This document shows, one piece after another, positions 1 to 64,000 of a stretch of 64,000 nt of DNA. The DNA is taken from the IMG/VR virus record IMGVR_UViG_3300037308_000558, positions 2,089 through 66,088 of that record. The stretch is one strand, 5' to 3'. The notes beneath the pieces are model-generated. The model made no database searches, had not been told where the DNA came from, and saw only the letters and a list, made by a program, of their open reading frames with translations. Within the stretch, counting starts at the first letter, position 1, and the number at the start of each line of letters is the position of its first letter. Both the position numbers and the translations under genes were made by a program. The DNA is from a virus. Lineage: Duplodnaviria > Caudoviricetes.

Positions 1-6
1 CAAGCT

Positions 7-984
7 GTGAACGTCCTTCCCGTCAGCTACTTGACCTGGAAGCAGGCCCAGTCCGAGATGCCCACGTACTACGAGGTGCAGGACAACGGCTACGTCCTGT
101 ACAGCGTCTGCCCGTCGTACATGACCAAGGCGTCCATCACGCAGAGTGCCGACGTTGCGGAGTTCGAGGCATCCTACAAGGCTGGTTGTGAAAGCGCAGT
201 GGACAGCCAGAACGACGCCTTCGTTCTTGGTATGTTGCACAAGGGTGTGCCGCCCTACGATGCCAAGGAGCCCGATGGGCGCGGGGTGTTCGTCAACTTC
301 CCCGCCGACGAGGGGAGCTACATGTGGCTCTCTGGGGCAGGGGATGACGTAGAGAACGGCATCCGAGGGGGTGGCCCCGAGATCACGGCGACGTTCGCTG
401 ATGTCACGCGCACCGAGCCCGAGGTCAAGACCATCGACGTGCAGTTCATGGAGTGGATCCAACTCCACGACGGCCAGGTCACGGTCACGGACAACACGCA
501 GTGGGACATCGGGGACCGCTGGGACTGGGGCGTGTTCATGCCGGCCACCGAGGTCACACCGAACGCGACCAACGAGGGCAACTGCAACGTCGTGAACCCG
601 CAGGGGCAACCTGGCCAGCCCGACAGCTACATCATCGTGCCGGCGGCTGGTGATGGGGCCTACGACGTGGACCTCGCGGTGGCCACTCCAGTGCCAGCAG
701 GCGGGGCTGGTTTCTGGGAGTACGACTGGAGAGCGGACACGGTGTCTCCTTCAGCCAACCCAGGTGGAGCCGGGTGGTACTTGCTCGCTGTGGATGCGCC
801 CATGGCCTACTTCATGCGGGCCGTGAACGTGCCGATCCACAAGGCCGGCAACTTCGACTTCGACGCCTACAAGGCCGAGCGCATCTACAAGAGGTGGAGG
901 CTCCGGCTCATCGTCACGAAGAAGTCGAACGGCCCCGGTAAGCTGAGCGGATGGTTCGTTTGCTTCCGCGAGTACAACACGTAG
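7..984 (+). CDS. hypothetical protein, probably virion-associated (325 aa)
   Basis: Long ORF with GC3-rich codons and beta-rich G/P/W composition; co-oriented with downstream LamG genes; GTG start overlaps an upstream TGA. Confidence 0.55.
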   Translation: MNVLPVSYLTWKQAQSEMPTYYEVQDNGYVLYSVCPSYMTKASITQSADVAEFEASYKAGCESAVDSQNDAFVLGMLHKGVPPYDAKEPDGRGVFVNFPADEGSYMWLSGAGDDVENGIRGGGPEITATFADVTRTEPEVKTIDVQFMEWIQLHDGQVTVTDNTQWDIGDRWDWGVFMPATEVTPNATNEGNCNVVNPQGQPGQPDSYIIVPAAGDGAYDVDLAVATPVPAGGAGFWEYDWRADTVSPSANPGGAGWYLLAVDAPMAYFMRAVNVPIHKAGNFDFDAYKAERIYKRWRLRLIVTKKSNGPGKLSGWFVCFREYNT

Positions 985-991
985 GAGTGTC

Positions 992-2680
992 ATGGCTACC
1001 CAGAACCACGTCACCGTTCCGAACTTCGCTCCGCTTGCTCCTACCGGTGGGTCCGTCTTCAATCAGATCTGGAAGCTGAGCCGCGCGTTGAAGAAAGCGG
1101 GGTGGAAGTACCTGGCGAGCTATGATGGCACCAAGGACACCAGCGCGGACCCAGAGCTCGATAGGTGGGGAGTCGGCACGGTGTCGAACCTCGGGGGTTC
1201 TGGTGCTACCGTAGTCGCACCCACTCGCGGGCGTTCCACCGTGACTGGTCTCAGCGGCATCGTGGCTGCGGATAAGGGCCGCTTCCTCCATCTCAACGGC
1301 GCCACTCCGGCCAACAACCACCATCACCAGATCGAAGAGGTGCTCTCGGCGACCTCCGTCAAGATCGACGCCAGGACCTTCGCGGTGGCTGCAGAGTCTG
1401 GGATGGCGTGGGAGATCCGGGACCCTTTGGGGGACGTCTATCCTATAACGATGACTGCGGCCAACTGCTGGATTCTTCTACGTGGTCCTTCCATGTTGAA
1501 GATTCCGATTGCCTCAGCTCCCACCCCGAATCCTACGACGGGTGCCACGTTCATCCGTGGGGAGAACGTCCTACAGACAACGACCGGCGCGCAGGGAGAG
1601 ATCCTCGGATTCGTCTTCGACGGTGTGAGCTCGGGCTACTTGGTCATCAACCCGCGCGTGCGCGGAACAGGCTCCGGTGTCTACGGCTGGGATTCCACGT
1701 ACACCATCACGGGTGGGTCCTCTGGCGCGACCGTGGTGCAGAGCGCAGCCACGGTGGAGTACCGCCACGAGCTCGTGCTTGGGAAGAACGGCACCGCCAC
1801 GCACGGCGTGATCTGGTTGGGCTGCTTCGACCCCGCTGGTGAGGCGTCCGACATGCTGAGCGCCTCGGCACGGCTGACCGCTGCGACATCATCTCCCCCA
1901 GGAGGCAACAGCGACTTCCCCACCTACGCGTGGGTTGTTTTGGGCACGTCGGCTGCCATCGGAGGCGCGCATACGTGGGTCTACGGCACCAGCACCGCAA
2001 ACGGTAACGCACAGATCATGTGCGCGGACGCCATCGAGGAGGAGAACTGGTCCTCTGATGGTTCATGGACCGTCGCGATGGCCACCCTGAGCGGCACGAC
2101 GGGGTTACAGTGTACTGCTGGAGACCACACGGGTTTCTCCTTCCAACGCTGTGACGACAGCGAGGATGGGGATCTTGCCCCCTATGTGACATTCTCTCCG
2201 GAATACTTCAATAGGTACGCCGTTAGCAGAACGGCAGTGAATACTTTCACATCTTCCGTCGCCCATCTGTTTTCCACCGGTAGCAGCTTCGCGTATTCCG
2301 CTTCTTACTCCTGCCTCCGAGGCTGGCGAGGTCGCGGAAGTGCAGGAGACTCGGCTAGCTTGTTCTCGGGCTTTGCGCCTGCTGTTTTGGCAGAAGTTCT
2401 CGCTACGCCCCTTCTCTTGTGCGAGAAGAACCCCGCCTGGATCGAGAGACAACGCACTAGTTTGGTTGCTACCAAGGTGCGCGAGCCCGTCTGGGTTGTG
2501 AACGCGGACGCAACGCTGAACAAGATGCGTAAGGGCACCATGCGGTGGTTCGGCGTAGTGCAGGGGGGAGAGTCAGGCGACACCTACGACAGCAAGAAGT
2601 GGGTGCAGCTCAGCACCAAGGTTGCACCCCTCATCGCTGGTCCCTGGGATGGATCTACTACGCCAATCCTCTGGGTGTGA
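992..2680 (+). CDS. putative virion accessory protein, type A paralog (562 aa)
   Basis: G/T/S/A-rich. Shares an N-terminal W..S.DG/NG region and C-terminal KG..RW...PWDG with the 5259-6200 product. Confidence 0.55.
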   Translation: MATQNHVTVPNFAPLAPTGGSVFNQIWKLSRALKKAGWKYLASYDGTKDTSADPELDRWGVGTVSNLGGSGATVVAPTRGRSTVTGLSGIVAADKGRFLHLNGATPANNHHHQIEEVLSATSVKIDARTFAVAAESGMAWEIRDPLGDVYPITMTAANCWILLRGPSMLKIPIASAPTPNPTTGATFIRGENVLQTTTGAQGEILGFVFDGVSSGYLVINPRVRGTGSGVYGWDSTYTITGGSSGATVVQSAATVEYRHELVLGKNGTATHGVIWLGCFDPAGEASDMLSASARLTAATSSPPGGNSDFPTYAWVVLGTSAAIGGAHTWVYGTSTANGNAQIMCADAIEEENWSSDGSWTVAMATLSGTTGLQCTAGDHTGFSFQRCDDSEDGDLAPYVTFSPEYFNRYAVSRTAVNTFTSSVAHLFSTGSSFAYSASYSCLRGWRGRGSAGDSASLFSGFAPAVLAEVLATPLLLCEKNPAWIERQRTSLVATKVREPVWVVNADATLNKMRKGTMRWFGVVQGGESGDTYDSKKWVQLSTKVAPLIAGPWDGSTTPILWV

Positions 2681-2683
2681 TCG

Positions 2684-4390
2684 ATGGCGACGAGACTCTA
2701 CTTCACGACAGATGCCCTGAATGGCATCGGTGTGCCCACCGTTACCCAGGACGCGTCTTGGGAGCAGTTCGGAGTCCTACGCTCTTGGCTCAGCTCACGC
2801 AAGCTGGGCTCCATCTTCATGACGAGGTCACTCTCCGAGACGTCCACCTCGGGCACCTACGATTCTTGCATGCAGCAGTTCGTCTCGAAGCCCCTCGCTG
2901 CACAGACCATCTCGGGCACGGTCAAGGCCATCATGCGCTGTGCTGAGAACGCGCTTGCCGCCGATATGCGTTCTCAGATGGTTATCCGTGTCGTGTCTGG
3001 CGATGGCGGCACCATTCGGGGTACCCTGCTTGCGCACGACACATCAGCTCTCTCCAACGAGTGGTACGTTGGCAGTGGCGTGGACCTGCAGAACAGAAAG
3101 TTCCCACTCAACTGGTCCGGCGCAGGTGCCGCACTCACGCCTGTGGTGGTTCAGGTGGGAGACCGCCTCGTTGTTGAGCTCGGGTACCGCGCCCACAACA
3201 CGGTGAGCACACTGTATTACGGCTACATCGAGACGGGCGATGGGGCGGCTACGGACTGCGCTGAGAATGAGACGGGTACGGATCAGTACAATCCCTGGAT
3301 CGAGTTCTCGCAGACCTTGGTGTTCCAGGAGGGCCTCACCCGTGGTTGCGGCGGAGCGGAGTCCTTGATCTCTACCCAGGAGCGCAAGCCCCTGTCCCAG
3401 AAGTCGGTGACGTTCGGCGGTACCGATGAGTACGTGACGATGGGGAACGTGCTCGGGTTCGAGAGAACGGACGCCTTCAGCCTGTCCTTCTGGATCCGAA
3501 AGCCCGACAGCTCTGCTGCCGCCGTACTGGCTAAGATGGATGATTCTTATGTGGGGTGGAGGGTCTACTCTGAGACAGGTATTTCCTTCGACCTGATCAA
3601 CAACCCCACCACCAATCGCCTCACGGTGGATTCTGGCATCCTACTGGCCGACCAGCTGTGGCACCACGTAGCGATCACCTACGACGGCTCCAGCTCGGCG
3701 CTTGGGGTGGCCATCTTTCTCGACGGGGTGCAGGTCAGCACGACCACTTCGTACAACACCCTGTCCGCTTCGATAGTGAACGCTGCTGCCCTTACCATGG
3801 GTCGGGCTATGACATCGGCCGCTCCGTTGTACTTCGTTGGGTCTCTCGACGAGGTGGCCGTCTACTCCAAGAAGCTCTCTGCCGATGAAGTGCGGATGCT
3901 GTCGCATGGGTACTCCCCCCACGACGTTTCGAGCGATGATCAAGAGGCGTATTGGAAGATGGGAGACGACTCCAGCTATCCTACGTTGAGGGACGATGGC
4001 CCCGCTGGTTTGGATGGGACCATGACCAACATGGAAAGCTCAGACATCGGGGTCGACGTGCCCATGTTGCCCTTCTGGCCTAGAGGCGGCGTGTACGGCA
4101 GGGAGCCCGCACTTCCTACCCTGGCCACCACCTCGAATGACTTCAGCTCCATCCGCCGACCGGAGTTCGCTATCGGCGAGGGCGTAGTACTCAGCCCCGG
4201 AGGCGGGGGCACGGTTTCGTACTTCAAGATGCGCGCACAAGATTCGGGTGCCTCCCCTCCGGGGTACGTGACCTGGGTCGTGCAAGACGAACCGGACTTC
4301 GCTGGTGCTGGTTACTCCAGCGGAGTGCCAACCCCTGTAGGTGCCATGGTGCCGGGCAGCGTGGTCGTGGCAGCTAGTTGGGAGGAGTGA
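2684..4390 (+). CDS. LamG/concanavalin A-like domain virion protein, type B paralog (568 aa)
   Basis: LamG-like signature FSLSFWIR...WHHVAITYDG...IFLDG...FVGSLDEVAVYSKKLS; C-terminal ~55-aa module shared with 6204-7907. Confidence 0.75.
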   Translation: MATRLYFTTDALNGIGVPTVTQDASWEQFGVLRSWLSSRKLGSIFMTRSLSETSTSGTYDSCMQQFVSKPLAAQTISGTVKAIMRCAENALAADMRSQMVIRVVSGDGGTIRGTLLAHDTSALSNEWYVGSGVDLQNRKFPLNWSGAGAALTPVVVQVGDRLVVELGYRAHNTVSTLYYGYIETGDGAATDCAENETGTDQYNPWIEFSQTLVFQEGLTRGCGGAESLISTQERKPLSQKSVTFGGTDEYVTMGNVLGFERTDAFSLSFWIRKPDSSAAAVLAKMDDSYVGWRVYSETGISFDLINNPTTNRLTVDSGILLADQLWHHVAITYDGSSSALGVAIFLDGVQVSTTTSYNTLSASIVNAAALTMGRAMTSAAPLYFVGSLDEVAVYSKKLSADEVRMLSHGYSPHDVSSDDQEAYWKMGDDSSYPTLRDDGPAGLDGTMTNMESSDIGVDVPMLPFWPRGGVYGREPALPTLATTSNDFSSIRRPEFAIGEGVVLSPGGGGTVSYFKMRAQDSGASPPGYVTWVVQDEPDFAGAGYSSGVPTPVGAMVPGSVVVAASWEE

Positions 4391-5262
4391 TGCGTGCTCT
4401 CGTTCTATCAGGCGGCGGTGCCAAGGGTGCTTATCAAGTTGGCGCCCTGGAGAAGTGGATCGAAGACGACGGCGTCAACTACGACGCCTTCATCGGGACG
4501 AGTGTGGGAGCGATCAACAGCGCGTGCCTGGCGCAAGCAGCCCCTGGTTGTCTCAAGCAAGCCTACCTGTGGATGCGCGAGTTGTGGTGGGACCTGGACA
4601 ACTCCAAGATCTACGAAAAGTGGTGCATGGGCGAGCTGGCTGCTCTGTGGAAGCCGTCTGTGTACTGTGCTGCTCCCCTTCGTCAGCTCATCAAGGACCA
4701 CCTGAGCTATGATGCCCTGAACAAGTCGGGTAGGAAGCTCCGGGTGGTGGCCTGCTCCTGGAAGACGGGGCAGAAGGTCGTCGCCACAGAGAAGACAGAC
4801 CACTTGGACGACTGGATCTACGCCAGCGCCTCCCAGCCCATCTTCTTCGACCCGGCCGACATCGACGGCGAGCTCTACACGGACGGTGGCCTGCGGGACA
4901 TCGCGCCCGTGGGTGAGGCCATAGAGCTCGGGGCTGATGAGATCGACGTCATCATCACCGGCGACCCACGTCGTCCCTTCAACTGGGACACGAAGGGCAA
5001 GACCACCGTTCAGTACGCCTTCCACATGGCGGGCATCATGTCGGATGAGATCCTCTTGAACGACATCAAGGTCTGCCTGCTCAAGAACCGCATGGCAGAG
5101 GCGGGGCTGAAGCGCGAGGACGGGACGGACTACAAGCAGGTCAAGATCCGGCTGCTTGTTCCCAGCCGTGGTGTGGGTGACTCGCTTGACTTCTCAGCGG
5201 AGAAGATCCGCGAGATGATCGCATTCGGCTACGAGGACGCTTGCAAGCAGGTTGAGCCATGA
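4390..5262 (+). CDS. patatin-like phospholipase (290 aa; ATG 4390 overlaps the upstream TGA)
   Basis: Glycine loop LSGGGAKGAYQVG, nucleophile elbow GTSVG (GxSxG) and catalytic DGG motif. Confidence 0.92.
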   Translation: MRALVLSGGGAKGAYQVGALEKWIEDDGVNYDAFIGTSVGAINSACLAQAAPGCLKQAYLWMRELWWDLDNSKIYEKWCMGELAALWKPSVYCAAPLRQLIKDHLSYDALNKSGRKLRVVACSWKTGQKVVATEKTDHLDDWIYASASQPIFFDPADIDGELYTDGGLRDIAPVGEAIELGADEIDVIITGDPRRPFNWDTKGKTTVQYAFHMAGIMSDEILLNDIKVCLLKNRMAEAGLKREDGTDYKQVKIRLLVPSRGVGDSLDFSAEKIREMIAFGYEDACKQVEP

Positions 5263-6200
5263 CCATACGAGCCCTTCCGAATCAGCCCATTGCGGACACC
5301 CTTGACGTCATCTGGTACTGGTTCAACTTCATGCGGACAGCGAGCCCCACTGGGCCAGGCTGGACCGTTTCGCGGTCTAGCAACGGCCTCGTTGGTGGGG
5401 CAGGAGACAACATCGCCCTAGACCGAAGTACCGGAAGAACCGACATCAACCGCTACAACGGGAGTACGCAGCGGTCCTGGTTCGTGCTCCGGGCCCCTGA
5501 TGGGTCCCTTGAGTACTTGTTCTACAAAACCGACACGACATCGGGGCTCTACCAGGTAGGGTGCTCGCCCTCTGGTAGCTTTACTGGTGGTGGCGCGTTT
5601 GCCGTACCAACAGCGTCGGACGCTGTGTACTTCCATGCGGACTCTCCACCGTCCGCTGCAACCTGTCTTCAGCACGTCGTTGCCGATGACGCTGCACCGT
5701 ACGGCTGGTTCCTGTTCACCCATGTCGCCGGTTCGCCGACGGCGTACCGCTACGCAATGAGCCACATTCCTATGGATGCGGTCGCTGTCTCCGGTGACAC
5801 AGCTCCATGGGTTTTCTACTACGACGGCGGCGGAGCGGGGTACACGCGCACGGCGATCTGCAACGAGTACTACGGGTCCTCGGAGAACCACTGCTACGCC
5901 AGGAACCCCGGCAATTCCGGTGGGGCTGAGTACTGCACAGCGATGTACCTGCGGAACGAACAGGGCGACTTCTTCCCGGAGAACGTCGAGATTCTTCCTG
6001 GGGGTGAGGATGCAGCACTCCCCATCACGTTCGGTCGACGGATGGCCCTCGGCACTGGGTTCTTCAAGGGCATCTCGTCCTTCATGCGGTGGAACGGTAG
6101 AACCAGGGCCATAGGGGAGATGTTCGAGGCTAAGACACGAGTCTCCGTTGGCGTGGTCAACTTTCCATGGGACGGTGCCTCCGCGTTCCTCATGAGTTGA
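5259..6200 (+). CDS. putative virion accessory protein, type A paralog (313 aa)
   Basis: GWTVSRSSNG near the N-terminus and KGISSFMRW...FPWDG at the C-terminus resemble 992-2680. Confidence 0.55.
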   Translation: MTIRALPNQPIADTLDVIWYWFNFMRTASPTGPGWTVSRSSNGLVGGAGDNIALDRSTGRTDINRYNGSTQRSWFVLRAPDGSLEYLFYKTDTTSGLYQVGCSPSGSFTGGGAFAVPTASDAVYFHADSPPSAATCLQHVVADDAAPYGWFLFTHVAGSPTAYRYAMSHIPMDAVAVSGDTAPWVFYYDGGGAGYTRTAICNEYYGSSENHCYARNPGNSGGAEYCTAMYLRNEQGDFFPENVEILPGGEDAALPITFGRRMALGTGFFKGISSFMRWNGRTRAIGEMFEAKTRVSVGVVNFPWDGASAFLMS

Positions 6201-6203
6201 GCC

Positions 6204-7907
6204 ATGGCCTACTCGACCAAGTGCGTGTCCTTCGACGGGACGAACGAGTACGCCACGGCGGCGAACTCTACGCTCTTGTCGAAGGAAAGGTCCGATGCCT
6301 GGACCATGGTGGTGTGGTTCGCAGCGATAGGCGGTAACGGCTTCTTGCTCGGCAAGATGGCGGGCGCGACGACCTACCGTGGCTGGGGGCTTGCGCTGGG
6401 TACTGGGTACTACTACCTACTGCTCCGTAGTGATGACGCCAGCAGCAACGCTCTTCGTGTGCTGTTCTACGATAGCGCAATGACCGATGGGAGGTGGCAC
6501 TTAGCGTGTGTCACCTACGATGGCTCCAGCCTGGCCGCAGGTGTCGCATCATCCTTCGACGGTTCTGCAAGAAGCCCGAACGTGTCACAGGACACGCTTA
6601 CGGGTACCATCGTCAACTCAGCCAACTTCTGGCTTGGTGGTGCCGTAGCTGCATCAGCTGGGTGGACCCGCAACTTCTCTGGAGCTCAGGTAGCTATCTA
6701 CAACCGGGTACTGACGCTGGCGGAGCAGCAGTGGATCTACAACAGCGGCAGTCCGCGAGACCTGAGAGGTGCTGGTGCCCCCGTTGGGCTCGAAGCGTGG
6801 TGGAAGTGCGGTGACGGGGACACGCACCCCACGCTACAGGATTCTGCTGCGCTCGTGTCTCTCCCAACCGTCTCGGATAGGTCTGGTAGCGGCTACAACG
6901 GCACCGCCACCAACATGGACTCCTCGAACATCGTGACGAGCGTGCCGGGAGGGGTGGCCTCGATCCGGTCCATGGTCTTCGACGGTGTGAACGAGTTCAT
7001 CACGATGGGCGACGTTCTAGGCTTCGAGCGGACGGACAGCTTCTCGTTCTCGTTCTGGTTCAAGTGGGCTGCGGGTGCCACGGGCATCGTTCTCAGCAAG
7101 GCCGCTGGCTCTTCCTCGTACCAGGGGTACCAGATCAGCAAGGAGTCTTCTGGCAGCATCGGCTTCTGGTTGATGAGCAACTACGGCACCGGCGACTACT
7201 TGCAGGTCACCACCGTACCAACGTACAACGACTCCACTTGGCACCATTGCACGATGACATACGGAGGCGGATCTGACGTGTCGTCGGTGAAGATCTACGT
7301 GGATGGAACACAGGTCTCTACGACGACCGTGCATAACAACCTCACGGGCAGTGTCGACAACTCGGTCGCGTTCATGCTTGCTGGACGCTCCGATGGGTTC
7401 TTCTACTATCCGGGCTACCTCGATGAAGTGACGGTCTACAGCAAAGAACTGCTGTCGAGCGAGGTGACTTGGATCTACAACTCCGGAGCACCAAGAGATC
7501 CAAGGGTGGCTGGTGGCCCATCGAATCTCGTGGCGTGGTGGCCGCTCGGAGAAGGCATCGGTACCTCGGTGGGCTCGCTCACCATGACCAACATGGAGAG
7601 CACCGACATTCTGAACCAGAGCCCGGACTTCAGCTACGAGCAGGTTGGTGCAGCACAGGATGCCTACCCGTTGGAAGAGGACGGGCACTACCAAGTACTG
7701 GCGGGTGGGGGAGGCACAACCACGATCTTATACTTCAAGATGCGCGCTCAGGACTCCGGTGCTTCGCCACCGGGCTACGTGACCTGGGTGGCTCAGGGCG
7801 CACCTGACTTCGCAGGTGCTGGGTACTCGGGCGCTACACCGACTCCGGTCGGCGCGATGGTAGTTGGAAGTGCTGTGGTCGCCGCACAGTGGGAGGAGAC
7901 AGCATGA
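6204..7907 (+). CDS. double LamG-domain virion protein, type B paralog (567 aa)
   Basis: Two LamG-like repeats (FDGTNEY...WHLACVTYDG; FDGVNEF...WHHCTMTYGG...LDEVTVYSKEL) plus the shared C-terminal YFKMRAQDSGASPPGYVTW module. Confidence 0.75.
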   Translation: MAYSTKCVSFDGTNEYATAANSTLLSKERSDAWTMVVWFAAIGGNGFLLGKMAGATTYRGWGLALGTGYYYLLLRSDDASSNALRVLFYDSAMTDGRWHLACVTYDGSSLAAGVASSFDGSARSPNVSQDTLTGTIVNSANFWLGGAVAASAGWTRNFSGAQVAIYNRVLTLAEQQWIYNSGSPRDLRGAGAPVGLEAWWKCGDGDTHPTLQDSAALVSLPTVSDRSGSGYNGTATNMDSSNIVTSVPGGVASIRSMVFDGVNEFITMGDVLGFERTDSFSFSFWFKWAAGATGIVLSKAAGSSSYQGYQISKESSGSIGFWLMSNYGTGDYLQVTTVPTYNDSTWHHCTMTYGGGSDVSSVKIYVDGTQVSTTTVHNNLTGSVDNSVAFMLAGRSDGFFYYPGYLDEVTVYSKELLSSEVTWIYNSGAPRDPRVAGGPSNLVAWWPLGEGIGTSVGSLTMTNMESTDILNQSPDFSYEQVGAAQDAYPLEEDGHYQVLAGGGGTTTILYFKMRAQDSGASPPGYVTWVAQGAPDFAGAGYSGATPTPVGAMVVGSAVVAAQWEETA

Positions 7908-8464
7908 GCGTAGCCATGGTCGTGGCAGCGGATGCCATCGTGCCCTTGGAGCTCACCATCGAGCAGGAGGGGGTGGGTGGCATCACAGGCAAGGCACCAA
8001 CTGTCCGCCTGCGGGAGGCCAGCACACCGGACTACTACCTCGATTGGGCGGACAACTTGTTCAAGACGTCGGGGTGGACGCAGTTGGATGCTCCGCTCAC
8101 CGAAGCGAGCCGTGGGCACTACAGCAGATCTCTCAGCATGGCGGCAGTGTCGGCCACGCTCGGGAACATCTTCTCAGCGGAGTACCACGTCGATGACGGC
8201 GGCGACGTGAAGGGAGATGATGCCGACATCATCATCGTGGGGCAGGATGGCCTCATCTCGTTTGTCGGCTTGGAGGCTGACGTGAAGCTCATCCGCCAGT
8301 CCATCACCAACCGCATGGAGGAGTTCCCTGGAACGCCGGGGCACCTCATTCTATGGGACGATGACGGCGTCACCCCGCGCATGGCGTGGACGCTGCGCGA
8401 TGCTGCGGGCAACGGCATCGTGGCAACGGCAGGAGCACCAGCCAAGAGGAGTGTGGGCACATGA
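7904..8464 (+). CDS. hypothetical protein, probably virion-associated (186 aa; ATG 7904)
   Basis: ATGA coupling with the upstream stop; GC3-rich ORF. Confidence 0.55.
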   Translation: MSVAMVVAADAIVPLELTIEQEGVGGITGKAPTVRLREASTPDYYLDWADNLFKTSGWTQLDAPLTEASRGHYSRSLSMAAVSATLGNIFSAEYHVDDGGDVKGDDADIIIVGQDGLISFVGLEADVKLIRQSITNRMEEFPGTPGHLILWDDDGVTPRMAWTLRDAAGNGIVATAGAPAKRSVGT

Positions 8465-8676
8465 GCACCCGTACGGGCTTCATCATGCGCTGCTTCTTGC
8501 CCCTGGGCCCACTCACGGTGAGCCGTGGCTTCGGTGGGTTGAGTGACGAGATCATCGTCTTCCCCGAGGAGGACCTCTTCAAGGAGGGCAAGGGGAGGCT
8601 CACGGAGATCAGTGCTACAACCAAGAAGGCTCCCTGCTCCATCGTGCGGCGTACGCGCAAGCGAAAGCCATGCTAG
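8461..8676 (+). CDS. small hypothetical protein (71 aa)
   Basis: ATGA coupling; last gene of the + block. Confidence 0.45.
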   Translation: MSTRTGFIMRCFLPLGPLTVSRGFGGLSDEIIVFPEEDLFKEGKGRLTEISATTKKAPCSIVRRTRKRKPC

Positions 8677-8694
8677 AAAAGGGGCCCGAAGGCC
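8677..8694 (-). terminator. probable intrinsic terminator of the minus-strand block
   Basis: Minus strand reads GGCC-TTCG-GGCC-cc-TTTT (UUCG tetraloop hairpin plus U tract) at the convergent junction. Confidence 0.55.
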
Positions 8695-8712
8695 GGCGCT
8701 TCTGCGCCCTGG

Positions 8713-9114
8713 TCACCATCTGATGGCCAGCCCGTCGATGTACTCGCCGAGCTTCTCCGGCGGTAAGGTCGCCGCGTAGCGCAGAGCTGTCCCTGCCACG
8801 CAGAGAGCGATGTTGATGAGCGCGTCCGTGCGCGCCCTCGCTCGCTGTTTCTCCACGTAGAACGACAGGCTCTGTAGGAAGAACGTGAGCGGGTGGAGGA
8901 TGGGCTTGTGCGTGGTGTAGTAGGCGCTGCCCACGTAGCCGCACTTCTTGCACACCCACCAACCCGTCTCCGCTTCCCAGTCGATCTCACCGTCGCATAG
9001 CTGGTCGAGTGGACTCGGAGTCCACGTGGGGTCCAACGCGTTGCGCGGTAGGCCCTTACCAAGTCTCCAGGGTTCTTGTTCTGCAAGCCGGGGGAGTGAC
9101 GGGTCGTAGCTCAT
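8713..9114 (-). CDS. hypothetical protein with small Zn-ribbon (133 aa)
   Basis: AAGGAG SD before ATG; LC...WWVCKKCG motif. Confidence 0.65.
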   Translation of the reverse strand: MSYDPSLPRLAEQEPWRLGKGLPRNALDPTWTPSPLDQLCDGEIDWEAETGWWVCKKCGYVGSAYYTTHKPILHPLTFFLQSLSFYVEKQRARARTDALINIALCVAGTALRYAATLPPEKLGEYIDGLAIRW

Positions 9115-9150
9115 GAAGTCTCCTTCTGAGCACTGCGTTCCCGTTGCCGC

Positions 9151-9363
9151 CTATTGCCCAACGGCGACTTCATCCAGCCTGGCTCCTTCTAGTAGGCGCA
9201 GCACCTCCTTTGCGCTCGGCTCGTTGCTCGTCAACAAGCCAAGTTTCGCGGCGACGTCGTTCAGCTCTTGAGGGTCCAACTCCAAGAGCTCGGCCATGTC
9301 GAGCTCGACGACGTCGCTGTACTTCGGGAGCGTACAGCCCGGCCAGACCAGGCCCTCTACGCT
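9151..9363 (-). other. unannotated 70-codon reading frame, probably reached by -1 frameshift from 9357-10259
   Basis: The -1 frame SVEGLVWPGCTLPKYSDVVELDMAELLELDPQELNDVAAKLGLL...VGQ* has strong GC3 bias starting 22 codons before its first ATG; G GGA AAA heptamer at 9363-9369. Confidence 0.65.
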
Positions 9364-10259
9364 TTTCCCTGGGAGGGTCCTCCGCTGATGGCCTGGAGGA
9401 AGCTCTTGACGGTCTCCTCGCCACCGACCTGCAGCACGGCCTGCACCAGGGACTCCATCGGGATGCCCTGCATCTGCGGCGTGGTGATGAGGACGCCGAG
9501 GATCTTGCCCATGATGGCGTTGCCCTCCAGCTGATGGCGGTGGATGGCTTCCAGCATCTTCTGGTTGGCCGCCTGCACCTCGGCGATCTTGGTCAGGACG
9601 TCACCGAGCCCGCTCGTGGCGGGAGCCGTCGGGACGGCGGGAGAGCGGCCGCTGGGGAGCACTGGAGCTGCCACGGGCGCCTGCGGCTGCGCCATGGCGG
9701 GCATCTGCCACTGAGGTGCCTGCATCTGGGGCAGGCTCACAGGCGCTGCCTGCGGGGGCATCTGGGGCATCTGCGCTGCCTGCGGCTGCTGCTGCTGCTG
9801 CTGCTGCTGGAAGACGGGCATCTGTGGCATCCCCATGGGCGGGGATTGCTGCTGGTACGCCGGGGGCTGCATCTGGGGCTGCGCTTGGGGCATCTGCATG
9901 GGCTGCCCAGCAGCGGGTCCCACGGTGGAAGGGATGACCGGTCGGGGGAATTGCGGTGGTTGCATCTGCGTGCTCTCTGGGGTTTCCGTCTGGGGTTGTG
10001 GTTCCGGTTCTGGCATCACGGGGGTGGGCGGCATCGGCTGACCCTGCGCGGGCCACCCTTCCGCGTCTCTCCGCAGCAGCTCTTCACGTAGTCGTTGGCA
10101 CTGCACCTCGTTCGTCGAGGCCAGGAAGGCCTGCTCGTCGTTCGTGCCGTTGAAGATGCCGAGGTGCATCCCGAGTAGGTATCGGCGCCCCCGAGTCCAC
10201 AGCATGAGCTGCTCGATCTCTCGTGGGGCATCGACGCGTGCATCCAAAGGGGCGTTCAT
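9357..10259 (-). CDS. P/Q-rich low-complexity protein (300 aa; ATG 10259)
   Basis: ATGA coupling with 10256-10636; central P/Q/M-rich tract; helical N- and C-terminal segments. Confidence 0.75.
   Translation of the reverse strand: MNAPLDARVDAPREIEQLMLWTRGRRYLLGMHLGIFNGTNDEQAFLASTNEVQCQRLREELLRRDAEGWPAQGQPMPPTPVMPEPEPQPQTETPESTQMQPPQFPRPVIPSTVGPAAGQPMQMPQAQPQMQPPAYQQQSPPMGMPQMPVFQQQQQQQQPQAAQMPQMPPQAAPVSLPQMQAPQWQMPAMAQPQAPVAAPVLPSGRSPAVPTAPATSGLGDVLTKIAEVQAANQKMLEAIHRHQLEGNAIMGKILGVLITTPQMQGIPMESLVQAVLQVGGEETVKSFLQAISGGPSQGKA
9786..9809 (-). repeat. (CAG)8 trinucleotide repeat encoding poly-Gln
   Basis: Eight perfect ctg units on the + strand. Confidence 0.9.
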
Positions 10260-10636
10260 GGTTTGAAGCTCTTCAGGGTGTCGTAGTACCGCTCTTCGGC
10301 GCGTACCGTCTGGTCCGACTTCGTCACGCAGATCATGACTTGGGCGTCCAGACAGCCGAAGCACGGCATGGGGTTGGTGGTCATCATGTCCTTCGCAGGG
10401 CACTTGATCTGCGGCCCAAGCATGCTCCAGTAGGTGCGGATGAAGCCCTGCAGTGCCAAGCGCCAGGCATGGATGGGGTGCTGCTCCTGTCGAAAGGCTG
10501 GGACGTCGCGATCCCCAGTCAGGTACTCCTCCATCTCCTCCCGACTCGCGTTCGGTGGGACGTCATGCCCAGCGCGGAGGTTGAGCTGGTAGAGCTCTGT
10601 GTGGTTCAGCGACGACAAAAGTGTGGATGAAGGCAT
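10256..10636 (-). CDS. hypothetical protein (126 aa)
   Basis: ORF coupled to its neighbours; helical N-terminus LSSLNHTELYQL; C-terminal Cys cluster. Confidence 0.65.
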   Translation of the reverse strand: MPSSTLLSSLNHTELYQLNLRAGHDVPPNASREEMEEYLTGDRDVPAFRQEQHPIHAWRLALQGFIRTYWSMLGPQIKCPAKDMMTTNPMPCFGCLDAQVMICVTKSDQTVRAEERYYDTLKSFKP

Positions 10637-11066
10637 CGACCGGATTGCTCTCTTCGCCTCGCTTCCAGACCCACACGTCCGTGAACTCTTCGGTCTCGGA
10701 CCAGTCCTTCACGGAGGCGAATACGAAGTTCTGCTGGTCTTCGATACCCGTAGCTTCCGCCAGGGCATCTTCGAGTAGCTTGATGCGATTGGTTACGTCA
10801 ACCTTCTTGTACCTGCTTTCGGCCTTGCCTGTCTCGAAGCCCTTGGTGAACAGGGCCTCTTTGCCTTTGAAGGTCACGCGAATGAGCACGGCGTACTCGT
10901 GCTCCTTGCTGAAGAACTTGAGCAGGCTGGGGTACGTCCGTGCGATGAAGGTCTTCGTCTCCGTCTTGTACTCACGCCCGGCCTTGGTGAGCACACGCTT
11001 GTTGTGCACGGTGATGTACGCATTGTTCACCGACGGCGGCACGGAGGGTACGCGCATGTAGATCAC
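10563..11066 (-). CDS. rusA: RusA-like Holliday junction resolvase
   Basis: PPSVNNAY N-terminus and KKVDVTNRIKLLEDAL...IEDQQ, matching the RusA D..N..K...DAL...DD pattern. Confidence 0.8.
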   Translation of the reverse strand: MIYMRVPSVPPSVNNAYITVHNKRVLTKAGREYKTETKTFIARTYPSLLKFFSKEHEYAVLIRVTFKGKEALFTKGFETGKAESRYKKVDVTNRIKLLEDALAEATGIEDQQNFVFASVKDWSETEEFTDVWVWKRGEESNPVDAFIHTFVVAEPHRALPAQPPRWA

Positions 11067-11584
11067 AGGCGTCCCCTCCCTGCTTCCATGCGTCGCTCGC
11101 CTTCGCGCACGTTGAGGTATCGGCTGAACGTGAACACACCCACTTCGGCCTCCTTGAACTGGGCCTCCACGATGAGCTTCTTCTGCTCCAGGACCTGCAG
11201 TGCGTCCGCTAGGGTCATGTAGGCTTCGCTCCCCTCAAGCCCGTCGGACAGGCTCTTCTCGGTCTGCTTCTCTCCCTCGACCTTCACGCGACGCGCCTTC
11301 AGCCTGTACAGGACGCCGAGTCGTCGGATCTTGTTCTCGTACTCAGTGACCCACCCCTTGATGTACGCCAACACCTTGAATGAGTAGGTCTCCCAGCTGG
11401 CGAACTGCGCGAACTGCTGCCCATAACGGGCTTGGTCGGAATGCGTCAGATCGCTTGGGCGTATGCGCGGCATGGGGAAGTCTGGGGGCTCGGGCAGTAC
11501 GAAGCCCAGCCCTGCCAGCTCGTCCGTCACGCTTTGCATCGTGCTCTGTCGGTCGATGCGTGGTTCCGTTGTCCCGTCCGTCAT
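11063..11584 (-). CDS. coiled-coil protein, possible UvsY-like recombination mediator (173 aa)
   Basis: Helical; C-terminal SEAYMTL...LEQKKLIVEAQFKE..V...SR resembles UvsY-type proteins; located next to RecA and nucleases. Start refined to the ATGA overlap. Confidence 0.45.
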   Translation of the reverse strand: MTDGTTEPRIDRQSTMQSVTDELAGLGFVLPEPPDFPMPRIRPSDLTHSDQARYGQQFAQFASWETYSFKVLAYIKGWVTEYENKIRRLGVLYRLKARRVKVEGEKQTEKSLSDGLEGSEAYMTLADALQVLEQKKLIVEAQFKEAEVGVFTFSRYLNVREGERRMEAGRGRL

Positions 11585-12477
11585 GATGTTGGCCATAGGT
11601 TCGGGCTGGTCTTCGTGGCGCTGTGCCCCTTTCGCCTTTTCAGCGATGGCGGGTTGCACGTCCACGCGAACGGGCACCAGCGGCAGAACATGCCCTCTGC
11701 TCTGCCTGGTAGCGTGCTCTTGTTCGCGTGCTCCGTGGCCTCCGTGAAGCGCGGTACGAGCCGCTTGTCCCACACTTCGTCGCTGAATTGGATGAGGTAC
11801 GGCGCAACAGCCTTGGTGAAGTTCGAGTTCGACTTGTTGTAGTAGACGAACCACAACAGGGGTACGTTCAGGGCGGCTTGGTACAGGTGCGCCTGCTCAA
11901 CGTGGTCTGGCTCTGGCGCTCGCAGCTTGTCGAACTCCGGCCCGGACTTCGTCTTGATCTCGACGGCGACGCGAAGGACGGTCTCACCGTTGAGATCGAA
12001 GCAGAAGACACCGTCGCAGCTGGAGTGCATGTTCCAAACGCGCGCGAGCTCTGACACTCCAGGGTGGATGCGCACCTCGGGCATGAAGTGCGCGCTCCAG
12101 CCCGTACCCTTGAAGATGCCCTCGTTGAGCCACGCGCACATGAGCTGGAACTCGTGCTGGAGCATGCCGTGTACGGCGTGACCGATGTTGAACCGCATCT
12201 GCATGTTCACGTCTCGGTCTTGCCCCGTTGGTGGCTTGCGCATCTCCCCGCTGATGCTGTACGTCAGGCGACGTAAGCACTTCGAGATCTCCGAAGCGTG
12301 GATGCCCGGCGCGCGCTCCTTCGATCCGGCCACGTCGACCTGGTACGTGTAGCCGCCGTTGTCTTGGGCTTTCCACTGCTCGTAGTAACCCGACAGCAGG
12401 CTGGCTTGCTGGACGAAGTTGAAGCGCGCCTCCGAGGACAGCGTGCGTAGGTCATCCAGCGTCGTCAGCGTGTACAT
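11581..12477 (-). CDS. Cas4/AddB-like PD-(D/E)XK exonuclease (298 aa)
   Basis: HASEISKC, SCDG, VEIKT, QAHLY and C-terminal CRWCPFAWTC (1+3 Cys Fe-S staple). Confidence 0.85.
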   Translation of the reverse strand: MYTLTTLDDLRTLSSEARFNFVQQASLLSGYYEQWKAQDNGGYTYQVDVAGSKERAPGIHASEISKCLRRLTYSISGEMRKPPTGQDRDVNMQMRFNIGHAVHGMLQHEFQLMCAWLNEGIFKGTGWSAHFMPEVRIHPGVSELARVWNMHSSCDGVFCFDLNGETVLRVAVEIKTKSGPEFDKLRAPEPDHVEQAHLYQAALNVPLLWFVYYNKSNSNFTKAVAPYLIQFSDEVWDKRLVPRFTEATEHANKSTLPGRAEGMFCRWCPFAWTCNPPSLKRRKGHSATKTSPNLWPTS

Positions 12478-12961
12478 GCTTCTCCCATTCCTTTCGGGGT
12501 ATGAGCACCCACTCGTCGCGTACCTGCAGCGTTCTGGGTGCTCGAAACTGCACCTCGAATACCGGCACTTCGAGGCCCACGCATTCACTGCGGATCTTCA
12601 GCAAGTCCTTGTACTCGACACGGAACGACTCCGTAGACGTGTACTTGTTCTCGACTCGATACCTACCGCGGATGCGTCCATCGCTCTTGTACCCTGGGCG
12701 AGACCCAGATCCGGGTTGGGCGTTCCCGCCGAGCTCCTCGATGCGCTTCTCCTGCTTCTTGGAGATGCGCTTGCGTCGTTGGGGCCCCGTGCGCAGCAGC
12801 GTGCCGTGGGCCACGTCGAAGAAACCTACAACGCCGCCCTGCAGGAGGCTTCCCATCGTCGTTTCGATGGCAACCTCCTGTCCCTCTGCCCTGAGTCGTA
12901 GAATGACGCCGTCGTAGGCGTGGTTCGACGCCTCCAACCGTGCCGTCACTGAAACAGGCAT
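12452..12961 (-). CDS. Hjc-like PD-(D/E)XK nuclease/resolvase
   Basis: QPGSGSRPGYKSDG...VENKYT...SF motif set. Confidence 0.65.
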   Translation of the reverse strand: MPVSVTARLEASNHAYDGVILRLRAEGQEVAIETTMGSLLQGGVVGFFDVAHGTLLRTGPQRRKRISKKQEKRIEELGGNAQPGSGSRPGYKSDGRIRGRYRVENKYTSTESFRVEYKDLLKIRSECVGLEVPVFEVQFRAPRTLQVRDEWVLIPRKEWEKHVHADDAG

Positions 12962-14220
12962 TGGTACCCCGCTGCTGCCAGCACTTCACGTCGAAGGACC
13001 ATCTCGTGCTCCAGGCTGGTCGTCAGGAGCTCGCGCAGTGCCTTCTGCGTGTTGCGCGTGAAGTCATCGAGCACGATGCCGGTGCCGTGCTGCACCACGA
13101 CTACCTTCTTGTCCGTTCGCACGATACCGTAGCGAATGCCCGCAGCGATGAGGTCACCGATGTCGTCGGTGCCGCCCATGGCGTAGTAGAAGGCCGCCTC
13201 ACCCACTCTGTTGTCGAAGGTGCCGGCCGATCCCTTGTCCGTCTTCCAGTGGATCATCTTGCCGTAGGCTTCCTTGTTCTCCCCCTCGCCATGCTTCAGC
13301 ACCTTGGCGTCGTGCAGCACGAGGTTGATGAGTCCGTAGTGCTTGCCCGTCCACCCACCAGCGGGGATGGCTGCAGGAGCATAGGGTGTGGTCGGTGTGC
13401 GCTCCGGGTTGGACCGGAACTGCTTGGTGAAGATGAGTGTGGTTTGGTTCGGCATCGTGCGGCCGAAGCCCGTCGTTTCTGGGATGTAGAGCTTGTAGAA
13501 GCGCCCCATCATGTTGGCATGCGCGGCGCGCATCTCGTGCTCGTTGAACGTCTTGTCGGCGTTTACTTCGGGCAGCAGCCCCTGTTCGGAGTCGCAGCCG
13601 ATGAGGCTGAAGGCGTTGGTGCGCACGCATTCGAGGATGGACTGCAGGATGTCCTCTCCCGTGGCCCCACGGATGATGTAGAAGTCGCCCACGCGTTGCT
13701 TGAGGTAGGCGAGCTCCTCAGTCGTGAACGGGGGCATGGCTCTGTAGCTGCGGAGCTCGTTCCACTGCTCAATCATGAGGTCGGGGATGGGGATGCGCAG
13801 ACCCACGTTCACGGCCACGTCGTAGGGGAACTGGCGTTCGGATAGGGCGAAGGCCAGGCGGCAGTCGTTGCCGTAGATCTTCTGCTGCATCGCCATGGTC
13901 TTGAGCAGCAGCCACGTCTTGCCGCTGTTCTCGGGGCCGGCGATGAAGCTCATGCCGCCTGCAGGGAAGCCTCCACCGAGCGTGATGTCGCAGTCGATGA
14001 GCCCCGTGGGCCGGCGCAGGATGTACGTGTTCGGTGCCTCGTCGGCGAGGACGATGTGGCGTTCCTCTCCGTCGTTGAGGGAGTTGGCCAGGGCGCGGAT
14101 GAGCAGGTCCTTCTGCGGGGCATCGAGGTGCCGGAGCGCAGCAATCTTCGCCAGCTCCGGCGGCTTCTCCTGCTTCTCCTTCGGTGGCTTCTTCGCTTTC
14201 GACTTCCGCTTCATCACCAT
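12946..14220 (-). CDS. recA: RecA/UvsX-family recombinase
   Basis: CDITLGGGFPAGGMSFIAGPENSGKT (Walker A), IGCDS (Walker B), LIFTKQFR, GGWTGKHY. Confidence 0.9.
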   Translation of the reverse strand: MVMKRKSKAKKPPKEKQEKPPELAKIAALRHLDAPQKDLLIRALANSLNDGEERHIVLADEAPNTYILRRPTGLIDCDITLGGGFPAGGMSFIAGPENSGKTWLLLKTMAMQQKIYGNDCRLAFALSERQFPYDVAVNVGLRIPIPDLMIEQWNELRSYRAMPPFTTEELAYLKQRVGDFYIIRGATGEDILQSILECVRTNAFSLIGCDSEQGLLPEVNADKTFNEHEMRAAHANMMGRFYKLYIPETTGFGRTMPNQTTLIFTKQFRSNPERTPTTPYAPAAIPAGGWTGKHYGLINLVLHDAKVLKHGEGENKEAYGKMIHWKTDKGSAGTFDNRVGEAAFYYAMGGTDDIGDLIAAGIRYGIVRTDKKVVVVQHGTGIVLDDFTRNTQKALRELLTTSLEHEMVLRREVLAAAGYQCLFQ

Positions 14221-14223
14221 CGG

Positions 14224-14394
14224 TCACTTCCCTTCGAATGGTGCCGTGCCGTGCTTCGGACAGACGGAGATGTTTCCGTGCTTCTCCACCTTGGCCCCGC
14301 ACTCTGGACACCCCTCCGACGCGGTCTTGTCGCCCTTGCCGGATTCATCCACACCGAGTTTCGTCATCCCCTCGTCTTTGTTCTCTTCGCTCAT
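14224..14394 (-). CDS. small Zn-ribbon protein (56 aa), absent from the ORF track
   Basis: MSEENKDEG...CPECGAKVEKHGNISVCPKHG; purine-rich SD; stop lies 3 nt before the recA ATG. Confidence 0.7.
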   Translation of the reverse strand: MSEENKDEGMTKLGVDESGKGDKTASEGCPECGAKVEKHGNISVCPKHGTAPFEGK

Positions 14395-14719
14395 GGCTCT
14401 TCTCCTTCAGCAGCTCCTTCAGAACTGCGCTCTTTCGAAAGTAGACACGTAGGCCCTTGTCGAGGCTCACTACCCTTGTACCCCTTCGGCCCCCCGGCTT
14501 TCCAGTCCCGCTGATCAGGTGGACCTCCCGTCCCTTGCCTACGTGGCTGACGGTGAAGCGGCCGAGGCCGTCGACACCTACAGCGCCTTGCTCTGCTAGC
14601 AGGATGCACAGCTGCCGCACGAACTCGGTGGTGATGGCGCGCACCACCTTGGACCGTCGTACACTGTCCATCCCGAGCTCGTGCGCCACCCGCGCGTCGA
14701 TGTAGGACTTGTGCTTCAC
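14345..14719 (-). CDS. HU/IHF-like DNA-binding protein (124 aa; GTG 14719)
   Basis: IDARVAHELG...LLAEQGAVGVDGLGRFTV...RVYFRKSAVLKELL follows the HU fold pattern; GTGA coupling with polA. Confidence 0.75.
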   Translation of the reverse strand: MKHKSYIDARVAHELGMDSVRRSKVVRAITTEFVRQLCILLAEQGAVGVDGLGRFTVSHVGKGREVHLISGTGKPGGRRGTRVVSLDKGLRVYFRKSAVLKELLKEKSHERREQRRGDDETRCG

Positions 14720-16659
14720 TTTGCAACGCCCCAGCTGGCCCCTTTGCCCGAGCTCACTTCGAGGGGCACGTCCAGGTCGCACGGGAATGGGTGCTCCATG
14801 AGCTCGACGAGTTGGGGCATCACCTCGTCTACGCTCTCGGTGGGGCACTCGAACACGAGCTCGTCGTGTACCTGCATGAGCATGCGGCAGCCGTAGTGCT
14901 TCTCGAAGTCCATGTTCTCGATGTGGATCTGGGCCATACGGCACACGTCCGCAGCCGTGCCTTGGATGGGCGTGTTCACAGCCTTGCGCTCACCTTCCGC
15001 ACGCTCCCTGTTGCTCGCGCTGCGCATCTCGGGGAGGTTACGGCGCCGCCCCAAAAGCGTGAACGCGTAGCCCGTCTGCTCGGCTTCGCGCACGGCCTCC
15101 TCGAAGAAGCCACCGACGGCGGGGTACATGGTCTTGTACTTCTCGATCTTCTCGTCGGCTTCCTGCTTCGTGATGCCCAGCTGACGCGCGAGCTTGTTGG
15201 CACCCATGCCGTAGTTCAGCCCGAAGCCGATGGTCTTGGCTACGGTTCGTGCGTGCAGGCAGTGCTTCACGTAGTCCGTGATGGCGCTCTTGTCGAGGGC
15301 TCCATCCTTGACCTGCTTGTCGGTCTTCTTCGCCTTGACCAGGTCTTCGTACGGTAGGTCGTACATGAGCGACGCATTGCCCATGTGGATGTCCCACTTG
15401 TTGTTGAAGACCTGGATCATGCGCGGTTCTTGCGACGCCGCGGCGAGGAGGCGCATCTCCAGCTGCTCGTAGTCAGCCGCGATGATGGTGTAGCCCGGCG
15501 GCGCGATGAAGGCGCTGCGGATACCCCACTTGTCGTTCTCGGGACGTGGGATGTTCTGCAGGTTGGGCTCGCTGGAGCTCAGGCGTCCCGTGCGGGCGAC
15601 GTCTTGGTTGTACCGCGTGTGCACGCGGTCGTTGCCGTCGAGTATGGTGCTCAAGCCCAAGAGGTAGGTGTTCAACAGCTTCGAGAACTCACGGTGCTTC
15701 AGCACCAGCGCAGCCTCCTCGACCTGGTGCTTGTAGTGTTGCAGGAATGCCTCATCCGTGGACGCGGAGCCGCTCTTGGTGACCTTGATGGGCTTGAGCC
15801 CCAAGGCGTTGAAGAAGAGCTCTTGGAGCTGCTTCGGGCTCTGCATGTTGATGGGGCGTCCGCACTTCTTGAAGAACTTCTTCTCGATGGCCTTGACGTC
15901 CTTCTCGGCCTGCACGGCTGCATCCTCCAGCCGCTTCTTGTCGAGGAGTACGCCTCGCCGCTCCATGCGCCACAGGACCTTCGTGTAGGGCATCTCGGTC
16001 TTGTGGAAGAGGTCCCACAAGGTGCGGATGTACGGGTACCGGTTCTGGTAGAGCGAGTACGTCGGCGCGCTCACCAGCTGACGGAGTAGCTCCTCGAACA
16101 CCTGCAGCGTCACCCAAGCGTCGTTAGCGGCGTACTGGACGAGCAGGTCCATGTTCTGCGCTTCGGCCTTGCGGATCATCTCCTCGGCCGATTGCCGCTT
16201 TCCGATCTTGCCGAAGGTGTCCTCGAAGTCGGCGTAGGTCCACCCGAGCAGGTGCTGTGCCATCAGCTTCAGGTTGTGGCGCATGTCCTCGTAGAGAAGG
16301 GCGTGCATGACCTGGGTGTCGATCAGGTTGCCGGCGATCTCGATGCCCACGTTGGCGAGGATGTGCGCGTCGTACTTGGCGTTGGCGAACAGCCAGTTCT
16401 TGCCCTGGTCTGCGAAGACGTGCGCGAAGCGCGGCAGTAGCTCGGCATGTACCGTGAAGCGCTTACCACCCTCGTCCGTTCGCCAGGCCGTGGACCAGTA
16501 GAGTGGGATGTCCTTCCACAGGCACAGGCCTGTGGTCTCGGTGTCGAGGGAGGCTACCTTCGCAGCGCTCAGCTCGTTCGCGAAGTTCTGGAGCTCATCG
16601 GCGGAGCTCGACGCGCATAGGTAGGAAGCGTTGGGTAGATTGATGTTCCAGCTAGTCAT
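14716..16659 (-). CDS. polA: family A DNA polymerase (3'-5' exonuclease + polymerase, no 5'-3' exonuclease)
   Basis: ExoI LDTETTG, ExoII NAKYD, ExoIII YAANDA; TGRLSS, motif A ADYEQLEMR, motif B AKTIGFGLNYG, motif C QVHDELVFE. Confidence 0.97.
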   Translation of the reverse strand: MTSWNINLPNASYLCASSSADELQNFANELSAAKVASLDTETTGLCLWKDIPLYWSTAWRTDEGGKRFTVHAELLPRFAHVFADQGKNWLFANAKYDAHILANVGIEIAGNLIDTQVMHALLYEDMRHNLKLMAQHLLGWTYADFEDTFGKIGKRQSAEEMIRKAEAQNMDLLVQYAANDAWVTLQVFEELLRQLVSAPTYSLYQNRYPYIRTLWDLFHKTEMPYTKVLWRMERRGVLLDKKRLEDAAVQAEKDVKAIEKKFFKKCGRPINMQSPKQLQELFFNALGLKPIKVTKSGSASTDEAFLQHYKHQVEEAALVLKHREFSKLLNTYLLGLSTILDGNDRVHTRYNQDVARTGRLSSSEPNLQNIPRPENDKWGIRSAFIAPPGYTIIAADYEQLEMRLLAAASQEPRMIQVFNNKWDIHMGNASLMYDLPYEDLVKAKKTDKQVKDGALDKSAITDYVKHCLHARTVAKTIGFGLNYGMGANKLARQLGITKQEADEKIEKYKTMYPAVGGFFEEAVREAEQTGYAFTLLGRRRNLPEMRSASNRERAEGERKAVNTPIQGTAADVCRMAQIHIENMDFEKHYGCRMLMQVHDELVFECPTESVDEVMPQLVELMEHPFPCDLDVPLEVSSGKGASWGVAK

Positions 16660-16667
16660 GACGCGCG

Positions 16668-16697
16668 CAGGGGCGCCCGCTTGCGCAGGCGCCCCTG
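16668..16697 (-). terminator. GC-rich hairpin between the SSB and polA genes
   Basis: CAGGGGCGCC-10 nt-GGCGCCCCTG, a perfect 10-bp stem; no clear U tract. Confidence 0.45.
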
Positions 16698-16709
16698 TCC
16701 GGGTGAACG

Positions 16710-18185
16710 CTACTCGTTGCTCTCACTCTCTTCCTGCTGCTCGTCTTCGTCATACGGCACGGCAGGAAGCTGCTGCGGTGGCTGCATCGGCGGTGCCATG
16801 GCGGGGAACGCCGGTGCCTGCACCTGCATGGGTGCCTGCTGTGGCCACTGGGGCTGTGGCCACTGCGGTTGCTGCATCTGCATGGGCGCCGGGGCGAACC
16901 CAGGCGGGGCCATGGCCGGGGGCGCCATGGGCGGCTGATACGCAGGGGCGTACTGCGGCTGCGGCTGCGGTGGCATGCCTTGGGGAGGCTGCCAGACCAT
17001 CCCCGGGGGCGCTGCCATGGGTGCCTGGGGTGGCGCTGCCATGCCCGCCATGGGCTGCCCGTAGGCCTGCACGCCGAGGTAGCCCGGTTGGGCCATGTTC
17101 TGCTGCAGGGCGCCGAGGCCCATGATGCGGTTCTGGTCGTCCGGTGCCGTGGGGGCGAACTTCTTCAGCAGGTCCAGCGGTTGGATCTGCGCGGCGATCT
17201 CCGGCGGCACTTGGATGGGCCGGGGCTCCGAGTAGTTCACGATGTGCAGCGCCGCCGTGCCCTTCTGCGAGGAGCTACGCATGACCTGAAGGTCCACGTC
17301 GAAGATGCTCGCGCGCTTGGGGTTCTGGCAGGTCTTGCACTGGATCTGCTCGGTGGTGAAGTTGCGCTGTCCGCACACAGGGCACTGGAAGCGGCTGTAG
17401 TCGATGATCGCGCGCTGCTCTGGAGAGAGCGTCGTGTTCGAGTCGTAGATCACTGCCTTGCACTGCGGGTTTCCGCAGTTGCGCGTGATGGTCACGATGG
17501 TGTCCCGACCACCGCAGCTCGCACAGCCGTTGGCCACGATCTTCGTGTAGGTGTCGAGTGTGTCCTTGTAGCCGCTGCTCACGCTCCACGGCGAGAGGTG
17601 GCCCCACTTGAACGGGTAGCCGTGGTAGCGCGGGTCGTTGGGTTGACCCTTGACCCACTCGGTGTACGGCTGTCCGGTCTTCTGGCTGAGGCGCGGCTGC
17701 CCGTTGCGCTGCAGCTGCGGCACCTGGTAGTGCAGTCCGTAGTCCCACCAGTTGAACGCGAAGTAGTCGCGGAGACTGATGCGCTCGGGGCCGGGCGTCC
17801 TGTCACCATTCGCCTTCTTCATCTTCCGGATGGCGTGGTCCTGCCAGAAGACGACGCAGCTCGGACAGGGTAGGGCCTTGTCCTTGACGGCGCAGTAAGG
17901 GCCGGCGCTGCACACGCAGCTCGCGCGGCCGTTGTGGTGCTCCTTGTACATGACGAACGGGAGCTCTCCTTCTTGGAGGTTGCCATCGTCGTCCAGCCAC
18001 TGCTGCAGGTAGGCACCCGGGATGAGCCGGCCGATGTCTGGCGGGCCCGGAGAGACGGGCAGCTTGTAGGCGCCCTTCCAGTGGTACTCCTTTCGGTCGT
18101 ACTGCGCGCGCTTGCCCGCGCTGACGAATTGCTGAGCTCCGAACGTGGGCATGCCGCCCAATCCCTGTGGGTTCTTTCCGAACAT
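16710..18185 (-). CDS. putative gp32-like single-stranded DNA-binding protein with multiple Zn ribbons (491 aa; ATG 18185)
   Basis: IGRLIPG / YKEHH / CPSC N-terminal pattern, several CxxC pairs, P/Q-rich linker, acidic tip YDEDEQQEESESNE; lies between primase and polymerase. Confidence 0.6.
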   Translation of the reverse strand: MFGKNPQGLGGMPTFGAQQFVSAGKRAQYDRKEYHWKGAYKLPVSPGPPDIGRLIPGAYLQQWLDDDGNLQEGELPFVMYKEHHNGRASCVCSAGPYCAVKDKALPCPSCVVFWQDHAIRKMKKANGDRTPGPERISLRDYFAFNWWDYGLHYQVPQLQRNGQPRLSQKTGQPYTEWVKGQPNDPRYHGYPFKWGHLSPWSVSSGYKDTLDTYTKIVANGCASCGGRDTIVTITRNCGNPQCKAVIYDSNTTLSPEQRAIIDYSRFQCPVCGQRNFTTEQIQCKTCQNPKRASIFDVDLQVMRSSSQKGTAALHIVNYSEPRPIQVPPEIAAQIQPLDLLKKFAPTAPDDQNRIMGLGALQQNMAQPGYLGVQAYGQPMAGMAAPPQAPMAAPPGMVWQPPQGMPPQPQPQYAPAYQPPMAPPAMAPPGFAPAPMQMQQPQWPQPQWPQQAPMQVQAPAFPAMAPPMQPPQQLPAVPYDEDEQQEESESNE

Positions 18186-18189
18186 GTTG

Positions 18190-19194
18190 TCACCCCATGC
18201 ACCAAGTTCCGTAGAGTGGTGCGCTTTGGATTCCCTCGTTGATTTCTTCTTTTGTGCAACTGTCCGGTTGCGCGTCACTCTCTTCCCGCAGCCTTGGCGG
18301 ATATTGGACGACTCGGACAGTCAGACTCTTCGTTAGGCGTCTTCCGCCTTTCAAGGTGCCGTTGCGGCCGGCGAAGTTGTTGTCCAGGAACATGTAGATG
18401 GGAGCGCCCATGCGCTCCAAGATCCACTTGTGGTCGTCCGAGACATAGTTGCCTAGCAGAGCGACCACATTCCTTATGCCTGCCTGCCACACGGCCATGC
18501 AGGCTTTGAACCCCTCCACAACGACGACGAACGTCTCGTTCGGTTTGGAGAAGTACACCTCTGGGTAGACCTTGTCGGCGTTGTACAAGATGGCGCTCTT
18601 GTCGGGCGCCTTTCTCTCTGGCAGTCCCCAGATGATGTACTCCTTGTCGTAGATCTTGAACCGTGGCCAGTTGTCCTCATCGGGCAGAGCTCGCCCGCTG
18701 ACGGCCACCAACCTTCCGGTCAGATCGCGAAGTGGATACGTGATGCGCCGAGTCCACTGGTCGTACCCCACCTCGAACTGCTTCAACGTAGCCTTCTCGA
18801 AGCCCGCCGACAACAAGGAAGTAGGGCAGTAGTCGAAGAATCCGAGGATGGCTTCGTCGAGTGGCTGTAGCTCGAAAACCTTGGGTTTTGTAGGGTCCGG
18901 AGGAGGCGGCGCATTGCGCGCCACCGCCTCCAGGAGGACCGAGTAGTGGTACTCGATCTGGTCCCTGCTCAACCCGATGAGGCGTAGGAAGGAAGTCAGG
19001 CCACCCCGGATCTGGCACGCGTGGCAGAAGAACAGACCCTTCGACAAGCTCATCGCGAAGGAGGGTGTCTTTTCTTCCGTGCCGTCCGCCTTTCGGTGGA
19101 ACGGGCAGATGGCCATGATGTTGTCTGGGCCCGACTTCCGTACTTTGCGCAGGTAGCGCTCTGCTACTTGTTGTACCTCTGCCGAGACATCCAT
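18190..19194 (-). CDS. DnaG-type primase (CHC2 Zn finger + TOPRIM)
   Basis: CPFH...TPSF...FFCHAC; RRITYP; VVVEG...FLDN. Some acidic motifs are degenerate. Confidence 0.85.
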   Translation of the reverse strand: MDVSAEVQQVAERYLRKVRKSGPDNIMAICPFHRKADGTEEKTPSFAMSLSKGLFFCHACQIRGGLTSFLRLIGLSRDQIEYHYSVLLEAVARNAPPPPDPTKPKVFELQPLDEAILGFFDYCPTSLLSAGFEKATLKQFEVGYDQWTRRITYPLRDLTGRLVAVSGRALPDEDNWPRFKIYDKEYIIWGLPERKAPDKSAILYNADKVYPEVYFSKPNETFVVVVEGFKACMAVWQAGIRNVVALLGNYVSDDHKWILERMGAPIYMFLDNNFAGRNGTLKGGRRLTKSLTVRVVQYPPRLREESDAQPDSCTKEEINEGIQSAPLYGTWCMG

Positions 19195-20645
19195 CAGAGT
19201 CCCATCGTTCGTGCGATTCGGTCGGTGCTGATGCGGTAGAGTTGTCCCTCGGTGACGCCCGCCTTCTTGGCAGGCTTGGCTGCGGTCTTGGGTCGCGCCG
19301 CTGCCACCTTGTGGTTACCGAGCTCGCTTCCTCCCGTGTCTTTCTCCTTGGCTTGCTCGATCTCCTTCGAGGTGATCTCGCCGTAGTAGTCGAAGCTGAC
19401 CGCTGGATTCGCAGCGATGCGGAACCCGTCCAGCTTGAACTCGCGGCTGTTGCCACCGATGACCATGGCGATGGTGGGCTTGTCCTGCTCACGGATGCAG
19501 CGCATGAGGAGCGTGGCGTCTTGTCCAATGGCGTCGCTGAAGGCGACCTCATCCGAGTTGGCGTCCTGGTTCTTGGCCGCCGCACGATTGGCTTGGAGGG
19601 TAGCGATGATGGGGATCCCGGTCTTGAGGTTCATCGCGCGGACTGCCCGCGAGATGTTCCGCACTCGCTCGTGATCCTTCTTCGAACCCTTCGAGTCGCT
19701 CATGAGGTACATGCCGTCGATGAACACGATGTCCGGACGGTAGAGCTCGACCTTCGACATCAGCCACGGGACGGTGTCACCGCCCTCTGCTGCGTCGTTA
19801 GCAGAAAGGCCCCACACGGGCTGGGCCTCCTGGTTCAGCGTGAGCATGCGCTCCACGGCGTAGAGCGACTCCCGCTCCGCGTCGGTGGCTCCGCCTTCGT
19901 TGCCGAGGCGCACGGAGTCGTAGCGCACCCTGGCAAGGCAGGCACCCGCACGACGGAAGATGTTGTCCGCCGTCATCTCCTTCGTGTATATGAGCAGGCG
20001 CTTCCGCTGATCGTAGAAGTGCGAGATGAGCCAGGCCAACACCCAGCTCTTCATGTTCTTCGGCCTGCCGTAGATGACAACGTAGTCCTCTCCCTGCAGC
20101 CCTCTCGTGGCGTACTGCAAGGGTGCCCACGGCCAACGGCCGCAGGACATGTCGATGCCCTTGTCCAGCATCTCCATTTGTCGCATGGATCTGCTGAAGG
20201 AGGCACCGAAGGGGACGTCGGTGACCTTCTGCGTCGCTAGGTTCTGCAGGTCCGTGAAGTGGGCCTGCATTTTGTTCAGGGCGAGGATGGGATCCCCGCC
20301 CAGCATCTCTCCGCCTTGCTGCAGCATCCAACGCGCCGACGTGCGCACTCGCTCTTGTCGAACAAGCATGCACAACGACTCGGTGGTCATCGAGAGGTCG
20401 TCGCACAGGATGAAGTTGGGGTAGAGTCCTCTGAAGGCTTGCGGACCGAAGACGCTACCCTGCGAGTCGGGAGAGTCGTAGAAGGTAGACATCGTCAGGA
20501 AGATGGCTTTGCCTTCACTGGTGAGGAAGTCGTCTTGTTGTATTCCCCACCGCCGTATCTTCTGTAGCTCCTCTCGACCGTGGCTCGCGTCTTCACGTCC
20601 GCTACCCACGATCCTGGAGATCAGCTGGTATTCCCATGCGCTCAT
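19194..20645 (-). CDS. DnaB/SF4-like replicative helicase
   Basis: GRPKNMKS (variant Walker A), IYTKEM, VFIDGMY (Walker B), TLQANR, SDAIGQDAT. Confidence 0.85.
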   Translation of the reverse strand: MSAWEYQLISRIVGSGREDASHGREELQKIRRWGIQQDDFLTSEGKAIFLTMSTFYDSPDSQGSVFGPQAFRGLYPNFILCDDLSMTTESLCMLVRQERVRTSARWMLQQGGEMLGGDPILALNKMQAHFTDLQNLATQKVTDVPFGASFSRSMRQMEMLDKGIDMSCGRWPWAPLQYATRGLQGEDYVVIYGRPKNMKSWVLAWLISHFYDQRKRLLIYTKEMTADNIFRRAGACLARVRYDSVRLGNEGGATDAERESLYAVERMLTLNQEAQPVWGLSANDAAEGGDTVPWLMSKVELYRPDIVFIDGMYLMSDSKGSKKDHERVRNISRAVRAMNLKTGIPIIATLQANRAAAKNQDANSDEVAFSDAIGQDATLLMRCIREQDKPTIAMVIGGNSREFKLDGFRIAANPAVSFDYYGEITSKEIEQAKEKDTGGSELGNHKVAAARPKTAAKPAKKAGVTEGQLYRISTDRIARTMGL

Positions 20646-20674
20646 AGTGGTCGGTTAGTCCTCACGCACTCGTG

Positions 20675-20683
20675 TCTTATGCC
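20675..20683 (-). promoter_or_regulatory. GGCATAAGA motif upstream of the helicase operon
   Basis: One of four exact intergenic copies, each upstream of minus-strand genes. Confidence 0.6.
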
Positions 20684-20703
20684 CGCCCGAACGCCCGGGG
20701 CGC

Positions 20704-20731
20704 ACAGTAGGGAACGTGCCCGCGGTGTCAA
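20704..20731 (-). promoter_or_regulatory. sigma70-like promoter TTGACA-16 nt-TACTGT
   Basis: Perfect -35 hexamer in the intergenic gap, embedded in an imperfect inverted repeat. Confidence 0.5.
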
Positions 20732-20760
20732 CACGCCGCGGCTTGCGTAGCGCGTTTTGG

Positions 20761-21087
20761 CTAGACCGACGGCGCGTCCACAGGAGCACCAACGTGTTCC
20801 CCCAGCCCACCAGCAGCAAGCCCGCCGCTTGGCCCCGTCGTTCGCACAGCGCCGTCTACGAGGATGGCACGACCCAGATCGTGCTCCATGCTCTCGCACA
20901 GCTCTCGTAGCTTCTCCATCGTCCCCGGGGACCACACGCCGCTTGCGGCGTTAGCGAATGCGGGCGTGTGCCCAGTCCGCGTGTTGGTGAACCCGAACGT
21001 GGCGTCGAACTTGATCGGGTTCTGCAAGAAGTCGATGGCGATGCGCGCGACGCGCATCTCGTCTGCGTCGAGGGTGCCCTTGATCAT
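20761..21087 (-). CDS. hypothetical protein (108 aa)
   Basis: ATGA-coupled, GC3-rich ORF. Confidence 0.65.
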   Translation of the reverse strand: MIKGTLDADEMRVARIAIDFLQNPIKFDATFGFTNTRTGHTPAFANAASGVWSPGTMEKLRELCESMEHDLGRAILVDGAVRTTGPSGGLAAGGLGEHVGAPVDAPSV

Positions 21088-21398
21088 GGCTCAGGCATCT
21101 GGGGTAACTGCGGCACGCCGATGGAGGCGGCTGCTGGGTTGAGTAGCTCGATGACCTTGCGGAAGCATAGCTCAGCGGCCAAGTTCATGTTCCTCTCGTC
21201 CTGCGGGCAGCCGATGGAGACGTGCACCTGCACGTTGGCGATGCCGTACTCGGGGTGAGCCGACTTTGCCGAGAACGAGATTGTGGAGTGCACCTGGTCT
21301 GCGCAGTGCGCGAGCATGGCGAACGGGTCTTCGTCCCAACCCTCTGCGAGCTCCTGCTGCGTCATCCCGTGTCGCTGTAGGACTCTACGCCACTTCAT
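21084..21398 (-). CDS. hypothetical protein (104 aa)
   Basis: ATGA-coupled ORF. Confidence 0.65.
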   Translation of the reverse strand: MKWRRVLQRHGMTQQELAEGWDEDPFAMLAHCADQVHSTISFSAKSAHPEYGIANVQVHVSIGCPQDERNMNLAAELCFRKVIELLNPAAASIGVPQLPQMPEP

Positions 21399-21838
21399 GG
21401 GATGTTCACCTTCGGGGGCATGTGGTACTTCGGGTCATCCTTCACGGCGACTTCCTTGAGCGCCGGAGGGATCTGGTTCGCGGCGAGGGCGCTCTGAAAG
21501 CGCGTCTTGTCGAGCTCGTAGATGGTGCGCGTCGCCATGATGCCGCCCACTTCCAGGAACTTCACCTGGCCGAGGGACTGGTACAAGAGCTCGGCGTCGA
21601 ACTTCTTGCCCATCTGGTAGAGGTGGAAGTCTCCACAGCTCACGCGCCGTGCGCGCACAGCCTTCTCGGCCACCTCCAGCTTGCTGTTGTACTCCTCGGC
21701 CAGTGCGTCGAGGTACTCGAAGAAGTCCTTGTTGGCGGCGCGGAAGGCTTGGAGCCGCTCGCGCACATCCATGAAGGGCGCTACTTCAGGGACTTCGTCG
21801 ATGGGGACGTTGTTGAACCGCGTCTCATTCTTCGCCAT
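21395..21838 (-). CDS. hypothetical protein (147 aa)
   Basis: Coupled ORF with a coiled-coil N-terminal half. Confidence 0.65.
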   Translation of the reverse strand: MAKNETRFNNVPIDEVPEVAPFMDVRERLQAFRAANKDFFEYLDALAEEYNSKLEVAEKAVRARRVSCGDFHLYQMGKKFDAELLYQSLGQVKFLEVGGIMATRTIYELDKTRFQSALAANQIPPALKEVAVKDDPKYHMPPKVNIP

Positions 21839-22670
21839 AGGTGTTACTCGCAGATAGCAGGTCGTGTGAGGTGAGCTCTTCTTGGGGGATGGTCTCCCCG
21901 GTCATCTCGTAGACGTGGTGGCGGTAGTAGCCCGCCACGAGCTTCATGCACGAGATGAACTTGTCCATGGGGTTGCCCATGCGCAGGTCCGCGCTCTTCC
22001 GCAGAACGTACGCGGGGTGGATGAGTGGCATCATCAGGTAGTGCACCTGGTTCAGCTCGACGGGCGCGATGAGCTGTCCTCCCTGCTTGCGCGCCCACGC
22101 CCTCTTCTTCTCCGTGAGTTGCGGCACGTACGCATGGCCGGGGATGCTGATGGCGCGCAGGGTGCCGCTGTCGTTGACGATGCTGGATGCCTTGTGCGAT
22201 AGGAGCTTTGCCGATTCGGCGCCAAGGCACACGATGAGCAGAGGATCCACCAAGTAGATCTGCTCGTACAAACGGGGGAGGCACGCTTGCAAGTGCTCCG
22301 TCTTCGGGGCCTTGTCCTTGATGATGGGCGTGAACACGCCGCCTCGCGTGAAGCCCATAGGCCTCCCGTCGTTATCCATCATGGGCCCACAACTACGACA
22401 GCACACCGCGTTGGTGATGTAGCTGGCGTAGCGTAGGCCCAGCTTCTGCAGGGCTACGCGGAGCACCTTGCCGGACTTGCCGATGAACGGTTGCCCGCTC
22501 TGCTCCTCCTCTTTTCCAGGGCCCTCCCCGATGAACATGACGCCGCGAACGGCGCCTTCGCCGAACACGATGGGGCGCTGCCCCTCAACGCGGCGTTCGT
22601 TCAGAGAGCACTTTCGGCAGTACTGCCATTCTTGCCACAGCCTGTGCAACTTCTCATGTGGGTCGTACAT
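21825..22670 (-). CDS. udg: family 4 uracil-DNA glycosylase-like protein
   Basis: CRKC, VFGEG, FIGEGPG.EE...G.PFIG.SG, YITNAVCC, ACLPRL.EQI, IHPAYVLR. Confidence 0.92.
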   Translation of the reverse strand: MYDPHEKLHRLWQEWQYCRKCSLNERRVEGQRPIVFGEGAVRGVMFIGEGPGKEEEQSGQPFIGKSGKVLRVALQKLGLRYASYITNAVCCRSCGPMMDNDGRPMGFTRGGVFTPIIKDKAPKTEHLQACLPRLYEQIYLVDPLLIVCLGAESAKLLSHKASSIVNDSGTLRAISIPGHAYVPQLTEKKRAWARKQGGQLIAPVELNQVHYLMMPLIHPAYVLRKSADLRMGNPMDKFISCMKLVAGYYRHHVYEMTGETIPQEELTSHDLLSASNTYGEE

Positions 22671-23055
22671 GTGGAAGCACCAATCCAGCCTCCCGAGCGC
22701 GCGCCTCCGTCATCTGCGCTAGGCCCGCCTCGACAATGCCCTTATGCCTGCGCAGGTCGTCGCTGTTCATGTCCATGAACCAGTGGCAGTAGTCCGCCAC
22801 GATCTCGATGGTGGACGGCCCCGAACACCCATCGATGGGTTGACAGATGACGATGCGGTTGATGCCCATGCCCTGCGGTCCCTGAACGGGCATCACCATG
22901 GTGATGAGCTCGATGGCTTCGTCGAGGTACATGTGCCCCGTCGCCACGTTGCTACCGGCCGGCTCCACGGGCTTCCGCTCGCGCGCCTTCCCGACGTACT
23001 TCTTGCCGCCGCACCCAGCTACAAGCCAAACACCTGCTTCAAAGTTAGGTTGCAT
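22654..23055 (-). CDS. hypothetical protein (133 aa)
   Basis: Start refined to ATG 23055 with an AAGGGG SD. Confidence 0.55.
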   Translation of the reverse strand: MQPNFEAGVWLVAGCGGKKYVGKARERKPVEPAGSNVATGHMYLDEAIELITMVMPVQGPQGMGINRIVICQPIDGCSGPSTIEIVADYCHWFMDMNSDDLRRHKGIVEAGLAQMTEARAREAGLVLPHVRPT

Positions 23056-24758
23056 GATGACCCCTTGTGTCCCAGCATCTCGAAATCGAACGGTCCACCT
23101 TCTTCGTGTGGCCATGAGCGCAGATGCTTCCGTAGCTTCTGGCACATGCCGATCATCTGCCCCACCTCGTCTTCGTAGAGGATGACGAGCGGAGTCTTCT
23201 TCCCGGGCTTGGGCCTCGTGGGCCTACCCATCAGCTGCTGCATACTGTTCTTGGAGCTGAACGGCGTGGAGACGATGACGGTGTCGAGATCCGGGCAGTC
23301 CAACCCCTCCTTGCCGTACTTCGTGATGGCGAAGATGACCTGCTTGTCCTTCACGTAGGCCTGCCGCACGGCGGCGGGCACTCCGAAGGTCATCACGCCG
23401 GCGGTGCTCGGCTCGTTGATGAGCAGCTTCAAGAACGCGCGCTGCCGCTTCTCCAGCTCCCGTTGGATCTTGAGGTACGTGTCGTACTGCTCCTTCTGCA
23501 GCTTCAGGTCGGCGAGGGCGACGGGGTCGGCTTTGTTCATGGCTGCGTAGACCTCCATGCGCTCCAGCTCGCGGGCCAGCTTCGCTCCCTCTTTCAGGGT
23601 GAGCTCCAGGGGGGCGCACGTGGAGCCGACCTCTTGGGGTGTGGGATCTGGAATGTCGGAGTAGAGATCGGCGTGCGGACCCCGCACCCACATCGTCAGC
23701 AGGTTGACGACTTCGTCGATGCTGTTGCTGAGCACCAGGACCTTGCGTCCTGCCTGCGCCGCATCGATGGCATCCTGCATGGTCATCCACAGGCGGTCGC
23801 GCCACCTGCCGAAGAAGCTGGTGACCTTCGAGAGATGCACTTCCTTGTTCTTGTCCAACACCGCGTCCGAGACGATGGGGTTGGCGAGGTCGAGCTTCAG
23901 GCCCGTCCACTTGAAGAAGATGCGCGGCTTCATCGCCTGGCGCAGGTCGCGATGCAGCACCCTGCCGATGTGGAAGTCGCAGATGATGTGCAGGCCATCA
24001 TCTCGGCGTGGTGTGGCCGTCAGCGCATAACGCTTCCCGTAGAACAGGTCGGCGCTCTTACTGAAGACGGGCGCGTTGACGTGGTGGGCCTCGTCCCAGA
24101 AGATCTGGCCGAACCACCGTCGCATCTCCTCCGTCATCTCGTCGGCGCGCGCTGCCACGGTCTGGTACGTGGCAAGCACGATGCCCTTCTTCCACTCGTA
24201 CTTGCCTGCGCTGAGCTCGCCCACACCACCGGGCACGTCGAGGAACTCCTCGATGTCATCGGCCCACTGCTTGAGCAGGTTCATGTTGTCGAGCAGGATG
24301 AGCGCGGGTACCTTTCCACGGGCGATCTTCTCCAGCGCCACAACGGTCTTGCCCGTTCCGCACGCTAGTTGAAGGACGCCGCCCATGGCGGCCGTCATGG
24401 CGCTGATGGAGAGCTGCTGCACGTTGTCGCCCGTAGGCACCAGCTTCTTCTCACCGTCCACGATGGCCAGTCGGTGGTCCAAGAGCACGCGGCTCTTGAA
24501 CTCGACGTGCGCGTACTTCATCGGCCGGCAGTCGATGACCTCGAACGGCAGCGTCGCAGGATCCCAGAAGGCGCGGGGCACCAGAAGGTGGTGTGGAGTC
24601 TCCTTCCACAAGCTGAGCACCTTCTGGTTCCCGGTGTAGCTGTCCGTGAACACGAAGTTGAGCGCGCTCATCGTCGCGTTCACGTTGATGTACGCCTTCG
24701 GGACCCAGAGCCAGCTATCGATGTAGCCCTTGTCTGGGTCTCGTCGCACGATTTTCAT
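23019..24758 (-). CDS. SF2 DExH helicase, UvsW-like (579 aa; ATG 24758)
   Basis: LACGTGKT, WDEAHH, LTATP, KEGLDCPDLD, QQLMGRPTR. Confidence 0.88.
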   Translation of the reverse strand: MKIVRRDPDKGYIDSWLWVPKAYINVNATMSALNFVFTDSYTGNQKVLSLWKETPHHLLVPRAFWDPATLPFEVIDCRPMKYAHVEFKSRVLLDHRLAIVDGEKKLVPTGDNVQQLSISAMTAAMGGVLQLACGTGKTVVALEKIARGKVPALILLDNMNLLKQWADDIEEFLDVPGGVGELSAGKYEWKKGIVLATYQTVAARADEMTEEMRRWFGQIFWDEAHHVNAPVFSKSADLFYGKRYALTATPRRDDGLHIICDFHIGRVLHRDLRQAMKPRIFFKWTGLKLDLANPIVSDAVLDKNKEVHLSKVTSFFGRWRDRLWMTMQDAIDAAQAGRKVLVLSNSIDEVVNLLTMWVRGPHADLYSDIPDPTPQEVGSTCAPLELTLKEGAKLARELERMEVYAAMNKADPVALADLKLQKEQYDTYLKIQRELEKRQRAFLKLLINEPSTAGVMTFGVPAAVRQAYVKDKQVIFAITKYGKEGLDCPDLDTVIVSTPFSSKNSMQQLMGRPTRPKPGKKTPLVILYEDEVGQMIGMCQKLRKHLRSWPHEEGGPFDFEMLGHKGSSCNLTLKQVFGL

Positions 24759-24790
24759 CTGGCCTTGTTTCTCTCCTGCGCGACCTCGCG

Positions 24791-25522
24791 TCAACCCCCA
24801 TTCGGCCACGGTCCGCCGAACGTGTTGAAGTCGAAGAAGTTCGCGACGGTGTGCCCTGACGCCTTGAACATGGCGCGCAGGACCGAGAAGCCCAGCCTCG
24901 CCGCCCAGTGCTGCCCCTCGATGATGGGCTCGGGCACCGCTAGGTAGCCCATCATCTGCATTCCTGGCGTAGGCATGTTCATGGGAACGACTTGCGGCAT
25001 GCCCGCCATCGCCGGCGGCACCATCGGCACCTGACCGTACTGCGGTGCCTGCATGGCGTACGGCTGGAACTGCTGCGGCTGTGACTGCGGCTGCCACTGC
25101 GGCGGGCGGACGGGTACTTGTGGTGGTTGGTACATCTGGATGGGCTGCGGTATTGGTGCTGGTGCTGGTACTGGGGTTTGCGCCTTCACGGCGACCTGAG
25201 CGACTCCTTGCACGATCCCTCTCGCCGCGTTCGCGAGGGCGCCGGCTTGGGGCTGGGGTTGCATGACGGGGATCCGCAGCGGCGCGTTCGGCGCTTGAAC
25301 GGGGATGGCCCGAGCTTCGGCCAACTTGTTCGAGCTGGTCTCCGCCGCGCACTGCGCGAACCACGGACACTTCGGTCTGGTGTTTCCTCCATCGATGGCG
25401 TTGACGAACGCAGGGTCCGGGCCCCCTGCACATTCCGGGTGCTGGGGCTGCCAGTACCACTCGCCCGTGGCTGGCGACTTCTTCCCCATGCACGTGGGCT
25501 TATCCCCGGTTGGGTAGGCCAT
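24791..25522 (-). CDS. P/Q-rich protein with N-terminal Cys cluster (243 aa)
   Basis: AGGAG SD; CMGK...HPEC...CPWFAQC; long P/Q/M tract. Confidence 0.7.
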   Translation of the reverse strand: MAYPTGDKPTCMGKKSPATGEWYWQPQHPECAGGPDPAFVNAIDGGNTRPKCPWFAQCAAETSSNKLAEARAIPVQAPNAPLRIPVMQPQPQAGALANAARGIVQGVAQVAVKAQTPVPAPAPIPQPIQMYQPPQVPVRPPQWQPQSQPQQFQPYAMQAPQYGQVPMVPPAMAGMPQVVPMNMPTPGMQMMGYLAVPEPIIEGQHWAARLGFSVLRAMFKASGHTVANFFDFNTFGGPWPNGG

Positions 25523-25555
25523 ACGAACTCCTTGTTAGAGTGCTCTCTGCACTGC

Positions 25556-25566
25556 TCTTATCTCGC
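25556..25566 (-). promoter_or_regulatory. variant motif GCGAGATAAGA at the head of the replication block
   Basis: Shares ATAAGA and orientation with the GGCATAAGA sites. Confidence 0.45.
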
Positions 25567-25610
25567 AGCGTCGGTTCCCTTTGCTGCGTTCTTGGAATAC
25601 CCTTGCTGTT

Positions 25611-25619
25611 GTAGAATCG
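25611..25619 (+). promoter_or_regulatory. GTAGAATCG motif upstream of the head/portal block
   Basis: Identical 9-mer precedes the RNAP gene; contains the -10-like TAGAAT. Confidence 0.55.
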
Positions 25620-25645
25620 CGTAGTTACTATCGGCAGGAGGCCAC

Positions 25646-26575
25646 GTGGAGAAGCTGAGCGGCTTGGTCCTGGACGTCTACGACGATCCCAGCGGTGAAG
25701 TTCTTCGAGCCATCTTCCCTCGCTACGAGCAGGTACCCGAGCTCATCAAGAGTGCGCACGTCGTCACGCCGGATGAGCGCGCGCAGCTGCCGGACGACTT
25801 GTTCGCGCTCGTGCTGGAGGACGGCCCGGTGGAGCTCAGGAAGTACGCCTGCATCGACGCGGGCAATACGGCGCTCGCCGTCGAGTACTTCATGCAGCTC
25901 CGGCACAAGCTCCCCGAAGAGGCGCAGAAGGTGGCCGCGGCGAACTTGGAAGTTGCGTGCGGCTGGTACGACATCGACCCGCCCGAAGAGCTTCAGAAGG
26001 TAGCGAAGGGCATCGTCAAGAAGGTTGTCGGAGCGGTCAAGAGCTACGGCCGCGCCCTCAGCGGTAGCGGGGTGCGCAAGGCGGAGGCGGCCAGCCAGAG
26101 CGCCCTGGAGCGAGCGGAGCGTCGAGAAGATCTGGCTAATGCACTCTGGGAGCACGGCGCGCCCAAGCATCTCAGGGAGAAGGCAAATGCCAGCGCGGAC
26201 AAAGCGGTGAAAGCGCTAGGGCGTTACAACAAGATCGAGCATGAAGCACGTAGAGGAACGACCCAAGCGCGTGCGGCTACAGCAGCTGTAGGAGCCGTTG
26301 GGCTGGGCGCTGCTGCGGGTCACCACGAGCTGAAGAAGTGGAAGAAACAAGAGGATTCGCCCAAGGACGAGGGTGAGGCCAAAGAAGCGGGCCTCCTGTC
26401 GTGGGGTGCCAAGAAGGCCGTACAAAATCCCCTCGGTACCGCCATGACGGCCATGACAGTGCCGGGACAGATCAAGGGCATCGGGCAGACGGCCAAGGCG
26501 CGCGGCGAAGAGGCCAAGGCCTCCGGGGCTATCATCAACCCCAACGTGCTGAAGGCCACTCCGGTTCCGCAGTGA
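25646..26575 (+). CDS. K-x-A motif head-associated protein (309 aa)
   Basis: GTG start with AGGAGG SD; IKSAH, QKVAA, QKVAK, AKEAG; hydrophobic AAVGAVGLGAAAG segment. Confidence 0.7.
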   Translation: MEKLSGLVLDVYDDPSGEVLRAIFPRYEQVPELIKSAHVVTPDERAQLPDDLFALVLEDGPVELRKYACIDAGNTALAVEYFMQLRHKLPEEAQKVAAANLEVACGWYDIDPPEELQKVAKGIVKKVVGAVKSYGRALSGSGVRKAEAASQSALERAERREDLANALWEHGAPKHLREKANASADKAVKALGRYNKIEHEARRGTTQARAATAAVGAVGLGAAAGHHELKKWKKQEDSPKDEGEAKEAGLLSWGAKKAVQNPLGTAMTAMTVPGQIKGIGQTAKARGEEAKASGAIINPNVLKATPVPQ

Positions 26576-26589
26576 CCAGCGAGGATGCG

Positions 26590-27606
26590 ATGAGCCATCA
26601 AGTCGTGACGAAGCAGCAGGCGTGGCGGGATGCAGAGGGCTGGAAGACCAAGGAGTCCGAGCTCGCCAACACCTACGACATGCCGCAGAGCCCCTCACCC
26701 AGCGAGAAGAACATGACGAAGAAGCCCTTGTCCGTCATCAACAAGACGGCATCGGTTGCCGCCGAAGAAGATGAGCTGCTCAAGGTTGCCTTCGAGCAGA
26801 CGACGGCGCCTGAAGTCAACACCATGGTCGAGGGCGAGAATCCGAAGGCGGAGCCCCAGACCTCGCTCAAGCCTCGGGTGGATGTCTCCGGCAAGGAGGC
26901 ACCCAAGACGGTGACGGTGAAGAAGGCGAGCTACTACGCCATGCCGCACCGCGAGCTCTACCCGCTCGACAGCGTCGCGCAAGTGGAGAAGGCCGCCAGC
27001 TACTTCGACGAGTACGGCGTGCACATGACGCCGGAGATGCGCCACGAGTACTGCCAGAACATGGTGAAGCGCGCGCATGTTCTGGGCATCCGCGTGAGCA
27101 CCCTCGCCGAGCGCTACGGCTCCGAGACGTACGCTCCCCCGGAGCAGATCAAGATTGCGCTGGACGCGCGACGCAGCATCCTCAAGGATGAGTCCGACGT
27201 GGCGCTGCTGGACAAGGTTGCCAGCGCTCGCCCGTTCGTACAGCCCGAGGAGTTCGCTGTGCTTCTCAGCGAGTTCGACAAGCAGGCGTGCATCGACGAG
27301 TTCTGGGGCGGGGATGTCCCCGACCCCTACTTCTCCACCTTCGGCAAGACGGCTGCCGAGGTGAGCAAGACCGACCCAGAGGAATCCATTCTCGTCGGCA
27401 ACGAGTACACGACGGAGCGCAAGCTCGTCGAGCTCGCCAAGCACAAGCACGAGATGGTCTGCGAGAAGTTCGGCAAGGACTTCGCCAAGGAGTTCAAGAA
27501 CGACCCCAAGTCCATCTTCGATTCCATGCCGCGTGACCAGAAGCTCGTGCTGATGCGCATGGCCAACGCCAGCGACTCCACCACCTTCGGCGCGTCAACG
27601 TCGTGA
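26590..27606 (+). CDS. K-x-A motif head-associated protein (338 aa; ATG 26590)
   Basis: NKTAS, LKVAF, KKAS, EKAAS, DKVAS, DKQAC, GKTAA. Confidence 0.7.
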   Translation: MSHQVVTKQQAWRDAEGWKTKESELANTYDMPQSPSPSEKNMTKKPLSVINKTASVAAEEDELLKVAFEQTTAPEVNTMVEGENPKAEPQTSLKPRVDVSGKEAPKTVTVKKASYYAMPHRELYPLDSVAQVEKAASYFDEYGVHMTPEMRHEYCQNMVKRAHVLGIRVSTLAERYGSETYAPPEQIKIALDARRSILKDESDVALLDKVASARPFVQPEEFAVLLSEFDKQACIDEFWGGDVPDPYFSTFGKTAAEVSKTDPEESILVGNEYTTERKLVELAKHKHEMVCEKFGKDFAKEFKNDPKSIFDSMPRDQKLVLMRMANASDSTTFGASTS

Positions 27607-28421
27607 ACGAAGAGATCCAGCGAAGGTTCCGCGACGCCGTCCGTCAGCTCGGCCTGACGAAGGAGTCGGAGGCGATCATCCCATCGTCCTTGTCGAACGT
27701 GGACGACGAGGCGCAAGAGCAGACCGAGACGGCGCAGGGAGCCGCGGCAACGAAGAGCTCGGTGAAGCCCGAGGCGCCTGCTACCAAACTCGCGCTCATC
27801 AACATCTTCCAGCATCCCGACGCACACCCATACGTCTTGGACCTGCTCCTGCTTCGGAAGTACGGCCCGGACTGGATGGAGTGGGAGCCGGAGACGGTGC
27901 GCCTGCACATCGAGCACGACTTCCCCACGAAGGGCGTGAGCGACTTGGCCATGTCCAAGCTCAACGCCATGAAGACGCTGCACTACGTGGGGATGTACTG
28001 GACGAACTGGGAGGTCTTTCTCGCTTGCACGATGCCGCTGAACAACTTGTTCCCCGACTTCGTGCACATGCAGGTGCCCACCGTTGCGCAGTGTGCGATC
28101 TCCGTTGAGACGGCCAACCGCGTGCGCGATGACGTTCAGTGGAGCGATGAGCTCAAGGCCTACCTTGCCACGGTGTGCAAGTTCGACGGCATCTTCTGTC
28201 CACCGGAGCCCTTGGACTTTGTGACGGTGGACGCCTCCGAATACATTGTGGACTGCGAGGAAGTCCGCAAGCTCTGGCCCGATGTGCGACGTACGGGTGT
28301 GGCCCCGCAAGCGCCCGGCGTCACGAACGAACAACTCCGGCGCATGCTGATCGTGCACCAGGCTCTTCTGGGGAACCGCGACCACCTGCGCCAACAGCTC
28401 ACGGCGTTGCTCTATGTCTAG
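27603..28421 (+). CDS. hypothetical protein (272 aa)
   Basis: GTGA-coupled, GC3-rich ORF. Confidence 0.7.
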   Translation: MNEEIQRRFRDAVRQLGLTKESEAIIPSSLSNVDDEAQEQTETAQGAAATKSSVKPEAPATKLALINIFQHPDAHPYVLDLLLLRKYGPDWMEWEPETVRLHIEHDFPTKGVSDLAMSKLNAMKTLHYVGMYWTNWEVFLACTMPLNNLFPDFVHMQVPTVAQCAISVETANRVRDDVQWSDELKAYLATVCKFDGIFCPPEPLDFVTVDASEYIVDCEEVRKLWPDVRRTGVAPQAPGVTNEQLRRMLIVHQALLGNRDHLRQQLTALLYV

Positions 28422-29583
28422 CTTCCCCCCAGAGATGCTGCTGGCGCTTCAGGATGAGCTGGAGAAGGGCGCAGCGATTCCAGGCATGCAGGCGGCCCGG
28501 AATCTCCTCTCTCGGCAGGGCTCCGCCATCGGTGCTGGCGCGGGTCTTGGGGCCGCCGTGGGTGGCCTGGGAGGCCTCGGCGTGGGCGGCGTGCGGGGCT
28601 ACCGGGAAGCGCGCGAGCAGGGCGCGAGCCGCGGGCAGGCAGCGCTCATGGGGCTTGGCAGAGGGGCGATGGGGGTAGGACGCGGCGCTACCGTCGGGGC
28701 TCTGGCGGGCGCCGGCGCGGGTGCCCTTTCGGGCCAGCGGGGTGTGGAGCTGGCTCGGGAGCTGTCTGGGAAGGAGGGCCTGCACGCCAGCCTGGCCCGC
28801 TCAGGCCAGCGTCAGCTCCACTCCCTGACGGGGTGGACTCCGGAGGCGGGCCTCGAATCTGTTCGTGGTGGTGCCTGGGGCGCCAAGCAGCGTGCGGCGA
28901 AGGCGTTGCAGAAGTGGGAGTCGGCGTCAGGTGCTACGGGCAAGGACCTCGCTTCTGGCAAAGTACGCGGTCTCACGAAAGCACCCACCCCGGGAGCCGC
29001 CGAGGGTGTGGCGCATGACGTACTCGACCCCAAGGCGCTGAAGGCACGCTCTGCTGCTCGGAAGGAGTACGAGTTGGCGCTGCAGCATCAAGGTGCGGTC
29101 GAGAAGTCCGTGGAACACGGCATGACCAATCTGCCGGGGATGTACCAGGCCCTCAAGGGCCCCAACCGCATGGAAGCCCTCAAGGCCGGCGTGGGCGCTG
29201 GGTGGCATGGAGACACCGCGGCCATGAAGGCCCTCAACGTGGGTCTCCCGCTGGGAATGGTGGGCTTGGCTGCGGCCACGTCGCCCAAGGAAGAACGCGG
29301 ACAGGCCGTGGGGCGCGAAGCGGGCATGGCCGCCGCGGGGATGCTCTCGCCCTTCACGGTCATGCCGTTCGTCGGAGGCCAGGTCCTAGCCAGGGGCGCA
29401 CAGGCAGCCGGTAAGACCGTCGGGAAGGGCATCGACAAGCTGCGCAACCGGCATGCGGGCCTGCCCAGCGTGGCGCAGGTTCCCGGCACCGAGGGTGGAG
29501 ACGGGGGCAACCCGCCCTTCCCCATCGAGCGCAACTACTCGAACTCGGCCTTGGGTAGGCCGCCAGAGGGCATGGGCGTATGA
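28414..29583 (+). CDS. glycine-zipper protein, candidate internal/ejection protein (389 aa)
   Basis: N-terminal QDELEKGAA; GxxxG repeats IGAGAGLGAAVGGLGGLGVGG and GATVGALAGAGAG. Confidence 0.65.
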   Translation: MSSFPPEMLLALQDELEKGAAIPGMQAARNLLSRQGSAIGAGAGLGAAVGGLGGLGVGGVRGYREAREQGASRGQAALMGLGRGAMGVGRGATVGALAGAGAGALSGQRGVELARELSGKEGLHASLARSGQRQLHSLTGWTPEAGLESVRGGAWGAKQRAAKALQKWESASGATGKDLASGKVRGLTKAPTPGAAEGVAHDVLDPKALKARSAARKEYELALQHQGAVEKSVEHGMTNLPGMYQALKGPNRMEALKAGVGAGWHGDTAAMKALNVGLPLGMVGLAAATSPKEERGQAVGREAGMAAAGMLSPFTVMPFVGGQVLARGAQAAGKTVGKGIDKLRNRHAGLPSVAQVPGTEGGDGGNPPFPIERNYSNSALGRPPEGMGV

Positions 29584-31574
29584 GCTTCACCGGCGGCATC
29601 TTCGGTACAGGCACCAGTCCCAACGCGGCCATGCGCTTCTCGATGACGAGAGGCCGCATTCAGGGAGGCGCCGGAGCCGGCGTCAACTACCCGTCCCCCT
29701 TCTTCGACGTCGCGCACACGTACCTGCCGACGACGATCAAGCACCTGTTCAAGTTCTGCCGCTTCTACTTCTTCACCAACCCCCTCGTCAACGCGACGGT
29801 CTTCAAGCTCTCCGAGTACCCCATCACGGACATCATCGTCGACCACGACGACCCGGGCGTTCGGAAGAAGTGGCGCGAGTACTTCCACGACCACCTGCAG
29901 TACCGCAACTTCCAAATCGAGAGCGGCCTCGACTACCACTGCTACGGCAACTGCATCACCAGCATCAGCTTCCCCTTCCAGAAGTACCTGAAGTGCAAGG
30001 AGTGCGGCTGGACGGAGCGCGCCGAGAAGACGAAGCCACTCTGGACCTTCACGAACTACGAGTTCAGGCTGAACTGCCCGAAGTGCGGCAGCACGTCGGA
30101 AGCAACCGCCTACGACCACTACGTGCGCAACGCCAGCGGCATCAAGCTCATCCGTTGGAACGTCGAGGACGTCGAGATCAGCTACAACGAGATGACGGGC
30201 GACTCGACGTACTTCTACACCATCCCGGGCCCCCTTCGGAACGACATCACCGTGGGGAAGAAGGACGTCGTCGACAAGATCCCGCAGATCTTCATCCAGG
30301 CCCTGCGCCAGGGCAAGGGTGTGGTCATCAGCAAGGACAACCTCTTCCATCTCAAGAGGCCCACGCTGGCGTGGCAGGACCGTGGCTGGGGCGTTCCGCT
30401 CATCATGCCCGTGCTCAAGGACACCTTCTACCTGCAGATGATGAAGAAGGCGCAGGAGGCCATCCTGCTGGAGCACATCGTGCCGCTGCGGGTCCTGTTC
30501 CCGCAGGCTGCGTCGGGTACCACCGACCCCTTCACGACCATCAACCTCATCGACTGGCGTGACCAAGTGGCGAGCGAGATTGCCCGGTGGCGCTTCGACA
30601 ACAACTACATCCCCATCATGCCGCTGCCCTTGGGGCAGCAGACCGTCGGCGGTGAGGGCAAGCAGCTCTTGCTCTTCAACGAGATCCAGTCGCTCTCCGA
30701 GCACATCATCATGGGGATGGGTGTGCCCAAGGAGTTCCTGATGGGCGGGCTCAGCTACGCGGGCACGAACGTGTCGATGCGCATGCTGGAGAACGCGTTC
30801 ATCGGCTACGTGAGTCGGCACCGACTCATGGCGCGCTGGGTCATGCGCTTCATCGCGAACTTCATGCGTTGGCCCGTGGCCAACATCAGGTTCAAGCCCT
30901 TCAAGATGGCCGACGACCTGCAGCGCAAGGCGTACCTCTTCCAGCTCAGCGGTGCGCAGAAGATCTCGGACACCACCCTTCTTGCGGATGCGGATCTAGA
31001 CAAGGAAGAGGAAGACGAGATCATGAGCCGCGAGTCGGACAAGACGCTCGCGACTCAGAAGAAGCAGCAGCTCGCCCAGGCGGAGATCCAAGGCGAGGCG
31101 CAGGTAATCATGCAGAAGATGCAGGTGAAGGCGCAGCAGGCCATGCAGGGAGCGCAGGCCGCACCCCAGGCCCCCGGCGAGCCCGGCGGTCCCGAGGCCG
31201 CCCCGACCACTCCGCCTCCTGAAGAGGGTGGCCCTCCGCAGGCACCTCCGGCCGAAGCAGGAGGTCAGGGGCCCGCTCCGCCCGAGGCCCAGAGCCAGCT
31301 CAACGCAGGCCAGCGTCTGCCCGAAGGGCAGGCCGGCATGGACCTCAACAGCATGGCGCAGAGCTACGCGCAGCAGCTCTCGCAGATGCCACCCGACCAG
31401 CAACAGCAGGCCATCCAGGCCATCGCTGCCCAGAGTCCCGAGCTCGCGCAGCTGGTGCAGCAGTACCTGGCCTCGATGGGTGCTGGTGGCGGGCAGCAAG
31501 GACAAGAGCAGGGCGTCAACATGCAGCCCTTGCCCGACAAGCTGCCGCCGCGTCGTGCGAACGCGCCAATCTAG
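29580..31574 (+). CDS. portal protein with Zn-ribbon insertion and Q/P-rich tail
   Basis: NPLVNATVFKL, DYHCYGNC, LFHLK, WGVPLIMPV and MGVPKEFL follow portal-family pattern order. Confidence 0.72.
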   Translation: MSFTGGIFGTGTSPNAAMRFSMTRGRIQGGAGAGVNYPSPFFDVAHTYLPTTIKHLFKFCRFYFFTNPLVNATVFKLSEYPITDIIVDHDDPGVRKKWREYFHDHLQYRNFQIESGLDYHCYGNCITSISFPFQKYLKCKECGWTERAEKTKPLWTFTNYEFRLNCPKCGSTSEATAYDHYVRNASGIKLIRWNVEDVEISYNEMTGDSTYFYTIPGPLRNDITVGKKDVVDKIPQIFIQALRQGKGVVISKDNLFHLKRPTLAWQDRGWGVPLIMPVLKDTFYLQMMKKAQEAILLEHIVPLRVLFPQAASGTTDPFTTINLIDWRDQVASEIARWRFDNNYIPIMPLPLGQQTVGGEGKQLLLFNEIQSLSEHIIMGMGVPKEFLMGGLSYAGTNVSMRMLENAFIGYVSRHRLMARWVMRFIANFMRWPVANIRFKPFKMADDLQRKAYLFQLSGAQKISDTTLLADADLDKEEEDEIMSRESDKTLATQKKQQLAQAEIQGEAQVIMQKMQVKAQQAMQGAQAAPQAPGEPGGPEAAPTTPPPEEGGPPQAPPAEAGGQGPAPPEAQSQLNAGQRLPEGQAGMDLNSMAQSYAQQLSQMPPDQQQQAIQAIAAQSPELAQLVQQYLASMGAGGGQQGQEQGVNMQPLPDKLPPRRANAPI

Positions 31575-31583
31575 GGCTACGAA

Positions 31584-31617
31584 GAAGTAGAGCGGGGTGT
31601 GACCCCCGCTCTACTTC
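31584..31617. terminator. probable bidirectional terminator between convergent blocks
   Basis: Perfect 14-bp stem GAAGTAGAGCGGGG-tgtgac-CCCCGCTCTACTTC. Confidence 0.75.
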
Positions 31618-31639
31618 TCCACTCCTTCCGGGCCGCTGG

Positions 31640-31987
31640 TCAGCCCTTCAGGAACTCGTTGACGATGGCGCCCATGACGATGCCAGCGGCCACGGCGCCG
31701 CTGCTCGTGTGGTGCACACGGCGCTCGACCACCACACGGCGCTCGTCGCGCTCGTCTCGCACGTTCTCAGCACGCCACCCGTCCCAGAGGACGGCGTGTC
31801 CGAGTGCCGTTCCCTGGTACGCTGCGAAGGCGGAGAAGACCTCGTTGGGGAGCCGCGAGATTGTCTCGCGGTCAAGCGAACCCGCGAACCCGCGGGAGTA
31901 CTTGACCCACCGGTTTCCTTCCCGCGTATAGAGCGTGTAGCGGTAAGAATCGCGAACGGCCTGGAGAGCTTCGATCTTCGTTTTCAT
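31640..31987 (-). CDS. hypothetical protein with hydrophobic C-terminus (115 aa; ATG 31987)
   Basis: AGGAG SD; MKTKIEAL...AVAAGIVMGAIVNEFLKG. Confidence 0.6.
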   Translation of the reverse strand: MKTKIEALQAVRDSYRYTLYTREGNRWVKYSRGFAGSLDRETISRLPNEVFSAFAAYQGTALGHAVLWDGWRAENVRDERDERRVVVERRVHHTSSGAVAAGIVMGAIVNEFLKG

Positions 31988-32026
31988 GGTTCCGTCTCCT
32001 ATTTGCCTTGGTTTCCTGGTCATTGT

Positions 32027-32035
32027 TCTTATGCC
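32027..32035 (-). promoter_or_regulatory. GGCATAAGA motif
   Basis: Exact copy 39 nt upstream of ATG 31987. Confidence 0.6.
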
Positions 32036-32168
32036 TGCTTTCCAGGCGTTTTTGCGGCTAGGAAAAGCGCGTGTGGGCGCCCGGGAGAAGGAGAGGAGCC
32101 ACCACCAGGACTCCGGAGGACCCACACGCGCGAGGTAGCTTGTAGAGGCGTCTCCACCTCTTCACTCT

Positions 32169-32177
32169 TCTTATGCC
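32169..32177 (-). promoter_or_regulatory. GGCATAAGA motif
   Basis: Exact copy just downstream of the vWA stop codon. Confidence 0.55.
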
Positions 32178-32186
32178 GCGCCCTGC

Positions 32187-33425
32187 TCAGTCTTTGCACT
32201 CGACGACGGTGCCCCACGGCGCCGGCACCTTGCATGGCGGGATCGTGCACCAGATGACGTTCATGTTGACTGGACGTGCCGGGCTGTCCCCGTAGCCGTC
32301 GGTGAGGTAGAACACCACGTCGGGCCTGGGGTTCAGCTTCGTCACGGCGGCAAGCGCGTGCTTGAAGGACGTCCCTCCACGGCCGAGAGCCGGGAGCTTC
32401 TTGACGTCCCGCACGTGCACGCGTGTGGGCTTCCGCTGCACCTTCACATCCGCGTCGAGCAGCCACACCTCGTCGATGTTCATCTGCTTCATGACGTTGA
32501 TGATCTCGTTGTTGGCGACGTTGATCATGTCGTCATCCATGGATGCCGACGTGTCCCGGATGAAGGCGACTTCGAGCTCGGGGTCTACGAGTCCCCGTCG
32601 GATGACACCAAGAAGCGCGGCTCGTCGATTCGGGTGTGCCAACGAGTAGTCGAAGCCACCGTTGGCGATACGGCCGAGTAGCTTGCCGGCTACATGTCGG
32701 AGCTTGTGCCGCCAGTTGATCGTGCTGCGCTTCTCCTGGAAGATGATGTCGCTCTTGGAGGCGCCGGGGATGCTCCCCCATCCGTTCTTCTTGGCGTACT
32801 CCTTCATGCTGGAAACGGCGCTCTTCTTGGCCTGCTCTACCTCGGTCTCCGACCGACCCGCCGCCTTGTCGAGCGTATCCTCCAGCGCCTTGGAGATTGG
32901 GTTTCCCGCTACGCCTCCGCACTTCCCGCCGGCTACCCCCTTGGGCATCTTCTCCATCTTCTTCTGGTTGCGCATGAGCAGCTCGTAGTACTGCTCCAGC
33001 GTCAGACCCTTCTTGAAGCCCTGCTTCTCGGGGTGGCACCCCCAGCTGGGTAGCTTCCAACCTGCTTCCAGCATGGGAGGGTTGATGGTGTAGTCGGCAG
33101 CGTAGTTGGCCGCTTCTGGGGAGAAGCTGCTCGCCGTCCTGATGCGCAGCTCCTCGATGCGCACCAGGTGGTTCAGCGACGGGTGCATCGCCTCGTGAAA
33201 GACGCACCCACCGACGACGTCGTAGTCGGTGATCTCTGGGTCGGTGAGGAGCCACACGGGGTCGTACGCCAGCACCAGGCCCTTCGACACGCCCATCGTG
33301 CCGATGCCCGTCACCTGGATGGGCACCAGCTTGTAAAGCATGCCGCAGTAGGGAGCCCGCTTGATGGCGTACTTCCTTCCCTTGGCCAGGAGCTGTGCTG
33401 CTTCGGGGATGTAGGCGTCAGTCAT
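32187..33425 (-). CDS. HExxH metallopeptidase-like + vWA-like protein (DUF2201 type)
   Basis: FHEAMH, ANYAADYTIN, MIDAS-like RDTSAS, GRGGTSF, YLTDGYG. Confidence 0.85.
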   Translation of the reverse strand: MTDAYIPEAAQLLAKGRKYAIKRAPYCGMLYKLVPIQVTGIGTMGVSKGLVLAYDPVWLLTDPEITDYDVVGGCVFHEAMHPSLNHLVRIEELRIRTASSFSPEAANYAADYTINPPMLEAGWKLPSWGCHPEKQGFKKGLTLEQYYELLMRNQKKMEKMPKGVAGGKCGGVAGNPISKALEDTLDKAAGRSETEVEQAKKSAVSSMKEYAKKNGWGSIPGASKSDIIFQEKRSTINWRHKLRHVAGKLLGRIANGGFDYSLAHPNRRAALLGVIRRGLVDPELEVAFIRDTSASMDDDMINVANNEIINVMKQMNIDEVWLLDADVKVQRKPTRVHVRDVKKLPALGRGGTSFKHALAAVTKLNPRPDVVFYLTDGYGDSPARPVNMNVIWCTIPPCKVPAPWGTVVECKD

Positions 33426-34629
33426 CGCGCAGATCCGGTCTGCCGTATCCACCCGCGTCCAAGGCCGCGATGACCTTCTCTGCGGCAGCGGATAGGTCGG
33501 CGTTGCCGTGGTGCTTTCTTCCCAGCTTGTTGCGGATGAACAGCTGGGTGGACTCCGTCGCCAGGTCGGCGTTGCCGTCCGTGATGACGTGGTAGAGGAT
33601 GTCCCACGCAGGGATGGCTGCCTTCACGGCGTCCTTGTACGCCAAGTCGATGACGTACTTGGCCATGTTGGCGATGGCTGCCATGGAGATGTCGATGCGC
33701 AGGCGGTCGTACCTCCACTTCTCCGCGAGCATCTTCTCGGGCTTCGGCAGGTTCGCCTTCGCCGCCCACTCACTCCATGCCTCTCCGGCTTCTTCACCCA
33801 CGAGCGACTCGACGATCTCGCCTTCGAGCTCCTGGGGCATGCCCAGTGCTCGCGCGGTCGTGACAGCGCAGCTTGCCCAGTGCCACGTGCGCAGGCTGGG
33901 CCACGCGCCTCCGCTCTTCGGGTCGTCGGGCTCGGGCTGAACGTGCGCGAGGTCTTGTCGGCACTCGTCGAAGCCGATGAAGAGCGCGTTCACCTCACCC
34001 CAGTGCTTGTAGAAGTTGTCCAGCACCATCTTCTCGGCATCCTGGACGTTCTTCAGCGGATTCTCCACACGGATGCCCATGCGCCACTGCCGACGCTCTC
34101 GCTGCGGCGGGCACTTGTACGGCTTGTGCGCCATCTTGTTCGCCATGGGCGGACTGATGGGGTAGCCACCCGCGGCGTGCTCTGGTGGGTTCATCGCCAT
34201 CAAGATCCGTGTCTTGCCGGGCAGCGGCGTGTCGCCAACCCGCTTCTCATCGATCATGGTGAGGAAGCCAGCTTGCACGGCGGGCCTCATGCAGCTCACC
34301 TCATCGGCGAAGATGACACCGCGGCCCTTGTTGATGATGGCGCGCGCGGCGGGCAGGACGCACTCCACGAGGATACCCGTCGTGGTAGGCACGTAGACGC
34401 CGGAGAAGTCGTCGGGTTGCTTCGTCGAGCCCGAGAAGCAGTAGGTGTCCAGGCCCACCATGTTCCCGATGGTGCTGATCCTCTTGCTCTTGCGGATACC
34501 GGACAGGCCCACAAGACACGTGGAGATGCCCCACAGAGTGACCGGGTCGAACAGCGAGCGCGGGTCGCAGGGGTCGATGATGGGAGTCATCATCATCGTC
34601 ACGAGGTACTGCTCAAGCGTTGTACTCAT
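33418..34629 (-). CDS. MoxR/AAA_5-type ATPase
   Basis: GLSGIRKS (variant Walker A), DDFSG, IFADE (Walker B), MAMNP, PSLRTW; paired with the vWA gene. Confidence 0.82.
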   Translation of the reverse strand: MSTTLEQYLVTMMMTPIIDPCDPRSLFDPVTLWGISTCLVGLSGIRKSKRISTIGNMVGLDTYCFSGSTKQPDDFSGVYVPTTTGILVECVLPAARAIINKGRGVIFADEVSCMRPAVQAGFLTMIDEKRVGDTPLPGKTRILMAMNPPEHAAGGYPISPPMANKMAHKPYKCPPQRERRQWRMGIRVENPLKNVQDAEKMVLDNFYKHWGEVNALFIGFDECRQDLAHVQPEPDDPKSGGAWPSLRTWHWASCAVTTARALGMPQELEGEIVESLVGEEAGEAWSEWAAKANLPKPEKMLAEKWRYDRLRIDISMAAIANMAKYVIDLAYKDAVKAAIPAWDILYHVITDGNADLATESTQLFIRNKLGRKHHGNADLSAAAEKVIAALDAGGYGRPDLRDD

Positions 34630-34918
34630 TCTTCCTCTCGATTTCTTGGGCCTCTCGGCACCACTCCTTCTGAAGAACCGTCACGATCTGCCCTCCGTGC
34701 AGCACGGCGTAGGCATCCTCACCTTCCAAGCTAAAGGGAACGAGCGTGCCGCCGGGCGTCTCGATCCCTTTGCCCTTCTTCAGGGCCTTGTCGATCTTCG
34801 GTAGCACCCGGCGGCACAAGTCGGTGTCGCTCATGTGGCGGATGCACCGCCAGTACGACCGCATGCGGCTGAGCGCATGCGGCGTTAGAAACAGACGGCG
34901 CCTATCCGTACTGGCCAT
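34613..34918 (-). CDS. hypothetical protein (101 aa)
   Basis: LFLTPHALSRM...VLHGGQIVTV pattern; coupled ORF. Confidence 0.55.
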   Translation of the reverse strand: MASTDRRRLFLTPHALSRMRSYWRCIRHMSDTDLCRRVLPKIDKALKKGKGIETPGGTLVPFSLEGEDAYAVLHGGQIVTVLQKEWCREAQEIERKNEYNA

Positions 34919-35432
34919 CTGCCTCTTGCTGCTGGCGGTACATGACCTCATCGCGCTCGTCGTCATCGAAGCCCTCTTCCCATAGCTCGATGACGTCACC
35001 GCTCAACCGTGCAGCGCAGGCGCGGCACCACACCTCCGGCTTCTGCACGCCGGCGAAGTGGATGGTGGGTTTGCCCGCCGGCATGCGCTGCGAGCGCCTG
35101 AGCTCACCGAGGGTGATGACAGCGGTGATCTCCATGTTCTCGATGCCACTCTTGCAGATGGCGCAAGAGCGCGTGGCACCGGGCTTGCCCACCGGCGGCA
35201 GGTCTTCCACCAGGCCTTCCAACGTCTCCCTCGTCTCCTCCCAGCACTCCATGCAGAAGAAGTGCGGGGTGTAGACGAAGTCGCCACCCTCCTCCACGTT
35301 GTAGAAGACCTCGCCGCCTTCAGGGGTGATGCTCTGGTAGAGCACCTGGACTAGAAAGACCTCGTCCGTTAGGGCGAGCTCCTCCCCGCAGTCGGAGCAG
35401 ATGTGCTCCGTTGCGATCAGATTCTCTTCCAC
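34902..35432 (-). CDS. multi-Cys Zn-binding protein (176 aa; GTG 35432)
   Basis: CSDC, CMEC, CAIC, CRAC. Confidence 0.65.
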   Translation of the reverse strand: MEENLIATEHICSDCGEELALTDEVFLVQVLYQSITPEGGEVFYNVEEGGDFVYTPHFFCMECWEETRETLEGLVEDLPPVGKPGATRSCAICKSGIENMEITAVITLGELRRSQRMPAGKPTIHFAGVQKPEVWCRACAARLSGDVIELWEEGFDDDERDEVMYRQQQEADGQYG

Positions 35433-35998
35433 AGGATCTTGTCTCTCCCCACCCGCGCCCAGCGGGTGTCGATGGTTTCCAGTCTCATGTCCGGGCCCAT
35501 GCCCGTCTGCGGGTCGCAGTCGTACAACATGGTGCTGAGCTCTTCGACGTCGTGCGACCCATCGACGTGAACTCGGCGGGACACCTCCAGTCCGTACGGG
35601 AGCACACCCGGGATTTGCGCCCTCAAGCCGTACTCCCGTTCGAGCATGTCGTCGGCGAGGTCCTCCCAATCCGCCGCGAAGCCGTACCACTCGCGGTCGG
35701 AGGGATCGGGGTACTCTTGCTCGGCCCAGTGGCAGTAGTCTCCCGGGTCTGCCACGCCCAGTAGAACTTCAAGATCACGTTGGTTGCAGAACGTGATGAA
35801 GTTCTTCTGGTCTTCGAGCTTCACCCGGATGCCGCCGAGTCGGCGGCTAGGGATGGGGGCGTAGACCCCCGTGATAACCCACGTCCTGTCCTGCAGGTGC
35901 GGGTCCGGGAGCTTCAGGCCCGACAGGCCCAGCTCCACGCTGAGGATCCGGGTTCCCGGCACCACCTGCAGGCTGTTGCTGTACGGGTTCAGGAGCAT
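35417..35998 (-). CDS. hypothetical protein (193 aa; ATG 35998)
   Basis: GC3-rich frame starting at MLLNPY. Confidence 0.65.
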   Translation of the reverse strand: MLLNPYSNSLQVVPGTRILSVELGLSGLKLPDPHLQDRTWVITGVYAPIPSRRLGGIRVKLEDQKNFITFCNQRDLEVLLGVADPGDYCHWAEQEYPDPSDREWYGFAADWEDLADDMLEREYGLRAQIPGVLPYGLEVSRRVHVDGSHDVEELSTMLYDCDPQTGMGPDMRLETIDTRWARVGRDKILWKRI

Positions 35999-36065
35999 TG
36001 GCCCTTTCCCAGATGTAAAGGAGCGCGCCTTGCAGCGCGCCCACCATGACGCCGAGCCAGAACAC
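35847..36065 (-). CDS. possible small membrane protein (72 aa), overlapping the next gene
   Basis: N-terminal hydrophobic helix FWLGVMVGALQGALLYIW with GC3-rich codons; 3' part overlaps 35417-35998. Confidence 0.35.
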   Translation of the reverse strand: MFWLGVMVGALQGALLYIWERANAPEPVQQQPAGGAGNPDPQRGAGPVGPEAPGPAPAGQDVGYHGGLRPHP

Positions 36066-36191
36066 CTACTCGTCCTTCTCCTTGTCCTTCTCCTCGCGTT
36101 CCTTCTTCTCTTCCTTCTCATCGTGGTCGTAGATGGAGCGTACGGCCTTCTTGGCGCGGTCACCCGAGTCTTCGTCCTTGCGGTCGTTCAT
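36066..36191 (-). CDS. 41-aa highly charged microprotein, absent from the ORF track
   Basis: AAGGAGG SD; MNDRKDEDSGDRAKKAVRSIYDHDEKEEKKEREEKDKEKDE. Confidence 0.6.
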   Translation of the reverse strand: MNDRKDEDSGDRAKKAVRSIYDHDEKEEKKEREEKDKEKDE

Positions 36192-36213
36192 GGCAACGAC
36201 CTCCTTCCGCTAC

Positions 36214-36222
36214 TCTTATGCC
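36214..36222 (-). promoter_or_regulatory. GGCATAAGA motif at the head of the 31.6-36.2 kb block
   Basis: Exact copy 22 nt upstream of ATG 36191. Confidence 0.6.
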
Positions 36223-36277
36223 GCGTGGCGAGGCTGGCTTGCTGCTATCCTTCCGCTGGGATAGGGTCGGGCTTGGG

Positions 36278-36286
36278 GTAGAATCG
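36278..36286 (+). promoter_or_regulatory. GTAGAATCG motif upstream of the RNAP gene
   Basis: Identical to 25611-25619; 9 nt before the ATG, with no SD. Confidence 0.55.
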
Positions 36287-36295
36287 TAGGCACCC

Positions 36296-39200
36296 ATGGC
36301 GCACCTTGATCACAAAGAAGCGTTCAACGAGTTCCGTGAGCGAGTCCTTGAAGGGATCAAGACGCACTTCCCCGTACAGGGCAGAACGCACACGCTGGAG
36401 CTCGACGGCCTGGAGGTGAAGGACGAGGGTCTTCATGCCGACGACATCCGCGCGCAGCACCAGGCCAAGGTGTCCGGTGAGAGCTGGAGCGCGCCGGTAT
36501 GGGGCAACATGGTCCTTCGGGACAACGCCACGGGCAAGGTCACCGAGCGGAAGAAGGTCCGTTTGGCCGAGCTGCCGATGACCACGCGCCGGTACAGCTA
36601 CATCGTGGATGGTAGCGAGTACCAAGTCGACAATCAGTGGCAGCTGAAGCCGGGCGTCTACACCCGCCGGCGCCAGTCGGGCGAGCTCGAAACGCGCTTC
36701 AACGTGCCGAACAAGCGTCCCTTCGATGTCGTCTTCTACCCCGAGAAGAAGGCGTTCTACATCGACCGCGGAAGTTCGAAGGCCATTCCCGTCTACCCCA
36801 TCATGAAGGCGCTCGGCGTGGATGACGACACGCTGAAGCAGAGCTGGGGCAAGGAGGTCTTCGAGGCAAGCAAGGCTGCGCGTGGTACAGCCAACACCCT
36901 CGCGAAGTTCTACAAGGTGGACAAGGGGGAGGCCCCGAAGAGTCAGGCCGACGCGGAGAAGTACCTCATCGACACCCTCCGCGATTCCAAGCTACGTCCG
37001 GAAGCCACCAAGGTCACGCTCGGGAAGCCCTTCACCGGCATCGATGGTGAGGTCCTCACGCTCGCCACGGCGAAGATGTTGAAGGTGCACCAGGGAGCAC
37101 CCGAGGACGACCGTGACAGCTTGGTGTTCAAGGACCTGCGTGGGTTGGGAGACTTCGCACACGACAAGCTGACGGACAGCAGCACGAAGAGCGCCATCAA
37201 GAACAAGATCATTCGTCAGCTGAACACGGGCAAGGGCATCCGCCAGGCGGTGAAGTTCGGGACGTTCAACATCCCCATTCGGGAGACGTTCACGAAGAAC
37301 TCCGCAGCGCGCACCGCCGACCAGATCAACCCCGTCGAGATGGTGGCGAGCTCGATGCAGACGACGCTCATGGGGCCTGGCGGCATCCAGAGCGCGCACG
37401 TGAACCTCGATGAAGCGAAGCTCGTGAACCCGTCGCACCTCGGCTTCCTCGATCCCCTGCACACACCCGAGAACGACAAGACGGGCGTCATCCTGCACCT
37501 GCCCGTGAGCGTGGAGAAGGTTGGCAAGGATCCGAAGATCCCCGTGCACAACCTGAAGACCAACAAGACGGACTGGGTCACGCCGCAGCAGTTCATGTCC
37601 TCGTCGGTTGTGCTGCCTGACCAAGTGCGTTGGGATGGTAACAAGCCCACGCCCATCTCCAAGAACGTGAAGATGGCGCTGCCTGGGAACGCGCTGGCCG
37701 AGGGGAAGTTCAGCGATGCCCAGTATGTGATGAAGCACCCGTCGCAAATGCTGAGCATCACGACGAACCTTGTGCCCTTCGTGAACAGCAACTCCGGCGG
37801 TCGTGCTAGCTACGCCACGCACCACATCGAGCAGGCCATTTCGCTCAAGCACAGGGAAGAGCCTTTGGTGCAGGTGGGCACGGGGTCGAGTGGGTGGAAG
37901 ACCTTCGAGGATCTCGTCGGCGGCATCTCCGGTCACGCGGCGCCCGTGAGTGGGAAAGTCGTTGCCGTGAAGAAGGATGCCGTGCACGTCGAGGGTGCGG
38001 ATGGAAAGGTGCGGGAGGTACAGCTCTACAACAACTTCCCCCTGAACGATCCCAAGGCTGTTCTGCACTCCGAGCCCGTGGTGAAGGTAGGCGACTCGGT
38101 GAAGAGCGGGCAGCTCGTGGCCGACACGAACTTCACGAAGGGCGGGAAGCTTGCGCTCGGCACGAACCTGCGCGTCGCCTACCTACCCTACAAGGGCTAC
38201 AACTTCGATGACGGCGTGGTCATCAGCCAAAGTGCCGCCAACAAGCTGGCGAGCGTGCACCTCTACAAGCCCTCGACGCGGCTCACTCCAGACACCATCA
38301 CCCGCGCGGATGTCTTCAAGGACCAGCACCCCGAAGCATTCACGAAGGACCAGTTCAGCATCCTCAACGACGAGGGCCTTGTACGCGTTGGTCAGGTCGT
38401 GAAGCCTGGGGATCCACTCGTCCTCGCCACGCGCCCGTACAACCTCCGAGACCGCTCCGGCGCCGCGGCCATTCGTAGGAGCCTGTCCGGGGCGCACACC
38501 GATACGTCGCTGCGATGGGATGCGGACTACCCGGGCGAGGTCGTTGGCGTGCACAAGAACAAGGACGGCACCGTCGCCGTGCACGTACGAACGACGGAGC
38601 CCATGCAGGTCGGCGACAAGGTCAGCGGTCGGCACGGCAACAAGGGCATCGTCACGCAGGTCCTTCCGGACCATGAGATGCCGCACACCGCGGACGGCAA
38701 GCACATCGAGGTGGCGCTGAATCCTGCAGGGGTTCCCGGCCGCATCAACGTGGGGCAGGTACTGGAAACGGTGGCGGGTAAGATTGCTCAGAAGACGGGC
38801 AAGCCCTACATCGTAGAGAACTTCATGCACGGACCGGACAACATCGGCCGCATGAAGAAGGAGCTCAAGGAGCACGGCCTCACCGACACGGAGGAGCTCC
38901 ACGACCCCACCACCGGTGTGAAGCTGGGAAAGGCTCTAGTCGGTCCTCAGTACATGCTCAAGCTGATGCACCAGATTGACAAGAAGGACTCTGCACGTTC
39001 GGGCATGGATCTGCGCGGTACGGCTCCGGAGGGCTACGACCTGAACCTCATGCCCGTCGGTGGTGGCCACTCGGGTGCTCAGTCCATCGGCAACCTCGGC
39101 ATGTACACGATGCTTGCGCATGGGGCGAAGGCCAACATCCGCGAGATGCAGACGTGGAAGAGTGAGGGCCCCGATGCCGCTCCTGACGGGAAGCGGTGGC

Positions 39201-42200
39201 CGAGTCAGCATGAAGAGGTGTGGCGTGCCATCCAGACTGGGGACGCCCTGCCCCCTCCGCGCCCCACGTTCGCCTTCCAGAAGTTCACGGACATGCTACG
39301 TGGTGCGGGCGTGAACATCGAGAAGAAGGGGCATCGCTTTCAGCTCACGCCTCTTACGGACAAGCAGATCCTGAAGATGTCAAATGCCGAGCTCCCGAAG
39401 CCGGCTGACCTGACGTACACCAAGCTCGACAAGAATGGCGAGCCCGTACCGAAGCCTGGAGGCTTGTTCGATCCCAAGCTCACGGGTGGGCACAGCGGCA
39501 AGCATTGGACGCACTTCACGTTGGCGGAGCCCATGCCCAATCCCGTGTTCGAGGCGCCCATCCAGCGCATCCTGAACATCACGAAGGGGCAGTACTCCGA
39601 CCTCATCAACAGCAACAAGGCAGTTCATCAGCACACGGGAGAGTTCGTGCCCGTGGGATCTGCCGACTCCATCACCGGGGGAGCCGCGGTGGTGCACATG
39701 CTTGGGAAGGTCGACGTACAGGCGGAGCTCAAGAAAGCTCAGGAGGACCTCGCCAAGGCCCCCGTACCCAAGGCCATCCAGTTTGGCGCCGCCGCGCAGA
39801 AGATGGACACTGCCCTGAAGAAGGTGAAGTACCTCAAGGCGCTCGACGAGCTCAGCATGAGCCCGAAGGATGCGTACGCCCTTCACCACATCCCCGTGCT
39901 GCCTCCCGCGATGCGTCCTGCTTCCGTGCTGCCCGACGGCAACGTGCGCTGGGCAGATCTGAACGGCCTCTACAGCGACCTCGCCAGCCTCAACGACGAG
40001 ATGAAGCACAAGGACTTCAAGTCGCAGCTCACCGACCACGACAAGAAGGAACAGCGCGCGAGCCTGTACGACGGCGTGAAGGCCTTGATGGGCATCGGTG
40101 CCAATCGGGAGGACCGCGAGGGTAAGGCCAAGGGCATCCTCCTTCAGATCTCGGGCAAGAGCCCGAAGGAGGGTTACTTCCAGAACACGCTGTTGAGCCG
40201 TCGGCAGGACCTGACCATGCGGAGTACCATCGTGCCGGAGCCCGCCATGGGGCTCGACCAGGTTGGGCTACCGAGCGAGAAGGCCGTCACGCTTTTCCGA
40301 CCCTTCGTGGTCAAGAAGATGGTGGACATCGGCGCGGCGCCGCATCCCCTCGAAGCGCAGAAGATGCTGGCTAGCAAGGACGCGCACAAGAACAGCCAGG
40401 TCTTGCGCGCGCTGGACCTCGTGATGGAGGACCGCCCGGTTCTTCTGAAGCGTGACCCTGTCCTGCACAAGCACGGCATCATGGCGTTCAACGCGCACCG
40501 GGTGCCTGGCAAGGCCATTCAGATCCATCCCCTCGTGACCGGGGGCTACAACGCCGACTTCGATGGCGACGCCATGAGCGTCTACGTGCCCATCAGCCCT
40601 GACGCAGTGCAAGAGGCGCGGAAGATGTTCCCGTCGAACAACCTCTTCAACGAATCGACGGGGCACATCATGAACGCGCCCACGCACGAGAGTGCACTCG
40701 GGTTGTACAAGCTAGCCAGGATTGGAACGGACACGGGCAAGAAGTTCAAGGATCCCGCGGAGGCCCTGAAGGCCGTCGATTCGGGGTCTTCGCACATCAA
40801 CGACCTTGTGCACGTCAACGGCGTAGGGAAGACGACTCCGGGTCGCCTACTCCTGTCGTCTGCCGTTCCAGAGGCGCTCCGCTCCAAGGTGCTGACTGAC
40901 CACAGCATGACGTTGGACAAGAAGGGGATCGCGGAGCTCTACAAGAACATCGCCGTCAACCACACGAAGGATTTTGGTGAGGTGGCCAACAAGTTGAAGG
41001 ACTTGGGTTACGGCATGTCGTACGGCGCCCTGGCCATTCGGCACCCCGACCATACCGGCTCCGCCGCCATTCACGCCGCGGAGGACCAGAAGAACCGCGT
41101 CAAGTTCCTTCCCACGGGCACGCACTCGTTCTCCTTGGACGACTTCGCCGTGGACAAGGCGTCTCGTGACCCCGTCATCAAGAGCACGCAGAAGAAGGTG
41201 GATTCCATCAACGCCTCCAGCATCTCCCAATCCATGAAGGATGCGCGGGTCATCGATGAGTGGCAGAAGGCAACGGGTACGATTGCCGATCTGCACAAGG
41301 CCCACCTGCAGAACAACAAGAACACGTTGCATGAGATGAGCGCGTCCGGGCTGAAGCCGAGCTGGGATCAGTACAGGCAGATCAAGCTCGCGCCCATGCT
41401 CATGAACGACGCCTCGGGACGCGTCATCCCCACGCCGGTGACGAAGTCCTACGCCGAGGGTCTCGACATGTTCGGCTACTGGACGCAGATGCACGGGCAG
41501 CGCAAGGGCGCCGTCGCGAAGGTTCAGGAAGTGCGCGAGCCGGGCTACTTCACGAAGCAGCTCATCAACACGACGATGAACCTGGTCGTGAACGGTCACG
41601 ACTGCGGCACGCAGCGCGGCGTGGCACTACCCATCACGTCGAACGACGTGCACGACCGCGAGCTTGTGGCAGACATCAAGGTGCGGAATCAGGTGTTCCC
41701 CAAAGGGACTGTGCTCAGCCCCGATGTCGTCTCGCAGATCCGTACCCTGGACAAGAACGCTCAGGTCGCGGTGCGCAGTCCGCTCAAGTGCGAGCACGGC
41801 AAAGGCATCTGCCAGAAGTGTGCTGGCCTGTCCGCTTCCGGTTCGCACTACGACATGGGCACCAACGTGGGCATCCTTGCCTCCCAGTCTCTTGGTGAGC
41901 GCTCTACGCAGTTGGCACTCCGCGTCTTTCACACCGGCGGTGTGGCTGGCGGTGGAGGAAAGCTCATCGGGCAGTTCGGGCGCGTGCAGCAGCTGACGAA
42001 GCTGCCGGAGAGAATCCCCGACGAAGCTGCGCTTGCCATGCACGCTGGGAAGATCGAGAAGGTGGAGCACAGCAAGTTGGGTAGTACGGTCACCATCAAC
42101 GGGCAGGAGCACTTCGTGCCCTTGGACCGCGGTGGCAGGCGCTTGACGGATCCCTTGCCCGGCCTGAACAAGGTTAGGTGGGAGCCTCCCAAGGTGGGTA

Positions 42201-42751
42201 TGACCGTGAAGGCGGGGGACGTGCTCAGCGACCCCAACCGCACCTTCGTGAACCCGCACACGCTCTACAAGGCGACGGGCAACATGGAGGCGGTGCAGAA
42301 CCACCTGGTCAACGAGCTCCACAGCCTGTACTCCTCGGAGGGCATCCGTCGGCAGAACGTCGAGATGCTCGTGAAGGGCATGAGCAACCTCACACGCGTC
42401 ATCGAGCCTGGGCACGCCGAGGGCATCCTCAAGGGCGAGTACCACCCCACCTCCGTCATCCGGCAGATGAACAAGGAGCTCGCCACGAAGGGCAAGAAGC
42501 CCGTTCAGCATGCCCCCATCCTCAAGGGTGTTGACGTCCTACCTCTACACCTGCAGGAAGACTGGATGGCGAAGATGAACTTCGAGCGGCTGCGTGGTAG
42601 CGTGATGGAGGCCGCCGCGACGAACGCCTACTCCGACATCCACGGTCTACACCCCATTCCCGGCATGGCTTATGGTGCGGAGTTCGGGATGACGGAGAAG
42701 AAGAAGCACGTCATGCCTCATGTAGCCAACGTACCGGGACACCACTACTGA
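36296..42751 (+). CDS. rpoBC: single-chain DNA-directed RNA polymerase, beta-beta' fusion (2151 aa)
   Basis: Beta motifs LDPLHTPE, NLVPF, GYNFDDG, GDKVSGRHGNKG, LKLMHQ; beta' motifs PVLPPAMRP, LLKRDPVLH, YNADFDGD (40550-40570), HGQRKG, QSLGERSTQLALRVFHTGG. Confidence 0.97.
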   Translation: MAHLDHKEAFNEFRERVLEGIKTHFPVQGRTHTLELDGLEVKDEGLHADDIRAQHQAKVSGESWSAPVWGNMVLRDNATGKVTERKKVRLAELPMTTRRYSYIVDGSEYQVDNQWQLKPGVYTRRRQSGELETRFNVPNKRPFDVVFYPEKKAFYIDRGSSKAIPVYPIMKALGVDDDTLKQSWGKEVFEASKAARGTANTLAKFYKVDKGEAPKSQADAEKYLIDTLRDSKLRPEATKVTLGKPFTGIDGEVLTLATAKMLKVHQGAPEDDRDSLVFKDLRGLGDFAHDKLTDSSTKSAIKNKIIRQLNTGKGIRQAVKFGTFNIPIRETFTKNSAARTADQINPVEMVASSMQTTLMGPGGIQSAHVNLDEAKLVNPSHLGFLDPLHTPENDKTGVILHLPVSVEKVGKDPKIPVHNLKTNKTDWVTPQQFMSSSVVLPDQVRWDGNKPTPISKNVKMALPGNALAEGKFSDAQYVMKHPSQMLSITTNLVPFVNSNSGGRASYATHHIEQAISLKHREEPLVQVGTGSSGWKTFEDLVGGISGHAAPVSGKVVAVKKDAVHVEGADGKVREVQLYNNFPLNDPKAVLHSEPVVKVGDSVKSGQLVADTNFTKGGKLALGTNLRVAYLPYKGYNFDDGVVISQSAANKLASVHLYKPSTRLTPDTITRADVFKDQHPEAFTKDQFSILNDEGLVRVGQVVKPGDPLVLATRPYNLRDRSGAAAIRRSLSGAHTDTSLRWDADYPGEVVGVHKNKDGTVAVHVRTTEPMQVGDKVSGRHGNKGIVTQVLPDHEMPHTADGKHIEVALNPAGVPGRINVGQVLETVAGKIAQKTGKPYIVENFMHGPDNIGRMKKELKEHGLTDTEELHDPTTGVKLGKALVGPQYMLKLMHQIDKKDSARSGMDLRGTAPEGYDLNLMPVGGGHSGAQSIGNLGMYTMLAHGAKANIREMQTWKSEGPDAAPDGKRWPSQHEEVWRAIQTGDALPPPRPTFAFQKFTDMLRGAGVNIEKKGHRFQLTPLTDKQILKMSNAELPKPADLTYTKLDKNGEPVPKPGGLFDPKLTGGHSGKHWTHFTLAEPMPNPVFEAPIQRILNITKGQYSDLINSNKAVHQHTGEFVPVGSADSITGGAAVVHMLGKVDVQAELKKAQEDLAKAPVPKAIQFGAAAQKMDTALKKVKYLKALDELSMSPKDAYALHHIPVLPPAMRPASVLPDGNVRWADLNGLYSDLASLNDEMKHKDFKSQLTDHDKKEQRASLYDGVKALMGIGANREDREGKAKGILLQISGKSPKEGYFQNTLLSRRQDLTMRSTIVPEPAMGLDQVGLPSEKAVTLFRPFVVKKMVDIGAAPHPLEAQKMLASKDAHKNSQVLRALDLVMEDRPVLLKRDPVLHKHGIMAFNAHRVPGKAIQIHPLVTGGYNADFDGDAMSVYVPISPDAVQEARKMFPSNNLFNESTGHIMNAPTHESALGLYKLARIGTDTGKKFKDPAEALKAVDSGSSHINDLVHVNGVGKTTPGRLLLSSAVPEALRSKVLTDHSMTLDKKGIAELYKNIAVNHTKDFGEVANKLKDLGYGMSYGALAIRHPDHTGSAAIHAAEDQKNRVKFLPTGTHSFSLDDFAVDKASRDPVIKSTQKKVDSINASSISQSMKDARVIDEWQKATGTIADLHKAHLQNNKNTLHEMSASGLKPSWDQYRQIKLAPMLMNDASGRVIPTPVTKSYAEGLDMFGYWTQMHGQRKGAVAKVQEVREPGYFTKQLINTTMNLVVNGHDCGTQRGVALPITSNDVHDRELVADIKVRNQVFPKGTVLSPDVVSQIRTLDKNAQVAVRSPLKCEHGKGICQKCAGLSASGSHYDMGTNVGILASQSLGERSTQLALRVFHTGGVAGGGGKLIGQFGRVQQLTKLPERIPDEAALAMHAGKIEKVEHSKLGSTVTINGQEHFVPLDRGGRRLTDPLPGLNKVRWEPPKVGMTVKAGDVLSDPNRTFVNPHTLYKATGNMEAVQNHLVNELHSLYSSEGIRRQNVEMLVKGMSNLTRVIEPGHAEGILKGEYHPTSVIRQMNKELATKGKKPVQHAPILKGVDVLPLHLQEDWMAKMNFERLRGSVMEAAATNAYSDIHGLHPIPGMAYGAEFGMTEKKKHVMPHVANVPGHHY

Positions 42752-42752
42752 T

Positions 42753-43982
42753 ATGGCGGTCAAGAACACTCCTGGCGGCGGTAAGGACCGCGCTGCTCCA
42801 AGGACCGCGTTCAAGAACTCCTGGACGCAGCCGGAGGGTGCGAAGGAAGCGTTCGTGTTCGAGGCGCGCGTCACGAACGTCAACATGAAGAACTGGACGG
42901 TGGACTGCGCCAGCGTGTTCGACCGTCGCTTCTGGGGCGACATTCAGGTGTCGTCTCCCTACATGCACTCCTCGAATGGCGAGGGCATGTACGCGGTGCC
43001 CGAGATCGGCGCCAAGTGCTTCGTGTGCATCCCGAGCGATGGACCTCCGCCCTTCGTCCTCGCGTTCATTATGGCATCGGAGAAGCTCAGGACTGGAACG
43101 GAAACGACGGGCTTCACCTACGGCGGTGGTCGGGCCAGGCCCAAGCCCGGAGACATCGTGCTCAAGGGCCGAGACGACAACTTCTGCATCTTGCATCGGG
43201 GTGGCGTGTTGCAGATCGGCTCCACCGCCCTCGCTCAGCGCGTCTACGTGCCGCTTGGGAACCTCATCACGGACACCAGCGAGACCTACAACCACTACAA
43301 CTCCGGCGGCGCGATCAACTGGGGCGTGCGGAGCACGGCGCCGGATGAAGCCCTGGACACCGAGTACCGCCACACCTTCCGCGTCTACGCCGACGACAAG
43401 TACGCCGACGTGCGCCTCGCCGTGGGCAAGGTTCAGATCCCCGTACCGGAGCCCGCTGGTGATGCTGGAGAGACGCTAGCGCTGGAGCAGCTGGAGATTG
43501 CCAACAGCGAAGAGAAGCCCGTCGTCTTCGAGCTCGTCGTAGCACCTGGGGGCTTCGACACGGATGCAGGTCAGCCCACCGAGGGCGCTAGGGATGCCAC
43601 CAAGCTGCGGTTGTTCTTCGACCGTGCTGGTGGAGCCATGCTCCGCAGCGAGGCTGCCGTAGACATCCGCGTGAAGAAGGACTTGTGGATCAAGTCGGAT
43701 AAGACGTTGCGCTTGAAGGGCAAAGACGGTGTGCTCATCGAGTCTGGTCCCAACTCCGCCTACTTGAAGATGACGGGGGAGGCCTCCGTCGAGCTCGGCA
43801 CGGGTGGCGGGGTAGTGAAGCTCAACGGAGGGACGAAGCCCGTAGCGCATGTGGGGTCCATGGTGCAGATCACGCTGGTAGCCCCGGTGAACATCACGAC
43901 GTCTGCAGGTCCGGGTACCATCCTGGCGGGAGCCATGATGCAGGGCTTCGTAACGACGGGGAACCCGACGATCCTAGTTTAG
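42753..43982 (+). CDS. baseplate spike protein, gpV/gp5/VgrG-OB-like
   Basis: EARVTNVN...GEGMYAVPEIGAKCFV OB-fold pattern; beta-repeat C-terminus ending VKLNGGTKPVAHVGS. Confidence 0.7.
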   Translation: MAVKNTPGGGKDRAAPRTAFKNSWTQPEGAKEAFVFEARVTNVNMKNWTVDCASVFDRRFWGDIQVSSPYMHSSNGEGMYAVPEIGAKCFVCIPSDGPPPFVLAFIMASEKLRTGTETTGFTYGGGRARPKPGDIVLKGRDDNFCILHRGGVLQIGSTALAQRVYVPLGNLITDTSETYNHYNSGGAINWGVRSTAPDEALDTEYRHTFRVYADDKYADVRLAVGKVQIPVPEPAGDAGETLALEQLEIANSEEKPVVFELVVAPGGFDTDAGQPTEGARDATKLRLFFDRAGGAMLRSEAAVDIRVKKDLWIKSDKTLRLKGKDGVLIESGPNSAYLKMTGEASVELGTGGGVVKLNGGTKPVAHVGSMVQITLVAPVNITTSAGPGTILAGAMMQGFVTTGNPTILV

Positions 43983-43993
43983 GTTTCCCGTTG

Positions 43994-44002
43994 TGCTATA
44001 AC
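43994..44002 (+). promoter_or_regulatory. extended -10 promoter TG-C-TATAAC, probable leaderless transcript
   Basis: Hexamer ends 6 nt before ATG 44009; no SD. Confidence 0.65.
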
Positions 44003-44008
44003 CTTTGC

Positions 44009-44611
44009 ATGACCCCGGAAGAACGCAAGGAGAGAAAGCGACAAAGGCACGCGGCTTGGTACGCGAGAGAGAAGGAGAGAGACCCAGAAGGACTACGTGC
44101 GAAGCAACGAGAGGCGTACAGGAGAAGGGTAGCTACCGCAGAGGGGAGAGAAGCCGACCGCGCGTACAAAAGGGAGCAGGCGCGTAACTGGCGGGCCGAG
44201 CACCCAGAAGAAGCGAAAGAAGCATACCGTAGAGCGCACAAGTCGCTCATGTCCGACCAGGAGCGCCTGGAGAAGAAGCGGGCGTACGCGAGGGAGAACC
44301 AAAAACGCTTTCGGGAAAACAACTGGAGAGGTTGGTACTCTTCCAAATTGAAGTCCAAATATGGCATTACCCTCGAAGGATACGAGGCCTTGTTGAAGAA
44401 GCAGAACGGCATGTGCGCTATCTGCAAGAAGCCCGAAAAGGCTGCTAGCTACAGGAAACCCGGAGCTCGCCTTTCTCTCAGCGTTGATCATTGCCACACA
44501 ACGGGGAAAGTCCGCGGTCTACTTTGTGCAAACTGCAACCGAGGGCTTGGTCTTTTCCAACATGACCGAGCAATACTGAAGAGCGCCTCGGCGTATCTGC
44601 GCAAGAGCTAG
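44009..44611 (+). mobile_element. free-standing endonuclease VII-family (His-Me) homing endonuclease
   Basis: YGITLEGYEALLKKQNGMCAIC...LSVDHCHTTGKVRGLLCANCNRGLG; visibly more A-rich than the flanking genes. Confidence 0.88.
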
Positions 44612-44612
44612 C

Positions 44613-45239
44613 ATGACGATTTCTCCTAACCCTCCAGTCTCCCAGACTCTGGGCGACTTCAACATAGGGCTAGCCGCGGCCATCGGGTTGTTGAACCCAC
44701 TCTCTGCGCAGCTGGACCTTCTGCTGTCCTTGGGCCTCGGGCCGCTCATGGCAGACCTGTCCGTGCAGCTCAACGTGTCGCTCGCCATGCAGGCCACGCT
44801 CAGCCTGCAGATCAGCGACCCCACCGTGAGCTTGCAACTAGCCATCTCGGCGCTGGCGCAGCTACAAGCAGCGCTGTCGGCTGCTCTGAGCTTGCCCACC
44901 ATCAGCGTGAGCATCAGCGCGGAGCTCTCGGCATCTGTCGCGCTGTCCGCGGCTTTGGCCCTGAAGCTTGGTGGGTTGCAGCTGCTCATCCAAGCCGCGC
45001 TCCAGATCAAGATTGCTGCCATGAAGTTCGCTGCGGACTTCGCGTTGAGCTTGTCGCTACCCGGCTTTTCGGGGTTCACGTTCCAGGGGGAGCCCCTCAG
45101 TACTACGGGTGGGCAGATCAACGCGCTGTTCAGTGCAGGATGGGCAGGCTTCGACACCGACCCCAACGTCTGGGGCATCGTGTTGATGGTGAAGGACGCT
45201 GCCCTATTCACGTCCATGTCTGCGATAATCACGGTCTGA
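44613..45239 (+). CDS. hydrophobic L/A/S-rich protein (208 aa)
   Basis: Almost uncharged helical sequence in the baseplate context. Confidence 0.65.
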   Translation: MTISPNPPVSQTLGDFNIGLAAAIGLLNPLSAQLDLLLSLGLGPLMADLSVQLNVSLAMQATLSLQISDPTVSLQLAISALAQLQAALSAALSLPTISVSISAELSASVALSAALALKLGGLQLLIQAALQIKIAAMKFAADFALSLSLPGFSGFTFQGEPLSTTGGQINALFSAGWAGFDTDPNVWGIVLMVKDAALFTSMSAIITV

Positions 45240-45246
45240 GGAACCC

Positions 45247-47289
45247 ATGAACCTGTTCATCGATACCGATCTGGAGTTCGAGAAGGTCGCCGCCGAGGTG
45301 GAGCTTCCCGAGGACCCCAACCAGTGGCCGCAGGAGATCCTCGACGAGCTCTACAAGCAAGTGCCCTTCATCGCGGACTTCCAACCCCACGTGGTGATGG
45401 ACAAGGTCGACGCGGAGCGCGCCTACGGTTTCGGCAACGTCGAGATCGCCAACAAGAGCGAGGCGCAGGTCGGCACCGATCCCTCGATGATGCAGGCGGC
45501 GGGCATCCGCACCGTGCGCATCCCCATCGTCATCCGCGAGGGCAAGCTCTTCACCTTCGACCTGCTCATCAACGACAGCGCCAAGGCGCTGCCCCTGACC
45601 GAGTCGCGGATGCGCCAGGCCCTGTTCCGCCCGCAGGCCTTCGATGTCACCAGCCAGACCCCGGGCGACCAGAGCATGATCGGGCAGCTCTACCCACCCT
45701 ACCGACAGAACTACGGCTTCGGCGGTGGCGGCCTCACCGTGCCGGCCGACGGCATGGGCAAGCAGAGCTCAGCCTCCATCCTCGAAGCCATCCTCCCGAC
45801 CATCAACGATGAGGACAGCGCGCGCTTCTGGGCCGCGTTCGATCATGCACCTGGTGTCCAGGCCGCGTTCGTGAAGAACGCGAATGCCTGCGGATGGGCC
45901 ATCCAGCTGCTCGCGGGTGCCGCTCCAACGAAGACCGCATCCGTCCGCGACTTCGTGAAGCCCGACGTCGTACAGGTCGTGAAGGACCACGACGGCTACA
46001 CGGTGAAGACGGCAAGCTCGAAGTACTGGGACGTCAGGCTGGAGAAGTGCGGCCGTGCCGAGGTCATCCGCCGCTTTGGTGAGAAGGTGGCCCTTGCCGC
46101 CGACACCGCTGGCGCTGTGACCATGGCTGACGACACGGCACCCGCGCCCGCGCCCGAGGAGCCCTCCACCGCCATCAACATCTCGCGCGCCGGCGTGTAC
46201 AAGGTGATGGACGACAAGGGCCGCGAGCTCACGGGCTACGTCATCCCGAACCTCATCGACGTGGACGGCCTGCCCGTTCCCTTGGCCCTCTTCACCAATG
46301 GAAGCCAGACCACCGTGCAGTCGGACATCGTCGGGGAGCCCGTCGCGTCCGGGGCCAACCTCCCCGTCGGGGAGCCCGGTGGAACCGGAGCCTTCTTCGA
46401 TGTGGCCCAAGACGGCACCATTCAGGCTACCCTGCCCATGACCTTGCAGGGCAGCGCCTCCATGGAGGGGGAACCCCAGACGTTCATGGGGGAGACCTAC
46501 GACGGGCGCCCGGTTCAAGTGTCCCTCCAGCCGAACATCCAGAACCCCGTGGGGATGGAAGCCGAAGGCAAGCTACTCCTGCCGGAGCACTGGAAGTGGA
46601 CGCCCATGGACAAGGCGGACCACGTAGTTCTGGAGGGCGGGGAGGATGCCGAGGGACCGCCGGAGGAGTTGGGAGCTCCGGCAACGCCCGCCCCCGCCCC
46701 GGAAGCGGCTGAGGGCCCGCCGGTGAAGGCGGCCAGCGCCAGCGTGTTCATCCGCTCGGACGACTCGACGTTCAGCTTCGCTGGGGAGCCTGTGGAGAAG
46801 CTCGCCTCCGAGGAGCGCTCGTTCCTCGACGTCGACCAGGCCATGTTCCTCCTGGCGGGGCTTGGCGTGGACCAGCAGCATGGGCTGCGCAAGCTGGCGG
46901 AGTCCATGTCGGGGGCTCCCGCGCGTGTGTACGTGGGGCGCATGATCAAGACCGCCGCCGAGCAGAACGCTGAGGCCTTCGAGCGCGCCAAGGCGTTCAT
47001 GGAGCACATCCCGCACCTGCGCCAGAACCTCATCAAGGAAGCCGCGCACCTGCCCGACCCCATGGCCGTGGACACCGTGCTCAGCCTGAACTTCATCAAC
47101 CCCGAGAACCTGATGACGTTCGTGGGCTACTTGCCCGTGATCGACAGCGCTCAGTCCAAGCTGTGCGAGCTCCTACTGGCGGCGCGCTTGGGTCTTCAGG
47201 AAGTCCCCATCAGCGCCTTGGAGCGCGCTGTCCGCGCCACCGAGGAAGTCATCGAGGGCTTGAAGGTCATCGCCTTCCAAGGGCAGTAG
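45247..47289 (+). CDS. large K-x-A motif head-associated protein (680 aa)
   Basis: EKVAA, TKTAS, VKTAS, EKVAL, VKAAS, EKLAS, RKLAE, IKTAA, IKEAA. Confidence 0.72.
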   Translation: MNLFIDTDLEFEKVAAEVELPEDPNQWPQEILDELYKQVPFIADFQPHVVMDKVDAERAYGFGNVEIANKSEAQVGTDPSMMQAAGIRTVRIPIVIREGKLFTFDLLINDSAKALPLTESRMRQALFRPQAFDVTSQTPGDQSMIGQLYPPYRQNYGFGGGGLTVPADGMGKQSSASILEAILPTINDEDSARFWAAFDHAPGVQAAFVKNANACGWAIQLLAGAAPTKTASVRDFVKPDVVQVVKDHDGYTVKTASSKYWDVRLEKCGRAEVIRRFGEKVALAADTAGAVTMADDTAPAPAPEEPSTAINISRAGVYKVMDDKGRELTGYVIPNLIDVDGLPVPLALFTNGSQTTVQSDIVGEPVASGANLPVGEPGGTGAFFDVAQDGTIQATLPMTLQGSASMEGEPQTFMGETYDGRPVQVSLQPNIQNPVGMEAEGKLLLPEHWKWTPMDKADHVVLEGGEDAEGPPEELGAPATPAPAPEAAEGPPVKAASASVFIRSDDSTFSFAGEPVEKLASEERSFLDVDQAMFLLAGLGVDQQHGLRKLAESMSGAPARVYVGRMIKTAAEQNAEAFERAKAFMEHIPHLRQNLIKEAAHLPDPMAVDTVLSLNFINPENLMTFVGYLPVIDSAQSKLCELLLAARLGLQEVPISALERAVRATEEVIEGLKVIAFQGQ

Positions 47290-47298
47290 CCGCGAAAA

Positions 47299-47470
47299 AA
47301 TCGGCCCGATTCCTTTGGTCAGCTCTTGGGTTACGCTGCAGCTCGCAGCGTAACCCAAGAGCGACCAACCAGCCCGTGCACAGAAATTGGGGTTTTCGTG
47401 CACGGATGTGTTGAGCTTCGAGACTACCTGCCTCTGATCAGGGGTCTGCCGGCGGCAGCCCCCTGATCAG
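47299..47470. repeat. cluster of four inverted repeats in a ~285-nt intergenic gap
   Basis: 47299-47311 (6 bp); 47322-47362 (perfect 18 bp); 47374-47405 (12 bp with bulge); 47434-47470 (16 bp with one mismatch). Confidence 0.85.
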
Positions 47471-47575
47471 ATAGGCTCAAAGGGTGCCGTAGAACCAGTA
47501 CAAGTTGGGGTGTGCATCTTGGGCAGGGGTAGAAGTGCTTGATCTTCTACGCTTTGTGGAGCATCGTCGTAGGCG

Positions 47576-48541
47576 ATGATTCGTAGAAGCCCCTGCGAGC
47601 TCTACATCAAGTTCTTGCTCTGCCACCCGGACGCGTACAGCTTGGATGCTGCACGGGCGATCATCTACAAGCAGCAGCTCGACTGGGTGGATGACAACTA
47701 CGCGAAGGGCCTGAAGGACCGCATGGCGGTGCCGAACCCCTTCTACCCCACGAACCTGGCGCACAAGCCCAGCGTGCGGTTCGTGCACAAGGAGAAGCTC
47801 GCCGGCTTCTTCACGCCAGATGAGCCTGCACGCATCGCGCACACGCTGCTGCAGGATGCACGCGCGAAGGAGACCATCGAGACGATGGCGCTAACGCGCG
47901 ACCAGCCTGCGTTCATCTCTCATCGCCTACGCACGATGGGCATCCACAGCACCGTTCTCGCTGTGCAGCGTTACCTCACCTACTACTGGGACTTGCGGCT
48001 GGTGGACACGCTGGAGATCAACGCGCTGCTGCAGATGCGGCGGGAGGTTGTGCTGGCGTTTCCTTCGGGCCCCAACAACGAGCCGACGGTGCACGACCGC
48101 ATGCAATACGCCGCGCTCAACAAGGTGAAGTACCGCGACCCGAGGGCGATGGTGCTCAGCATGCCGGTCTCGCCCATCGCGGGCTTGATGAACCAGTTGC
48201 GCCAGGGCATCATGCCGAAGCGTGTGGAGCTCGCTGCTGTAGCCAAGGCGGCGCAGATGGCGGCGACCTTCCGCGTCTTCGAGGCAACGATGGTGGGCGG
48301 GCCTGGCGGTGGGGCAGCAACGCGCGACTACGCGCTGGGCGCCAAGATGATGGGCGAGCTCATCCAAGAGCTCGGGAGTCCGGAGGCTGAGCTTCAGAAG
48401 GGCTTGCAGCAGCTGGCGCTCAAGAATGAAGATGCTCGCCTACCGCTGCTCAGTGACCTCAGCGGGGGTAGCCACACGACAGACCTGCAGCCCGCTGCAG
48501 AAGCTACGGCGGAGGAGATTGAAGATGACCCAGGAACATGA
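47576..48541 (+). CDS. hypothetical protein (321 aa)
   Basis: GC3-rich ORF upstream of terminase; no motif recognised. Confidence 0.7.
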   Translation: MIRRSPCELYIKFLLCHPDAYSLDAARAIIYKQQLDWVDDNYAKGLKDRMAVPNPFYPTNLAHKPSVRFVHKEKLAGFFTPDEPARIAHTLLQDARAKETIETMALTRDQPAFISHRLRTMGIHSTVLAVQRYLTYYWDLRLVDTLEINALLQMRREVVLAFPSGPNNEPTVHDRMQYAALNKVKYRDPRAMVLSMPVSPIAGLMNQLRQGIMPKRVELAAVAKAAQMAATFRVFEATMVGGPGGGAATRDYALGAKMMGELIQELGSPEAELQKGLQQLALKNEDARLPLLSDLSGGSHTTDLQPAAEATAEEIEDDPGT

Positions 48542-48980
48542 GAGGACCGTGACGCTTGCATCCGTGCCGCATGAACAGGCCAAGGGTGCACTGCAAGATC
48601 TGGCGGGGGCCGACATCGGGGGCGTGGCGAACGGCGTGCCCAAGCTCACGCAGTACGACTGCAAGAGCTTCAAGGCAGAGCACGGCTTGGTCGACGGCAA
48701 CATCATCGTGCACTTCTACCTCCCCGAGCACGCGAAGACGGACACCGAGGACGCGCGTAGGGAGTGGATGAAGTACTGGATGGAGCGCTTCCCCGACAAG
48801 CTCGACATCACGGCGCGGACGTACTTCGAGGCGGAGCGTCCTCGCTTGGTTGTGAAGTACACGGAGGAGCTGGCGTCGTGGTACTTCCGGGGTCAGGGCT
48901 ACGCTCACATGCTGGACGTGGGTGCGTACGTGAAGAAGTTCCTCGACCTTTTGGACGGGGAGCTACATAAGAGCACTTGA
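48525..48980 (+). CDS. hypothetical protein (151 aa; ATG 48525)
   Basis: GGAGGAG SD; GC3-rich. Confidence 0.65.
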   Translation: MTQEHERTVTLASVPHEQAKGALQDLAGADIGGVANGVPKLTQYDCKSFKAEHGLVDGNIIVHFYLPEHAKTDTEDARREWMKYWMERFPDKLDITARTYFEAERPRLVVKYTEELASWYFRGQGYAHMLDVGAYVKKFLDLLDGELHKST

Positions 48981-49200
48981 ACTCGACGCGGTTGGGGAGG
49001 AAGCGCACGTTGCGCACGGTCCACCCACACGCCGCCGCGTACCCCACGACGTACTCCTTGAAGTACTTCTTGCACTGCCCGGTCAGGGGGAGCTGAAGCT
49101 TCAGTGCGACGTGCGTGTAGTCATCCATCTCGGTTAGTGCGTAGGGGCCGGCTAGATGCTCGCCGGCTCTATGCAGGGATTCCCACATTCCGCGAAGCAT
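48808..49200 (-). CDS. possible antisense hypothetical protein (130 aa)
   Basis: GC3-rich codons over 48980-49200; 3' part overlaps the convergent gene. Confidence 0.45.
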   Translation of the reverse strand: MLRGMWESLHRAGEHLAGPYALTEMDDYTHVALKLQLPLTGQCKKYFKEYVVGYAAACGWTVRNVRFLPNRVEFKCSYVAPRPKGRGTSSRTHPRPACERSPDPGSTTTPAPPCTSQPSEDAPPRSTSAP

Positions 49201-49201
49201 C

Positions 49202-51040
49202 GTGGTGAGGTCCGTTGTGTACGTTGGCGGGTACATAGAGCCAGAGCTGGATGACTTCGACGACACCTACCTCGTGGGGGACGGCATCTCGTGGAAGCCC
49301 GGCGATGAGGTGGAGTACGAGGAGGACCCTATCGTCATACAAGAAGCCGTGCAGCACCTCCCCAAGGCTAGCTCGATACGGCCCTCCGAGTTCACCGAGT
49401 TCGCGTTCTGGATGCCCACGCACAACAAGGATAACCCGGGCGGGGAGAACGGGCTAGGGCACGACCGCTTCACGTTCAGCGGCCGTCGCCACATGCGGAC
49501 GATCTACGACACGAACGCGGATCACATCCTCCTCATGTGCGGCCGGCAAGTGGAGAAGTCCACGTGCCTGGGCAACCTGGCCCTCTGCTACATGTCACTC
49601 GTGCCGGGCTTCTTGACCCTGTACGTAAGCCCCTCGGCCACGCAGTCCAAGGTGTTCAGCAACGACCGCGTGAAGACGCCCATCGAGACGAGCCCCCTGC
49701 TGAAGCGCTTCACGACGCACATGCTCTCCCAGAACATCTTGGAGAAGCAGTTCGTCAACTACTCCAAGATCACGATGCGCTACGCGTTCCTCAACGCGGA
49801 TCGCGCGCGTGGCATCGCGGCCTACCTGCTGGAGCTCGACGAGTTCCAGGACATCCTCGCCGACAACGTGCCCGTCATCGAGCAGGGCCTGTCGCACGCC
49901 CCCGACCAGTGGCGCCGCTTTCTCTACGCAGGCACGCCGAAGAGTCTCGACAACAACATCGAGAAGCACTGGTCGACGCTCTCTACGATGAACGAGTGGG
50001 CGGTGCCTTGTACTTGTACCGGTGGCGAGGGTGGGCGCTACTGGAACATCCTCTGCGAGAAGAACATCGGCCGCAAGGGGCTCATCTGCGCCAACTGCGG
50101 GGCGTTGCTCGACCCCATGTGCGACGACGCTCAGTGGGCAGCGCAGGTGAAGATGAACCCACCGAAGGTCATCTTCGAGGGCTACCACATCAGCCAGCTG
50201 ATGGTTCCATGGCGGAAGTGGCACGACATCCTCAACGACTACGCGAACTACCCGCGAGCTAAGTTCTACAACGAGGTCCTCGGCCTCAGCTACGACGAGG
50301 GCATGCGCCCGCTGACGACGCATCACCTGGAGTCCGCGTGCAACAAGAGCTTGTCCATGTCCAAGGTGCAGCAGTACCGGCCCATGTCCTACGGCCAGCC
50401 CGTGTACGCTGGAATCGACTGGGGTACTGGTGAGCACTGCTACACCGTCATCTGCCTCGGCACGTACGTCGACATGAAGTTCCGCGTGTTCTTCTGGCAC
50501 CGCTTCATCGGTGAGGAGACAGAGCCTGACGTCCAGCTCAAGCGCATCGTCGAGCTTGTCAACTTCTTCAACGTCCGTCTCATCGGCGCCGACTACGGCG
50601 GTGGTTTTGCCATGAACCACCACCTCGTGCGCGCCTTCGGGCAGCAGCGCGTGCACCAGTTCCAGTACGTGGCGCGTTCGGCGCACAAGATGAAGTACGA
50701 CACGAAGTTCGGGCGGTGGAAGGCGTCGCGCACCGAAGTGATGAGCGACATCTTCAACGCCATCAAGCGCAAGCAGTTGGAGTTCCCCCGTTGGGAAGAG
50801 TTCCGGGAGCCCTTTGCGCAGGACATGCTGAACATCTTCAGCGAGTACAACGAGAACTTGCGCATGATTCAGTACAAGCACGTGCTGGACAAACCAGACG
50901 ACAGCTTCCACGCGCTCGTGTACTGCATGCTTGCGTCGCACCTCATGCGCCCACGCCCGGACATCTTCGTGCCGCGCCAAGAGGTCAAGGGCGTGCCCAT
51001 CGCTACGTACAAGGGGCCCGCTGACCAGGGGAGCGTCTAG
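49202..51040 (+). CDS. terL: terminase large subunit (GpA-like; start uncertain)
   Basis: CGRQVEKST (Walker A-like), LDEFQD (Walker B), AGTPK (motif C), GIDWG and PDDSFHAL nuclease aspartates; CxC...CxxC. Confidence 0.9.
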   Translation: MVRSVVYVGGYIEPELDDFDDTYLVGDGISWKPGDEVEYEEDPIVIQEAVQHLPKASSIRPSEFTEFAFWMPTHNKDNPGGENGLGHDRFTFSGRRHMRTIYDTNADHILLMCGRQVEKSTCLGNLALCYMSLVPGFLTLYVSPSATQSKVFSNDRVKTPIETSPLLKRFTTHMLSQNILEKQFVNYSKITMRYAFLNADRARGIAAYLLELDEFQDILADNVPVIEQGLSHAPDQWRRFLYAGTPKSLDNNIEKHWSTLSTMNEWAVPCTCTGGEGGRYWNILCEKNIGRKGLICANCGALLDPMCDDAQWAAQVKMNPPKVIFEGYHISQLMVPWRKWHDILNDYANYPRAKFYNEVLGLSYDEGMRPLTTHHLESACNKSLSMSKVQQYRPMSYGQPVYAGIDWGTGEHCYTVICLGTYVDMKFRVFFWHRFIGEETEPDVQLKRIVELVNFFNVRLIGADYGGGFAMNHHLVRAFGQQRVHQFQYVARSAHKMKYDTKFGRWKASRTEVMSDIFNAIKRKQLEFPRWEEFREPFAQDMLNIFSEYNENLRMIQYKHVLDKPDDSFHALVYCMLASHLMRPRPDIFVPRQEVKGVPIATYKGPADQGSV

Positions 51041-51744
51041 CCCTTGCGCATGCCTTCGGCGATTCGGAGGATGTGCTCGTGCTCATCGCCGTGGAAAATG
51101 CTGTTCGCTTTTCTAGCCCCATACTTGTTGCGCGTGTACACGAACGAGACGTTCCGTAGATGGTTGCGCGCGGCGAACAGGAGCTCGTAGGCCTGCTTCA
51201 TCTCGATGTGAGCGTCTTCAGGCTCCGCCTCCAGTGCCGCCCTGGCGTAGTCCATGAAGACCGCCCAGCCATCCTCGTCTCCCGTGTACGCCTCTAGGAG
51301 CTCGAAGAACTCCTCGCCCATGGCGAGGAAGGTGCGCGTCCAGCGCGTGATCTCGTCGAGCTTTCGAGGTGGGCGCAGTCGGTCAGAGGCTTCGGCGTAG
51401 AGCGCCAGCACCGACTCTTCGTCGAGGGGTAGCGGGTTGGCGCCGATGCCCAGCACTTGCTCCAATCGGTCGACTCGGTGTTCCAGTGCCCTTGCCGTGG
51501 CGTAGCTGCGAGCTGCCATAGAAGCTACGCGAGGTAGGTTCAACCCGCGCTCTCTTGCCTCGGCCAGTGCGGCTATCTCCTCCCTCCGATACCCGCGCTC
51601 GCTGAGGCGCCGGTCTTTGGAGTACACTGGTTGCACCATCCCCTGTCGCACGAGGTGGTTGATGCTGGCTACGCTGAGCCCTAAGATGGCAGCCGCTTCC
51701 TTGGCTGAAATCAGCTGGTTACTTCCCATCGCTCTCGCCACCAT
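51037..51744 (-). CDS. HTH DNA-binding protein (excisionase/MerR-like N-terminus)
   Basis: LISAKEAAAILGLSVASINHLVRQGMV...YRREEI. Confidence 0.78.
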   Translation of the reverse strand: MVARAMGSNQLISAKEAAAILGLSVASINHLVRQGMVQPVYSKDRRLSERGYRREEIAALAEARERGLNLPRVASMAARSYATARALEHRVDRLEQVLGIGANPLPLDEESVLALYAEASDRLRPPRKLDEITRWTRTFLAMGEEFFELLEAYTGDEDGWAVFMDYARAALEAEPEDAHIEMKQAYELLFAARNHLRNVSFVYTRNKYGARKANSIFHGDEHEHILRIAEGMRKG

Positions 51745-51776
51745 GTTACGTTTTTCGTCGTAGCTGTCGAGGACCT

Positions 51777-53084
51777 ATGCACGACCTACCGGCCCAAACC
51801 TTGCTCCAGCAGCTCCATGCCCACCCCATCTCGGGTGAAGAACTGGAGGTGATGGGCAAGAAGGCGGCGTCGCGGTACTTGTGCGGGGATTGCTGCACGC
51901 TCAATGACGCCGTCGTCGAGACGGTGAAGCAGGCGGGCCTTTCACCCGAGCAGGTCAAGCGCGTCATCGAGTTCGCCAACACGAACGCGTACATCGAGCG
52001 CTTCAACAAGCTCGGGAGCGACCACAAGTACGTGGAGTTCGATGGAGGCCCGGCGGATCCGTCGGTCATCCTGAAGGACCTGAATGACGGCGGCGGAGGG
52101 ACGGTGTTCGACCGCGGCCTGGCGGACTACAGCCACATGCCGCTGGAGAAGAGCTCGTCGGACTTGCTCGCGCAGAACCGGTCCCGGTTGGGTCTGGAGA
52201 AGACCGCGTCCGTGTCTTCGAGCCCCGCCGAGACAGCTTTCGAGCAGATGTTCCAGTCCGAGGACAAGCCCCTGCCCTACGCAGAGCCCTTCCAGGACAT
52301 CATCGAGATGCGGGAGAAGCTGGCGGACAACCGGCAGCACCTCGCTTCCGAAGTGAGCGCCCTCGAAGTCGACTACCTCGACGTGGGTGATCGGCTCTAC
52401 CACTTGGTGAAGCAGGCTGCTCTGGAGGGCACCCCGCTCGGGCACATCGTGCAGGCGTGGAGTGAGGTAGTCCCCGGTCCCTCCTTCGTGAAGGTGGCCT
52501 TCGAGCTCGTGGGGCCTCGACTCGTGGAGGAGGGGGTCGTGGGCTACGACCAGATGGGCTCCTCGCTCACGAAGACAGCCGGCGCTGGCGCTGTGGTCGA
52601 CACGGGCCATCCACTCGTGGAGACCTTCTCGCACTTCTGCGACACGCTGCTCAAGTTGGCGGCGACGAGAGAAGTGCTTGCGGAGGTGGCAGATGCGCAC
52701 GAGAAGGCGGAGTACTTCCTGACGCGCGGGCTCACCAAGGTAGCCGACTCGGGCTATGTAGAGGAGGCAGCGGGACTTGTCCCAAAAGCCTGGCGCGCGG
52801 CGAAGGGCATCTCGGCTAGCGTAGCCGACCCTGCGTCGCGCGTAGTTGGTGGTATCGGCGGCGTTCTCTTCGGGCCCAACGTGGGGGCGAAGGCGCAGGA
52901 CATCACACGCGCAGTGGTGAGCCATGCTCCAGAGGCGGCGGCGGTTCTGGGGGCGAAGGAGCTCTACGACCGCGTGCGCTACACGCCTGCCTTCCAGGCG
53001 GCGAAGCACTACGCTTGGTCGCACGTTCCCTACACGCAAGAGAACCTCATTCGGCAGTACGACCTGCAGTCGCGCTTCATGTGA
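51777..53084 (+). CDS. K-x-A motif head-associated protein (435 aa)
   Basis: 10 of 22 Lys are followed by x-Ala (counted by hand). Confidence 0.72.
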   Translation: MHDLPAQTLLQQLHAHPISGEELEVMGKKAASRYLCGDCCTLNDAVVETVKQAGLSPEQVKRVIEFANTNAYIERFNKLGSDHKYVEFDGGPADPSVILKDLNDGGGGTVFDRGLADYSHMPLEKSSSDLLAQNRSRLGLEKTASVSSSPAETAFEQMFQSEDKPLPYAEPFQDIIEMREKLADNRQHLASEVSALEVDYLDVGDRLYHLVKQAALEGTPLGHIVQAWSEVVPGPSFVKVAFELVGPRLVEEGVVGYDQMGSSLTKTAGAGAVVDTGHPLVETFSHFCDTLLKLAATREVLAEVADAHEKAEYFLTRGLTKVADSGYVEEAAGLVPKAWRAAKGISASVADPASRVVGGIGGVLFGPNVGAKAQDITRAVVSHAPEAAAVLGAKELYDRVRYTPAFQAAKHYAWSHVPYTQENLIRQYDLQSRFM

Positions 53085-53094
53085 CGGTGCGAGC

Positions 53095-53658
53095 ATGAAT
53101 CCCATCGACGACTACCTGGAAATGAAGAAGGAAGCCGGCTTCGGCGACATGCTGCGAGGAGCCTGGCAAGGCTTCTCCGGTGGAGTCAAGCCGGTGTTGC
53201 AGGAAGCGCAGCATGGTCTGTTCGGGTCGGTACTCGGTGCCGTGCCCCCCGGTAAGTTCGACGCGGTCTCCCGAGGCTTCGCGTTGGGGGAGAAGGCGCA
53301 GGTTCCCGCTTTGGCTGTTGGTGGCGCGCTCGCGCTCGCGGGAACGGTCATGGCCATCCGCAAGATCCATGGGGCCATGACCAAGCAGCGTGACTTCAAG
53401 CAGATGATGCAGCTCAACCCCCACCTTGCGGATGCGCAGGCGCAACGTCCGGAGATGTTCAATCAGGCGTACAGCTCTCTTCGCAAGATGAATCCGACTC
53501 TGACGGCAGATCCGCTCGTCGCCGGGGCGTACATGAACAAGATGATGGTGCTCAACCCCGAGCAGGCTGGGATGATCCTGGTCGATGCCGCAGGCGCCTC
53601 CGCCCCGAAGCAGCAGGGCCTCCGATTGCGGAAGTTCGGCCCTCTTGGGTTGGAGTGA
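53095..53658 (+). CDS. membrane-segment head-associated protein (187 aa)
   Basis: MKKEAG N-terminus; hydrophobic VPALAVGGALALAGTVMAI. Confidence 0.65.
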   Translation: MNPIDDYLEMKKEAGFGDMLRGAWQGFSGGVKPVLQEAQHGLFGSVLGAVPPGKFDAVSRGFALGEKAQVPALAVGGALALAGTVMAIRKIHGAMTKQRDFKQMMQLNPHLADAQAQRPEMFNQAYSSLRKMNPTLTADPLVAGAYMNKMMVLNPEQAGMILVDAAGASAPKQQGLRLRKFGPLGLE

Positions 53659-55376
53659 TGCTCAAGGTCAGCACCTTCCTGGCGGAAGGCGAGCTCGGGC
53701 CGTCCGTCGTTCCGCTGTTCGGTCCTTCCGACTCGACCTTCGAGAAGACGGCGTCGGTCGGCTTGTTGCCAGACGTCTTGGGATACATCAACGCCCTTCG
53801 TCCGCGCAACGACGCGCAGTACGTTCTGGTGAACGCTTTGGGCGCCGGCGAGTTCTACAGCTCGAACATCAACGCCGACCACTTCCCCGAGATCGCGCTC
53901 ATCCACAAGCCAGACAACTGGACCGGCAACCCCCTGCTCGACCGATCCATCGCCAAGGATTGGCCCTATGGGTTCCCCACGTTCTACGGAGCGCATCCCT
54001 TCGCGCACCACCGGAACAAGGACCCATCTCGTGCCTACGGCGAAGTGGAGCTCGCCGCGTGGAACGACAACATGAAGCGGGTCGAGCTCGTCACACGAGT
54101 CGACCTCGACAAGTGCATGCGCTTCGGCGGTACGGGCGTGTGGGACCGCCTTCGAGAAGGGCAGTTCCCTGATGTGTCCATGGGTTCCAAGGTGCCCTGG
54201 GACCTGTGCTCCATCTGCGGGGACATGCACCTCTACCAGAAGGCGCTGGCGACCTTCGATCCGAAGAAGCACAAGCACCCTGGCATCGCTGTCCTGGAGT
54301 TCCACAAGAAGCTCAAGGAGAAGGACGGCGTCGGCATCCGCGGCCTCAGCATCACTCGCAACGACTACTGCGAGCACATGCGCACGATGCCGAATCGGAT
54401 CTTGCACGATGGGCGCAAGGTCTTCGTCTACAACTACTTCCCGCGCTTCTTCGACATCAGCTTCGTGTTCATCGGCGCGGATCGCACGGCCAAGGTCATG
54501 GTGTTCATCACCCGCCATGGCCGGCAGACCGCCCCCTCGGCGCTCGTGGCCGAGCAGATGGGTATGCACGACGAGCCCATGAAGGCCGCCGAAGTGCAGA
54601 CCGAGCTCTTGAAGGTGGCGTTCAGCAAGGACGCCAAGGACAAGGGAGCGGAGATCGAGAAGGAAGTCGTCCCCAGCCAGTTCGCTGGAAAGGCTGTCCC
54701 ACTCCTGACCCGGCGGGAGCCCGACCTTCCTGAAGAGGCAATGAAGGCGTTGTGCTCCGTGCCCATGGACCGAGCCCTGGCCACGTTGACCGGATTGGGC
54801 ATGGTTCTTCGCCCCTCCGAGTTCCAGCGCCTGGCGCTCACGCATGCCGGCGGCGGCCCGCTGGCGGATGACTTCGAGCGTAGGAATGTGCTGTTTCCGA
54901 AGACAGAGGAAGAAGAAGCCGTGGACATGGCACCCTCGGGTTTCACGCCTCCGCTGGCCCGTCTTCTTCAGTCTGCAATGCCTATGCGCTCCGCCTTCGG
55001 CCCCATCATCGAACGGAGGGTCGTGGTCATCATGGCGGCCCCCGAAAGAAAACGGGACCTTGCCACTTCCCATCCTTCAGAGTTACTCCGTAAGATTGGT
55101 GCTGCATACAACGGCTACCGTCGTGGTGTGATGGACATCGTGGCAAACGCGCAAGACATGATGAACGGGGCTCTCGGGTCTCGGGATGAAGAACTGCGCA
55201 AGTTGTCCGAGGCCAGCGCGGGTGAGCTCTTCACCCCGCTTGCCTATCAGTACCTCGACAGTGCGTTTCGTGATGAAGTGCCCCCGCTTGCCGTTCAGAG
55301 CACGGAAGTGGTAAAAACTTCACAACGATTTCCGTTGCCGGCGTGGAGAGGGGACTCCCCTCAAGGAACACGTTGA
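53655..55376 (+). CDS. prohead maturation protease (HK97/assemblin-like, clan SH) with Zn-ribbon insert
   Basis: AHPFAHHRNK (His), YGEV, DVSMG (Ser), CSICG...CEH, FFDISFV..GAD..A; located upstream of scaffold-like, decoration and capsid genes. Confidence 0.78.
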   Translation: MMLKVSTFLAEGELGPSVVPLFGPSDSTFEKTASVGLLPDVLGYINALRPRNDAQYVLVNALGAGEFYSSNINADHFPEIALIHKPDNWTGNPLLDRSIAKDWPYGFPTFYGAHPFAHHRNKDPSRAYGEVELAAWNDNMKRVELVTRVDLDKCMRFGGTGVWDRLREGQFPDVSMGSKVPWDLCSICGDMHLYQKALATFDPKKHKHPGIAVLEFHKKLKEKDGVGIRGLSITRNDYCEHMRTMPNRILHDGRKVFVYNYFPRFFDISFVFIGADRTAKVMVFITRHGRQTAPSALVAEQMGMHDEPMKAAEVQTELLKVAFSKDAKDKGAEIEKEVVPSQFAGKAVPLLTRREPDLPEEAMKALCSVPMDRALATLTGLGMVLRPSEFQRLALTHAGGGPLADDFERRNVLFPKTEEEEAVDMAPSGFTPPLARLLQSAMPMRSAFGPIIERRVVVIMAAPERKRDLATSHPSELLRKIGAAYNGYRRGVMDIVANAQDMMNGALGSRDEELRKLSEASAGELFTPLAYQYLDSAFRDEVPPLAVQSTEVVKTSQRFPLPAWRGDSPQGTR

Positions 55377-55411
55377 CGTGAGGCAACAGTTTTCCAAGCT
55401 GGAGACCCCCA

Positions 55412-56584
55412 ATGAGTGACATGAATCCGTACCTCGCCGCGATGTACAACACGAACGGTGCTGCAGAGCAGCTGACCGAGGACATGCAGAAGACCGCCAA
55501 CATGGAGCTCTTCTGCAAGCTCGCCGCCGACAACGGCCTCGACCTCTCCAACATGACCGACGACCAGATCGCGTCGGTCTACGCTCAGGTGTTCCCCGAG
55601 GACCTCGCCAAGGTGGCCGAGGAAGACGAGAAGAAGGAGGAGCACGAGGAGAAGGAGTCTCCGGAGAAGGAGAAGAAGGAGGAGCACGAAGCCGGCGAGT
55701 CGAAGGAAGACGAGGAGAAGGAAGAGGCCAAGAAGGCCGCCGCGGCCATGTACGTCCAGGAGAAGCAGGCCGCCGTCGAGAAGTGCGCCGAGGCGGACTG
55801 GATGGGGCGCATCATGGCCCACTCGTTCACGCAGGAGCGCGAGAACATCGAGCTCGGCAAGTACGCGCACATCATCGAGACTGCCCAGGCCGAGGGCATG
55901 ACCGACGAGCAGATCTTCGAGGCCGTGAAGGAGGCCGCCGGCACCGAGGTGATGACCCAGATCATGAAGCGAAAGGGCCCCGGTGTTGTCGAGCGCTTGA
56001 AGAACCTCGGTTCCTCCGTTGTCGAGAAGGGAAAGGACGTCGCGGGCGGCATCGCTGCCAAGCGTTCGCGCGCCATCGAGGAGGGTCGGGCGGCCGCCGG
56101 CGAGCTCGCAGGTCACAAGGGCGCACTCAAGGGCCTCTCCAGCACCGAGCGCGCGGCGTACAAGGCTGCTCCGAAGCGCGAGGGGCATTCGGTTGGCGCG
56201 CACCTGAAGGAGCTCAGCAGCATGAAGCTGAAGGGCCAGGCTGCCAAGTACGCGCCGCATGCTGCGGTGGGTGCGGCAGCGGTTGGCGCCGAGGAGGGTG
56301 TACGTCGCGGGCTCAAGAAGAAGGACGACGAGAAGGAAGCCAAGGCTTCGGCCGAGGCCTTCGAGGAGATCGCGGCGAACCACGCCATCAAGGTGGCAGA
56401 GGCCGCCGGCTACGACGTCGAGCAGGCGCACAGCCTGGTCAACGCGGTCTACACCCTCGGCCTCGCCGAGAGTGAGAAGATCGCTCACGTCCAGGACGTC
56501 GACACGGCGACCCACGTTCGTGGGTTGGAGTACCTGGAAGCGGCCGGCTACCCGGTCAACTGGGAAGAGATCTTCGGTAGCTGA
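55412..56584 (+). CDS. acidic scaffold-like head protein with many K-x-A sites (390 aa)
   Basis: QKTAN, CKLAA, AKVAE, EKQAA, EKCAE, GKYAH, VKEAA, IKVAE, EKIAH; K/E-rich tract. Confidence 0.65.
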   Translation: MSDMNPYLAAMYNTNGAAEQLTEDMQKTANMELFCKLAADNGLDLSNMTDDQIASVYAQVFPEDLAKVAEEDEKKEEHEEKESPEKEKKEEHEAGESKEDEEKEEAKKAAAAMYVQEKQAAVEKCAEADWMGRIMAHSFTQERENIELGKYAHIIETAQAEGMTDEQIFEAVKEAAGTEVMTQIMKRKGPGVVERLKNLGSSVVEKGKDVAGGIAAKRSRAIEEGRAAAGELAGHKGALKGLSSTERAAYKAAPKREGHSVGAHLKELSSMKLKGQAAKYAPHAAVGAAAVGAEEGVRRGLKKKDDEKEAKASAEAFEEIAANHAIKVAEAAGYDVEQAHSLVNAVYTLGLAESEKIAHVQDVDTATHVRGLEYLEAAGYPVNWEEIFGS

Positions 56585-56598
56585 GATGGAGACGCAGG

Positions 56599-58284
56599 GT
56601 GGTCGAGTGGCTCAAGCTAGCCAATCCGGACGACTCGGGTCAGCACGACCCGAATCAGGATACGGCCACCCTGTCTTCCGTCCCGCCGGTCTCCATCCAG
56701 AACAAGCCAGCCCCGGGCCACAAGGGTCCGAAAGGGATGGCGCCCCGAACAGCGTACACCCGTGTGAACACAGGCACGCCACCGACACCGGACGCGGGAT
56801 CAGAGTCCCAGAAGTCGGTCGCGCCGAGAGGCTTGGAGTTTCTGCCCGGTAGGGCGAAGACGGCGGCGTTCCAGGAGAAAGATTCCATGCAGACGATGAT
56901 GAAGCGACCTCAGCTCCAGGACCTTGTGAAGGAGGCGATGGAAGGCGCCGCGCGCAAGGTGGACATCAACTACGAGGCCGCTCGGCAACTTGCCAACCTG
57001 GGCGAGCCGGAGCGGACCAAGACGGCGGCGCCAGCGCTCACCGTCACCCCGAGCGAGTACATCGAGAAGCTCGCGGTGGCGTTGGACTACCTGGCCAAGG
57101 AAGCGGCCGAGGACAGCTCCAACGTGGGACCGGGCGTGGGCCCCGGTGCCCTCCCGGCCAGCGCGGCGACGTCCTCGGGGCAGGTGCTCGAAGCCGGCAA
57201 GAGCGGCCAGGGCACGCAGCAGCCGCCGAAGGACCCGCCGATGCAGTCGAGTGGCGTGGCGAAGGACGCTCCCACGGGCCTGCAGGACAACATGGAGATG
57301 ATGCACGGTGAGCAGCCCGTGGATCCCATGCACAACGAGAAGACCTCGTCGGCCCTGTTCCACAGGAACATGGCGCGCCTTGGGCTGGTCAAGGAAGCTC
57401 GGGGCCCCGCCCCACTGTCGGACCTCGACCCGCGGCAGTACGCAGGTAACGCCGACCTCATGTCGGCCATGGAGGCTGGTGGTGGCGTTGGCGGTGGTCT
57501 CGCCGGCGGTGGGATTGGCGGGCTGGGTGGCTATTCGGTGGGTAAGGATCTTGGTCACCCCATCCTTGGCGCCCTGGGTGGAGCGCTCATTGGTTCGATG
57601 ACTGGAGGCACCCTCGGTCGGGTGGCTGGTCGCACCATGGGCTCGCCTCTGGCGCTGGCGCAGCACATCAAGCACCGTCGAGCAGCTGAGATCGAGGATG
57701 CCGTCGCTGCGCACCAGGCCGAGATGGCCGCTGCACAGGACGCCGGTCCGAAGGTGGCTTCCATCCTCAACCGCAACCTCGTCCGCCTCGGGCTGGCCAA
57801 GGTCGCCGAGGATGGCGATGGCGAAGGTGGCGCGCCGAGCATCAGCGCCGGCGCCGCTCCCGCGCAGGGCGCGGCCGCTCCTCCGGGTGCAAGCCCGTCG
57901 GGCGAGCAGGTTCCCTCGGAGCCGAGCGACGTGAATGCTCAGAAGGCGCTCATCAGCTCCAACGAGGCGGCCATCAACTACACCAAGCAGCAGGCGAAGG
58001 CCGACCCGAAGCGTGACGCCGGTCACGTCTACGACGAGCCCGCGCTCTCTGCCGCGCACGACAGCGTGCTGCAGCAGGCTTTCGATGCCGCCTCCAAGGC
58101 TGGCGTCAAGATCTCGTCCGACCTGACCCGCGTCGCCGCGGCCCAGGCGCTTCTCCGCAAGTACGCCGAAGAGGCGAAGGAGAAGAAGGACGACAAGAAG
58201 GGCAAGGAGAAGGAGAGCCAGATGCCTGGTCTCTCCACGCCATCCGGCCAGAGCGGGTTCTCGGCGAGCAACCAGGGCATGTGA
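56599..58284 (+). CDS. low-complexity head-associated protein with a glycine-zipper insert (561 aa)
   Basis: LKLAN, AKTAA, TKTAA, AKEAA, VKEAR, PKVAS, AKVAE, RKYAE; GGGVGGGLAGGGIGGLGG zipper. Confidence 0.68.
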   Translation: MVEWLKLANPDDSGQHDPNQDTATLSSVPPVSIQNKPAPGHKGPKGMAPRTAYTRVNTGTPPTPDAGSESQKSVAPRGLEFLPGRAKTAAFQEKDSMQTMMKRPQLQDLVKEAMEGAARKVDINYEAARQLANLGEPERTKTAAPALTVTPSEYIEKLAVALDYLAKEAAEDSSNVGPGVGPGALPASAATSSGQVLEAGKSGQGTQQPPKDPPMQSSGVAKDAPTGLQDNMEMMHGEQPVDPMHNEKTSSALFHRNMARLGLVKEARGPAPLSDLDPRQYAGNADLMSAMEAGGGVGGGLAGGGIGGLGGYSVGKDLGHPILGALGGALIGSMTGGTLGRVAGRTMGSPLALAQHIKHRRAAEIEDAVAAHQAEMAAAQDAGPKVASILNRNLVRLGLAKVAEDGDGEGGAPSISAGAAPAQGAAAPPGASPSGEQVPSEPSDVNAQKALISSNEAAINYTKQQAKADPKRDAGHVYDEPALSAAHDSVLQQAFDAASKAGVKISSDLTRVAAAQALLRKYAEEAKEKKDDKKGKEKESQMPGLSTPSGQSGFSASNQGM

Positions 58285-58292
58285 GGAAGACC

Positions 58293-58667
58293 ATGAACGA
58301 GCGACAGAAGACTGCACAGGTTCTGGCTGACGCAGGCCACGTCCTACGCAAGGTGGCTTCGGAGCGCGACTTCTTCATGCAGAAGTGCGCCGAGCTCACC
58401 GAGCAGAACACCGCCGTGCTGGCGCGTCTCGAAGCCGAGAAGTTGGCCGCCGAGGCGCACGAAGCCGGCTACTACTCCGACAGGAGCTTCCCCGACCTTG
58501 TGGACTACTTCGAGAAAGCAGCCCAGGAAGGTCGGCTTCCCATCATCAAGGAGGCCATGCAAGCGCAACCTCCGAGCATGGGAGGGCAGTTCGCGATCAG
58601 CAACGACGAGTCCCAGTCGAGTGGGGTTTCCGAGCTCGAACGGTTCCTCGTCGGGAACGTCGGGTGA
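58293..58667 (+). CDS. small coiled-coil scaffold-like protein (124 aa)
   Basis: All 6 Lys are in K-x-A; lies directly upstream of the decoration and capsid genes. Confidence 0.7.
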   Translation: MNERQKTAQVLADAGHVLRKVASERDFFMQKCAELTEQNTAVLARLEAEKLAAEAHEAGYYSDRSFPDLVDYFEKAAQEGRLPIIKEAMQAQPPSMGGQFAISNDESQSSGVSELERFLVGNVG

Positions 58668-58705
58668 CCCGACGAGCAGAAGGACAACCAGGAGGATTCT
58701 GAGAC

Positions 58706-59227
58706 ATGAGCACCGTACTTCGAGTCAACTTCGAGCCGGTCCGGGACGTGATGCCCATCCAGAAGGCGGTCTTCCCGCTGGCGGATGGCGATCTCGCCAA
58801 CCCCCTCAACGCGGTCGCACTCGTCGATGGCGAGTGGCTGATCGTCAACAGCTCGTACAAGATCGAGCGCGCCACCGACATCGCCACCACGGGTGCCGAG
58901 GCTGCCAAGCACAGCTACCCGGTGTGGAACGAGCGTGGGCGCACGGACGTCCAGGCCCTCGGCGAGCGGCGCACCGTGCTGCTCTGGCTCGGTGGCTGGG
59001 AGTTCGACACCCGCATCTACGACGCCACGGCGGTCGTGGGTGCCGGCGCTGCCATCACGGCGGTCGACCAGCCCGTGAAGGTGGCGACCATCGTCATCGG
59101 CACGCGCAAGTACACGGGTCTCGTCGGGTGGAACACCGGCGACCCGAGCATCATCGTCGGGCGCGTCACCCGTCTGCCCGCAGACAACGGCGGCAAGCTC
59201 AGGATCCGCGGAGGCATGCTCTACTAG
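58706..59227 (+). CDS. putative capsid decoration/cement protein (173 aa)
   Basis: Beta-rich; positional argument (between scaffold-like and capsid genes); AGGAGG SD. Confidence 0.55.
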   Translation: MSTVLRVNFEPVRDVMPIQKAVFPLADGDLANPLNAVALVDGEWLIVNSSYKIERATDIATTGAEAAKHSYPVWNERGRTDVQALGERRTVLLWLGGWEFDTRIYDATAVVGAGAAITAVDQPVKVATIVIGTRKYTGLVGWNTGDPSIIVGRVTRLPADNGGKLRIRGGMLY

Positions 59228-59273
59228 AGCACCGAGGCGGCAAAGGCCAACCAGGAAGAAGAGGAGAACAACG

Positions 59274-60401
59274 ATGAACGGCGTTTCGCCCCGAGTGCTC
59301 AATGACCTGTTCAACAGCAAGCTGAACACGTCGGATGGCAAGGAGAAGATTGCGCAGTACGCGGGTTCCTACATCCGCGACCGTCTGCGTGAGGTCTCCT
59401 TCGCCCGCAAGATCCTGCCCCCCGAGCAGGTGACGCGAACCGACTGCCAGCGCAGCGTGAACCACGACACCTTGGTCAAGATCGTCGAGATCGAGCCCAA
59501 GAGCCGTGCGATGGCCATGGTCTTCCGTGGTCAACCGACGGCGCGCTTCATCCGCGGCGACCGTGCCGAGGTGGCGTTCTTCACCATCAGCTCGGAGATC
59601 TTCCAGAAGACCGAGCAGGAGCTTCTCGCCTACGAGATGCCCATCACCAAGATCATCGAGGAGAACTCGGTGAAGGACATCCAGGAGATCGAGGACCGCG
59701 AGTTCTTGCTCCACGTCGAGGCGGCCGTTCAGGCTCTCCAGAAGGAGGCCAACGGTGGTGTCGCCAAGGCTCTGAACTACAGCACCGTGTTCGCAGGCAC
59801 CACGGTCGAGTTCTCCATCCGCAAGGGTGAGCTCGCCCGCATCGCCGGCGCCAACGATGCCACGGTTCGGCCCCTGCAGCGCACCGACATCGTGCAGCTC
59901 TTCAAGCTGCTCGACGGCAACCGCCTGCGCGCCGAGCGCTTGCTGATGACCGAGGTCGACTACGACGACATCCTTCAGTGGACCGTCGAGGACAACGGCA
60001 GCAAGCTCCAGTCGGAGACCACGGTGGACGGCTACAAGTACAACACCCTCCTCGGGCGTGCGTACATCCGGACCATCAAGACCGACATCCTTCGTCCGGG
60101 CAACATCTACGTGTTCACCCGGCCGGAGTTCCTCGGGCGCTTCTACGTCCTGAACAACACCAAGTTCTACATCGACAAGATCGCGAACTTGATCACGTTC
60201 CAGGCGTGGGAGGACATCGCGATGAGCCTCGTGAACATCGCGTCCGTGCGGAAGCTGGAGCTCTACTCCGGCGACGCCAACCCGACGACCAACGCCAACG
60301 CGCTCCTGTCGTACTTCGTCCCGAAGGCGGAGGACGACCTCGGTGCGGTGAACAACCGCGTCGAGAGCGGGCTGAAGTTCCCGCAGGTCGTGGCGTTCTA
60401 G
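59274..60401 (+). CDS. major capsid protein (HK97 fold inferred; 375 aa)
   Basis: Strong GAGGAG SD, very high codon bias, RE.SFARKIL motif, downstream terminator, canonical protease-scaffold-decoration-MCP gene order. Confidence 0.78.
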   Translation: MNGVSPRVLNDLFNSKLNTSDGKEKIAQYAGSYIRDRLREVSFARKILPPEQVTRTDCQRSVNHDTLVKIVEIEPKSRAMAMVFRGQPTARFIRGDRAEVAFFTISSEIFQKTEQELLAYEMPITKIIEENSVKDIQEIEDREFLLHVEAAVQALQKEANGGVAKALNYSTVFAGTTVEFSIRKGELARIAGANDATVRPLQRTDIVQLFKLLDGNRLRAERLLMTEVDYDDILQWTVEDNGSKLQSETTVDGYKYNTLLGRAYIRTIKTDILRPGNIYVFTRPEFLGRFYVLNNTKFYIDKIANLITFQAWEDIAMSLVNIASVRKLELYSGDANPTTNANALLSYFVPKAEDDLGAVNNRVESGLKFPQVVAF

Positions 60402-60429
60402 TCGAAGTCCTGATCCTGGTTGGCCCGGG

Positions 60430-60465
60430 GAAAGGCGCCGGCCCCCGGTCGGCGCCTTTCTTCGT
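60430..60465 (+). terminator. hairpin terminator after the MCP gene
   Basis: GAAAGGCGCCG-9 nt-CGGCGCCTTTC followed by TTCGT. Confidence 0.65.
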
Positions 60466-60494
60466 CAGTCCGCACCAGCACCCTTGGAGGGACC

Positions 60495-61040
60495 ATGACC
60501 GAAGTCGTGGAGCACTATCAGATTCACAGCCTCGTCCGTAAGGTCGAGACGCGGCACCACCGAATGCTCTCCGCAGAGCGCCACCGTTTCAGCATGCTGC
60601 TCGGCGGCGGTCTTCTGCGCGTCATCCGACGGCGACCCACGACGGTCACGAAGGGTGTGATCGAGAAGCTCCTCCCCGAGCTCCTGGAGAAGGAGAAGCG
60701 GGGCATGCTCATGGTCACGACGCTGCAAGGGCAGCGCATCGACCTCACCACGCTCAAGGCCATCGAGGGCCTGCCACCCGTGGCGCCCATGCCCGAGCCC
60801 CCGCTGGACTCGGCGGAGAACGACGAGACCTTCGAGGAGGGTGTGGGGGAAGACCGACCGCAGATGCCGGGTGGTCTGCCGATGACGGCGAGCGTGGAGC
60901 TCCCTGCGGTGCTGCAGGAGCAGATCGAGGCGACGCCGGAGGAGCCGGTCGTCACCGCGACGGTGGAGCTTCCTGTGACCCCTCCGCCTCCACCGCCATC
61001 CGTACCCGAGACGCAGACGCGCCGAGGGCGCCGGAGGTAA
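60495..61040 (+). CDS. hypothetical head-region protein (181 aa)
   Basis: GGAGG SD; Pro-rich C-terminus ending RRGRRR. Confidence 0.65.
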   Translation: MTEVVEHYQIHSLVRKVETRHHRMLSAERHRFSMLLGGGLLRVIRRRPTTVTKGVIEKLLPELLEKEKRGMLMVTTLQGQRIDLTTLKAIEGLPPVAPMPEPPLDSAENDETFEEGVGEDRPQMPGGLPMTASVELPAVLQEQIEATPEEPVVTATVELPVTPPPPPPSVPETQTRRGRRR

Positions 61041-61046
61041 GGCGCC

Positions 61047-61547
61047 ATGAGCCTGCAGGGTGTTCAAACTTCCAGCGACACCCTCAAGAGTTTCGTTCAG
61101 ACCGTCAGGTTGTTCCTGCGGGACTTTGCGGAGCTCAACCGGCTCATCGCTGGTGAGGAGTCGTCCGACCGGATGATCATGTGGGCCGTGATGGACGCCG
61201 TGTCCAGCTTCAACGGCACGCCGCACTTCACCAGCGTCAGCTTCGAAGACCTCCTGCAGAAGAACCAGCAGCACCTGCTGCTTCGGATGACCGTCATCTC
61301 GCTCATCGAGTCTGTGGGTCTTCTGCAGACGCGCAACCACATCAACTACTCCGACGGCGGCATCAACGTCGGCGTCAACGACAAGACGCCGCTCTTGATG
61401 AACTGGCTGCAGTACTTCAAGAGCTACACGGAGCAGCTGAAGCAGCGGGTGAAGGTCGCCATGAACATCGAGGGGATTCTGGGGACCAACAACCCCGGCA
61501 TCCACTCGGAGCTCTGGGCAGTAAATTCAAGTTACCTTGCGTACTAG
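61047..61547 (+). CDS. putative head-completion/neck protein (166 aa)
   Basis: FVQTVRLFLRD N-terminus is adaptor-like; positional argument. Confidence 0.5.
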   Translation: MSLQGVQTSSDTLKSFVQTVRLFLRDFAELNRLIAGEESSDRMIMWAVMDAVSSFNGTPHFTSVSFEDLLQKNQQHLLLRMTVISLIESVGLLQTRNHINYSDGGINVGVNDKTPLLMNWLQYFKSYTEQLKQRVKVAMNIEGILGTNNPGIHSELWAVNSSYLAY

Positions 61548-61555
61548 TCCTAACT

Positions 61556-61564
61556 TGCTATATT
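61556..61564 (+). promoter_or_regulatory. extended -10 promoter TG-C-TATATT, probable leaderless transcript
   Basis: Hexamer ends 6 nt before ATG 61571; no SD. Confidence 0.62.
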
Positions 61565-61570
61565 GGCCTC

Positions 61571-62239
61571 ATGGCCAATCATCGAAGTCTTAGTGAAGTG
61601 CAGGAGAGGAAAGTCGTCGTGCTGTACACCGAAGAAAGGATGAGCGTCGCGAGCATCGCTCGTCGCTTTGGTGTGCACTACGAAACGGCCAAGTCCGTCC
61701 TTCGTCGACATGGTGTGGCGCTCAAGCCCCGCGGGCAAGGGCAGCTGAGGAAGTCCTCAGAGAGCCGTGTGCGAGAGGCGGTTGCGCTGTACGAAGGTGG
61801 AGAGAACTGCGACGACGTGGCTGCTAAGTTTGGCGTCACGCGCAGCGCTGTTCTTCGGTGGGTACGTGCGGCGGGAGGCGTCGTTCGTCCAGCGGGTTTC
61901 CAGAAGGGTGGGGCGCATCCTGGTTGGGCTGGTGGTCGACTCGTGAAGGACGGCTACGCTTTCGTTCTCGTGTCGGAGGATGACCCCCTCTACTGCATGG
62001 CGCAGAGCAAAGTGGGCAAGGTGCGCTACGCACTCGAACACCGCATCGTCATGGCCCGCCACCTGGGGCGGCCTTTGACCCGCAGCGAGACCGTTCACCA
62101 CATCGACGACAAGGACAAGCTGAACAACGACATCAGTAACCTTCAACTCCGCCAGGGTAAGCACGGCAAGGGCGCAGTTCATCGGTGTGTGGACTGTGGG
62201 TCGTACAACATCGAGGCGGTGGCCCTAGCCACGCACTGA
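61571..62239 (+). mobile_element. free-standing HNH homing endonuclease with two HTH repeats (222 aa)
   Basis: SIARRFGV and DVAAKFGVTRSAV HTHs; EHRIVMARHLGRPL...VHHIDDKDKLNNDISNLQL. Confidence 0.88.
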
Positions 62240-62246
62240 GGACTCC

Positions 62247-62696
62247 ATGGCAGCACTGTACGCGCGCAAGTTCGGTACTCTGGAGGCGGTCAACACCTTC
62301 CTTCGGGGTGGCATCAAGGGTGGGGCGGAGCTCAGCCCTACGGTCTTTGGACTGCACGGCAAGACGCTGGTGTTCAACGCGCCGTCTGGCACGGTGACCT
62401 TCGCCGATGCCACGGGCGCCGGGCTCACGCTCGACGCCATCGCGACCCAGATCAAGGCAGCAATCGCCACTCTGGCCGTGCGCTTCGACAGCAGGCACGT
62501 CGTGCTGGAGTACGCCACGCCCGGCACGGCTGTGAACCTGGACAACACGGGCACGGCCAACGCAGCCTTCGGCTTCGACACGGCCGCCGACACCGTGGGC
62601 AAGGTCTTCGCGCCCTACACGGGCTCTGCGCCGAGGCTGCTCTCGCTGCAGCCGTGGGGACAGATGGACGGCGTAGTGACCGTCACGGAGGAGTGA
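62247..62696 (+). CDS. hypothetical virion protein (149 aa)
   Basis: GAGGA SD; T/A/G-rich beta composition. Confidence 0.62.
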   Translation: MAALYARKFGTLEAVNTFLRGGIKGGAELSPTVFGLHGKTLVFNAPSGTVTFADATGAGLTLDAIATQIKAAIATLAVRFDSRHVVLEYATPGTAVNLDNTGTANAAFGFDTAADTVGKVFAPYTGSAPRLLSLQPWGQMDGVVTVTEE

Positions 62697-62697
62697 C

Positions 62698-64000
62698 ATG
62701 GACAAGTGGGCGCATGAAGAACTGGGCATCCCGCTGAACGAAGCTGCCAGCTTCTTCATGCGGATCCGCACTCCCCGCATCGACGCCGTCAAGACGGCCG
62801 AGGCCCTCAAGACCGCGGCCGAGAAGGCGGAGAAGACCGACGACGAGCTCAAGGAAGAGGGGCGCAAGCGCGGCGTGGCCAACCTCGCCGCCGAGGCGGA
62901 GCGTGAGAAGGGCCGTCGGGGAGCACGCGTCGGCAAGAGCGTGGGTTCCATCGCGGGCGGCGTCGGTGGTGCGGCTCTGGGCCGGAAGTACATCGGCGGC
63001 CCGGCGGGCACCATCGCGGGTCTCGCTGCCGGCATGGTTGCTGGTGGCCGAGCGGGCGAGGAGCTCGGGACCGAGCACGACATCAAGAAGAACAGCCCGA
63101 AGTTCACGCCCATCAGCAAGCTCGGCAGTTTGGCTGAGAAGACGGCTGCGATGCGCATGCAGCTCGCGCTCCTCAAGCTCGCCGACGACGGCAGCATGAT
63201 GGCGCCGGCCGGGGAGCAGGACATGGGTGCCATGGCGCCCCCGCCGCCCCAGCAGGAGCTCGCGCCGCAGAACTACCTGCAGGCCGAGCTCATGGGTCAG
63301 CAGGCCCAGGAAGCGCAGGAGCAGCAGTTCTACCGCGACCAGTTGAAGAGCCAGCAACAGCAGACCGAGCAGCTCAACCAGCAGGTGCAGCAGATGCAGC
63401 AACAGCTGCAGCAGACCCAGCAGCAGGCGGACCAGGCTCAGCAGCAGATCAGCCAGGCGACCCAACAGGCGGTGGCTGCTCAGGATCAAGCGACGCAGCA
63501 GGCACAAGCCGCTGCCGAGGCGCGCATCTCTGCGCAGCGCATGCGAGCTCAGATCCTAGACCTCGTGTCGAAGGACCCGAGCATGTTCGCCCTGGAGCAG
63601 GGTCAGCCCGGTCCCGGGCAGGGTCAACCGGTGGACGCCAGCGGCCAGCCCATCCCCCCGGAGGCGCAGGCACCCGACGCGGGTAACGGGGGGCCGCCGC
63701 AAGAGGGGCCTGCCGCCGCTGCGCCGGCGCCACAGACGGCTCCTGGGGCCGCCCCGCCCGCCGGGGCACCGGACATGAACGCGCCTGCAGGGCCCCCTCC
63801 AGGGCCCAACCCAGCCGGGGCGGAAGGCACGACCGGGATGGGGAACATCGAGGGGTCTCCGACGAAGACCTCCGCGGATTGGTCCTTCTACGCGTTGCTG
63901 GCCGCGGGAGCGGGCCGCCGCCCTTTTGATGGTGCCCTCACTGGCCCGGCCGCCGGTGAGGGTAAGGTCGCGTCTGTGGCCCTGCCGGCTATCGGTGCCG
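62698..64000 (+). CDS. partial K-x-A / glycine-zipper / poly-Q protein running off the window (>434 aa), absent from the ORF track
   Basis: Open frame from ATG 62698: MDKWAHEELG...VKTAEALKTAAEK...GSIAGGVGGAALG...EKTAA...LKLAD, Q-rich coiled coil, GKVAS. Confidence 0.8.
   Translation, partial: MDKWAHEELGIPLNEAASFFMRIRTPRIDAVKTAEALKTAAEKAEKTDDELKEEGRKRGVANLAAEAEREKGRRGARVGKSVGSIAGGVGGAALGRKYIGGPAGTIAGLAAGMVAGGRAGEELGTEHDIKKNSPKFTPISKLGSLAEKTAAMRMQLALLKLADDGSMMAPAGEQDMGAMAPPPPQQELAPQNYLQAELMGQQAQEAQEQQFYRDQLKSQQQQTEQLNQQVQQMQQQLQQTQQQADQAQQQISQATQQAVAAQDQATQQAQAAAEARISAQRMRAQILDLVSKDPSMFALEQGQPGPGQGQPVDASGQPIPPEAQAPDAGNGGPPQEGPAAAAPAPQTAPGAAPPAGAPDMNAPAGPPPGPNPAGAEGTTGMGNIEGSPTKTSADWSFYALLAAGAGRRPFDGALTGPAAGEGKVASVALPAIGA

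Follow-up and report, generated by a model that had tools for sequence, protein, structure and literature searches.

A probable conserved -1 programmed ribosomal frameshift in a non-tail gene family of deeply diverged phages

The DNA analysed here, referred to as the window, is a stretch of 64,000 nucleotides from a large uncultivated phage that carries on its minus strand a gene for a protein of 300 amino acids (P0001, 9357 to 10259). The gene starts at ATG 10259, which by sequence reading overlaps the stop codon of the gene upstream as ATGA, and ends at TAG 9359-9357. Genes nearby encode RusA (10563-11066), a Cas4-like exonuclease, a RecA/UvsX-like protein and PolA, and the order RusA, a gene for about 130 aa and the 300-aa gene is kept in a second lineage, L012. 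Neither the 300-aa gene nor the open reading frame (ORF) that follows it in the -1 frame has a Pfam or PHROG match at E <= 0.01, the tail assembly chaperone (TAC) families included. The first-pass annotation had placed the gene outside a tail module, and both its neighbours and the missing TAC match agree with that placement. The PolA of the window is only about 33% identical to its matches among GenBank phages (blastn and tblastn).

In the AlphaFold2 (AF2) model, the 300-aa protein is helical at both ends, with an N-terminal domain (about residues 7-67) and a C-terminal one (218-291). Between them runs a disordered linker rich in P, Q and M (about 70-215), and the chain ends in ..SGGPSQGKA. 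When the full model was compared using VIA, the best match of the N-terminal domain was Rho (1a62, Z 6.5), the others being generic helical matches, and the ESM Atlas gave no usable match for this domain. Seven homologues of 288-327 aa were found. An IMG/VR search for close relatives found none for either the 300-aa protein or the small ORF; blastn and tblastn against GenBank phages gave no match to the 300-aa gene, and a scan of species-representative genomes returned chance matches only, with no prophage copy seen.

The 3′ end of the gene reads CAG (9371-9369) GGA (9368-9366) AAA (9365-9363) GCG TAG. One codon before the stop lies the slippery heptamer G GGA AAA (9363 to 9369, minus strand), in frame, its codon boundaries CAG|GGA|AAA fitting X XXY YYZ in the 0 frame. 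In-frame GGGAAAA occurs nowhere else among the roughly 18,000 codons of the window’s long ORFs, where heptamers of the general X XXY YYZ form arise at about 0.2% of codons (39 in 18,121). Both codons are uncommon choices in the window, GGA making up 12% of glycine and AAA 5.5% of lysine codons. Given a protein sequence x-G-K, the probability of encoding it as xxG GGA AAA is 0.0025 in the window; for L012 it is 0.0044 and for L021 0.012.

Shifted back by one base, the sequence reads GGG AAA AGC GTA GAG and stays open from AGC 9363 to TAG 9153-9151. This adds 70 codons (9154 to 9363, minus strand; SVEGLV-WPGCTLPKYSDVVELD-M...AVGQ) to the first 299, for a predicted fused product of 369 aa with the junction ..SQGK|SVEGLVWPGCTLPK. 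The end of the 300-aa gene with its heptamer, the 70 open codons, the product length and the junction peptide all read as the first-pass annotation had given them, and the heptamer and open -1 frame are confirmed as real. A long open -1 frame is in itself not remarkable in DNA of 63% GC. The frame is also open for 85 codons upstream of the tryptophan (W) at which conservation begins, and the missing start codons far upstream were rejected as evidence because an NTG there requires a Cys or Trp codon in the 0 frame, which makes their absence trivial.

In alignments, the conserved block of the extension begins at the codons TGG CCG GGC TGT (WPGC, 9334 to 9345, minus strand). The first canonical start codon of the -1 frame is ATG 9295 to 9297 on the same strand, 16 codons 3′ of WPGC. 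As claimed at first pass, no ATG, GTG or TTG precedes it in that frame, although the count of G/C-ending codons needed correction, being 20 of 22 between the heptamer and ATG 9297 rather than 19 of 20. Just 5′ of this ATG no Shine-Dalgarno-like sequence is visible, and a product started there would have 48 aa and would lack the WPGCxLPKxxDVVE block. GC content by codon position in the -1 ORF is 0.71/0.36/0.79, a coding-type pattern.

Searching IMG/VR with DNA patterns for WPGCxLP[KR] and WPGC..DVVE, from which the heptamer was left out, allowed us to compare ten distinct phage lineages whose upstream proteins are only 20-30% identical. The WPGC ORF lies in the -1 frame in all ten, so that conservation of this frame in homologues, an early proposed check, is now documented. 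None of the ten has an ATG, GTG or TTG between heptamer and W, and the codon preceding W is GTC, ATC, CTC, GCC, ACG or TTA; L021, L030 and L020 additionally lack any CTG or ATH codon before W. Stop codons are absent from the heptamer to the end of the -1 ORF in every lineage. An in-frame X XXY YYZ heptamer 0-3 codons 5′ of the 0-frame stop is present in 9/10 lineages, and in all nine the -1 frame is open past that stop; homologues without the heptamer had been named at first pass as the observation that would count against frameshifting, and the outcome of that check favours it. Seven lineages have GGGAAAA, at the same place in L012/L003, L021, L029, L071, L077 and L098/L112 as in the window, and one each has GGGAAAC (L030) and GGGGGGA (L117). 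The exception, L020, reads CAG AAG AAA GCC TAA with no canonical heptamer, and it too has no start codon.

The site is equally visible in the proteins. G298 and K299 are invariant in 8 homologues with identity down to 32%, which end after GK[A/G]; further family members end in GGK, GKG or GNG, and G-[K/N] occurs within two residues of the stop in 15 of the 16 family proteins whose C-termini were compared. In L030 and P0028 the lysine at the site is replaced by asparagine while slipperiness is retained as GGGAAAC. This replacement, together with GGGGGGA in L117, indicates that the constraint acts on the RNA and not on the protein.

Within the small ORF, the best-kept motif is WPGCxLPKxxDVVE, and the sole ATG (9297) comes after it; alignment A7 shows no variation at W, P, G, C, L and P. 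The stretch between heptamer and W spans 5-9 codons and varies in both sequence and length, with conservation starting at W, the pattern that a linker would show. Homologues of the small ORF called in databases are proteins of 48-81 aa, a set biased by the fact that gene callers require a start codon. Six of them (P0015-17, P0019-21) begin with M, V or L at or just before W. Beside P0004, which is 80% identical, and P0008 the ORF was shortened by gene callers to P0014 (48 aa) and P0011 (60 aa), a pairing that rests on contigs of equal size (6975 and 4315), and these shortened calls imply that no start codon lies further upstream there either. A naturally in-frame fused form was found nowhere among 1.84 billion representatives.

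Candidate stimulators of slippage were considered on both sides of the heptamer. The first-pass annotation had pointed to downstream structure, and both inverted repeats that it named are present between 9354 and 9316 on the minus strand: GGCC-6-GGCC (9354-9341; arms 9354-9351 and 9344-9341) and GCTGTAC-9-GTACAGC (9338-9316; arms 9338-9332 and 9322-9316). However, the folding energy of the 73 nt 3′ of the heptamer is -28.5 kcal/mol, where shuffles give -27.9 +/- 3.3 (z = -0.17), and in no lineage is the downstream fold better than shuffles (z -0.17 to -1.35). Hairpins begin 8-24 nt from the heptamer and are not conserved in position. The usual distance from heptamer to stem is 5-9 nt, and the 7-bp stem of the window starts 24 nt after the heptamer. 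A stimulatory role of the stem-loops is therefore not supported. Upstream, GGAGG (9379 to 9383, minus strand) lies 9 nt from the heptamer and is a candidate internal Shine-Dalgarno stimulator of the dnaX type. At a distance of 9-17 nt, a range chosen post hoc, GAGG precedes the heptamer in 4/9 lineages (the window, L012, L021 and L030), against a background of about 3.5% per site, and is absent there from L029, L071, L077, L098 and L117. The comparison is only suggestive of a stimulatory role for it.

Taken across lineages, the comparative evidence supports the original reading of a -1 frameshift in the 300-aa gene, and we consider it likely that a conserved programmed ribosomal frameshift operates at G GGA AAA. 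Ribosomes would reach the heptamer with tRNA-Gly in the P site and tRNA-Lys in the A site. Some would re-pair one base back, on GGG AAA, pass the TAG and add 70 codons, giving a 369-aa isoform with a C-terminal module made of WPGC and a helix-extended-helix (SAP/HeH-like) fold, while ribosomes that do not slip would terminate and yield the 300-aa form. We infer from these sequence patterns that slippage takes place and that the two isoforms, of 300 and 369 aa, are made. The nearby stop codon and the upstream GGAGG possibly act as stimulators. Transcriptional slippage was also considered and rejected, a run of four A being too short for it.

One alternative is that the small ORF is a separate gene, read from ATG 9297 or, through re-initiation or coupling, from some non-canonical codon, for example CTG 9351 right after the upstream stop, and that the GK[A/G] end of the upstream protein is conserved for a reason at the protein level. 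Database homologues are indeed called as stand-alone proteins of 60-81 aa, four of them starting exactly one codon before W (MWPGC, VWPGC, LWPGC), and the representative library holds no in-frame fused homologue. The window also has an SD-like GAGGG that shares bases with the stop TAG, but it lies just 1 nt from CTG 9351. A start at ATG 9297 would remove the best-conserved motif, and 0/10 of the lineages sampled at the DNA level have ATG, GTG or TTG before W, with CTG and ATH missing as well in L021, L030 and L020. The called starts themselves fit a hydrophobic position before W that is occasionally a start codon by chance and is then selected by gene calling. Conservation of GK in the protein, moreover, leaves unexplained both the rare GGA and AAA codons in genomes of 55-63% GC and the change of K to N with GGGAAAC. 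An independent start is possible in some lineages with M, V or L at or just before W; as an account of the family, a separate gene seems rather unlikely.

The remaining alternatives deny that the -1 ORF is expressed at all or that the frame break is genuine. If the heptamer were there by chance or under some other constraint, for example as a non-recoding RNA signal, the WPGC region could be a decaying remnant, silent in those lineages that lack a start codon, and L020, which retains the ORF with neither heptamer nor start codon, would fit such a history. Decay would bring stop codons, however, and every lineage is free of them from heptamer to ORF end; the WPGC domain is kept at the protein level although the upstream proteins share only 20-30% identity, its GC content by codon position is of the coding type and its model is confident (pLDDT 83), so this account is very unlikely. 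The gene could also truly be one in-frame ORF of 369 aa, broken by an indel from assembly or sequencing or by a recent pseudogenising mutation, and a single metagenomic contig would by itself be open to such an error. We set this alternative aside as barely credible because ten deeply diverged phages, each assembled independently, repeat the -1 relation together with the heptamer and the near 0-frame stop. Furthermore, eight database proteins terminate after GK[A/G], four A in a row do not make an error-prone homopolymer, and no in-frame fused version was found.

Under the preferred reading of a programmed frameshift, the properties of the longer isoform would depend on what the 70 codons add. 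AF2 models the extension (pLDDT 83) as two helices with an extended loop between them. Where the first-pass annotation spoke of an ‘extra helical domain’, the model suggests a small domain of the helix-extended-helix type that weakly matches SAP, LEM and Rho_N domains. The top VIA hits, with Z of only 3-4.5, are the Rho N-domain (1a62, Z 4.5, rmsd 2.2, 44 aligned), the FAN1 SAP region and the SAP and LEM domains of Hcc-1, MKL1, Ku70 and SIZ1. Foldseek matches have E > 1, the best hit of a PDB profile search is the SIZ1 SAP domain at E 0.32, and two homologues give weak Rho_N Pfam matches (E 0.012-0.046). The model weakly resembles SAP, LEM, HeH and Rho_N domains in its helix-extended loop-helix layout, with all matches below significance, and differs from them in the N-terminal WPGCxLPK motif, which has no counterpart in those families. 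The extension probably adds nucleic-acid binding, likely of DNA, to a product of the replication/recombination block. Homology between the N-terminal domain and the extension was not supported (hhalign, 21-45 versus residues 14-38, E = 0.081, probability below 1%).

The gene family is new and the proposed mechanism known, the closest precedent being lambda G/GT. There the heptamer is G GGA AAG and slippage takes place without strong structure. The lambda shift likewise occurs near the 3′ end of g (PMC5009743), and the two systems share a near-identical heptamer (G GGA AAR) at the extreme 3′ end of the upstream ORF, a downstream ORF without its own start codon, no need for strong RNA structure, and an arrangement kept across phages of little protein similarity. 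As with lambda gpG/gpGT, for which a fixed ratio of the short to the C-terminally extended form is expected (PMC5009743), the slippery site would determine how much short protein is made relative to the long one. Unlike G, the 300-aa gene has no TAC match in Pfam or PHROG, follows RusA, Cas4-like, RecA-like and PolA genes instead of being flanked by the major tail and tape measure genes, and would gain a SAP/HeH-like module of 60-70 aa instead of a T domain that binds the tail shaft. T3 gene 10 and Lactobacillus phage A2 append C-terminal Ig-like domains by frameshifting (Fraser et al., as cited in PMC5009743), which similarly adds a small autonomous domain to a fraction of molecules; in that account the proteins are virion proteins and the frameshift is interchangeable with in-frame fusion, whereas no fused form was found here. 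Bacterial IS elements, too, make use of G_GG.A_AA.A and G_GG.A_AA.C, among other heptamers (PMC4066793). Earlier studies cited in the same paper describe G_GG.A_AA.A as inefficient in E. coli, a species that may not represent the host here. With dnaX tau/gamma and IS3/IS911 the site shares the X XXY YYZ motif in bacteria, and with dnaX a candidate SD-like stimulator upstream, absent here from 5/9 lineages. It differs in that the dnaX shift truncates its protein while the shift here would extend it, and in that no conserved downstream hairpin or pseudoknot was found.

One further reading of the two isoforms is quite speculative, and we judge it improbable: frameshifting could set the valence of a disordered P/Q-rich protein, and the ratio of isoforms would tune a replication compartment that is DNA-organising or condensate-like. 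The short isoform would then carry one HeH-like, nucleic-acid-binding domain at its N-terminus and the long isoform one at each end, and the latter could bridge or cross-link DNA. Such a compartment would belong to a clade of uncultivated phages of roughly 100-200 kb that encode their own RNA polymerase, and with this site a conserved recoding signal in a replication-block gene of a phage would for the first time govern architecture rather than virion assembly.

Tail assembly chaperones account for almost all phage frameshifts that have been annotated; in the SEA-PHAGES collection, 2397 of 2476 joined genes are of this kind (PMC10885494). The present site is of the canonical -1 type and is kept by large phages that have diverged deeply, in an unrelated non-tail family with no Pfam or PHROG model. 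A candidate two-isoform protein, with or without a SAP/HeH-like domain, makes a role in phage DNA metabolism testable. Its downstream ORF is systematically missed or shortened by gene callers, and, for want of its own start codon, the small domain hardly appears in protein databases. The lineages with GGGAAAA, GGGAAAC and GGGGGGA, together with the one that has no heptamer, form a natural series for studying what slippage requires in high-GC hosts.

The window covers most of a 66-kb IMG/VR viral contig whose completeness CheckV estimates at 35%, implying a large phage. Its minus strand carries a replication/recombination block comprising PolA (14716-16659), a RecA/UvsX-like protein (12946-14220), a Cas4-like exonuclease (11581-12588) and RusA (10563-11066). 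A 126-aa gene lies between RusA and the gene for P0001, the 300-aa upstream protein studied here, and the gene after the -1 ORF starts at 9114. A database copy of P0001 (P0003, 270 aa) uses a downstream ATG at 10169 as its start (window 10169-10259, minus strand); the 300-aa start is the better call, since ATG 10259 overlaps the stop of the preceding gene as ATGA and the alignment with homologues extends from residue 1.

The P0001 gene ends CAG GGA AAA GCG TAG, which places an in-frame X XXY YYZ heptamer, G GGA AAA (9369-9363), one codon ahead of the stop. The -1 frame reads GGG AAA AGC GTA GAG GGC CTG GTC TGG CCG GGC TGT ... and remains open for 70 codons up to TAG 9153-9151, with ATG 9297 as its only canonical start. 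Reading the sequence confirmed every coordinate, the junction peptide and both isoform sizes (300 and 369 aa) of the frameshift proposed in the first-pass annotation; its 19 of 20 codons ending in G or C before ATG 9297 became 20 of 22 on recounting. At 63% GC a long open -1 frame is not informative, and the NTG-free stretch upstream in that frame is trivial because NTG there requires a 0-frame Cys or Trp codon. Within the window alone, the informative feature is the codon choice of the heptamer. Among 18,121 codons of the window's long ORFs, AAA makes up 5.5% of Lys and GGA 12% of Gly codons; from this usage the probability of xxG GGA AAA given x-G-K is 0.0025, and in-frame GGGAAAA occurs nowhere else in these ORFs.

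When the 69 residues following the stop were searched exhaustively with phmmer against 1.84 billion representatives, eight small proteins (48-81 aa) were matched, most of which start [M/V/L]WPGCxLPK..D.VE. The window's copy of this block (VWPGCTLPKYSDVVELD) lies upstream of ATG 9297, so a product starting there would lack the domain's best-conserved stretch. One alignment of the homologues (A7) has W, P, G, C, L and P as invariant residues, GC by codon position is coding-like (0.71/0.36/0.79), and AlphaFold, given a second alignment (A6), models the extension as a pair of helices with an extended loop between them (pLDDT 83). Judged by this conservation, the -1 ORF is a real coding region that begins upstream of its ATG. 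In two putative database pairs, matched by equal contig size (P0004/P0014 and P0008/P0011), the gene caller truncated the small ORF, which implies that a start codon is missing there too.

Seven homologues of P0001 (288-327 aa, down to 32% identity) have the C-termini [Q/P/K]GK[A/G] or GK, with G298 and K299 as invariant columns at the extreme end of the alignment; further members recovered with a profile search end in GGK, LGKG and SGNG. To reach the DNA of relatives, IMG/VR was searched with degenerate patterns for WPGCxLPK, WPGCxLPR and WPGC-N18-DVVE, none containing the heptamer, and true matches were separated from chance ones by translation. The upstream ORFs of all true matches fit the family profile (E 1e-7 to 1e-21, Z = 1e6), and ten distinct lineages including the window were obtained, on contigs of 54-196 kb. 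The other 0-frame endings are CAG GGA AAA GGC TGA (L012 = L003), CCG GGA AAA GCC GGG TAG (L021), CCG GGA AAA GGC TGA (L029), GCG GGA AAA TAG (L071), CAG GGA AAA GGC TAA (L077), ATG GGA AAA GCC TAG (L098 = L112), GCG GGA AAC GAA GAG TAG (L030), TTG GGG GGA CAA CAG GGC TGA (L117) and, with no canonical heptamer, CAG AAG AAA GCC TAA (L020). Conservation in homologues, the check suggested at first pass, thus holds for an in-frame X XXY YYZ heptamer in nine of ten lineages (0-3 codons ahead of the stop; background about 0.2% of codons) and for the -1 frame of the WPGC ORF in all ten. Lys is replaced by Asn in L030 and, at the protein level, in database protein P0028, with the site still slippery, and the L117 heptamer is all-G; this pattern of variation is consistent with the RNA, rather than the protein, being constrained.

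In every lineage the WPGC ORF starts 5-9 codons past the site, and neither a stop nor ATG, GTG or TTG occurs between site and W. The codon preceding W is GTC, ATC, CTC, GCC, ACG or TTA; L021, L030 and L020 also have no CTG or ATH codon in this stretch, whose residues are linker-like and variable in length and sequence. L020 keeps the WPGC ORF (L020:10760-10990, plus strand) in the -1 frame without a start codon; its 0-frame end follows a 20-aa tail after an internal ..GTGKA, and re-pairing of G AAG AAA as GAA GAA would require G.U at the first codon position. The L030 protein (L030:4397-5056, plus strand) has a G/A/K-rich rather than P/Q/M-rich linker and an acidic C-terminal tail (..EEDEEPEAGNEE), indicating that linker composition drifts while domain ends and frameshift site persist. 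Between the window (8713-11066, minus) and L012:1683-3550 (plus), the order RusA, ~130-aa unknown gene, linker-rich protein and WPGC ORF is kept despite a protein identity of only about 26%.

In lineages whose residue before W is M, V or L, the small ORF may be initiated independently. Exactly that codon is ATG, GTG or TTG in some database homologues, and in the window an SD-like GAGGG (9351-9357, minus) overlaps the TAG stop, 4 nt ahead of the GTC before W, so translation may start in this region in some lineages. However, the M/V/L set was selected by gene calling at a position that is simply hydrophobic, and independent initiation cannot explain ten start-less DNA lineages or a heptamer of rare codons. 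A sequencing indel, the artifact raised in the first-pass annotation, is excluded by recurrence of the same -1 arrangement in ten assemblies, and conservation of the WPGC-domain protein with its confident fold contradicts a decaying remnant. Comparative sequence evidence therefore leaves a conserved programmed -1 ribosomal frameshift in a new non-tail phage gene family as the likely reading; the mechanism is already known, while the gene family and the appended domain are both new.

Both inverted repeats previously proposed as downstream structure exist in the window, but the 73 nt following the heptamer do not fold more stably than dinucleotide shuffles (z = -0.17). Across the lineages folded, hairpins start 8-24 nt past the site and no conserved downstream RNA structure was found (Z scores -0.17 to -1.35). 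GGAGG lies 9 nt upstream of the window's heptamer, resembling the internal SD of dnaX; GAGG occurs 9-17 nt upstream in 4/9 heptamer lineages versus about 3.5% expected, with the distance window set post hoc, and is missing in the other five. What stays constant is the 0-frame stop, 0-3 codons past the site. In lambda G/GT the shift occurs at G GGA AAG, where no strong structure is known. Like the site here, it lies close to the 3′ end of the gene (PMC5009743). IS elements use G_GG.A_AA.A and G_GG.A_AA.C among their heptamers, although these are reported to be only modestly efficient in E. coli (PMC4066793).

Pfam, PHROG and PDB sequence searches with both ORFs gave no match. The AF2 model of P0001 has a confident N-terminal helical domain (residues 7-67, pLDDT about 90), a disordered P/Q/M linker and a low-confidence C-terminal region of one long and two short helices. 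Structural matches are weak throughout, led by the Rho N-terminal domain 1a62 for the N-domain (Z 6.5, rmsd 2.1, 48 aligned) and by Rho 1a62 (Z 4.5), the FAN1 SAP region, and SAP and LEM domains for the extension. The N-domain (window 10050-10259, minus) and extension (9154-9300, minus) have common templates (Rho 1a62 residues 1-48, 6mzm_A 992-1035, 8fn4_2) and the pattern 'L..L....L..hA..LGh', and may therefore be two copies of one fold; their profile-profile comparison was not significant. From these models, the long isoform would acquire a second helix-extended-helix module that probably binds nucleic acid. Two database proteins, P0012 and P0013 (726 and 739 aa; a SET domain in one), contain 8-10 tandem repeats at 53-residue spacing that resemble extension residues 12-52 (34-37% identity per repeat) and are probably unrelated or convergent.

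Follow-up and report, generated by a model that had tools for sequence, protein, structure and literature searches.

The DNA analysed here (the window) is a stretch of 64,000 nucleotides from an uncultured phage with a genome of about 190 kb. Its head module encodes, all on the plus strand, a protease, a capsid protein and several proteins, designated below by the first nucleotide of their genes, which carry both the tripeptide Lys-x-Ala (K-x-A) and glycine-rich or hydrophobic segments. An earlier note had read these segments as a family of membrane-active peptides, bracketed by K-x-A sites and clipped from scaffold-like polyproteins. The strings that it quoted all occur in the translations of the corresponding open reading frames, and the proteins do belong, as it supposed, to the head module, where their neighbours include a protease with a predicted gp21 fold.

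Predicted prohead protease and capsid protein

The gene at 53655-55376 encodes a protein of 573 residues; translation probably begins at the ATG at 53658. The AF2 model (pLDDT 74) comprises an N-terminal domain with a predicted gp21 fold (residues 11-272, nucleotides 53685-54470), a disordered linker (residues 273-337) and a C-terminal helical domain (residues 338-546). With this model, the top three Foldseek matches are gp21 chains (prob 0.93-0.96), the best being T4 gp21 (5jbl, prob 0.96). VIA-align of residues 5-273 with 5jbl_A gives a Z of 9.2 and an rmsd of 2.9 for 144/165 residues; the VZV, HCMV and KSHV proteases come next (Z 3.9-5.4), so that herpesvirus assemblin shares the fold class at the level of a remote structural similarity. 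At the sequence level, Pfam searches gave no match with the protease, with its N-terminal 300 residues even at E values as high as 10, or with any member of a 37-sequence family alignment, and a PDB sequence search found no match with the protease or with the profile of its family. tblastn ties it to phage G gp19 (E 2e-12), which is called a head maturation protease (PMC12484599) and has the N-terminus G-L-V-K-T-A-A. Candidate catalytic residues are H118, H119 and S175, each kept in at least 90% of 37 sequences. The predicted fold, these conserved His and Ser residues and the gene position point to a serine-type protease of the T4 gp21 type.

The protease itself carries K-x-A at K31-A33 (53745-53753) and, in the linker, at K310-A312 (54582-54590). 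K310 and A312 are invariant in the 37 sequences, and the conservation of this site is 0.98 vs. 0.33 for its flanks. The major capsid protein (59274-60401; phrog_2522, E 3.4e-13) has an N-terminal site at K25-A27 (59346-59354), and K-x-A is kept at this site in 99% of 80 relatives.

The Lys-x-Ala motif

Motifs were counted in 19 head-module proteins (the head set) and in roughly 30 proteins encoded elsewhere in the window. In the head set, K-x-A occurs 93 times vs. 48.5 expected (z about 7), K[TV]A 32 times vs. 5.3 (z 12.6), and the extended form hydrophobic-x-K-x-A 50 times vs. 11.4 (z 11.7). Outside the head set, none of the three is in excess (66 observed vs. 58.7 expected, 4 vs. 7.5, and 15 vs. 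15.5, respectively). The control motifs A-x-K, R-x-A, K-x-L and E-x-A are flat in the same counts, and the T4 and phiKZ ([SAG]-x-E) motifs are likewise not enriched in the window. When all 400 X-x-Y pairs are scanned without bias, K-x-A deviates the most (z 7.3; runner-up 3.4), and in the head set only. The presence of a loose K-x-A within the first 45 residues does not differ significantly between head and other proteins (11/19 vs. 10/30, P 0.14).

In homologue alignments, K-x-A sites are far more conserved than the flanking positions; P values calculated on families are inflated because the homologues are related to one another. Sites are placed in linkers predicted to be disordered and where domains meet, and the sequence around them varies. 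Many also fall in predicted helices, often with Leu, Gln or Glu as the x residue, and not all of these need be cut. The extended motif is enriched to an equal degree in two cultured distant relatives, Salmonella phage Arash (38 observed vs. 5.9 expected) and Vibrio phage D69 (36 vs. 6.6), whose capsid proteins have K-E-A near the N-terminus (about residue 27). K-x-A and a gp21-fold protease occur together in Arash, in D69 and perhaps in phage G.

By its enrichment in head proteins only, its conservation above the flanks and its presence in Arash and D69, K-x-A behaves like the cleavage code of a protease, which lends the clipping proposed in the earlier note some support. We read it as a cleavage motif because the gp21-fold protease has a conserved K-x-A near its own N-terminus and in its linker. 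On these sequence grounds, the tag in the head-assembly proteins is most likely the site cut by the phage's own T4-like capsid-maturation protease.

Conserved and accessory segments

Uncharged stretches with at least three GxxxG are found only in the head-module proteins 28414, 51777, 56599 and 62698, with 3-9 GxxxG per stretch. The roughly 30 other window proteins have no such stretch, and none has more than one GxxxG. Among the other proteins for which the earlier note announced segments, 53095 has a TM-like stretch, the segment of 25646 (residues 210-227) is moderate and that of 55412 (residues 280-293) weak. The segments fall into two classes, one conserved and one accessory.

The conserved class is made up of 28414, 53095 and 62698. 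The first is a portal-adjacent protein of 389 residues (28414-29583) with a leader ending at K18-A20 (28465-28473), two conserved glycine zippers (residues 35-60, 28516-28593, and residues 91-108, 28684-28737) and further hydrophobic helices (residues 273-326, 29230-29391). Among 31 sequences with a mean identity of 34%, K18 and the glycines at positions 40, 46, 50, 54, 87, 91, 95 and 99 are at least 90% conserved, and the zipper segment is kept in all 32 of the 32 family members. The AF2 model (pLDDT 78.7) is a soluble-looking helical bundle with the zippers inside a helical hairpin (H25-68/H73-105); its confidence dips at residues 19-21, a hinge between the leader helix and the body located exactly at K18-A20. 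Foldseek searches of the PDB and a viral library with this model gave no fold match, with nothing below E 0.4. The predicted mature product has 369 residues. For 28414, the condition that the earlier note had set against its own reading therefore applies: the zippers are conserved parts of a hairpin that the model predicts with confidence, in a product that is no peptide.

The small protein 53095 (53095-53658, 187 residues) has a leader ending at K12-A14 (53128-53136) and an Ala/Gly-rich TM-like helix (residues 68-88, 53296-53358) ahead of a C-terminal domain that is conserved. In an alignment of 54 homologues the hydrophobic segment is present in 93%, and some K-x-A occurs at the K12 position in 53/53, the exact residues shifting. 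In 28414 and 53095 the net charge after the leader is +17 and +7, respectively. In sequence and model, they fit the T4-type leader design, in which a short N-terminal leader ending in the motif precedes a basic remainder. The positional counterparts of 53095 in Arash (Gp221) and D69 (0269) have the same design.

The third protein, 62698 (62698-63999), is longer than 434 residues and runs off the window. It contains two leader sites, K32-A34 and K38-A40 (62791-62817), a basic glycine-zipper hairpin (residues 81-117, 62938-63048) and, ahead of a Gln-rich coiled coil and a region rich in Pro and Ala, a further site at K148-A150 (63139-63147). Of 29 homologues, 97% have the zipper; in one of 845 residues (L006), the basic zipper fragment is flanked by K-S-A|S and K-K-A|S, the bar being the predicted cut. 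PHROG searches matched the Gly-rich stretch weakly (E about 1e-3) to hydrophobic regions in tape-measure and tail-lysin proteins.

The accessory class comprises the segments of 56599, 55412, 51777 and 25646. The scaffold-like protein 56599 (56599-58284, 561 residues) has conserved sites at K265-A267 (57391-57399) and K401-A403 (57799-57807), an extra site at K385-A387 (57751-57759) and a double glycine zipper (residues 293-340, 57475-57618). K401 is conserved in 100% and K265 in 78% of the aligned homologues, vs. 13-16% for the flanks. These two sites enclose a variable slot, which in this phage contains the double zipper. The slot measures 10-658 residues (median 55) in 59 homologues, of which ten, all with a slot of at least 61 residues, have a zipper there and 49 do not. 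In the L080 homologue, a recent tandem duplication produced zipper modules each ending in P-K-x-A-S. Indel-prone behaviour, for which the earlier note had proposed a check, is therefore seen in this protein.

The segment of 25646 (25646-26575, 309 residues) is an Ala/Gly stretch in a poorly conserved basic tail (residues 210-227, 26273-26326), beyond conserved sites at K95-A97 (25928-25936) and K118-A120 (25997-26005) and before a non-conserved one at K246-A248 (26381-26389); just 13% of 30 homologues have it. Protein 51777 (51777-53084, 435 residues) has ten K-x-A, among them K142-A144 (52200-52208), which is 87% conserved vs. 12% for its flanks. Its C-terminal segment (residues 356-371, 52842-52889) is weak, non-conserved and found in 26% of 54 homologues. 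Finally, 55412 (55412-56584, 390 residues) is acidic, helical and scaffold-like and has 15 K-x-A, one of them K67-A69 (55610-55618). An insert of basic character (about residues 176-310) contains its weak Ala/Gly segment (residues 280-293, 56249-56290), which is present in 45% of 56 homologues.

Hydrophobicity was estimated as the sum of biological-scale values over 19 residues. The sum for 53095, 2.3, is the lowest among the segments, and the zipper stretches of 56599 and 28414 give 3.8-4.2, which resembles buried stretches of soluble proteins (terminase, 3.6). By this estimate the 'membrane-like' label is generous: 53095 alone approaches TM hydrophobicity, and the other segments are below the TM range. 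The basic flanks were borne out: fragments delimited by K-x-A are net basic in 7/7 families when they hold a segment, and acidic or neutral otherwise. The segment-bearing fragments have no internal K-x-A. Bracketing by K-x-A, on the other hand, is no tighter than site density predicts, since segments lie no closer to an upstream site than under random placement (a result obtained for the window as well as for the families of 56599, 62698 and 51777), and 28414 and 53095 have their N-terminal site only. Homology between the zipper modules of different proteins is undetectable; therefore, they are not a family by descent. Taken together, the observation in the earlier note is partly confirmed and its interpretation partly supported.

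Probable prohead maturation and possible fate of the segments

We consider it fairly probable that these proteins mature in the prohead core in the manner of T4, but under a new cutting rule, hydrophobic-x-Lys-x-Ala. The gp21-fold protease would be incorporated in the prohead along with scaffold-like and internal proteins, and would cut the motif, probably right after Ala and ahead of Ser, Ala or Gly. Herpesvirus assemblin sites, with Ala at P1 and Ser at P1', resemble this putative site, K-x-A followed by Ser or Ala. The acidic K-x-A-dense stretches (55412 and the greater part of 51777 and 56599) would be cut into small pieces that exit the capsid, like T4 gp22, and long, net-basic, K-x-A-free products would be retained beside the DNA as internal proteins of the head. 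It is to these long basic products that all glycine-zipper or small-residue helices would belong. The zippers of 28414, 53095 and 62698 may provide tight helix-helix packing in folded or oligomeric helical proteins; that of 56599 and, less clearly, the segments of 55412, 51777 and 25646 may be optional passengers of variable stretches.

The precedent is T4, with its core proteins, capsid-targeting leaders and gp21 protease; its prohead core contains gp21, the scaffold gp22, gp67/gp68, IPI-III and Alt (PMC9026906). As in T4, a protease of the same predicted fold is encoded beside scaffold-like genes, upstream of the capsid gene, and a three-residue code with fixed positions 1 and 3 is found in many copies in acidic scaffold proteins and in a single copy close to the N-terminal end of basic proteins and the capsid protein. 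However, the code is Lys-x-Ala instead of Leu/Ile-x-Glu, two sites of one scaffold-like protein enclose a hypervariable slot, and cutting is deduced here from sequence. The candidate retained products also have glycine-zipper helices, of which we know no example in T4 internal proteins.

A second precedent is provided by the phiKZ-like phages, with A-x-E sites, N-terminal propeptides and ejected internal proteins (PMC10052503). Like the window phage, phiKZ and SPN3US have large myovirus-type genomes; their gp21-like protease (gp175/gp245, cutting after A-x-E) processes many head proteins, mostly by removal of N-terminal propeptides, and also cuts itself, as is predicted here (PMC10052503, PMC5694885). 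They package a multisubunit RNA polymerase (RNAP), and here too the virion probably contains an RNAP of multisubunit type, as no proteins are more abundant in virion preparations of Arash than the RNAP subunits. The motif differs, and the RNAP of the window phage is a single fused chain of 2151 residues whose N-terminal K-E-A is not conserved. Virion mass spectrometry also detected Arash Gp220-Gp225, including the counterparts Gp221 and Gp224 (PMC10585845). That proteome contains replication enzymes among its 116 proteins, and therefore detection is a weak proof of packaging.

The zipper pieces, once released, might instead be membrane-active, be ejected along with the DNA and form oligomers in the host envelope as all or part of a conduit for the genome and the virion RNAP. 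Podovirus ejection proteins refold into envelope channels (PMC8954989) and the glycine zipper of the T6SS effector Tde1 is reportedly needed for its translocation (PMC10240207); the common idea is that proteins borne by an injection device refold or assemble into oligomers once in the target envelope, a glycine zipper being used in one of the cases. The conserved GxxxG periodicity of 28414 and 62698, basic flanks resembling membrane-anchoring segments, the near-TM stretch of 53095, the weak PHROG matches and the abundance of RNAP in Arash preparations are consistent with this. GxxxG runs with basic flanks also occur in PF05433 ('Glycine zipper 2TM'), PF13488, PF13441 and the Gly-rich stretches of tape-measure proteins, and the cassette of one relative (L068) almost reaches the PF05433 cut-off (22.9 vs. 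24.2 bits). However, window segments score 8-9 bits vs. glycine-zipper cut-offs of 24-25 (56599, 8.8 bits, E 2.1, for PF05433; 28414 and 62698, no match), so that the resemblance may be compositional only. We think a conduit rather unlikely. The zipper sums match those of buried stretches in soluble proteins, 28414 is modelled as a soluble-looking bundle, the modules are not homologous, and the RNAP has no conserved K-x-A leader. Apart from the weak PHROG matches of 62698, the PHROG, Pfam, Foldseek (28414 model) and Atlas searches revealed no family or fold link to known ejection proteins, the Atlas giving nothing with a name, and no sequence or fold similarity was found between the podovirus proteins and Tde1, which are supported by experiment, and those described here from sequence and models. 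Moreover, most relatives lack the segments of 56599, 51777 and 25646 and just over half lack that of 55412, which therefore are not essential parts of a conduit.

Alternatively, the segments could serve assembly only, as core or scaffold packing in the prohead or as slippage-prone low-complexity filler, and be degraded or expelled at maturation, with no role in the next infection. The variable, mostly zipper-free slot of 56599, the L080 duplication and the poor conservation of the 51777, 55412 and 25646 segments argue for this, as do the proteins that hold them, which are scaffold-like, K-x-A-dense and encoded between the protease and capsid genes. We find it rather unlikely, since the Gly positions of 28414 and 62698 are conserved at about 30-35% overall identity, the segment fragments are consistently net positive without internal K-x-A, the opposite of acidic, much-cut scaffold parts, and the Arash counterparts are detected in virions. 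That K-x-A is instead a docking or targeting motif, for example for binding the capsid shell or scaffold, or a quirk of helix composition, as its many helical occurrences with Leu, Gln or Glu in the middle might suggest, is very unlikely given flat reverse and neighbour control motifs, sites in linkers and boundaries with variable flanks, sites within the protease and close to the N-terminus of the capsid protein, like those of T4 and phiKZ, and the co-occurrence with gp21-fold proteases in Arash, D69 and perhaps phage G (gp19).

Paired conserved K-x-A sites in the scaffold-like head proteins could form a plug-in cargo loader, in which an insert of 10-658 residues would be carried by the scaffold and freed by the protease, and basic zipper modules would stay with the DNA, be injected and oligomerise in the inner membrane, helping the entry of the genome and of the packaged RNAP; we regard this reading as speculative and improbable. 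The K-x-A code would represent a new cutting specificity within a system that is itself of a known kind.

Lys-x-Ala sites in the head module

The tripeptide Lys-x-Ala (K-x-A), a candidate cleavage motif, is clearly more frequent than expected by chance in the 19 head-module proteins of the window. Compared with composition-preserving shuffles, these proteins contain 93 K-x-A for 48.5 expected, 32 K-[TV]-A for 5.3 (z 12.6), and 50 hydrophobic-x-K-x-A for 11.4 (z 11.7), the corresponding values in the other proteins of the window being 66 for 58.7, 4 for 7.5, and 15 for 15.5. The control motifs A-x-K, R-x-A, K-x-L, and E-x-A, as well as the [LI]-x-E of T4 and the [SAG]-x-E of phiKZ, are flat. 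In order to exclude cherry-picking, all 400 X-x-Y pairs were scanned; K-x-A is the top outlier of the head set (z 7.3, vs. 3.4 for the runner-up) and no pair stands out in the other proteins. Presence of the motif within the N-terminal 45 residues does not significantly discriminate head proteins (P 0.14).

The proteins concerned lie in two blocks, both on the plus strand; ORFs are named by their start. In the head module, the terminase gene (49202-51040) is followed by 51777, 53095, 53655, 55412, 56599, 58281, and 58706, then by the capsid protein gene (59274-60401; phrog_2522, E 3.4e-13) and by 60420, 61047, 62247, and 62698. The second block carries 25646, 26593, 27603, and 28414, followed by the portal gene at 29580. 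ORFs 25646 and 26593-27606 are in different frames and overlap around 26401-26575; in two relatives (L090/L091:1501-2874), their counterparts are fused into one 458-aa ORF, in which a hydrophobic segment separates the conserved parts. Among the seven proteins under study (25646, 28414, 51777, 53095, 55412, 56599, and 62698) and ten neighbours, scans with Pfam and PHROGs identified the capsid protein alone, all other matches being very weak, and none of the seven is named by either collection. The window covers 64 kb of a 66-kb IMG/VR record with an estimated completeness of 35%. Capsid proteins 73-84% identical to the product of 59274-60401 are found in about 294 viral contigs, whose full-length members reach 185-195 kb. 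The nearest cultured phages are distant, namely Salmonella phage Arash (28% identity in terminase, 34% in RNA polymerase) and Vibrio phages D69, D181, and D148.

Alignments with 3-80 homologues drawn from the related contigs, with start codons picked by a simple rule, show that many K-x-A sites are far more conserved than their flanks. This is the case for K401 (1.0 vs. 0.16) and K265 (0.78 vs. 0.13) of 56599, K142 of 51777 (0.87 vs. 0.12), K18 of 28414 (1.0 vs. 0.28), and K310 of the candidate prohead protease (0.98 vs. 0.33). At the K25 site of the capsid protein, K-x-A is retained in 99% of 80 relatives. Head modules of the distant phages are also rich in hydrophobic-x-K-x-A (38 vs. 5.9 expected in Arash, 36 vs. 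6.6 in D69) with a flat reverse-motif control, and a K-E-A is found around residue 27, close to the N-terminus, in both capsid proteins.

A putative gp21-fold protease

The candidate protease gene (53655-55376) encodes 573 residues that match no sequence family, and PDB sequence searches with the protein and with its profile were empty. Its AlphaFold model (37 homologues, pLDDT 74) has an N-terminal domain (residues 11-272) joined by a disordered linker (273-337) to a C-terminal helical domain. The three best Foldseek matches are chains of the T4 capsid-assembly protease gp21 (probability 0.93-0.96). In a scan of 48,161 representative chains, gp21 ranked first (Z 9.2, rmsd 2.9 Å, 144/165 residues), well ahead of the next rows, which include the VZV, HCMV, and KSHV proteases (Z 3.9-5.4). 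Conservation is at least 90% at H118, H119, and S175. The protein itself carries K31-x-A33 near its N-terminus and an invariant K310-x-A312 inside the disordered linker, with flanks varying in length and sequence. By analogy, these sites would fit self-processing, as in T4 gp21 and phiKZ gp175 (PMC9026906).

At 53655-53660, the listed GTG start of the gene directly precedes an ATG; as homologues open with M-[LIY]-K, translation probably begins at 53658. In one homologue (L011:4905-6617), an insert that resembles an intein and contains a LAGLIDADG domain (Pfam LAGLIDADG_3, E 6.6e-4; Intein_splicing, E 0.013) splits the protease; this insert ends in H-N-C directly before the conserved K-V-P-F-D-T-C-S-I-C.

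A distant protease homologue is also present in Bacillus phage G (gp19; 8920-9822, tblastn, E 2e-12), where it is described as the head maturation protease (PMC12484599). Its N-terminus contains G-L-V-K-T-A-A, and gp15-gp28 show a mild excess of hydrophobic-x-K-x-A (12 for 4.1 expected, z 4). Hence, judging from sequence, the K-x-A rule may reach beyond the clade of ~190-kb phages. Cleavage-site data were not found in the phage G literature, nor was a Lys-x-Ala prohead-protease motif in a non-exhaustive literature search.

The best-supported reading, which we consider probable, is a T4-like programme of prohead-core maturation, in which the putative gp21-fold protease would cut at hydrophobic-x-K-x-A, a candidate motif that would represent a new specificity for this fold.

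Glycine-zipper segments and their fragments

An earlier note had quoted glycine-zipper or hydrophobic strings from the seven proteins, and all were found in the translations. Scoring of uncharged stretches with a minimum length of 14 residues yielded at least three GxxxG per stretch in 28414 (residues 35-60 and 91-108), 51777 (356-371), 56599 (293-315 and 318-340), and 62698 (81-95 and 98-117); some 30 further proteins encoded in the window have no such stretch. The most hydrophobic of the scored stretches is a 21-residue Ala/Gly-rich one in 53095, that of 25646 being moderate and that of 55412 weak. Outside the K-x-A set, a 208-aa protein (44613-45239, plus strand) next to a baseplate-like gene (42753-43982) is nearly all uncharged and rich in Leu, Ser, Ala, and Gln, with five stretches of 14-34 residues and no family match. 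Alignments with hhalign among the zipper regions of 28414, 62698, 53095, and 56599 gave at most 8% probability, so that the modules do not form a demonstrable family. Glycine zippers in phage internal proteins were not found in a non-exhaustive literature search.

The segments fall into two classes. Conserved ones are present in 100% of 32 family members for 28414, 97% of 29 for 62698, and 93% of 54 for 53095; accessory ones are present in 45% (55412), 32% (56599), 26% (51777), and 13% (25646) of relatives. In 28414, conservation reaches at least 90% at G46/G50/G54 and G87/G91/G95/G99, for a mean identity of 34%. The all-helical AlphaFold model (pLDDT 78.7, pTM 0.65) places the zippers within a long hairpin (helices 25-68 and 73-105, pLDDT 80-94), and near the N-terminus confidence is low only at residues 19-21, exactly at K18-A20. 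For 28414, this outcome goes against the earlier note's proposal of clipped membrane-active peptides, which was to be refuted if the segments were invariant parts of folded domains. Its model had no match below E 0.4 in the PDB and viral libraries (Foldseek), and the ESM Atlas gave only unnamed viral clusters with TM scores below 0.25. No counterpart was found upstream of the Arash portal gene, where gp199 is beta-rich and unrelated.

For the accessory class, the expectation that the segments are prone to indels was borne out. A conserved copy of R-N-[ML]-x-R-L-G-L-x-K-x-A stands on either side of the 56599 zipper, and the slot between K265-A267 and K401-A403 measures 10 to 658 residues (median 55, 59 homologues). 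Zipper segments occupy it in 10 of the 59, always in slots of at least 61 residues, and one relative (L080) has zipper modules in tandem, with P-K-x-A-S at the end of each. In an 845-aa homologue of 62698 (L006:12739-15276), a basic zipper fragment lies between K-S-A|S and K-K-A|S. An acidic or folded domain of ~270 residues is inserted before this fragment, after a conserved N-terminal leader ending in K-T-A, which makes another variable slot bounded by K-x-A.

The proposed bracketing of the segments by K-x-A was not confirmed; they are no nearer to an upstream site than in random placements (53 aa vs. 83 aa in the window, P 0.12). The same is true in the 56599, 62698, and 51777 families; only the 28414 and 53095 families show shorter distances than chance, each representing one conserved architecture. 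Sites are so dense in the seven proteins that almost any segment appears bracketed. The basic surroundings, on the other hand, were confirmed by an in silico digest with a cut at every K-x-A. Segment-bearing fragments have a net positive charge in each of the seven families (+2.8 to +8.4 per 100 aa), against a neutral or acidic balance (+0.6 to -9.9 per 100 aa) in those without. The difference has the same direction in every family; P values are inflated because family members are mutually related and the statistics ignore phylogeny. This split mirrors the situation in T4, where the scaffold, which is acidic, is cut into pieces and lost, the basic internal proteins remaining with the DNA (PMC9026906). 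Within the maturation programme, the glycine-zipper helices would belong to basic, K-x-A-free products, probably staying in the head.

Possible fates of the segments and significance

That the zipper segments are membrane-active delivery elements is possible but doubtful. Their description as membrane-like stands best for 53095, whose best 19-residue sum on a biological hydrophobicity scale is 2.3; buried terminase stretches reach 3.6, and neither 56599 (3.8) nor 28414 (4.2) improves on this. With Pfam glycine-zipper models, the 56599 segment scores 8-9 bits for cut-offs of 24-25, the best relative (L068) reaching 22.9 for 24.2. In PHROGs, 62698 matches families of tape-measure proteins and tail lysins (E ~1e-3) over the Gly-rich stretch only.

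In the Arash virion proteome, Gp220-Gp225 were detected (PMC10585845). Judged from their place in the gene order, they correspond to 51777, 53095, the protease, and scaffold-like proteins; the set also includes Gp224, which is small, basic, and Gly/Ala-rich. As the list comprises 116 proteins, including replication enzymes, and reports no peptide termini (PMC10585845), the support it gives is limited to presence in the preparation. The most abundant proteins of these preparations include the RNA polymerase subunits beta and beta', separate in Arash (Gp206/Gp216; PMC10585845), which suggests a packaged polymerase. In the window, a fused beta-beta' polymerase of 2151 residues (36296-42751, plus strand) is encoded inside the structural region; a K-x-A leader was sought there, and K7-E-A9 is not conserved among relatives.

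An assembly-only or filler role of the segments is equally possible but doubtful. A function of K-x-A other than cleavage is unlikely.

If the K-x-A cutting rule of the maturation programme is true, it would provide a simple sequence key to the mature head proteome. Internal and ejected proteins would become predictable across a very large set of environmental phages of ~190 kb that has hardly been annotated, and in the cultured relatives Arash and Vibrio D69. It would also mean that gp21-fold proteases evolved a specificity for basic and small residues, while those of T4 and phiKZ use acidic ones. Finally, conserved sites on both sides of a variable slot point to a natural route for loading arbitrary passengers into the capsid, which would be relevant to phage counter-defence and, in laboratory hosts, to engineered protein delivery by phages.

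Follow-up and report, generated by a model that had tools for sequence, protein, structure and literature searches.

A single-chain beta-beta' RNA polymerase gene in a phage-only clade of large tailed phages

The polymerase gene and its surroundings

The window analysed here is a 64,000-nucleotide stretch of the IMG/VR record IMGVR_UViG_3300037308_000558 (positions 2,089 to 66,088); its contig is a linear fragment with a CheckV completeness estimate of 35%, and the phage has a G+C content of 62%. Within the window lies a single open reading frame in which beta is followed by beta' (Table 1), as a previous sequence-only reading of this DNA had observed. Pfam profiles Rpb2_3 and Rpb2_6 are matched within residues 340-902, and Rpb1_2 and Rpb1_5 within residues 1013-2040, where Rpb1_1 falls under its cut-off; the match to PF00562 has an E value of 4.9e-60. 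Residues 10-960 align to solved bacterial beta (E 6e-72), and the beta' half aligns to bacterial beta' (E 9e-104). The protein is of the bacterial and not the archaeal or eukaryotic type, with 246 bits to bacterial beta compared to 94 bits to Rpb2.

The elements previously described as intact, namely the catalytic NADFDGD, the two beta lysines, the bridge helix, the trigger loop and the second zinc site, could each be located in the ORF, and the four cysteines of the zinc site align to E. coli C814, C888, C895 and C898. All of the E. coli lineage-specific inserts are missing, as is the C-terminal tail of beta' (E. coli beta' 1371-1402). The KKGH linker that had been placed after the beta C-terminus (...GVNIE) is found at that position, and the beta' sequence that follows it (RFQLTPLTD...) aligns to E. 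coli beta' from approximately residue 16. This junction is conserved family-wide, including in Arash gp206 and D69_0261. The deletion of the N-terminal zinc-binding domain of beta' (E. coli beta' 68-99; 32 residues, four Cys) is likewise family-wide. Judged from these sequence features, the cellular-like beta-beta' fusion is genuine and apparently active, and because its rifampicin pocket has diverged, the enzyme is probably rifampicin-insensitive.

Table 1. Features of the polymerase gene and its neighbourhood (window coordinates)
Feature	Position	Strand	Details
Portal homologue	29580..31574	+	30% identity to Arash gp204 over ~500 aa
Promoter-like element 5' of the RNAP ATG	36239..36284	+	Putative function
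Fused beta-beta' RNA polymerase gene	36296..42751	+	2151 aa, uninterrupted by stop or intein
Beta half	36296..39322	+	Residues 1-1009; without E. coli inserts beta 228-349, 938-1039 and 1127-1180
Beta flap and flap-tip	38408..38533	+	Retained; four residues shorter; diverged sequence
Beta active-site GRHGNKG	38627..38647	+	Residues 778-784; both catalytic-site Lys
KKGH junction	39323..39334	+	Residues 1010-1013; reads ...GVNIEK-KGH-RFQL
Beta' half	39335..42748	+	Without trigger-loop insert SI3 (E. coli beta' 945-1131)
Deletion site of beta' N-terminal zinc-binding domain	39482..39514	+	TGGHSGKHWTH, no Cys
Beta' clamp helices (coiled coil)	39929..40111	+	Canonical docking site of sigma region 2
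Catalytic NADFDGD (Mg-binding triad)	40550..40570	+	Residues 1419-1425
Bridge helix	41456..41593	+	Retained
Second zinc site	41603..41821	+	Four Cys kept: C1770, C1832, C1839, C1842
Trigger loop without SI3	41852..42031	+	Conserved Arg and His retained
409-aa protein, probable gp5/VgrG-like central spike	42753..43982	+	
Terminase large subunit (TerL)	49202..51040	+	phrog_675, E 1.7e-58; PF05876
Major head protein (MCP)	59274..60401	+	phrog_2522, E 3.4e-13

The RNAP stop codon (TGA, 42749-42751) is separated by a single T from the ATG at 42753, in line with the 1 nt spacing noted before. The description of the downstream product as a baseplate spike is supported by signals that are concordant but weak, and is retained as probable. 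The Phage_base_V OB domain is found in 3 of 10 orthologues of the 409-aa protein (best E 0.049) and Gp5_trimer_C in one (2e-5), while all nine PDB matches, each weak, are to VgrG or T4 gp5; the AF2 model has a pLDDT of 51. For the portal homologue, a PDB profile search gave no match and the AF2 model has a pLDDT of 44, and its orthologues in Arash and D69 match the portal family phrog_16240 (E 4e-7 and 9e-8, respectively).

The claim that the polymerase is part of a structural operon stands only in a loose sense. The gene does lie between the portal homologue and the genes for the probable gp5-like spike, TerL and MCP, and the order portal, RNAP, spike-like protein and TerL, with other genes in between, is conserved from the window's clade to Arash and D69. 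However, minus-strand genes intervene between portal and RNAP, and the RNAP gene has a conserved promoter-like element of its own. In this element a TTGC that is invariant in eight relatives precedes GGTAnnnT by 17-19 nt, and the window copy contains two candidate -10 boxes, GGGATAGGGT and TGGGGTAGAAT. A k-mer search for a window-wide promoter motif yielded none common to many intergenic regions, counts across the window showed no enrichment (GGGTANNCT, 4 vs 3.2 expected; KGGGTANNNT, 7 vs 4.5 expected), and a scan with the sigma70 consensus gave no match near the RNAP gene. A 136-aa plus-strand ORF at 35871-36281 was rejected as a gene because the conserved coding signal there runs on the minus strand.

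Relatives of the enzyme and known polymerases

The enzyme belongs to an old, very large, phage-only clade. When clustered at 90% identity, the best 120 clusters consist entirely of fused proteins, with lengths of 2124-2675 aa and identities of 53-79%. Each of the best 150 clusters at 50% identity scores at least 545 bits, and the best bacterial beta' in the PDB reaches approximately 350 bits. Relatives were found at 72 IMG/VR loci, and full length is kept across hundreds of lineages at 40-80% identity. Those with complete genomes are tailed phages of 185-195 kb and carry one RNAP gene each; terminal repeats are present in three. Inteins are present in the RNAP gene of some relatives. Nothing was matched by megablast against cultured phages; of those in culture, Salmonella phage Arash and Vibrio phage D69 come closest (~33% identity across 92% of the length), and Vibrio phages D148 and D181 are also members of the clade. 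No paper describing the fused beta-beta' design was found.

Among 553 confirmed matches in bacteria (one genome per GTDB species), the closest sequence is 27-31% identical, and the fused phage family is absent from the bacterial genomes searched. An LG+G4 tree (30 rows, 1923 columns) splits phages from bacteria by a branch with an SH-aLRT of 100, as does an LG+C20 PMSF tree (17 rows, 900 beta' columns); both trees join long branches, sample few bacteria from about nine phyla and, having no archaeal or eukaryotic outgroup, are unrooted. The phylogeny proposed in the sequence-only reading as a check therefore sets the phage enzymes apart from bacteria across a long branch, and not within a bacterial rpoBC clade.

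Fusions of rpoBC are known in Helicobacter and Wolbachia, and like the window protein they carry beta head-to-tail with beta' in one polypeptide. These cellular fusions keep the zinc-binding domain, function together with alpha2 and omega, and are encoded within the ribosomal-protein/rpoBC operon. Additionally, cellular fusions nest in their own bacterial lineage (for instance, L124 with L156), whereas the window's clade lies apart from the sampled bacteria.

Arash and D69 resemble the window in the beta/beta' junction, the loss of the zinc domain and their placement in the same clade in both trees, and also in an RNAP gene that adjoins the portal gene and the presence of a phage sigma. In contrast to the one chain of the window, their beta' is split after approximately residue 1525 into a second gene, and their catalytic motif is AADYDGD instead of NADFDGD. 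The window's subgroup also differs from them in having three minus-strand genes between portal and RNAP. The Arash polymerase, Gp206 and Gp216 with sigma Gp10, has been annotated as subunits, and the fusion was not discussed (PMC10585845).

The uncultured tailed phages with deep-branching RNAPs that the sequence-only reading mentioned are the mReC Caudovirales, whose beta and beta' branch deeply (Weinheimer & Aylward 2020; PMC7481178); by gene layout and by capsid and terminase family they are a different group. Similar to the window, they are metagenomic with large genomes, and their enzymes are readily alignable with bacterial beta and beta' and form a clade apart from the cellular ones. However, their beta (~1000-1490 aa) and beta' (~890-1300 aa) are encoded by separate genes, and their capsid and terminase are T4-type (PF07068 and PF03237; PMC7481178), whereas the window MCP has no PF07068 match and its TerL belongs to PF05876. 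None of the metagenome ids of the window-family loci appear in the mReC contig lists.

The phiKZ/AR9-type RNAPs are also phage-encoded beta/beta' homologues without alpha or omega, and one of the two enzymes is virion-packaged (PMC7598289). They consist of four or five highly divergent polypeptides, with two enzymes per genome and no sigma-family factor (PMC7598289); the window family, by comparison, has one chain, one enzyme and a sigma-family partner, and is much closer to bacterial enzymes. The crAss-like gp66 is, like the window protein, one chain (~2150-2180 aa) with both double-psi beta-barrels, and it is virion-packaged (bioRxiv 10.1101/2020.03.07.982082), while packaging of the window enzyme is only possible. 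Nevertheless, gp66 has no detectable beta/beta' similarity and resembles RNAi-type polymerases (bioRxiv 10.1101/2020.03.07.982082), unlike the window protein with its Pfam Rpb1/Rpb2 matches (E down to 5e-60).

Partner subunits and virion packaging

A search of the contig gave no match to sigma region 2, alpha or omega, in agreement with the previous statement that none of the three is recognisable in the window; with the contig a 35%-complete fragment, these absences carry little weight, and that of sigma is explained by it. The sole sigma region 4-like match on the contig comes from the HTH in an HNH endonuclease ORF. Among five complete relatives, Pfam profiles for alpha and omega matched none at E<=1, compared to 14 of 14 control genomes, which fits the proposed independence from alpha; a divergent alpha or omega analogue could escape Pfam. 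Independence from sigma, which had also been suggested, is not supported: a conserved sigma70-family gene (~250 aa) is present in all five, located ~75 kb away from the polymerase gene, and a model docks its product on the clamp helices. The orthologues are 44-48% identical, and their profile matches the SigA, FliA and SigF structures at E 2e-11.

A complex model of the sigma and the N-terminal part of beta' from the relative G001 scored 0.69 compared to 0.41 for the best of three controls. It thereby passes a mark that 58 of 80 solved complexes attain, as do 2 of 110 mismatched pairs; with sigma-beta' complexes already solved, however, the result may come from likeness alone. The model runs have at least 53% of contacts in common, partner pLDDT is at least 69, and the modelled interface is between the beta' clamp helices and the N-terminal half of sigma. 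The model is blind to whether the phage sigma serves the phage or the host enzyme, and for the window the pairing is carried over from relatives at 53-60% identity.

In mass spectrometry of Arash virions, Gp206 was the most-detected protein with 3516 spectra, a measure distinct from copy number, and Gp216 and sigma Gp10 were also included (PMC10585845). The 116 'virion' proteins listed include ribonucleotide reductase and kinases (PMC10585845), and with such metabolic enzymes in the list, carry-over of abundant infection proteins is likely. Packaging, as proposed earlier, is plausible from the gene position and the Arash proteome (PMC10585845), and the chances appear about even that the RNAP is produced alongside the virion proteins, enters the particle and is delivered with the phage genome for early transcription.

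A proposed single-chain transcription system and its alternatives

The window encodes the single-chain enzyme of a phage-only clade, and this enzyme is likely free of alpha and omega, directed by a phage sigma and independent of host RNAP, and is possibly packaged. The ORF contains in one chain the entire catalytic core of a bacterial-type multisubunit RNA polymerase. The covalent beta-beta' fusion would take over the role of the alpha dimer in assembly, and thus the enzyme likely works without alpha and omega. Promoters would be recognised by a phage-encoded sigma70-family factor on the clamp helices, with its gene in the part of the genome outside the contig, and the fused core with this sigma would transcribe the genes of the phage with no need of host RNAP. 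Since related phages have both the one-chain beta-beta' and their own sigma, the host enzyme is probably not needed for transcription. The polymerase may also be packaged, be delivered with the phage DNA and start early transcription. A more ambitious version is doubtful: a self-sufficient two-component holoenzyme (a dedicated phage sigma and a core free of alpha, omega and the zinc domain) would be injected from the virion to start infection, and its lineage would have diverged before, or close to, the diversification of the bacterial phyla sampled.

It is quite possible, instead, that the polymerase is a non-virion enzyme, made after host RNAP reads the early genes, running middle and late transcription with the phage sigma and remaining unpackaged. 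The host holoenzyme could recognise the sigma70-like -35/-10 element that eight relatives have 5' of the gene, there is one RNAP per genome where phiKZ-type phages have separate virion and non-virion enzymes, and the many metabolic enzymes in the Arash 'virion' proteome suggest carry-over (PMC10585845). However, all the way from the window's clade to Arash and D69 the RNAP gene keeps its place amid the genes for portal, spike and terminase, and RNAP tops detection in Arash particles (PMC10585845).

Under another explanation, which is unlikely, assembly or initiation by the fused chain would depend on an alpha dimer from the host, and perhaps on its omega or sigma as well. The Pfam searches of the contig and the five complete relatives left a phage alpha or omega gene unfound, and the bacterial architecture is retained overall. 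Cellular fused rpoBC enzymes such as that of Helicobacter still use alpha. Nevertheless, with hosts as unlike as Salmonella, Vibrio and that of this 62% G+C phage and a core only ~30% identical to any bacterial one, conserved docking to many host alphas seems unlikely, and a dedicated phage sigma is conserved and the beta' C-terminal tail truncated. Recent capture of a bacterial rpoBC fusion, for instance from a host with a fused gene, is extremely improbable: cells do have such genes (Paceibacterota MAG L124, 2281 aa), but this fused CPR gene clusters with unfused CPR genes and not with phages, bacterial identity is at most 31%, a long branch with full support in two trees parts the phage clade from every sampled bacterium, and one genome per GTDB species yielded no copy of the family. 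It is also highly improbable that the protein is an inactive relic or a purely structural virion component. The lost zinc-binding domain and diverged rifampicin region do not favour this specifically, while the catalytic residues, bridge helix, trigger loop and second zinc site are all retained and full length is conserved in hundreds of lineages. Inteins usually occupy essential, conserved sites, and their persistence in the RNAP genes of some relatives would therefore also count against a relic.

If the chain is active alone with sigma, then it would be the simplest known bacterial-type RNA polymerase, requiring two genes instead of five. Such an enzyme would provide a system for dissecting the contributions of alpha, omega and the zinc-binding domain, would be usable as an orthogonal transcription system, and would explain how widespread large phages escape dependence on the host polymerase and its inhibitors. 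The family is a well-alignable viral branch on the beta/beta' tree and bears on the timing of viral acquisition, and with a relative in culture, Arash, these questions can be put to direct test.

A single-chain bacterial-type polymerase

The RNA polymerase (RNAP) gene of the window is a single open frame of 2151 codons. Both halves of its product match bacterial enzymes among solved structures, so the protein is a beta subunit of bacterial type joined to a beta' subunit. Compact bacterial beta subunits are the match for the first 1008 residues, in an alignment that spans 10-960 (E 6e-72, 246 bits), against just ~94 bits for archaeal/eukaryotic Rpb2 over residues 613-951. For the second half, the match to bacterial beta' reaches E 9e-104. 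In Pfam terms, Rpb2 domains 3 and 6 fall at residues 340-902 and Rpb1 domains 1, 2 and 5 at residues 1013-2040. The junction proposed in the sequence-only reading is correct: beta ends at ...GVNIE, KKGH follows (nt 39323-39334), and beta' starts at RFQLTPLTD, which aligns from about residue 16 of E. coli beta'. That reading had also described NADFDGD, two beta lysines, the bridge helix, the trigger loop and the second zinc site as intact, and all are kept relative to E. coli, including the Arg and His of the trigger loop and all four zinc-site cysteines. The flap tip and clamp helices are both present and have diverged in sequence.

Several E. coli segments are absent, namely beta 228-349, 938-1039 and 1127-1180, together with SI3 (beta' 945-1131) and the C-terminal tail of beta', all of them either specific to certain lineages or peripheral. 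The otherwise universal zinc-binding domain of beta' (beta' 68-99) is missing too, and no cysteine of it remains. A 30-residue insertion lies at residues 1577-1606 (~nt 41024-41113), at E. coli beta' position 633. Since rifampicin cluster I diverges strongly at the sites of E. coli H526, R529 and S531, the enzyme is predicted to be insensitive to rifampicin.

Relatives among phages and the origin of the fusion

A word-indexed search listed at least 120 related clusters, all fused, 2124-2675 aa long and 53-79% identical, on contigs of up to ~200 kb; several are longer through inteins. When the beta' half served as query for an exhaustive search by HMMER, the matches listed comprised at least 150 clusters at 50% identity, all at 545 bits or more, and 72 IMG/VR loci carry a relative. 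Five complete relatives were examined; they measure 185-195 kb (three with direct terminal repeats), carry one RNAP gene per genome, and share a conserved gene order around it. In many relatives (P0002, P0030, P0053 and others), inteins with LAGLIDADG domains extend the protein to 2500-4700 aa. In P0002, the closest relative (79-84% identity), the insert lies in the beta part, close to residue 946; the RNAP of the window has no intein.

The top matches in cultured phages, at 32-34% identity, come from Vibrio phages D69, D148 and D181 and from Salmonella phage Arash. In contrast to the fully fused enzyme, these four join beta to the first two-thirds of beta', the remainder being encoded by a separate gene. 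They nevertheless have the same junction and zinc-domain deletion, and the fusion therefore predates the whole phage clade. The uncultured phages with deep-branching polymerases mentioned in the sequence-only reading, the mReC phages, are not of this kind: they encode beta and beta' as separate genes, with a T4-type capsid and terminase (Weinheimer and Aylward, PMC7481178), whereas the major capsid protein and TerL of the window belong to other families. Reviews of jumbo-phage polymerases cover only split, sigma-less enzymes (PMC7824862; PMC7598289), in contrast to the single chain seen here. The literature search turned up no description of a fused phage polymerase of bacterial type. The RNAP is real and well preserved, and it belongs to a large phage family that was not found in published work.

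Recent capture from a bacterial rpoBC clade, the alternative raised from the sequence, is argued against by both searches and phylogeny. Among cellular genomes (one per GTDB species), no copy of the family was found, and ordinary bacterial beta' genes were the only matches, at 27-31% identity. In a tree of concatenated beta and beta' (30 rows, 1923 columns, LG+G4), a branch of ~1.7 changes per site (SH-aLRT 100) divides the nine phage enzymes from the 21 bacterial ones, which represent about nine phyla. The split recurs with 900 beta' columns under LG+C20 PMSF; both trees lack an outgroup, sample few bacteria and join long branches.

Fusions and mixed records were also seen elsewhere. A MAG from the CPR group Candidatus Paceibacterota (DATJQA010000074.1, L124:172-7017) carries a cellular rpoB-rpoC fusion 2281 aa long. 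Both trees cluster this fusion with unfused CPR genes, such as Parcubacteria L156, so it arose independently of the phage one. The rpoBC of a MAG labelled Alistipes (L149) clusters with Oscillospiraceae, which suggests mis-binning. Two records labelled as phages (OR844998.1 and CAKLQF020000005.1) contain host DNA, since they carry bacterial rplL-rpoB-rpoC.

Gene neighbourhood and the virion

The record is a linear IMG/VR contig of 66,088 bp without terminal repeats (estimated completeness 35%), and is a genome fragment. It includes tail-fibre-like genes and a minus-strand replication module (Cas4-like exonuclease, RecA/UvsX-like recombinase, PolA, primase, DnaB and helicase).

Features in and around the RNAP gene
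Feature	Position	Strand	Remarks
Portal homologue	29580-31574		30% identity to Arash gp204; Arash and D69 orthologues match portal PHROG (4e-7 and 9e-8)
161-aa ORF	31640-32125	-	Portal-RNAP interval; window phage only
HNH-like (phrog_1314), ATPase (phrog_1297), 262-aa gene	32187-35690	-	Between portal and RNAP
136-aa ORF	35871-36281	+	Probably spurious
41-codon ORF	36066-36191	-	Divergent to RNAP gene
RNAP	36296-42751	+	
GRHGNKG	RNAP residues 778-784		Kept relative to E. coli
NADFDGD	RNAP residues 1419-1425		Kept relative to E. coli
Endonuclease VII-like gene	43991-44611	+	phrog_2914, E 5e-31; between spike-like gene and next conserved gene
HNH homing endonuclease with N-terminal HTH	61181-62239	+	Directly past head genes

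The gene 1 nt downstream of RNAP, at the spacing given in the sequence-only reading, encodes a 409-aa protein. Signals for it are weak and in agreement: three of ten orthologues match the Phage_base_V OB domain, one matches Gp5_trimer_C (2e-5), and all nine weak PDB matches are VgrG or T4 gp5. The earlier call of a baseplate spike is therefore best kept as a probable gp5/VgrG-like spike. The endonuclease VII-like gene is specific to this phage, with no orthologue at that place in any of ten relatives, and is thus probably a mobile insertion; it is followed by four conserved genes of no assigned function, TerL (E 1.7e-58) and the major head protein.

Upstream, the three minus-strand genes between portal and RNAP are kept in 8/10 metagenomic relatives compared (the loci L022 and L034 are the exceptions) and are not at that position in Arash and D69. 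The 41-codon ORF is very acidic and lysine-rich, with a strong AAGGAGG ribosome-binding site. Its region is conserved in relatives; the 136-aa ORF that overlaps it was rejected because the conserved coding signal lies on the minus strand. With a portal homologue, spike-like gene, TerL and head protein as neighbours, the RNAP gene therefore lies within the virion and packaging region. This upholds part of the proposed structural operon, although the intervening minus-strand genes mean that no single uninterrupted operon includes the portal.

In purified Arash particles, the RNAP chain Gp206 was the most-detected protein (3516 spectra), with 1210 spectra for the second chain, Gp216, and 467 for the sigma factor Gp10 (PMC10585845). 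Carry-over is likely, since the 116 proteins listed include ribonucleotide reductases and kinases (PMC10585845). Given these spectra and the gene context, packaging of the RNAP in the virion is plausible, at about an even chance.

Partner subunits and sigma dependence

As had been noted for the window, no alpha, omega or sigma gene (region 2) was found on the contig; the sole sigma region 4-like match was the HTH of the HNH endonuclease. Alpha (PF01193, PF01000) and omega (PF01192) were likewise undetected at E<=1 in all five complete relatives, and 14/14 control genomes matched. The family encodes a single-chain bacterial-type polymerase with no zinc-binding domain, and no alpha or omega gene was found to go with it.

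Independence from sigma, one option raised earlier, is not supported. All five complete relatives encode a conserved protein of ~250 aa (44-48% identity), ~75 kb away from RNAP, whose profile matches sigma70-family structures (SigA, FliA and SigF) at E 2e-11; some have additional sigma-like genes. Absence from this 35% fragment is expected, since the RNAP gene is flanked in the window by just 36 kb on its upstream side and 21 kb on its downstream side.

The sigma of the relative G001 was modelled with the N-terminal part of its beta'. The model scored 0.69 against 0.41 for the best control, a mark reached by 58/80 solved complexes and 2/110 mismatched pairs; at least 53% of contacts were common to runs, with partner pLDDT of at least 69. 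In the model, the clamp helices contact the N-terminal half of sigma. Because solved sigma-beta' complexes exist, this is likeness and no proof, and the model would fit a phage sigma serving phage or host core alike.

Upstream of the RNAP ATG, in the region that corresponds to 36239-36284 of the window, TTGC is invariant in eight relatives and is followed after 17-19 nt by GGTAnnnT, in otherwise unalignable DNA. This sigma70-like layout is a candidate promoter that phage or host holoenzyme could read alike; a search for any motif repeated through the contig fragment found none. Most probably, the RNAP family depends on a phage sigma.
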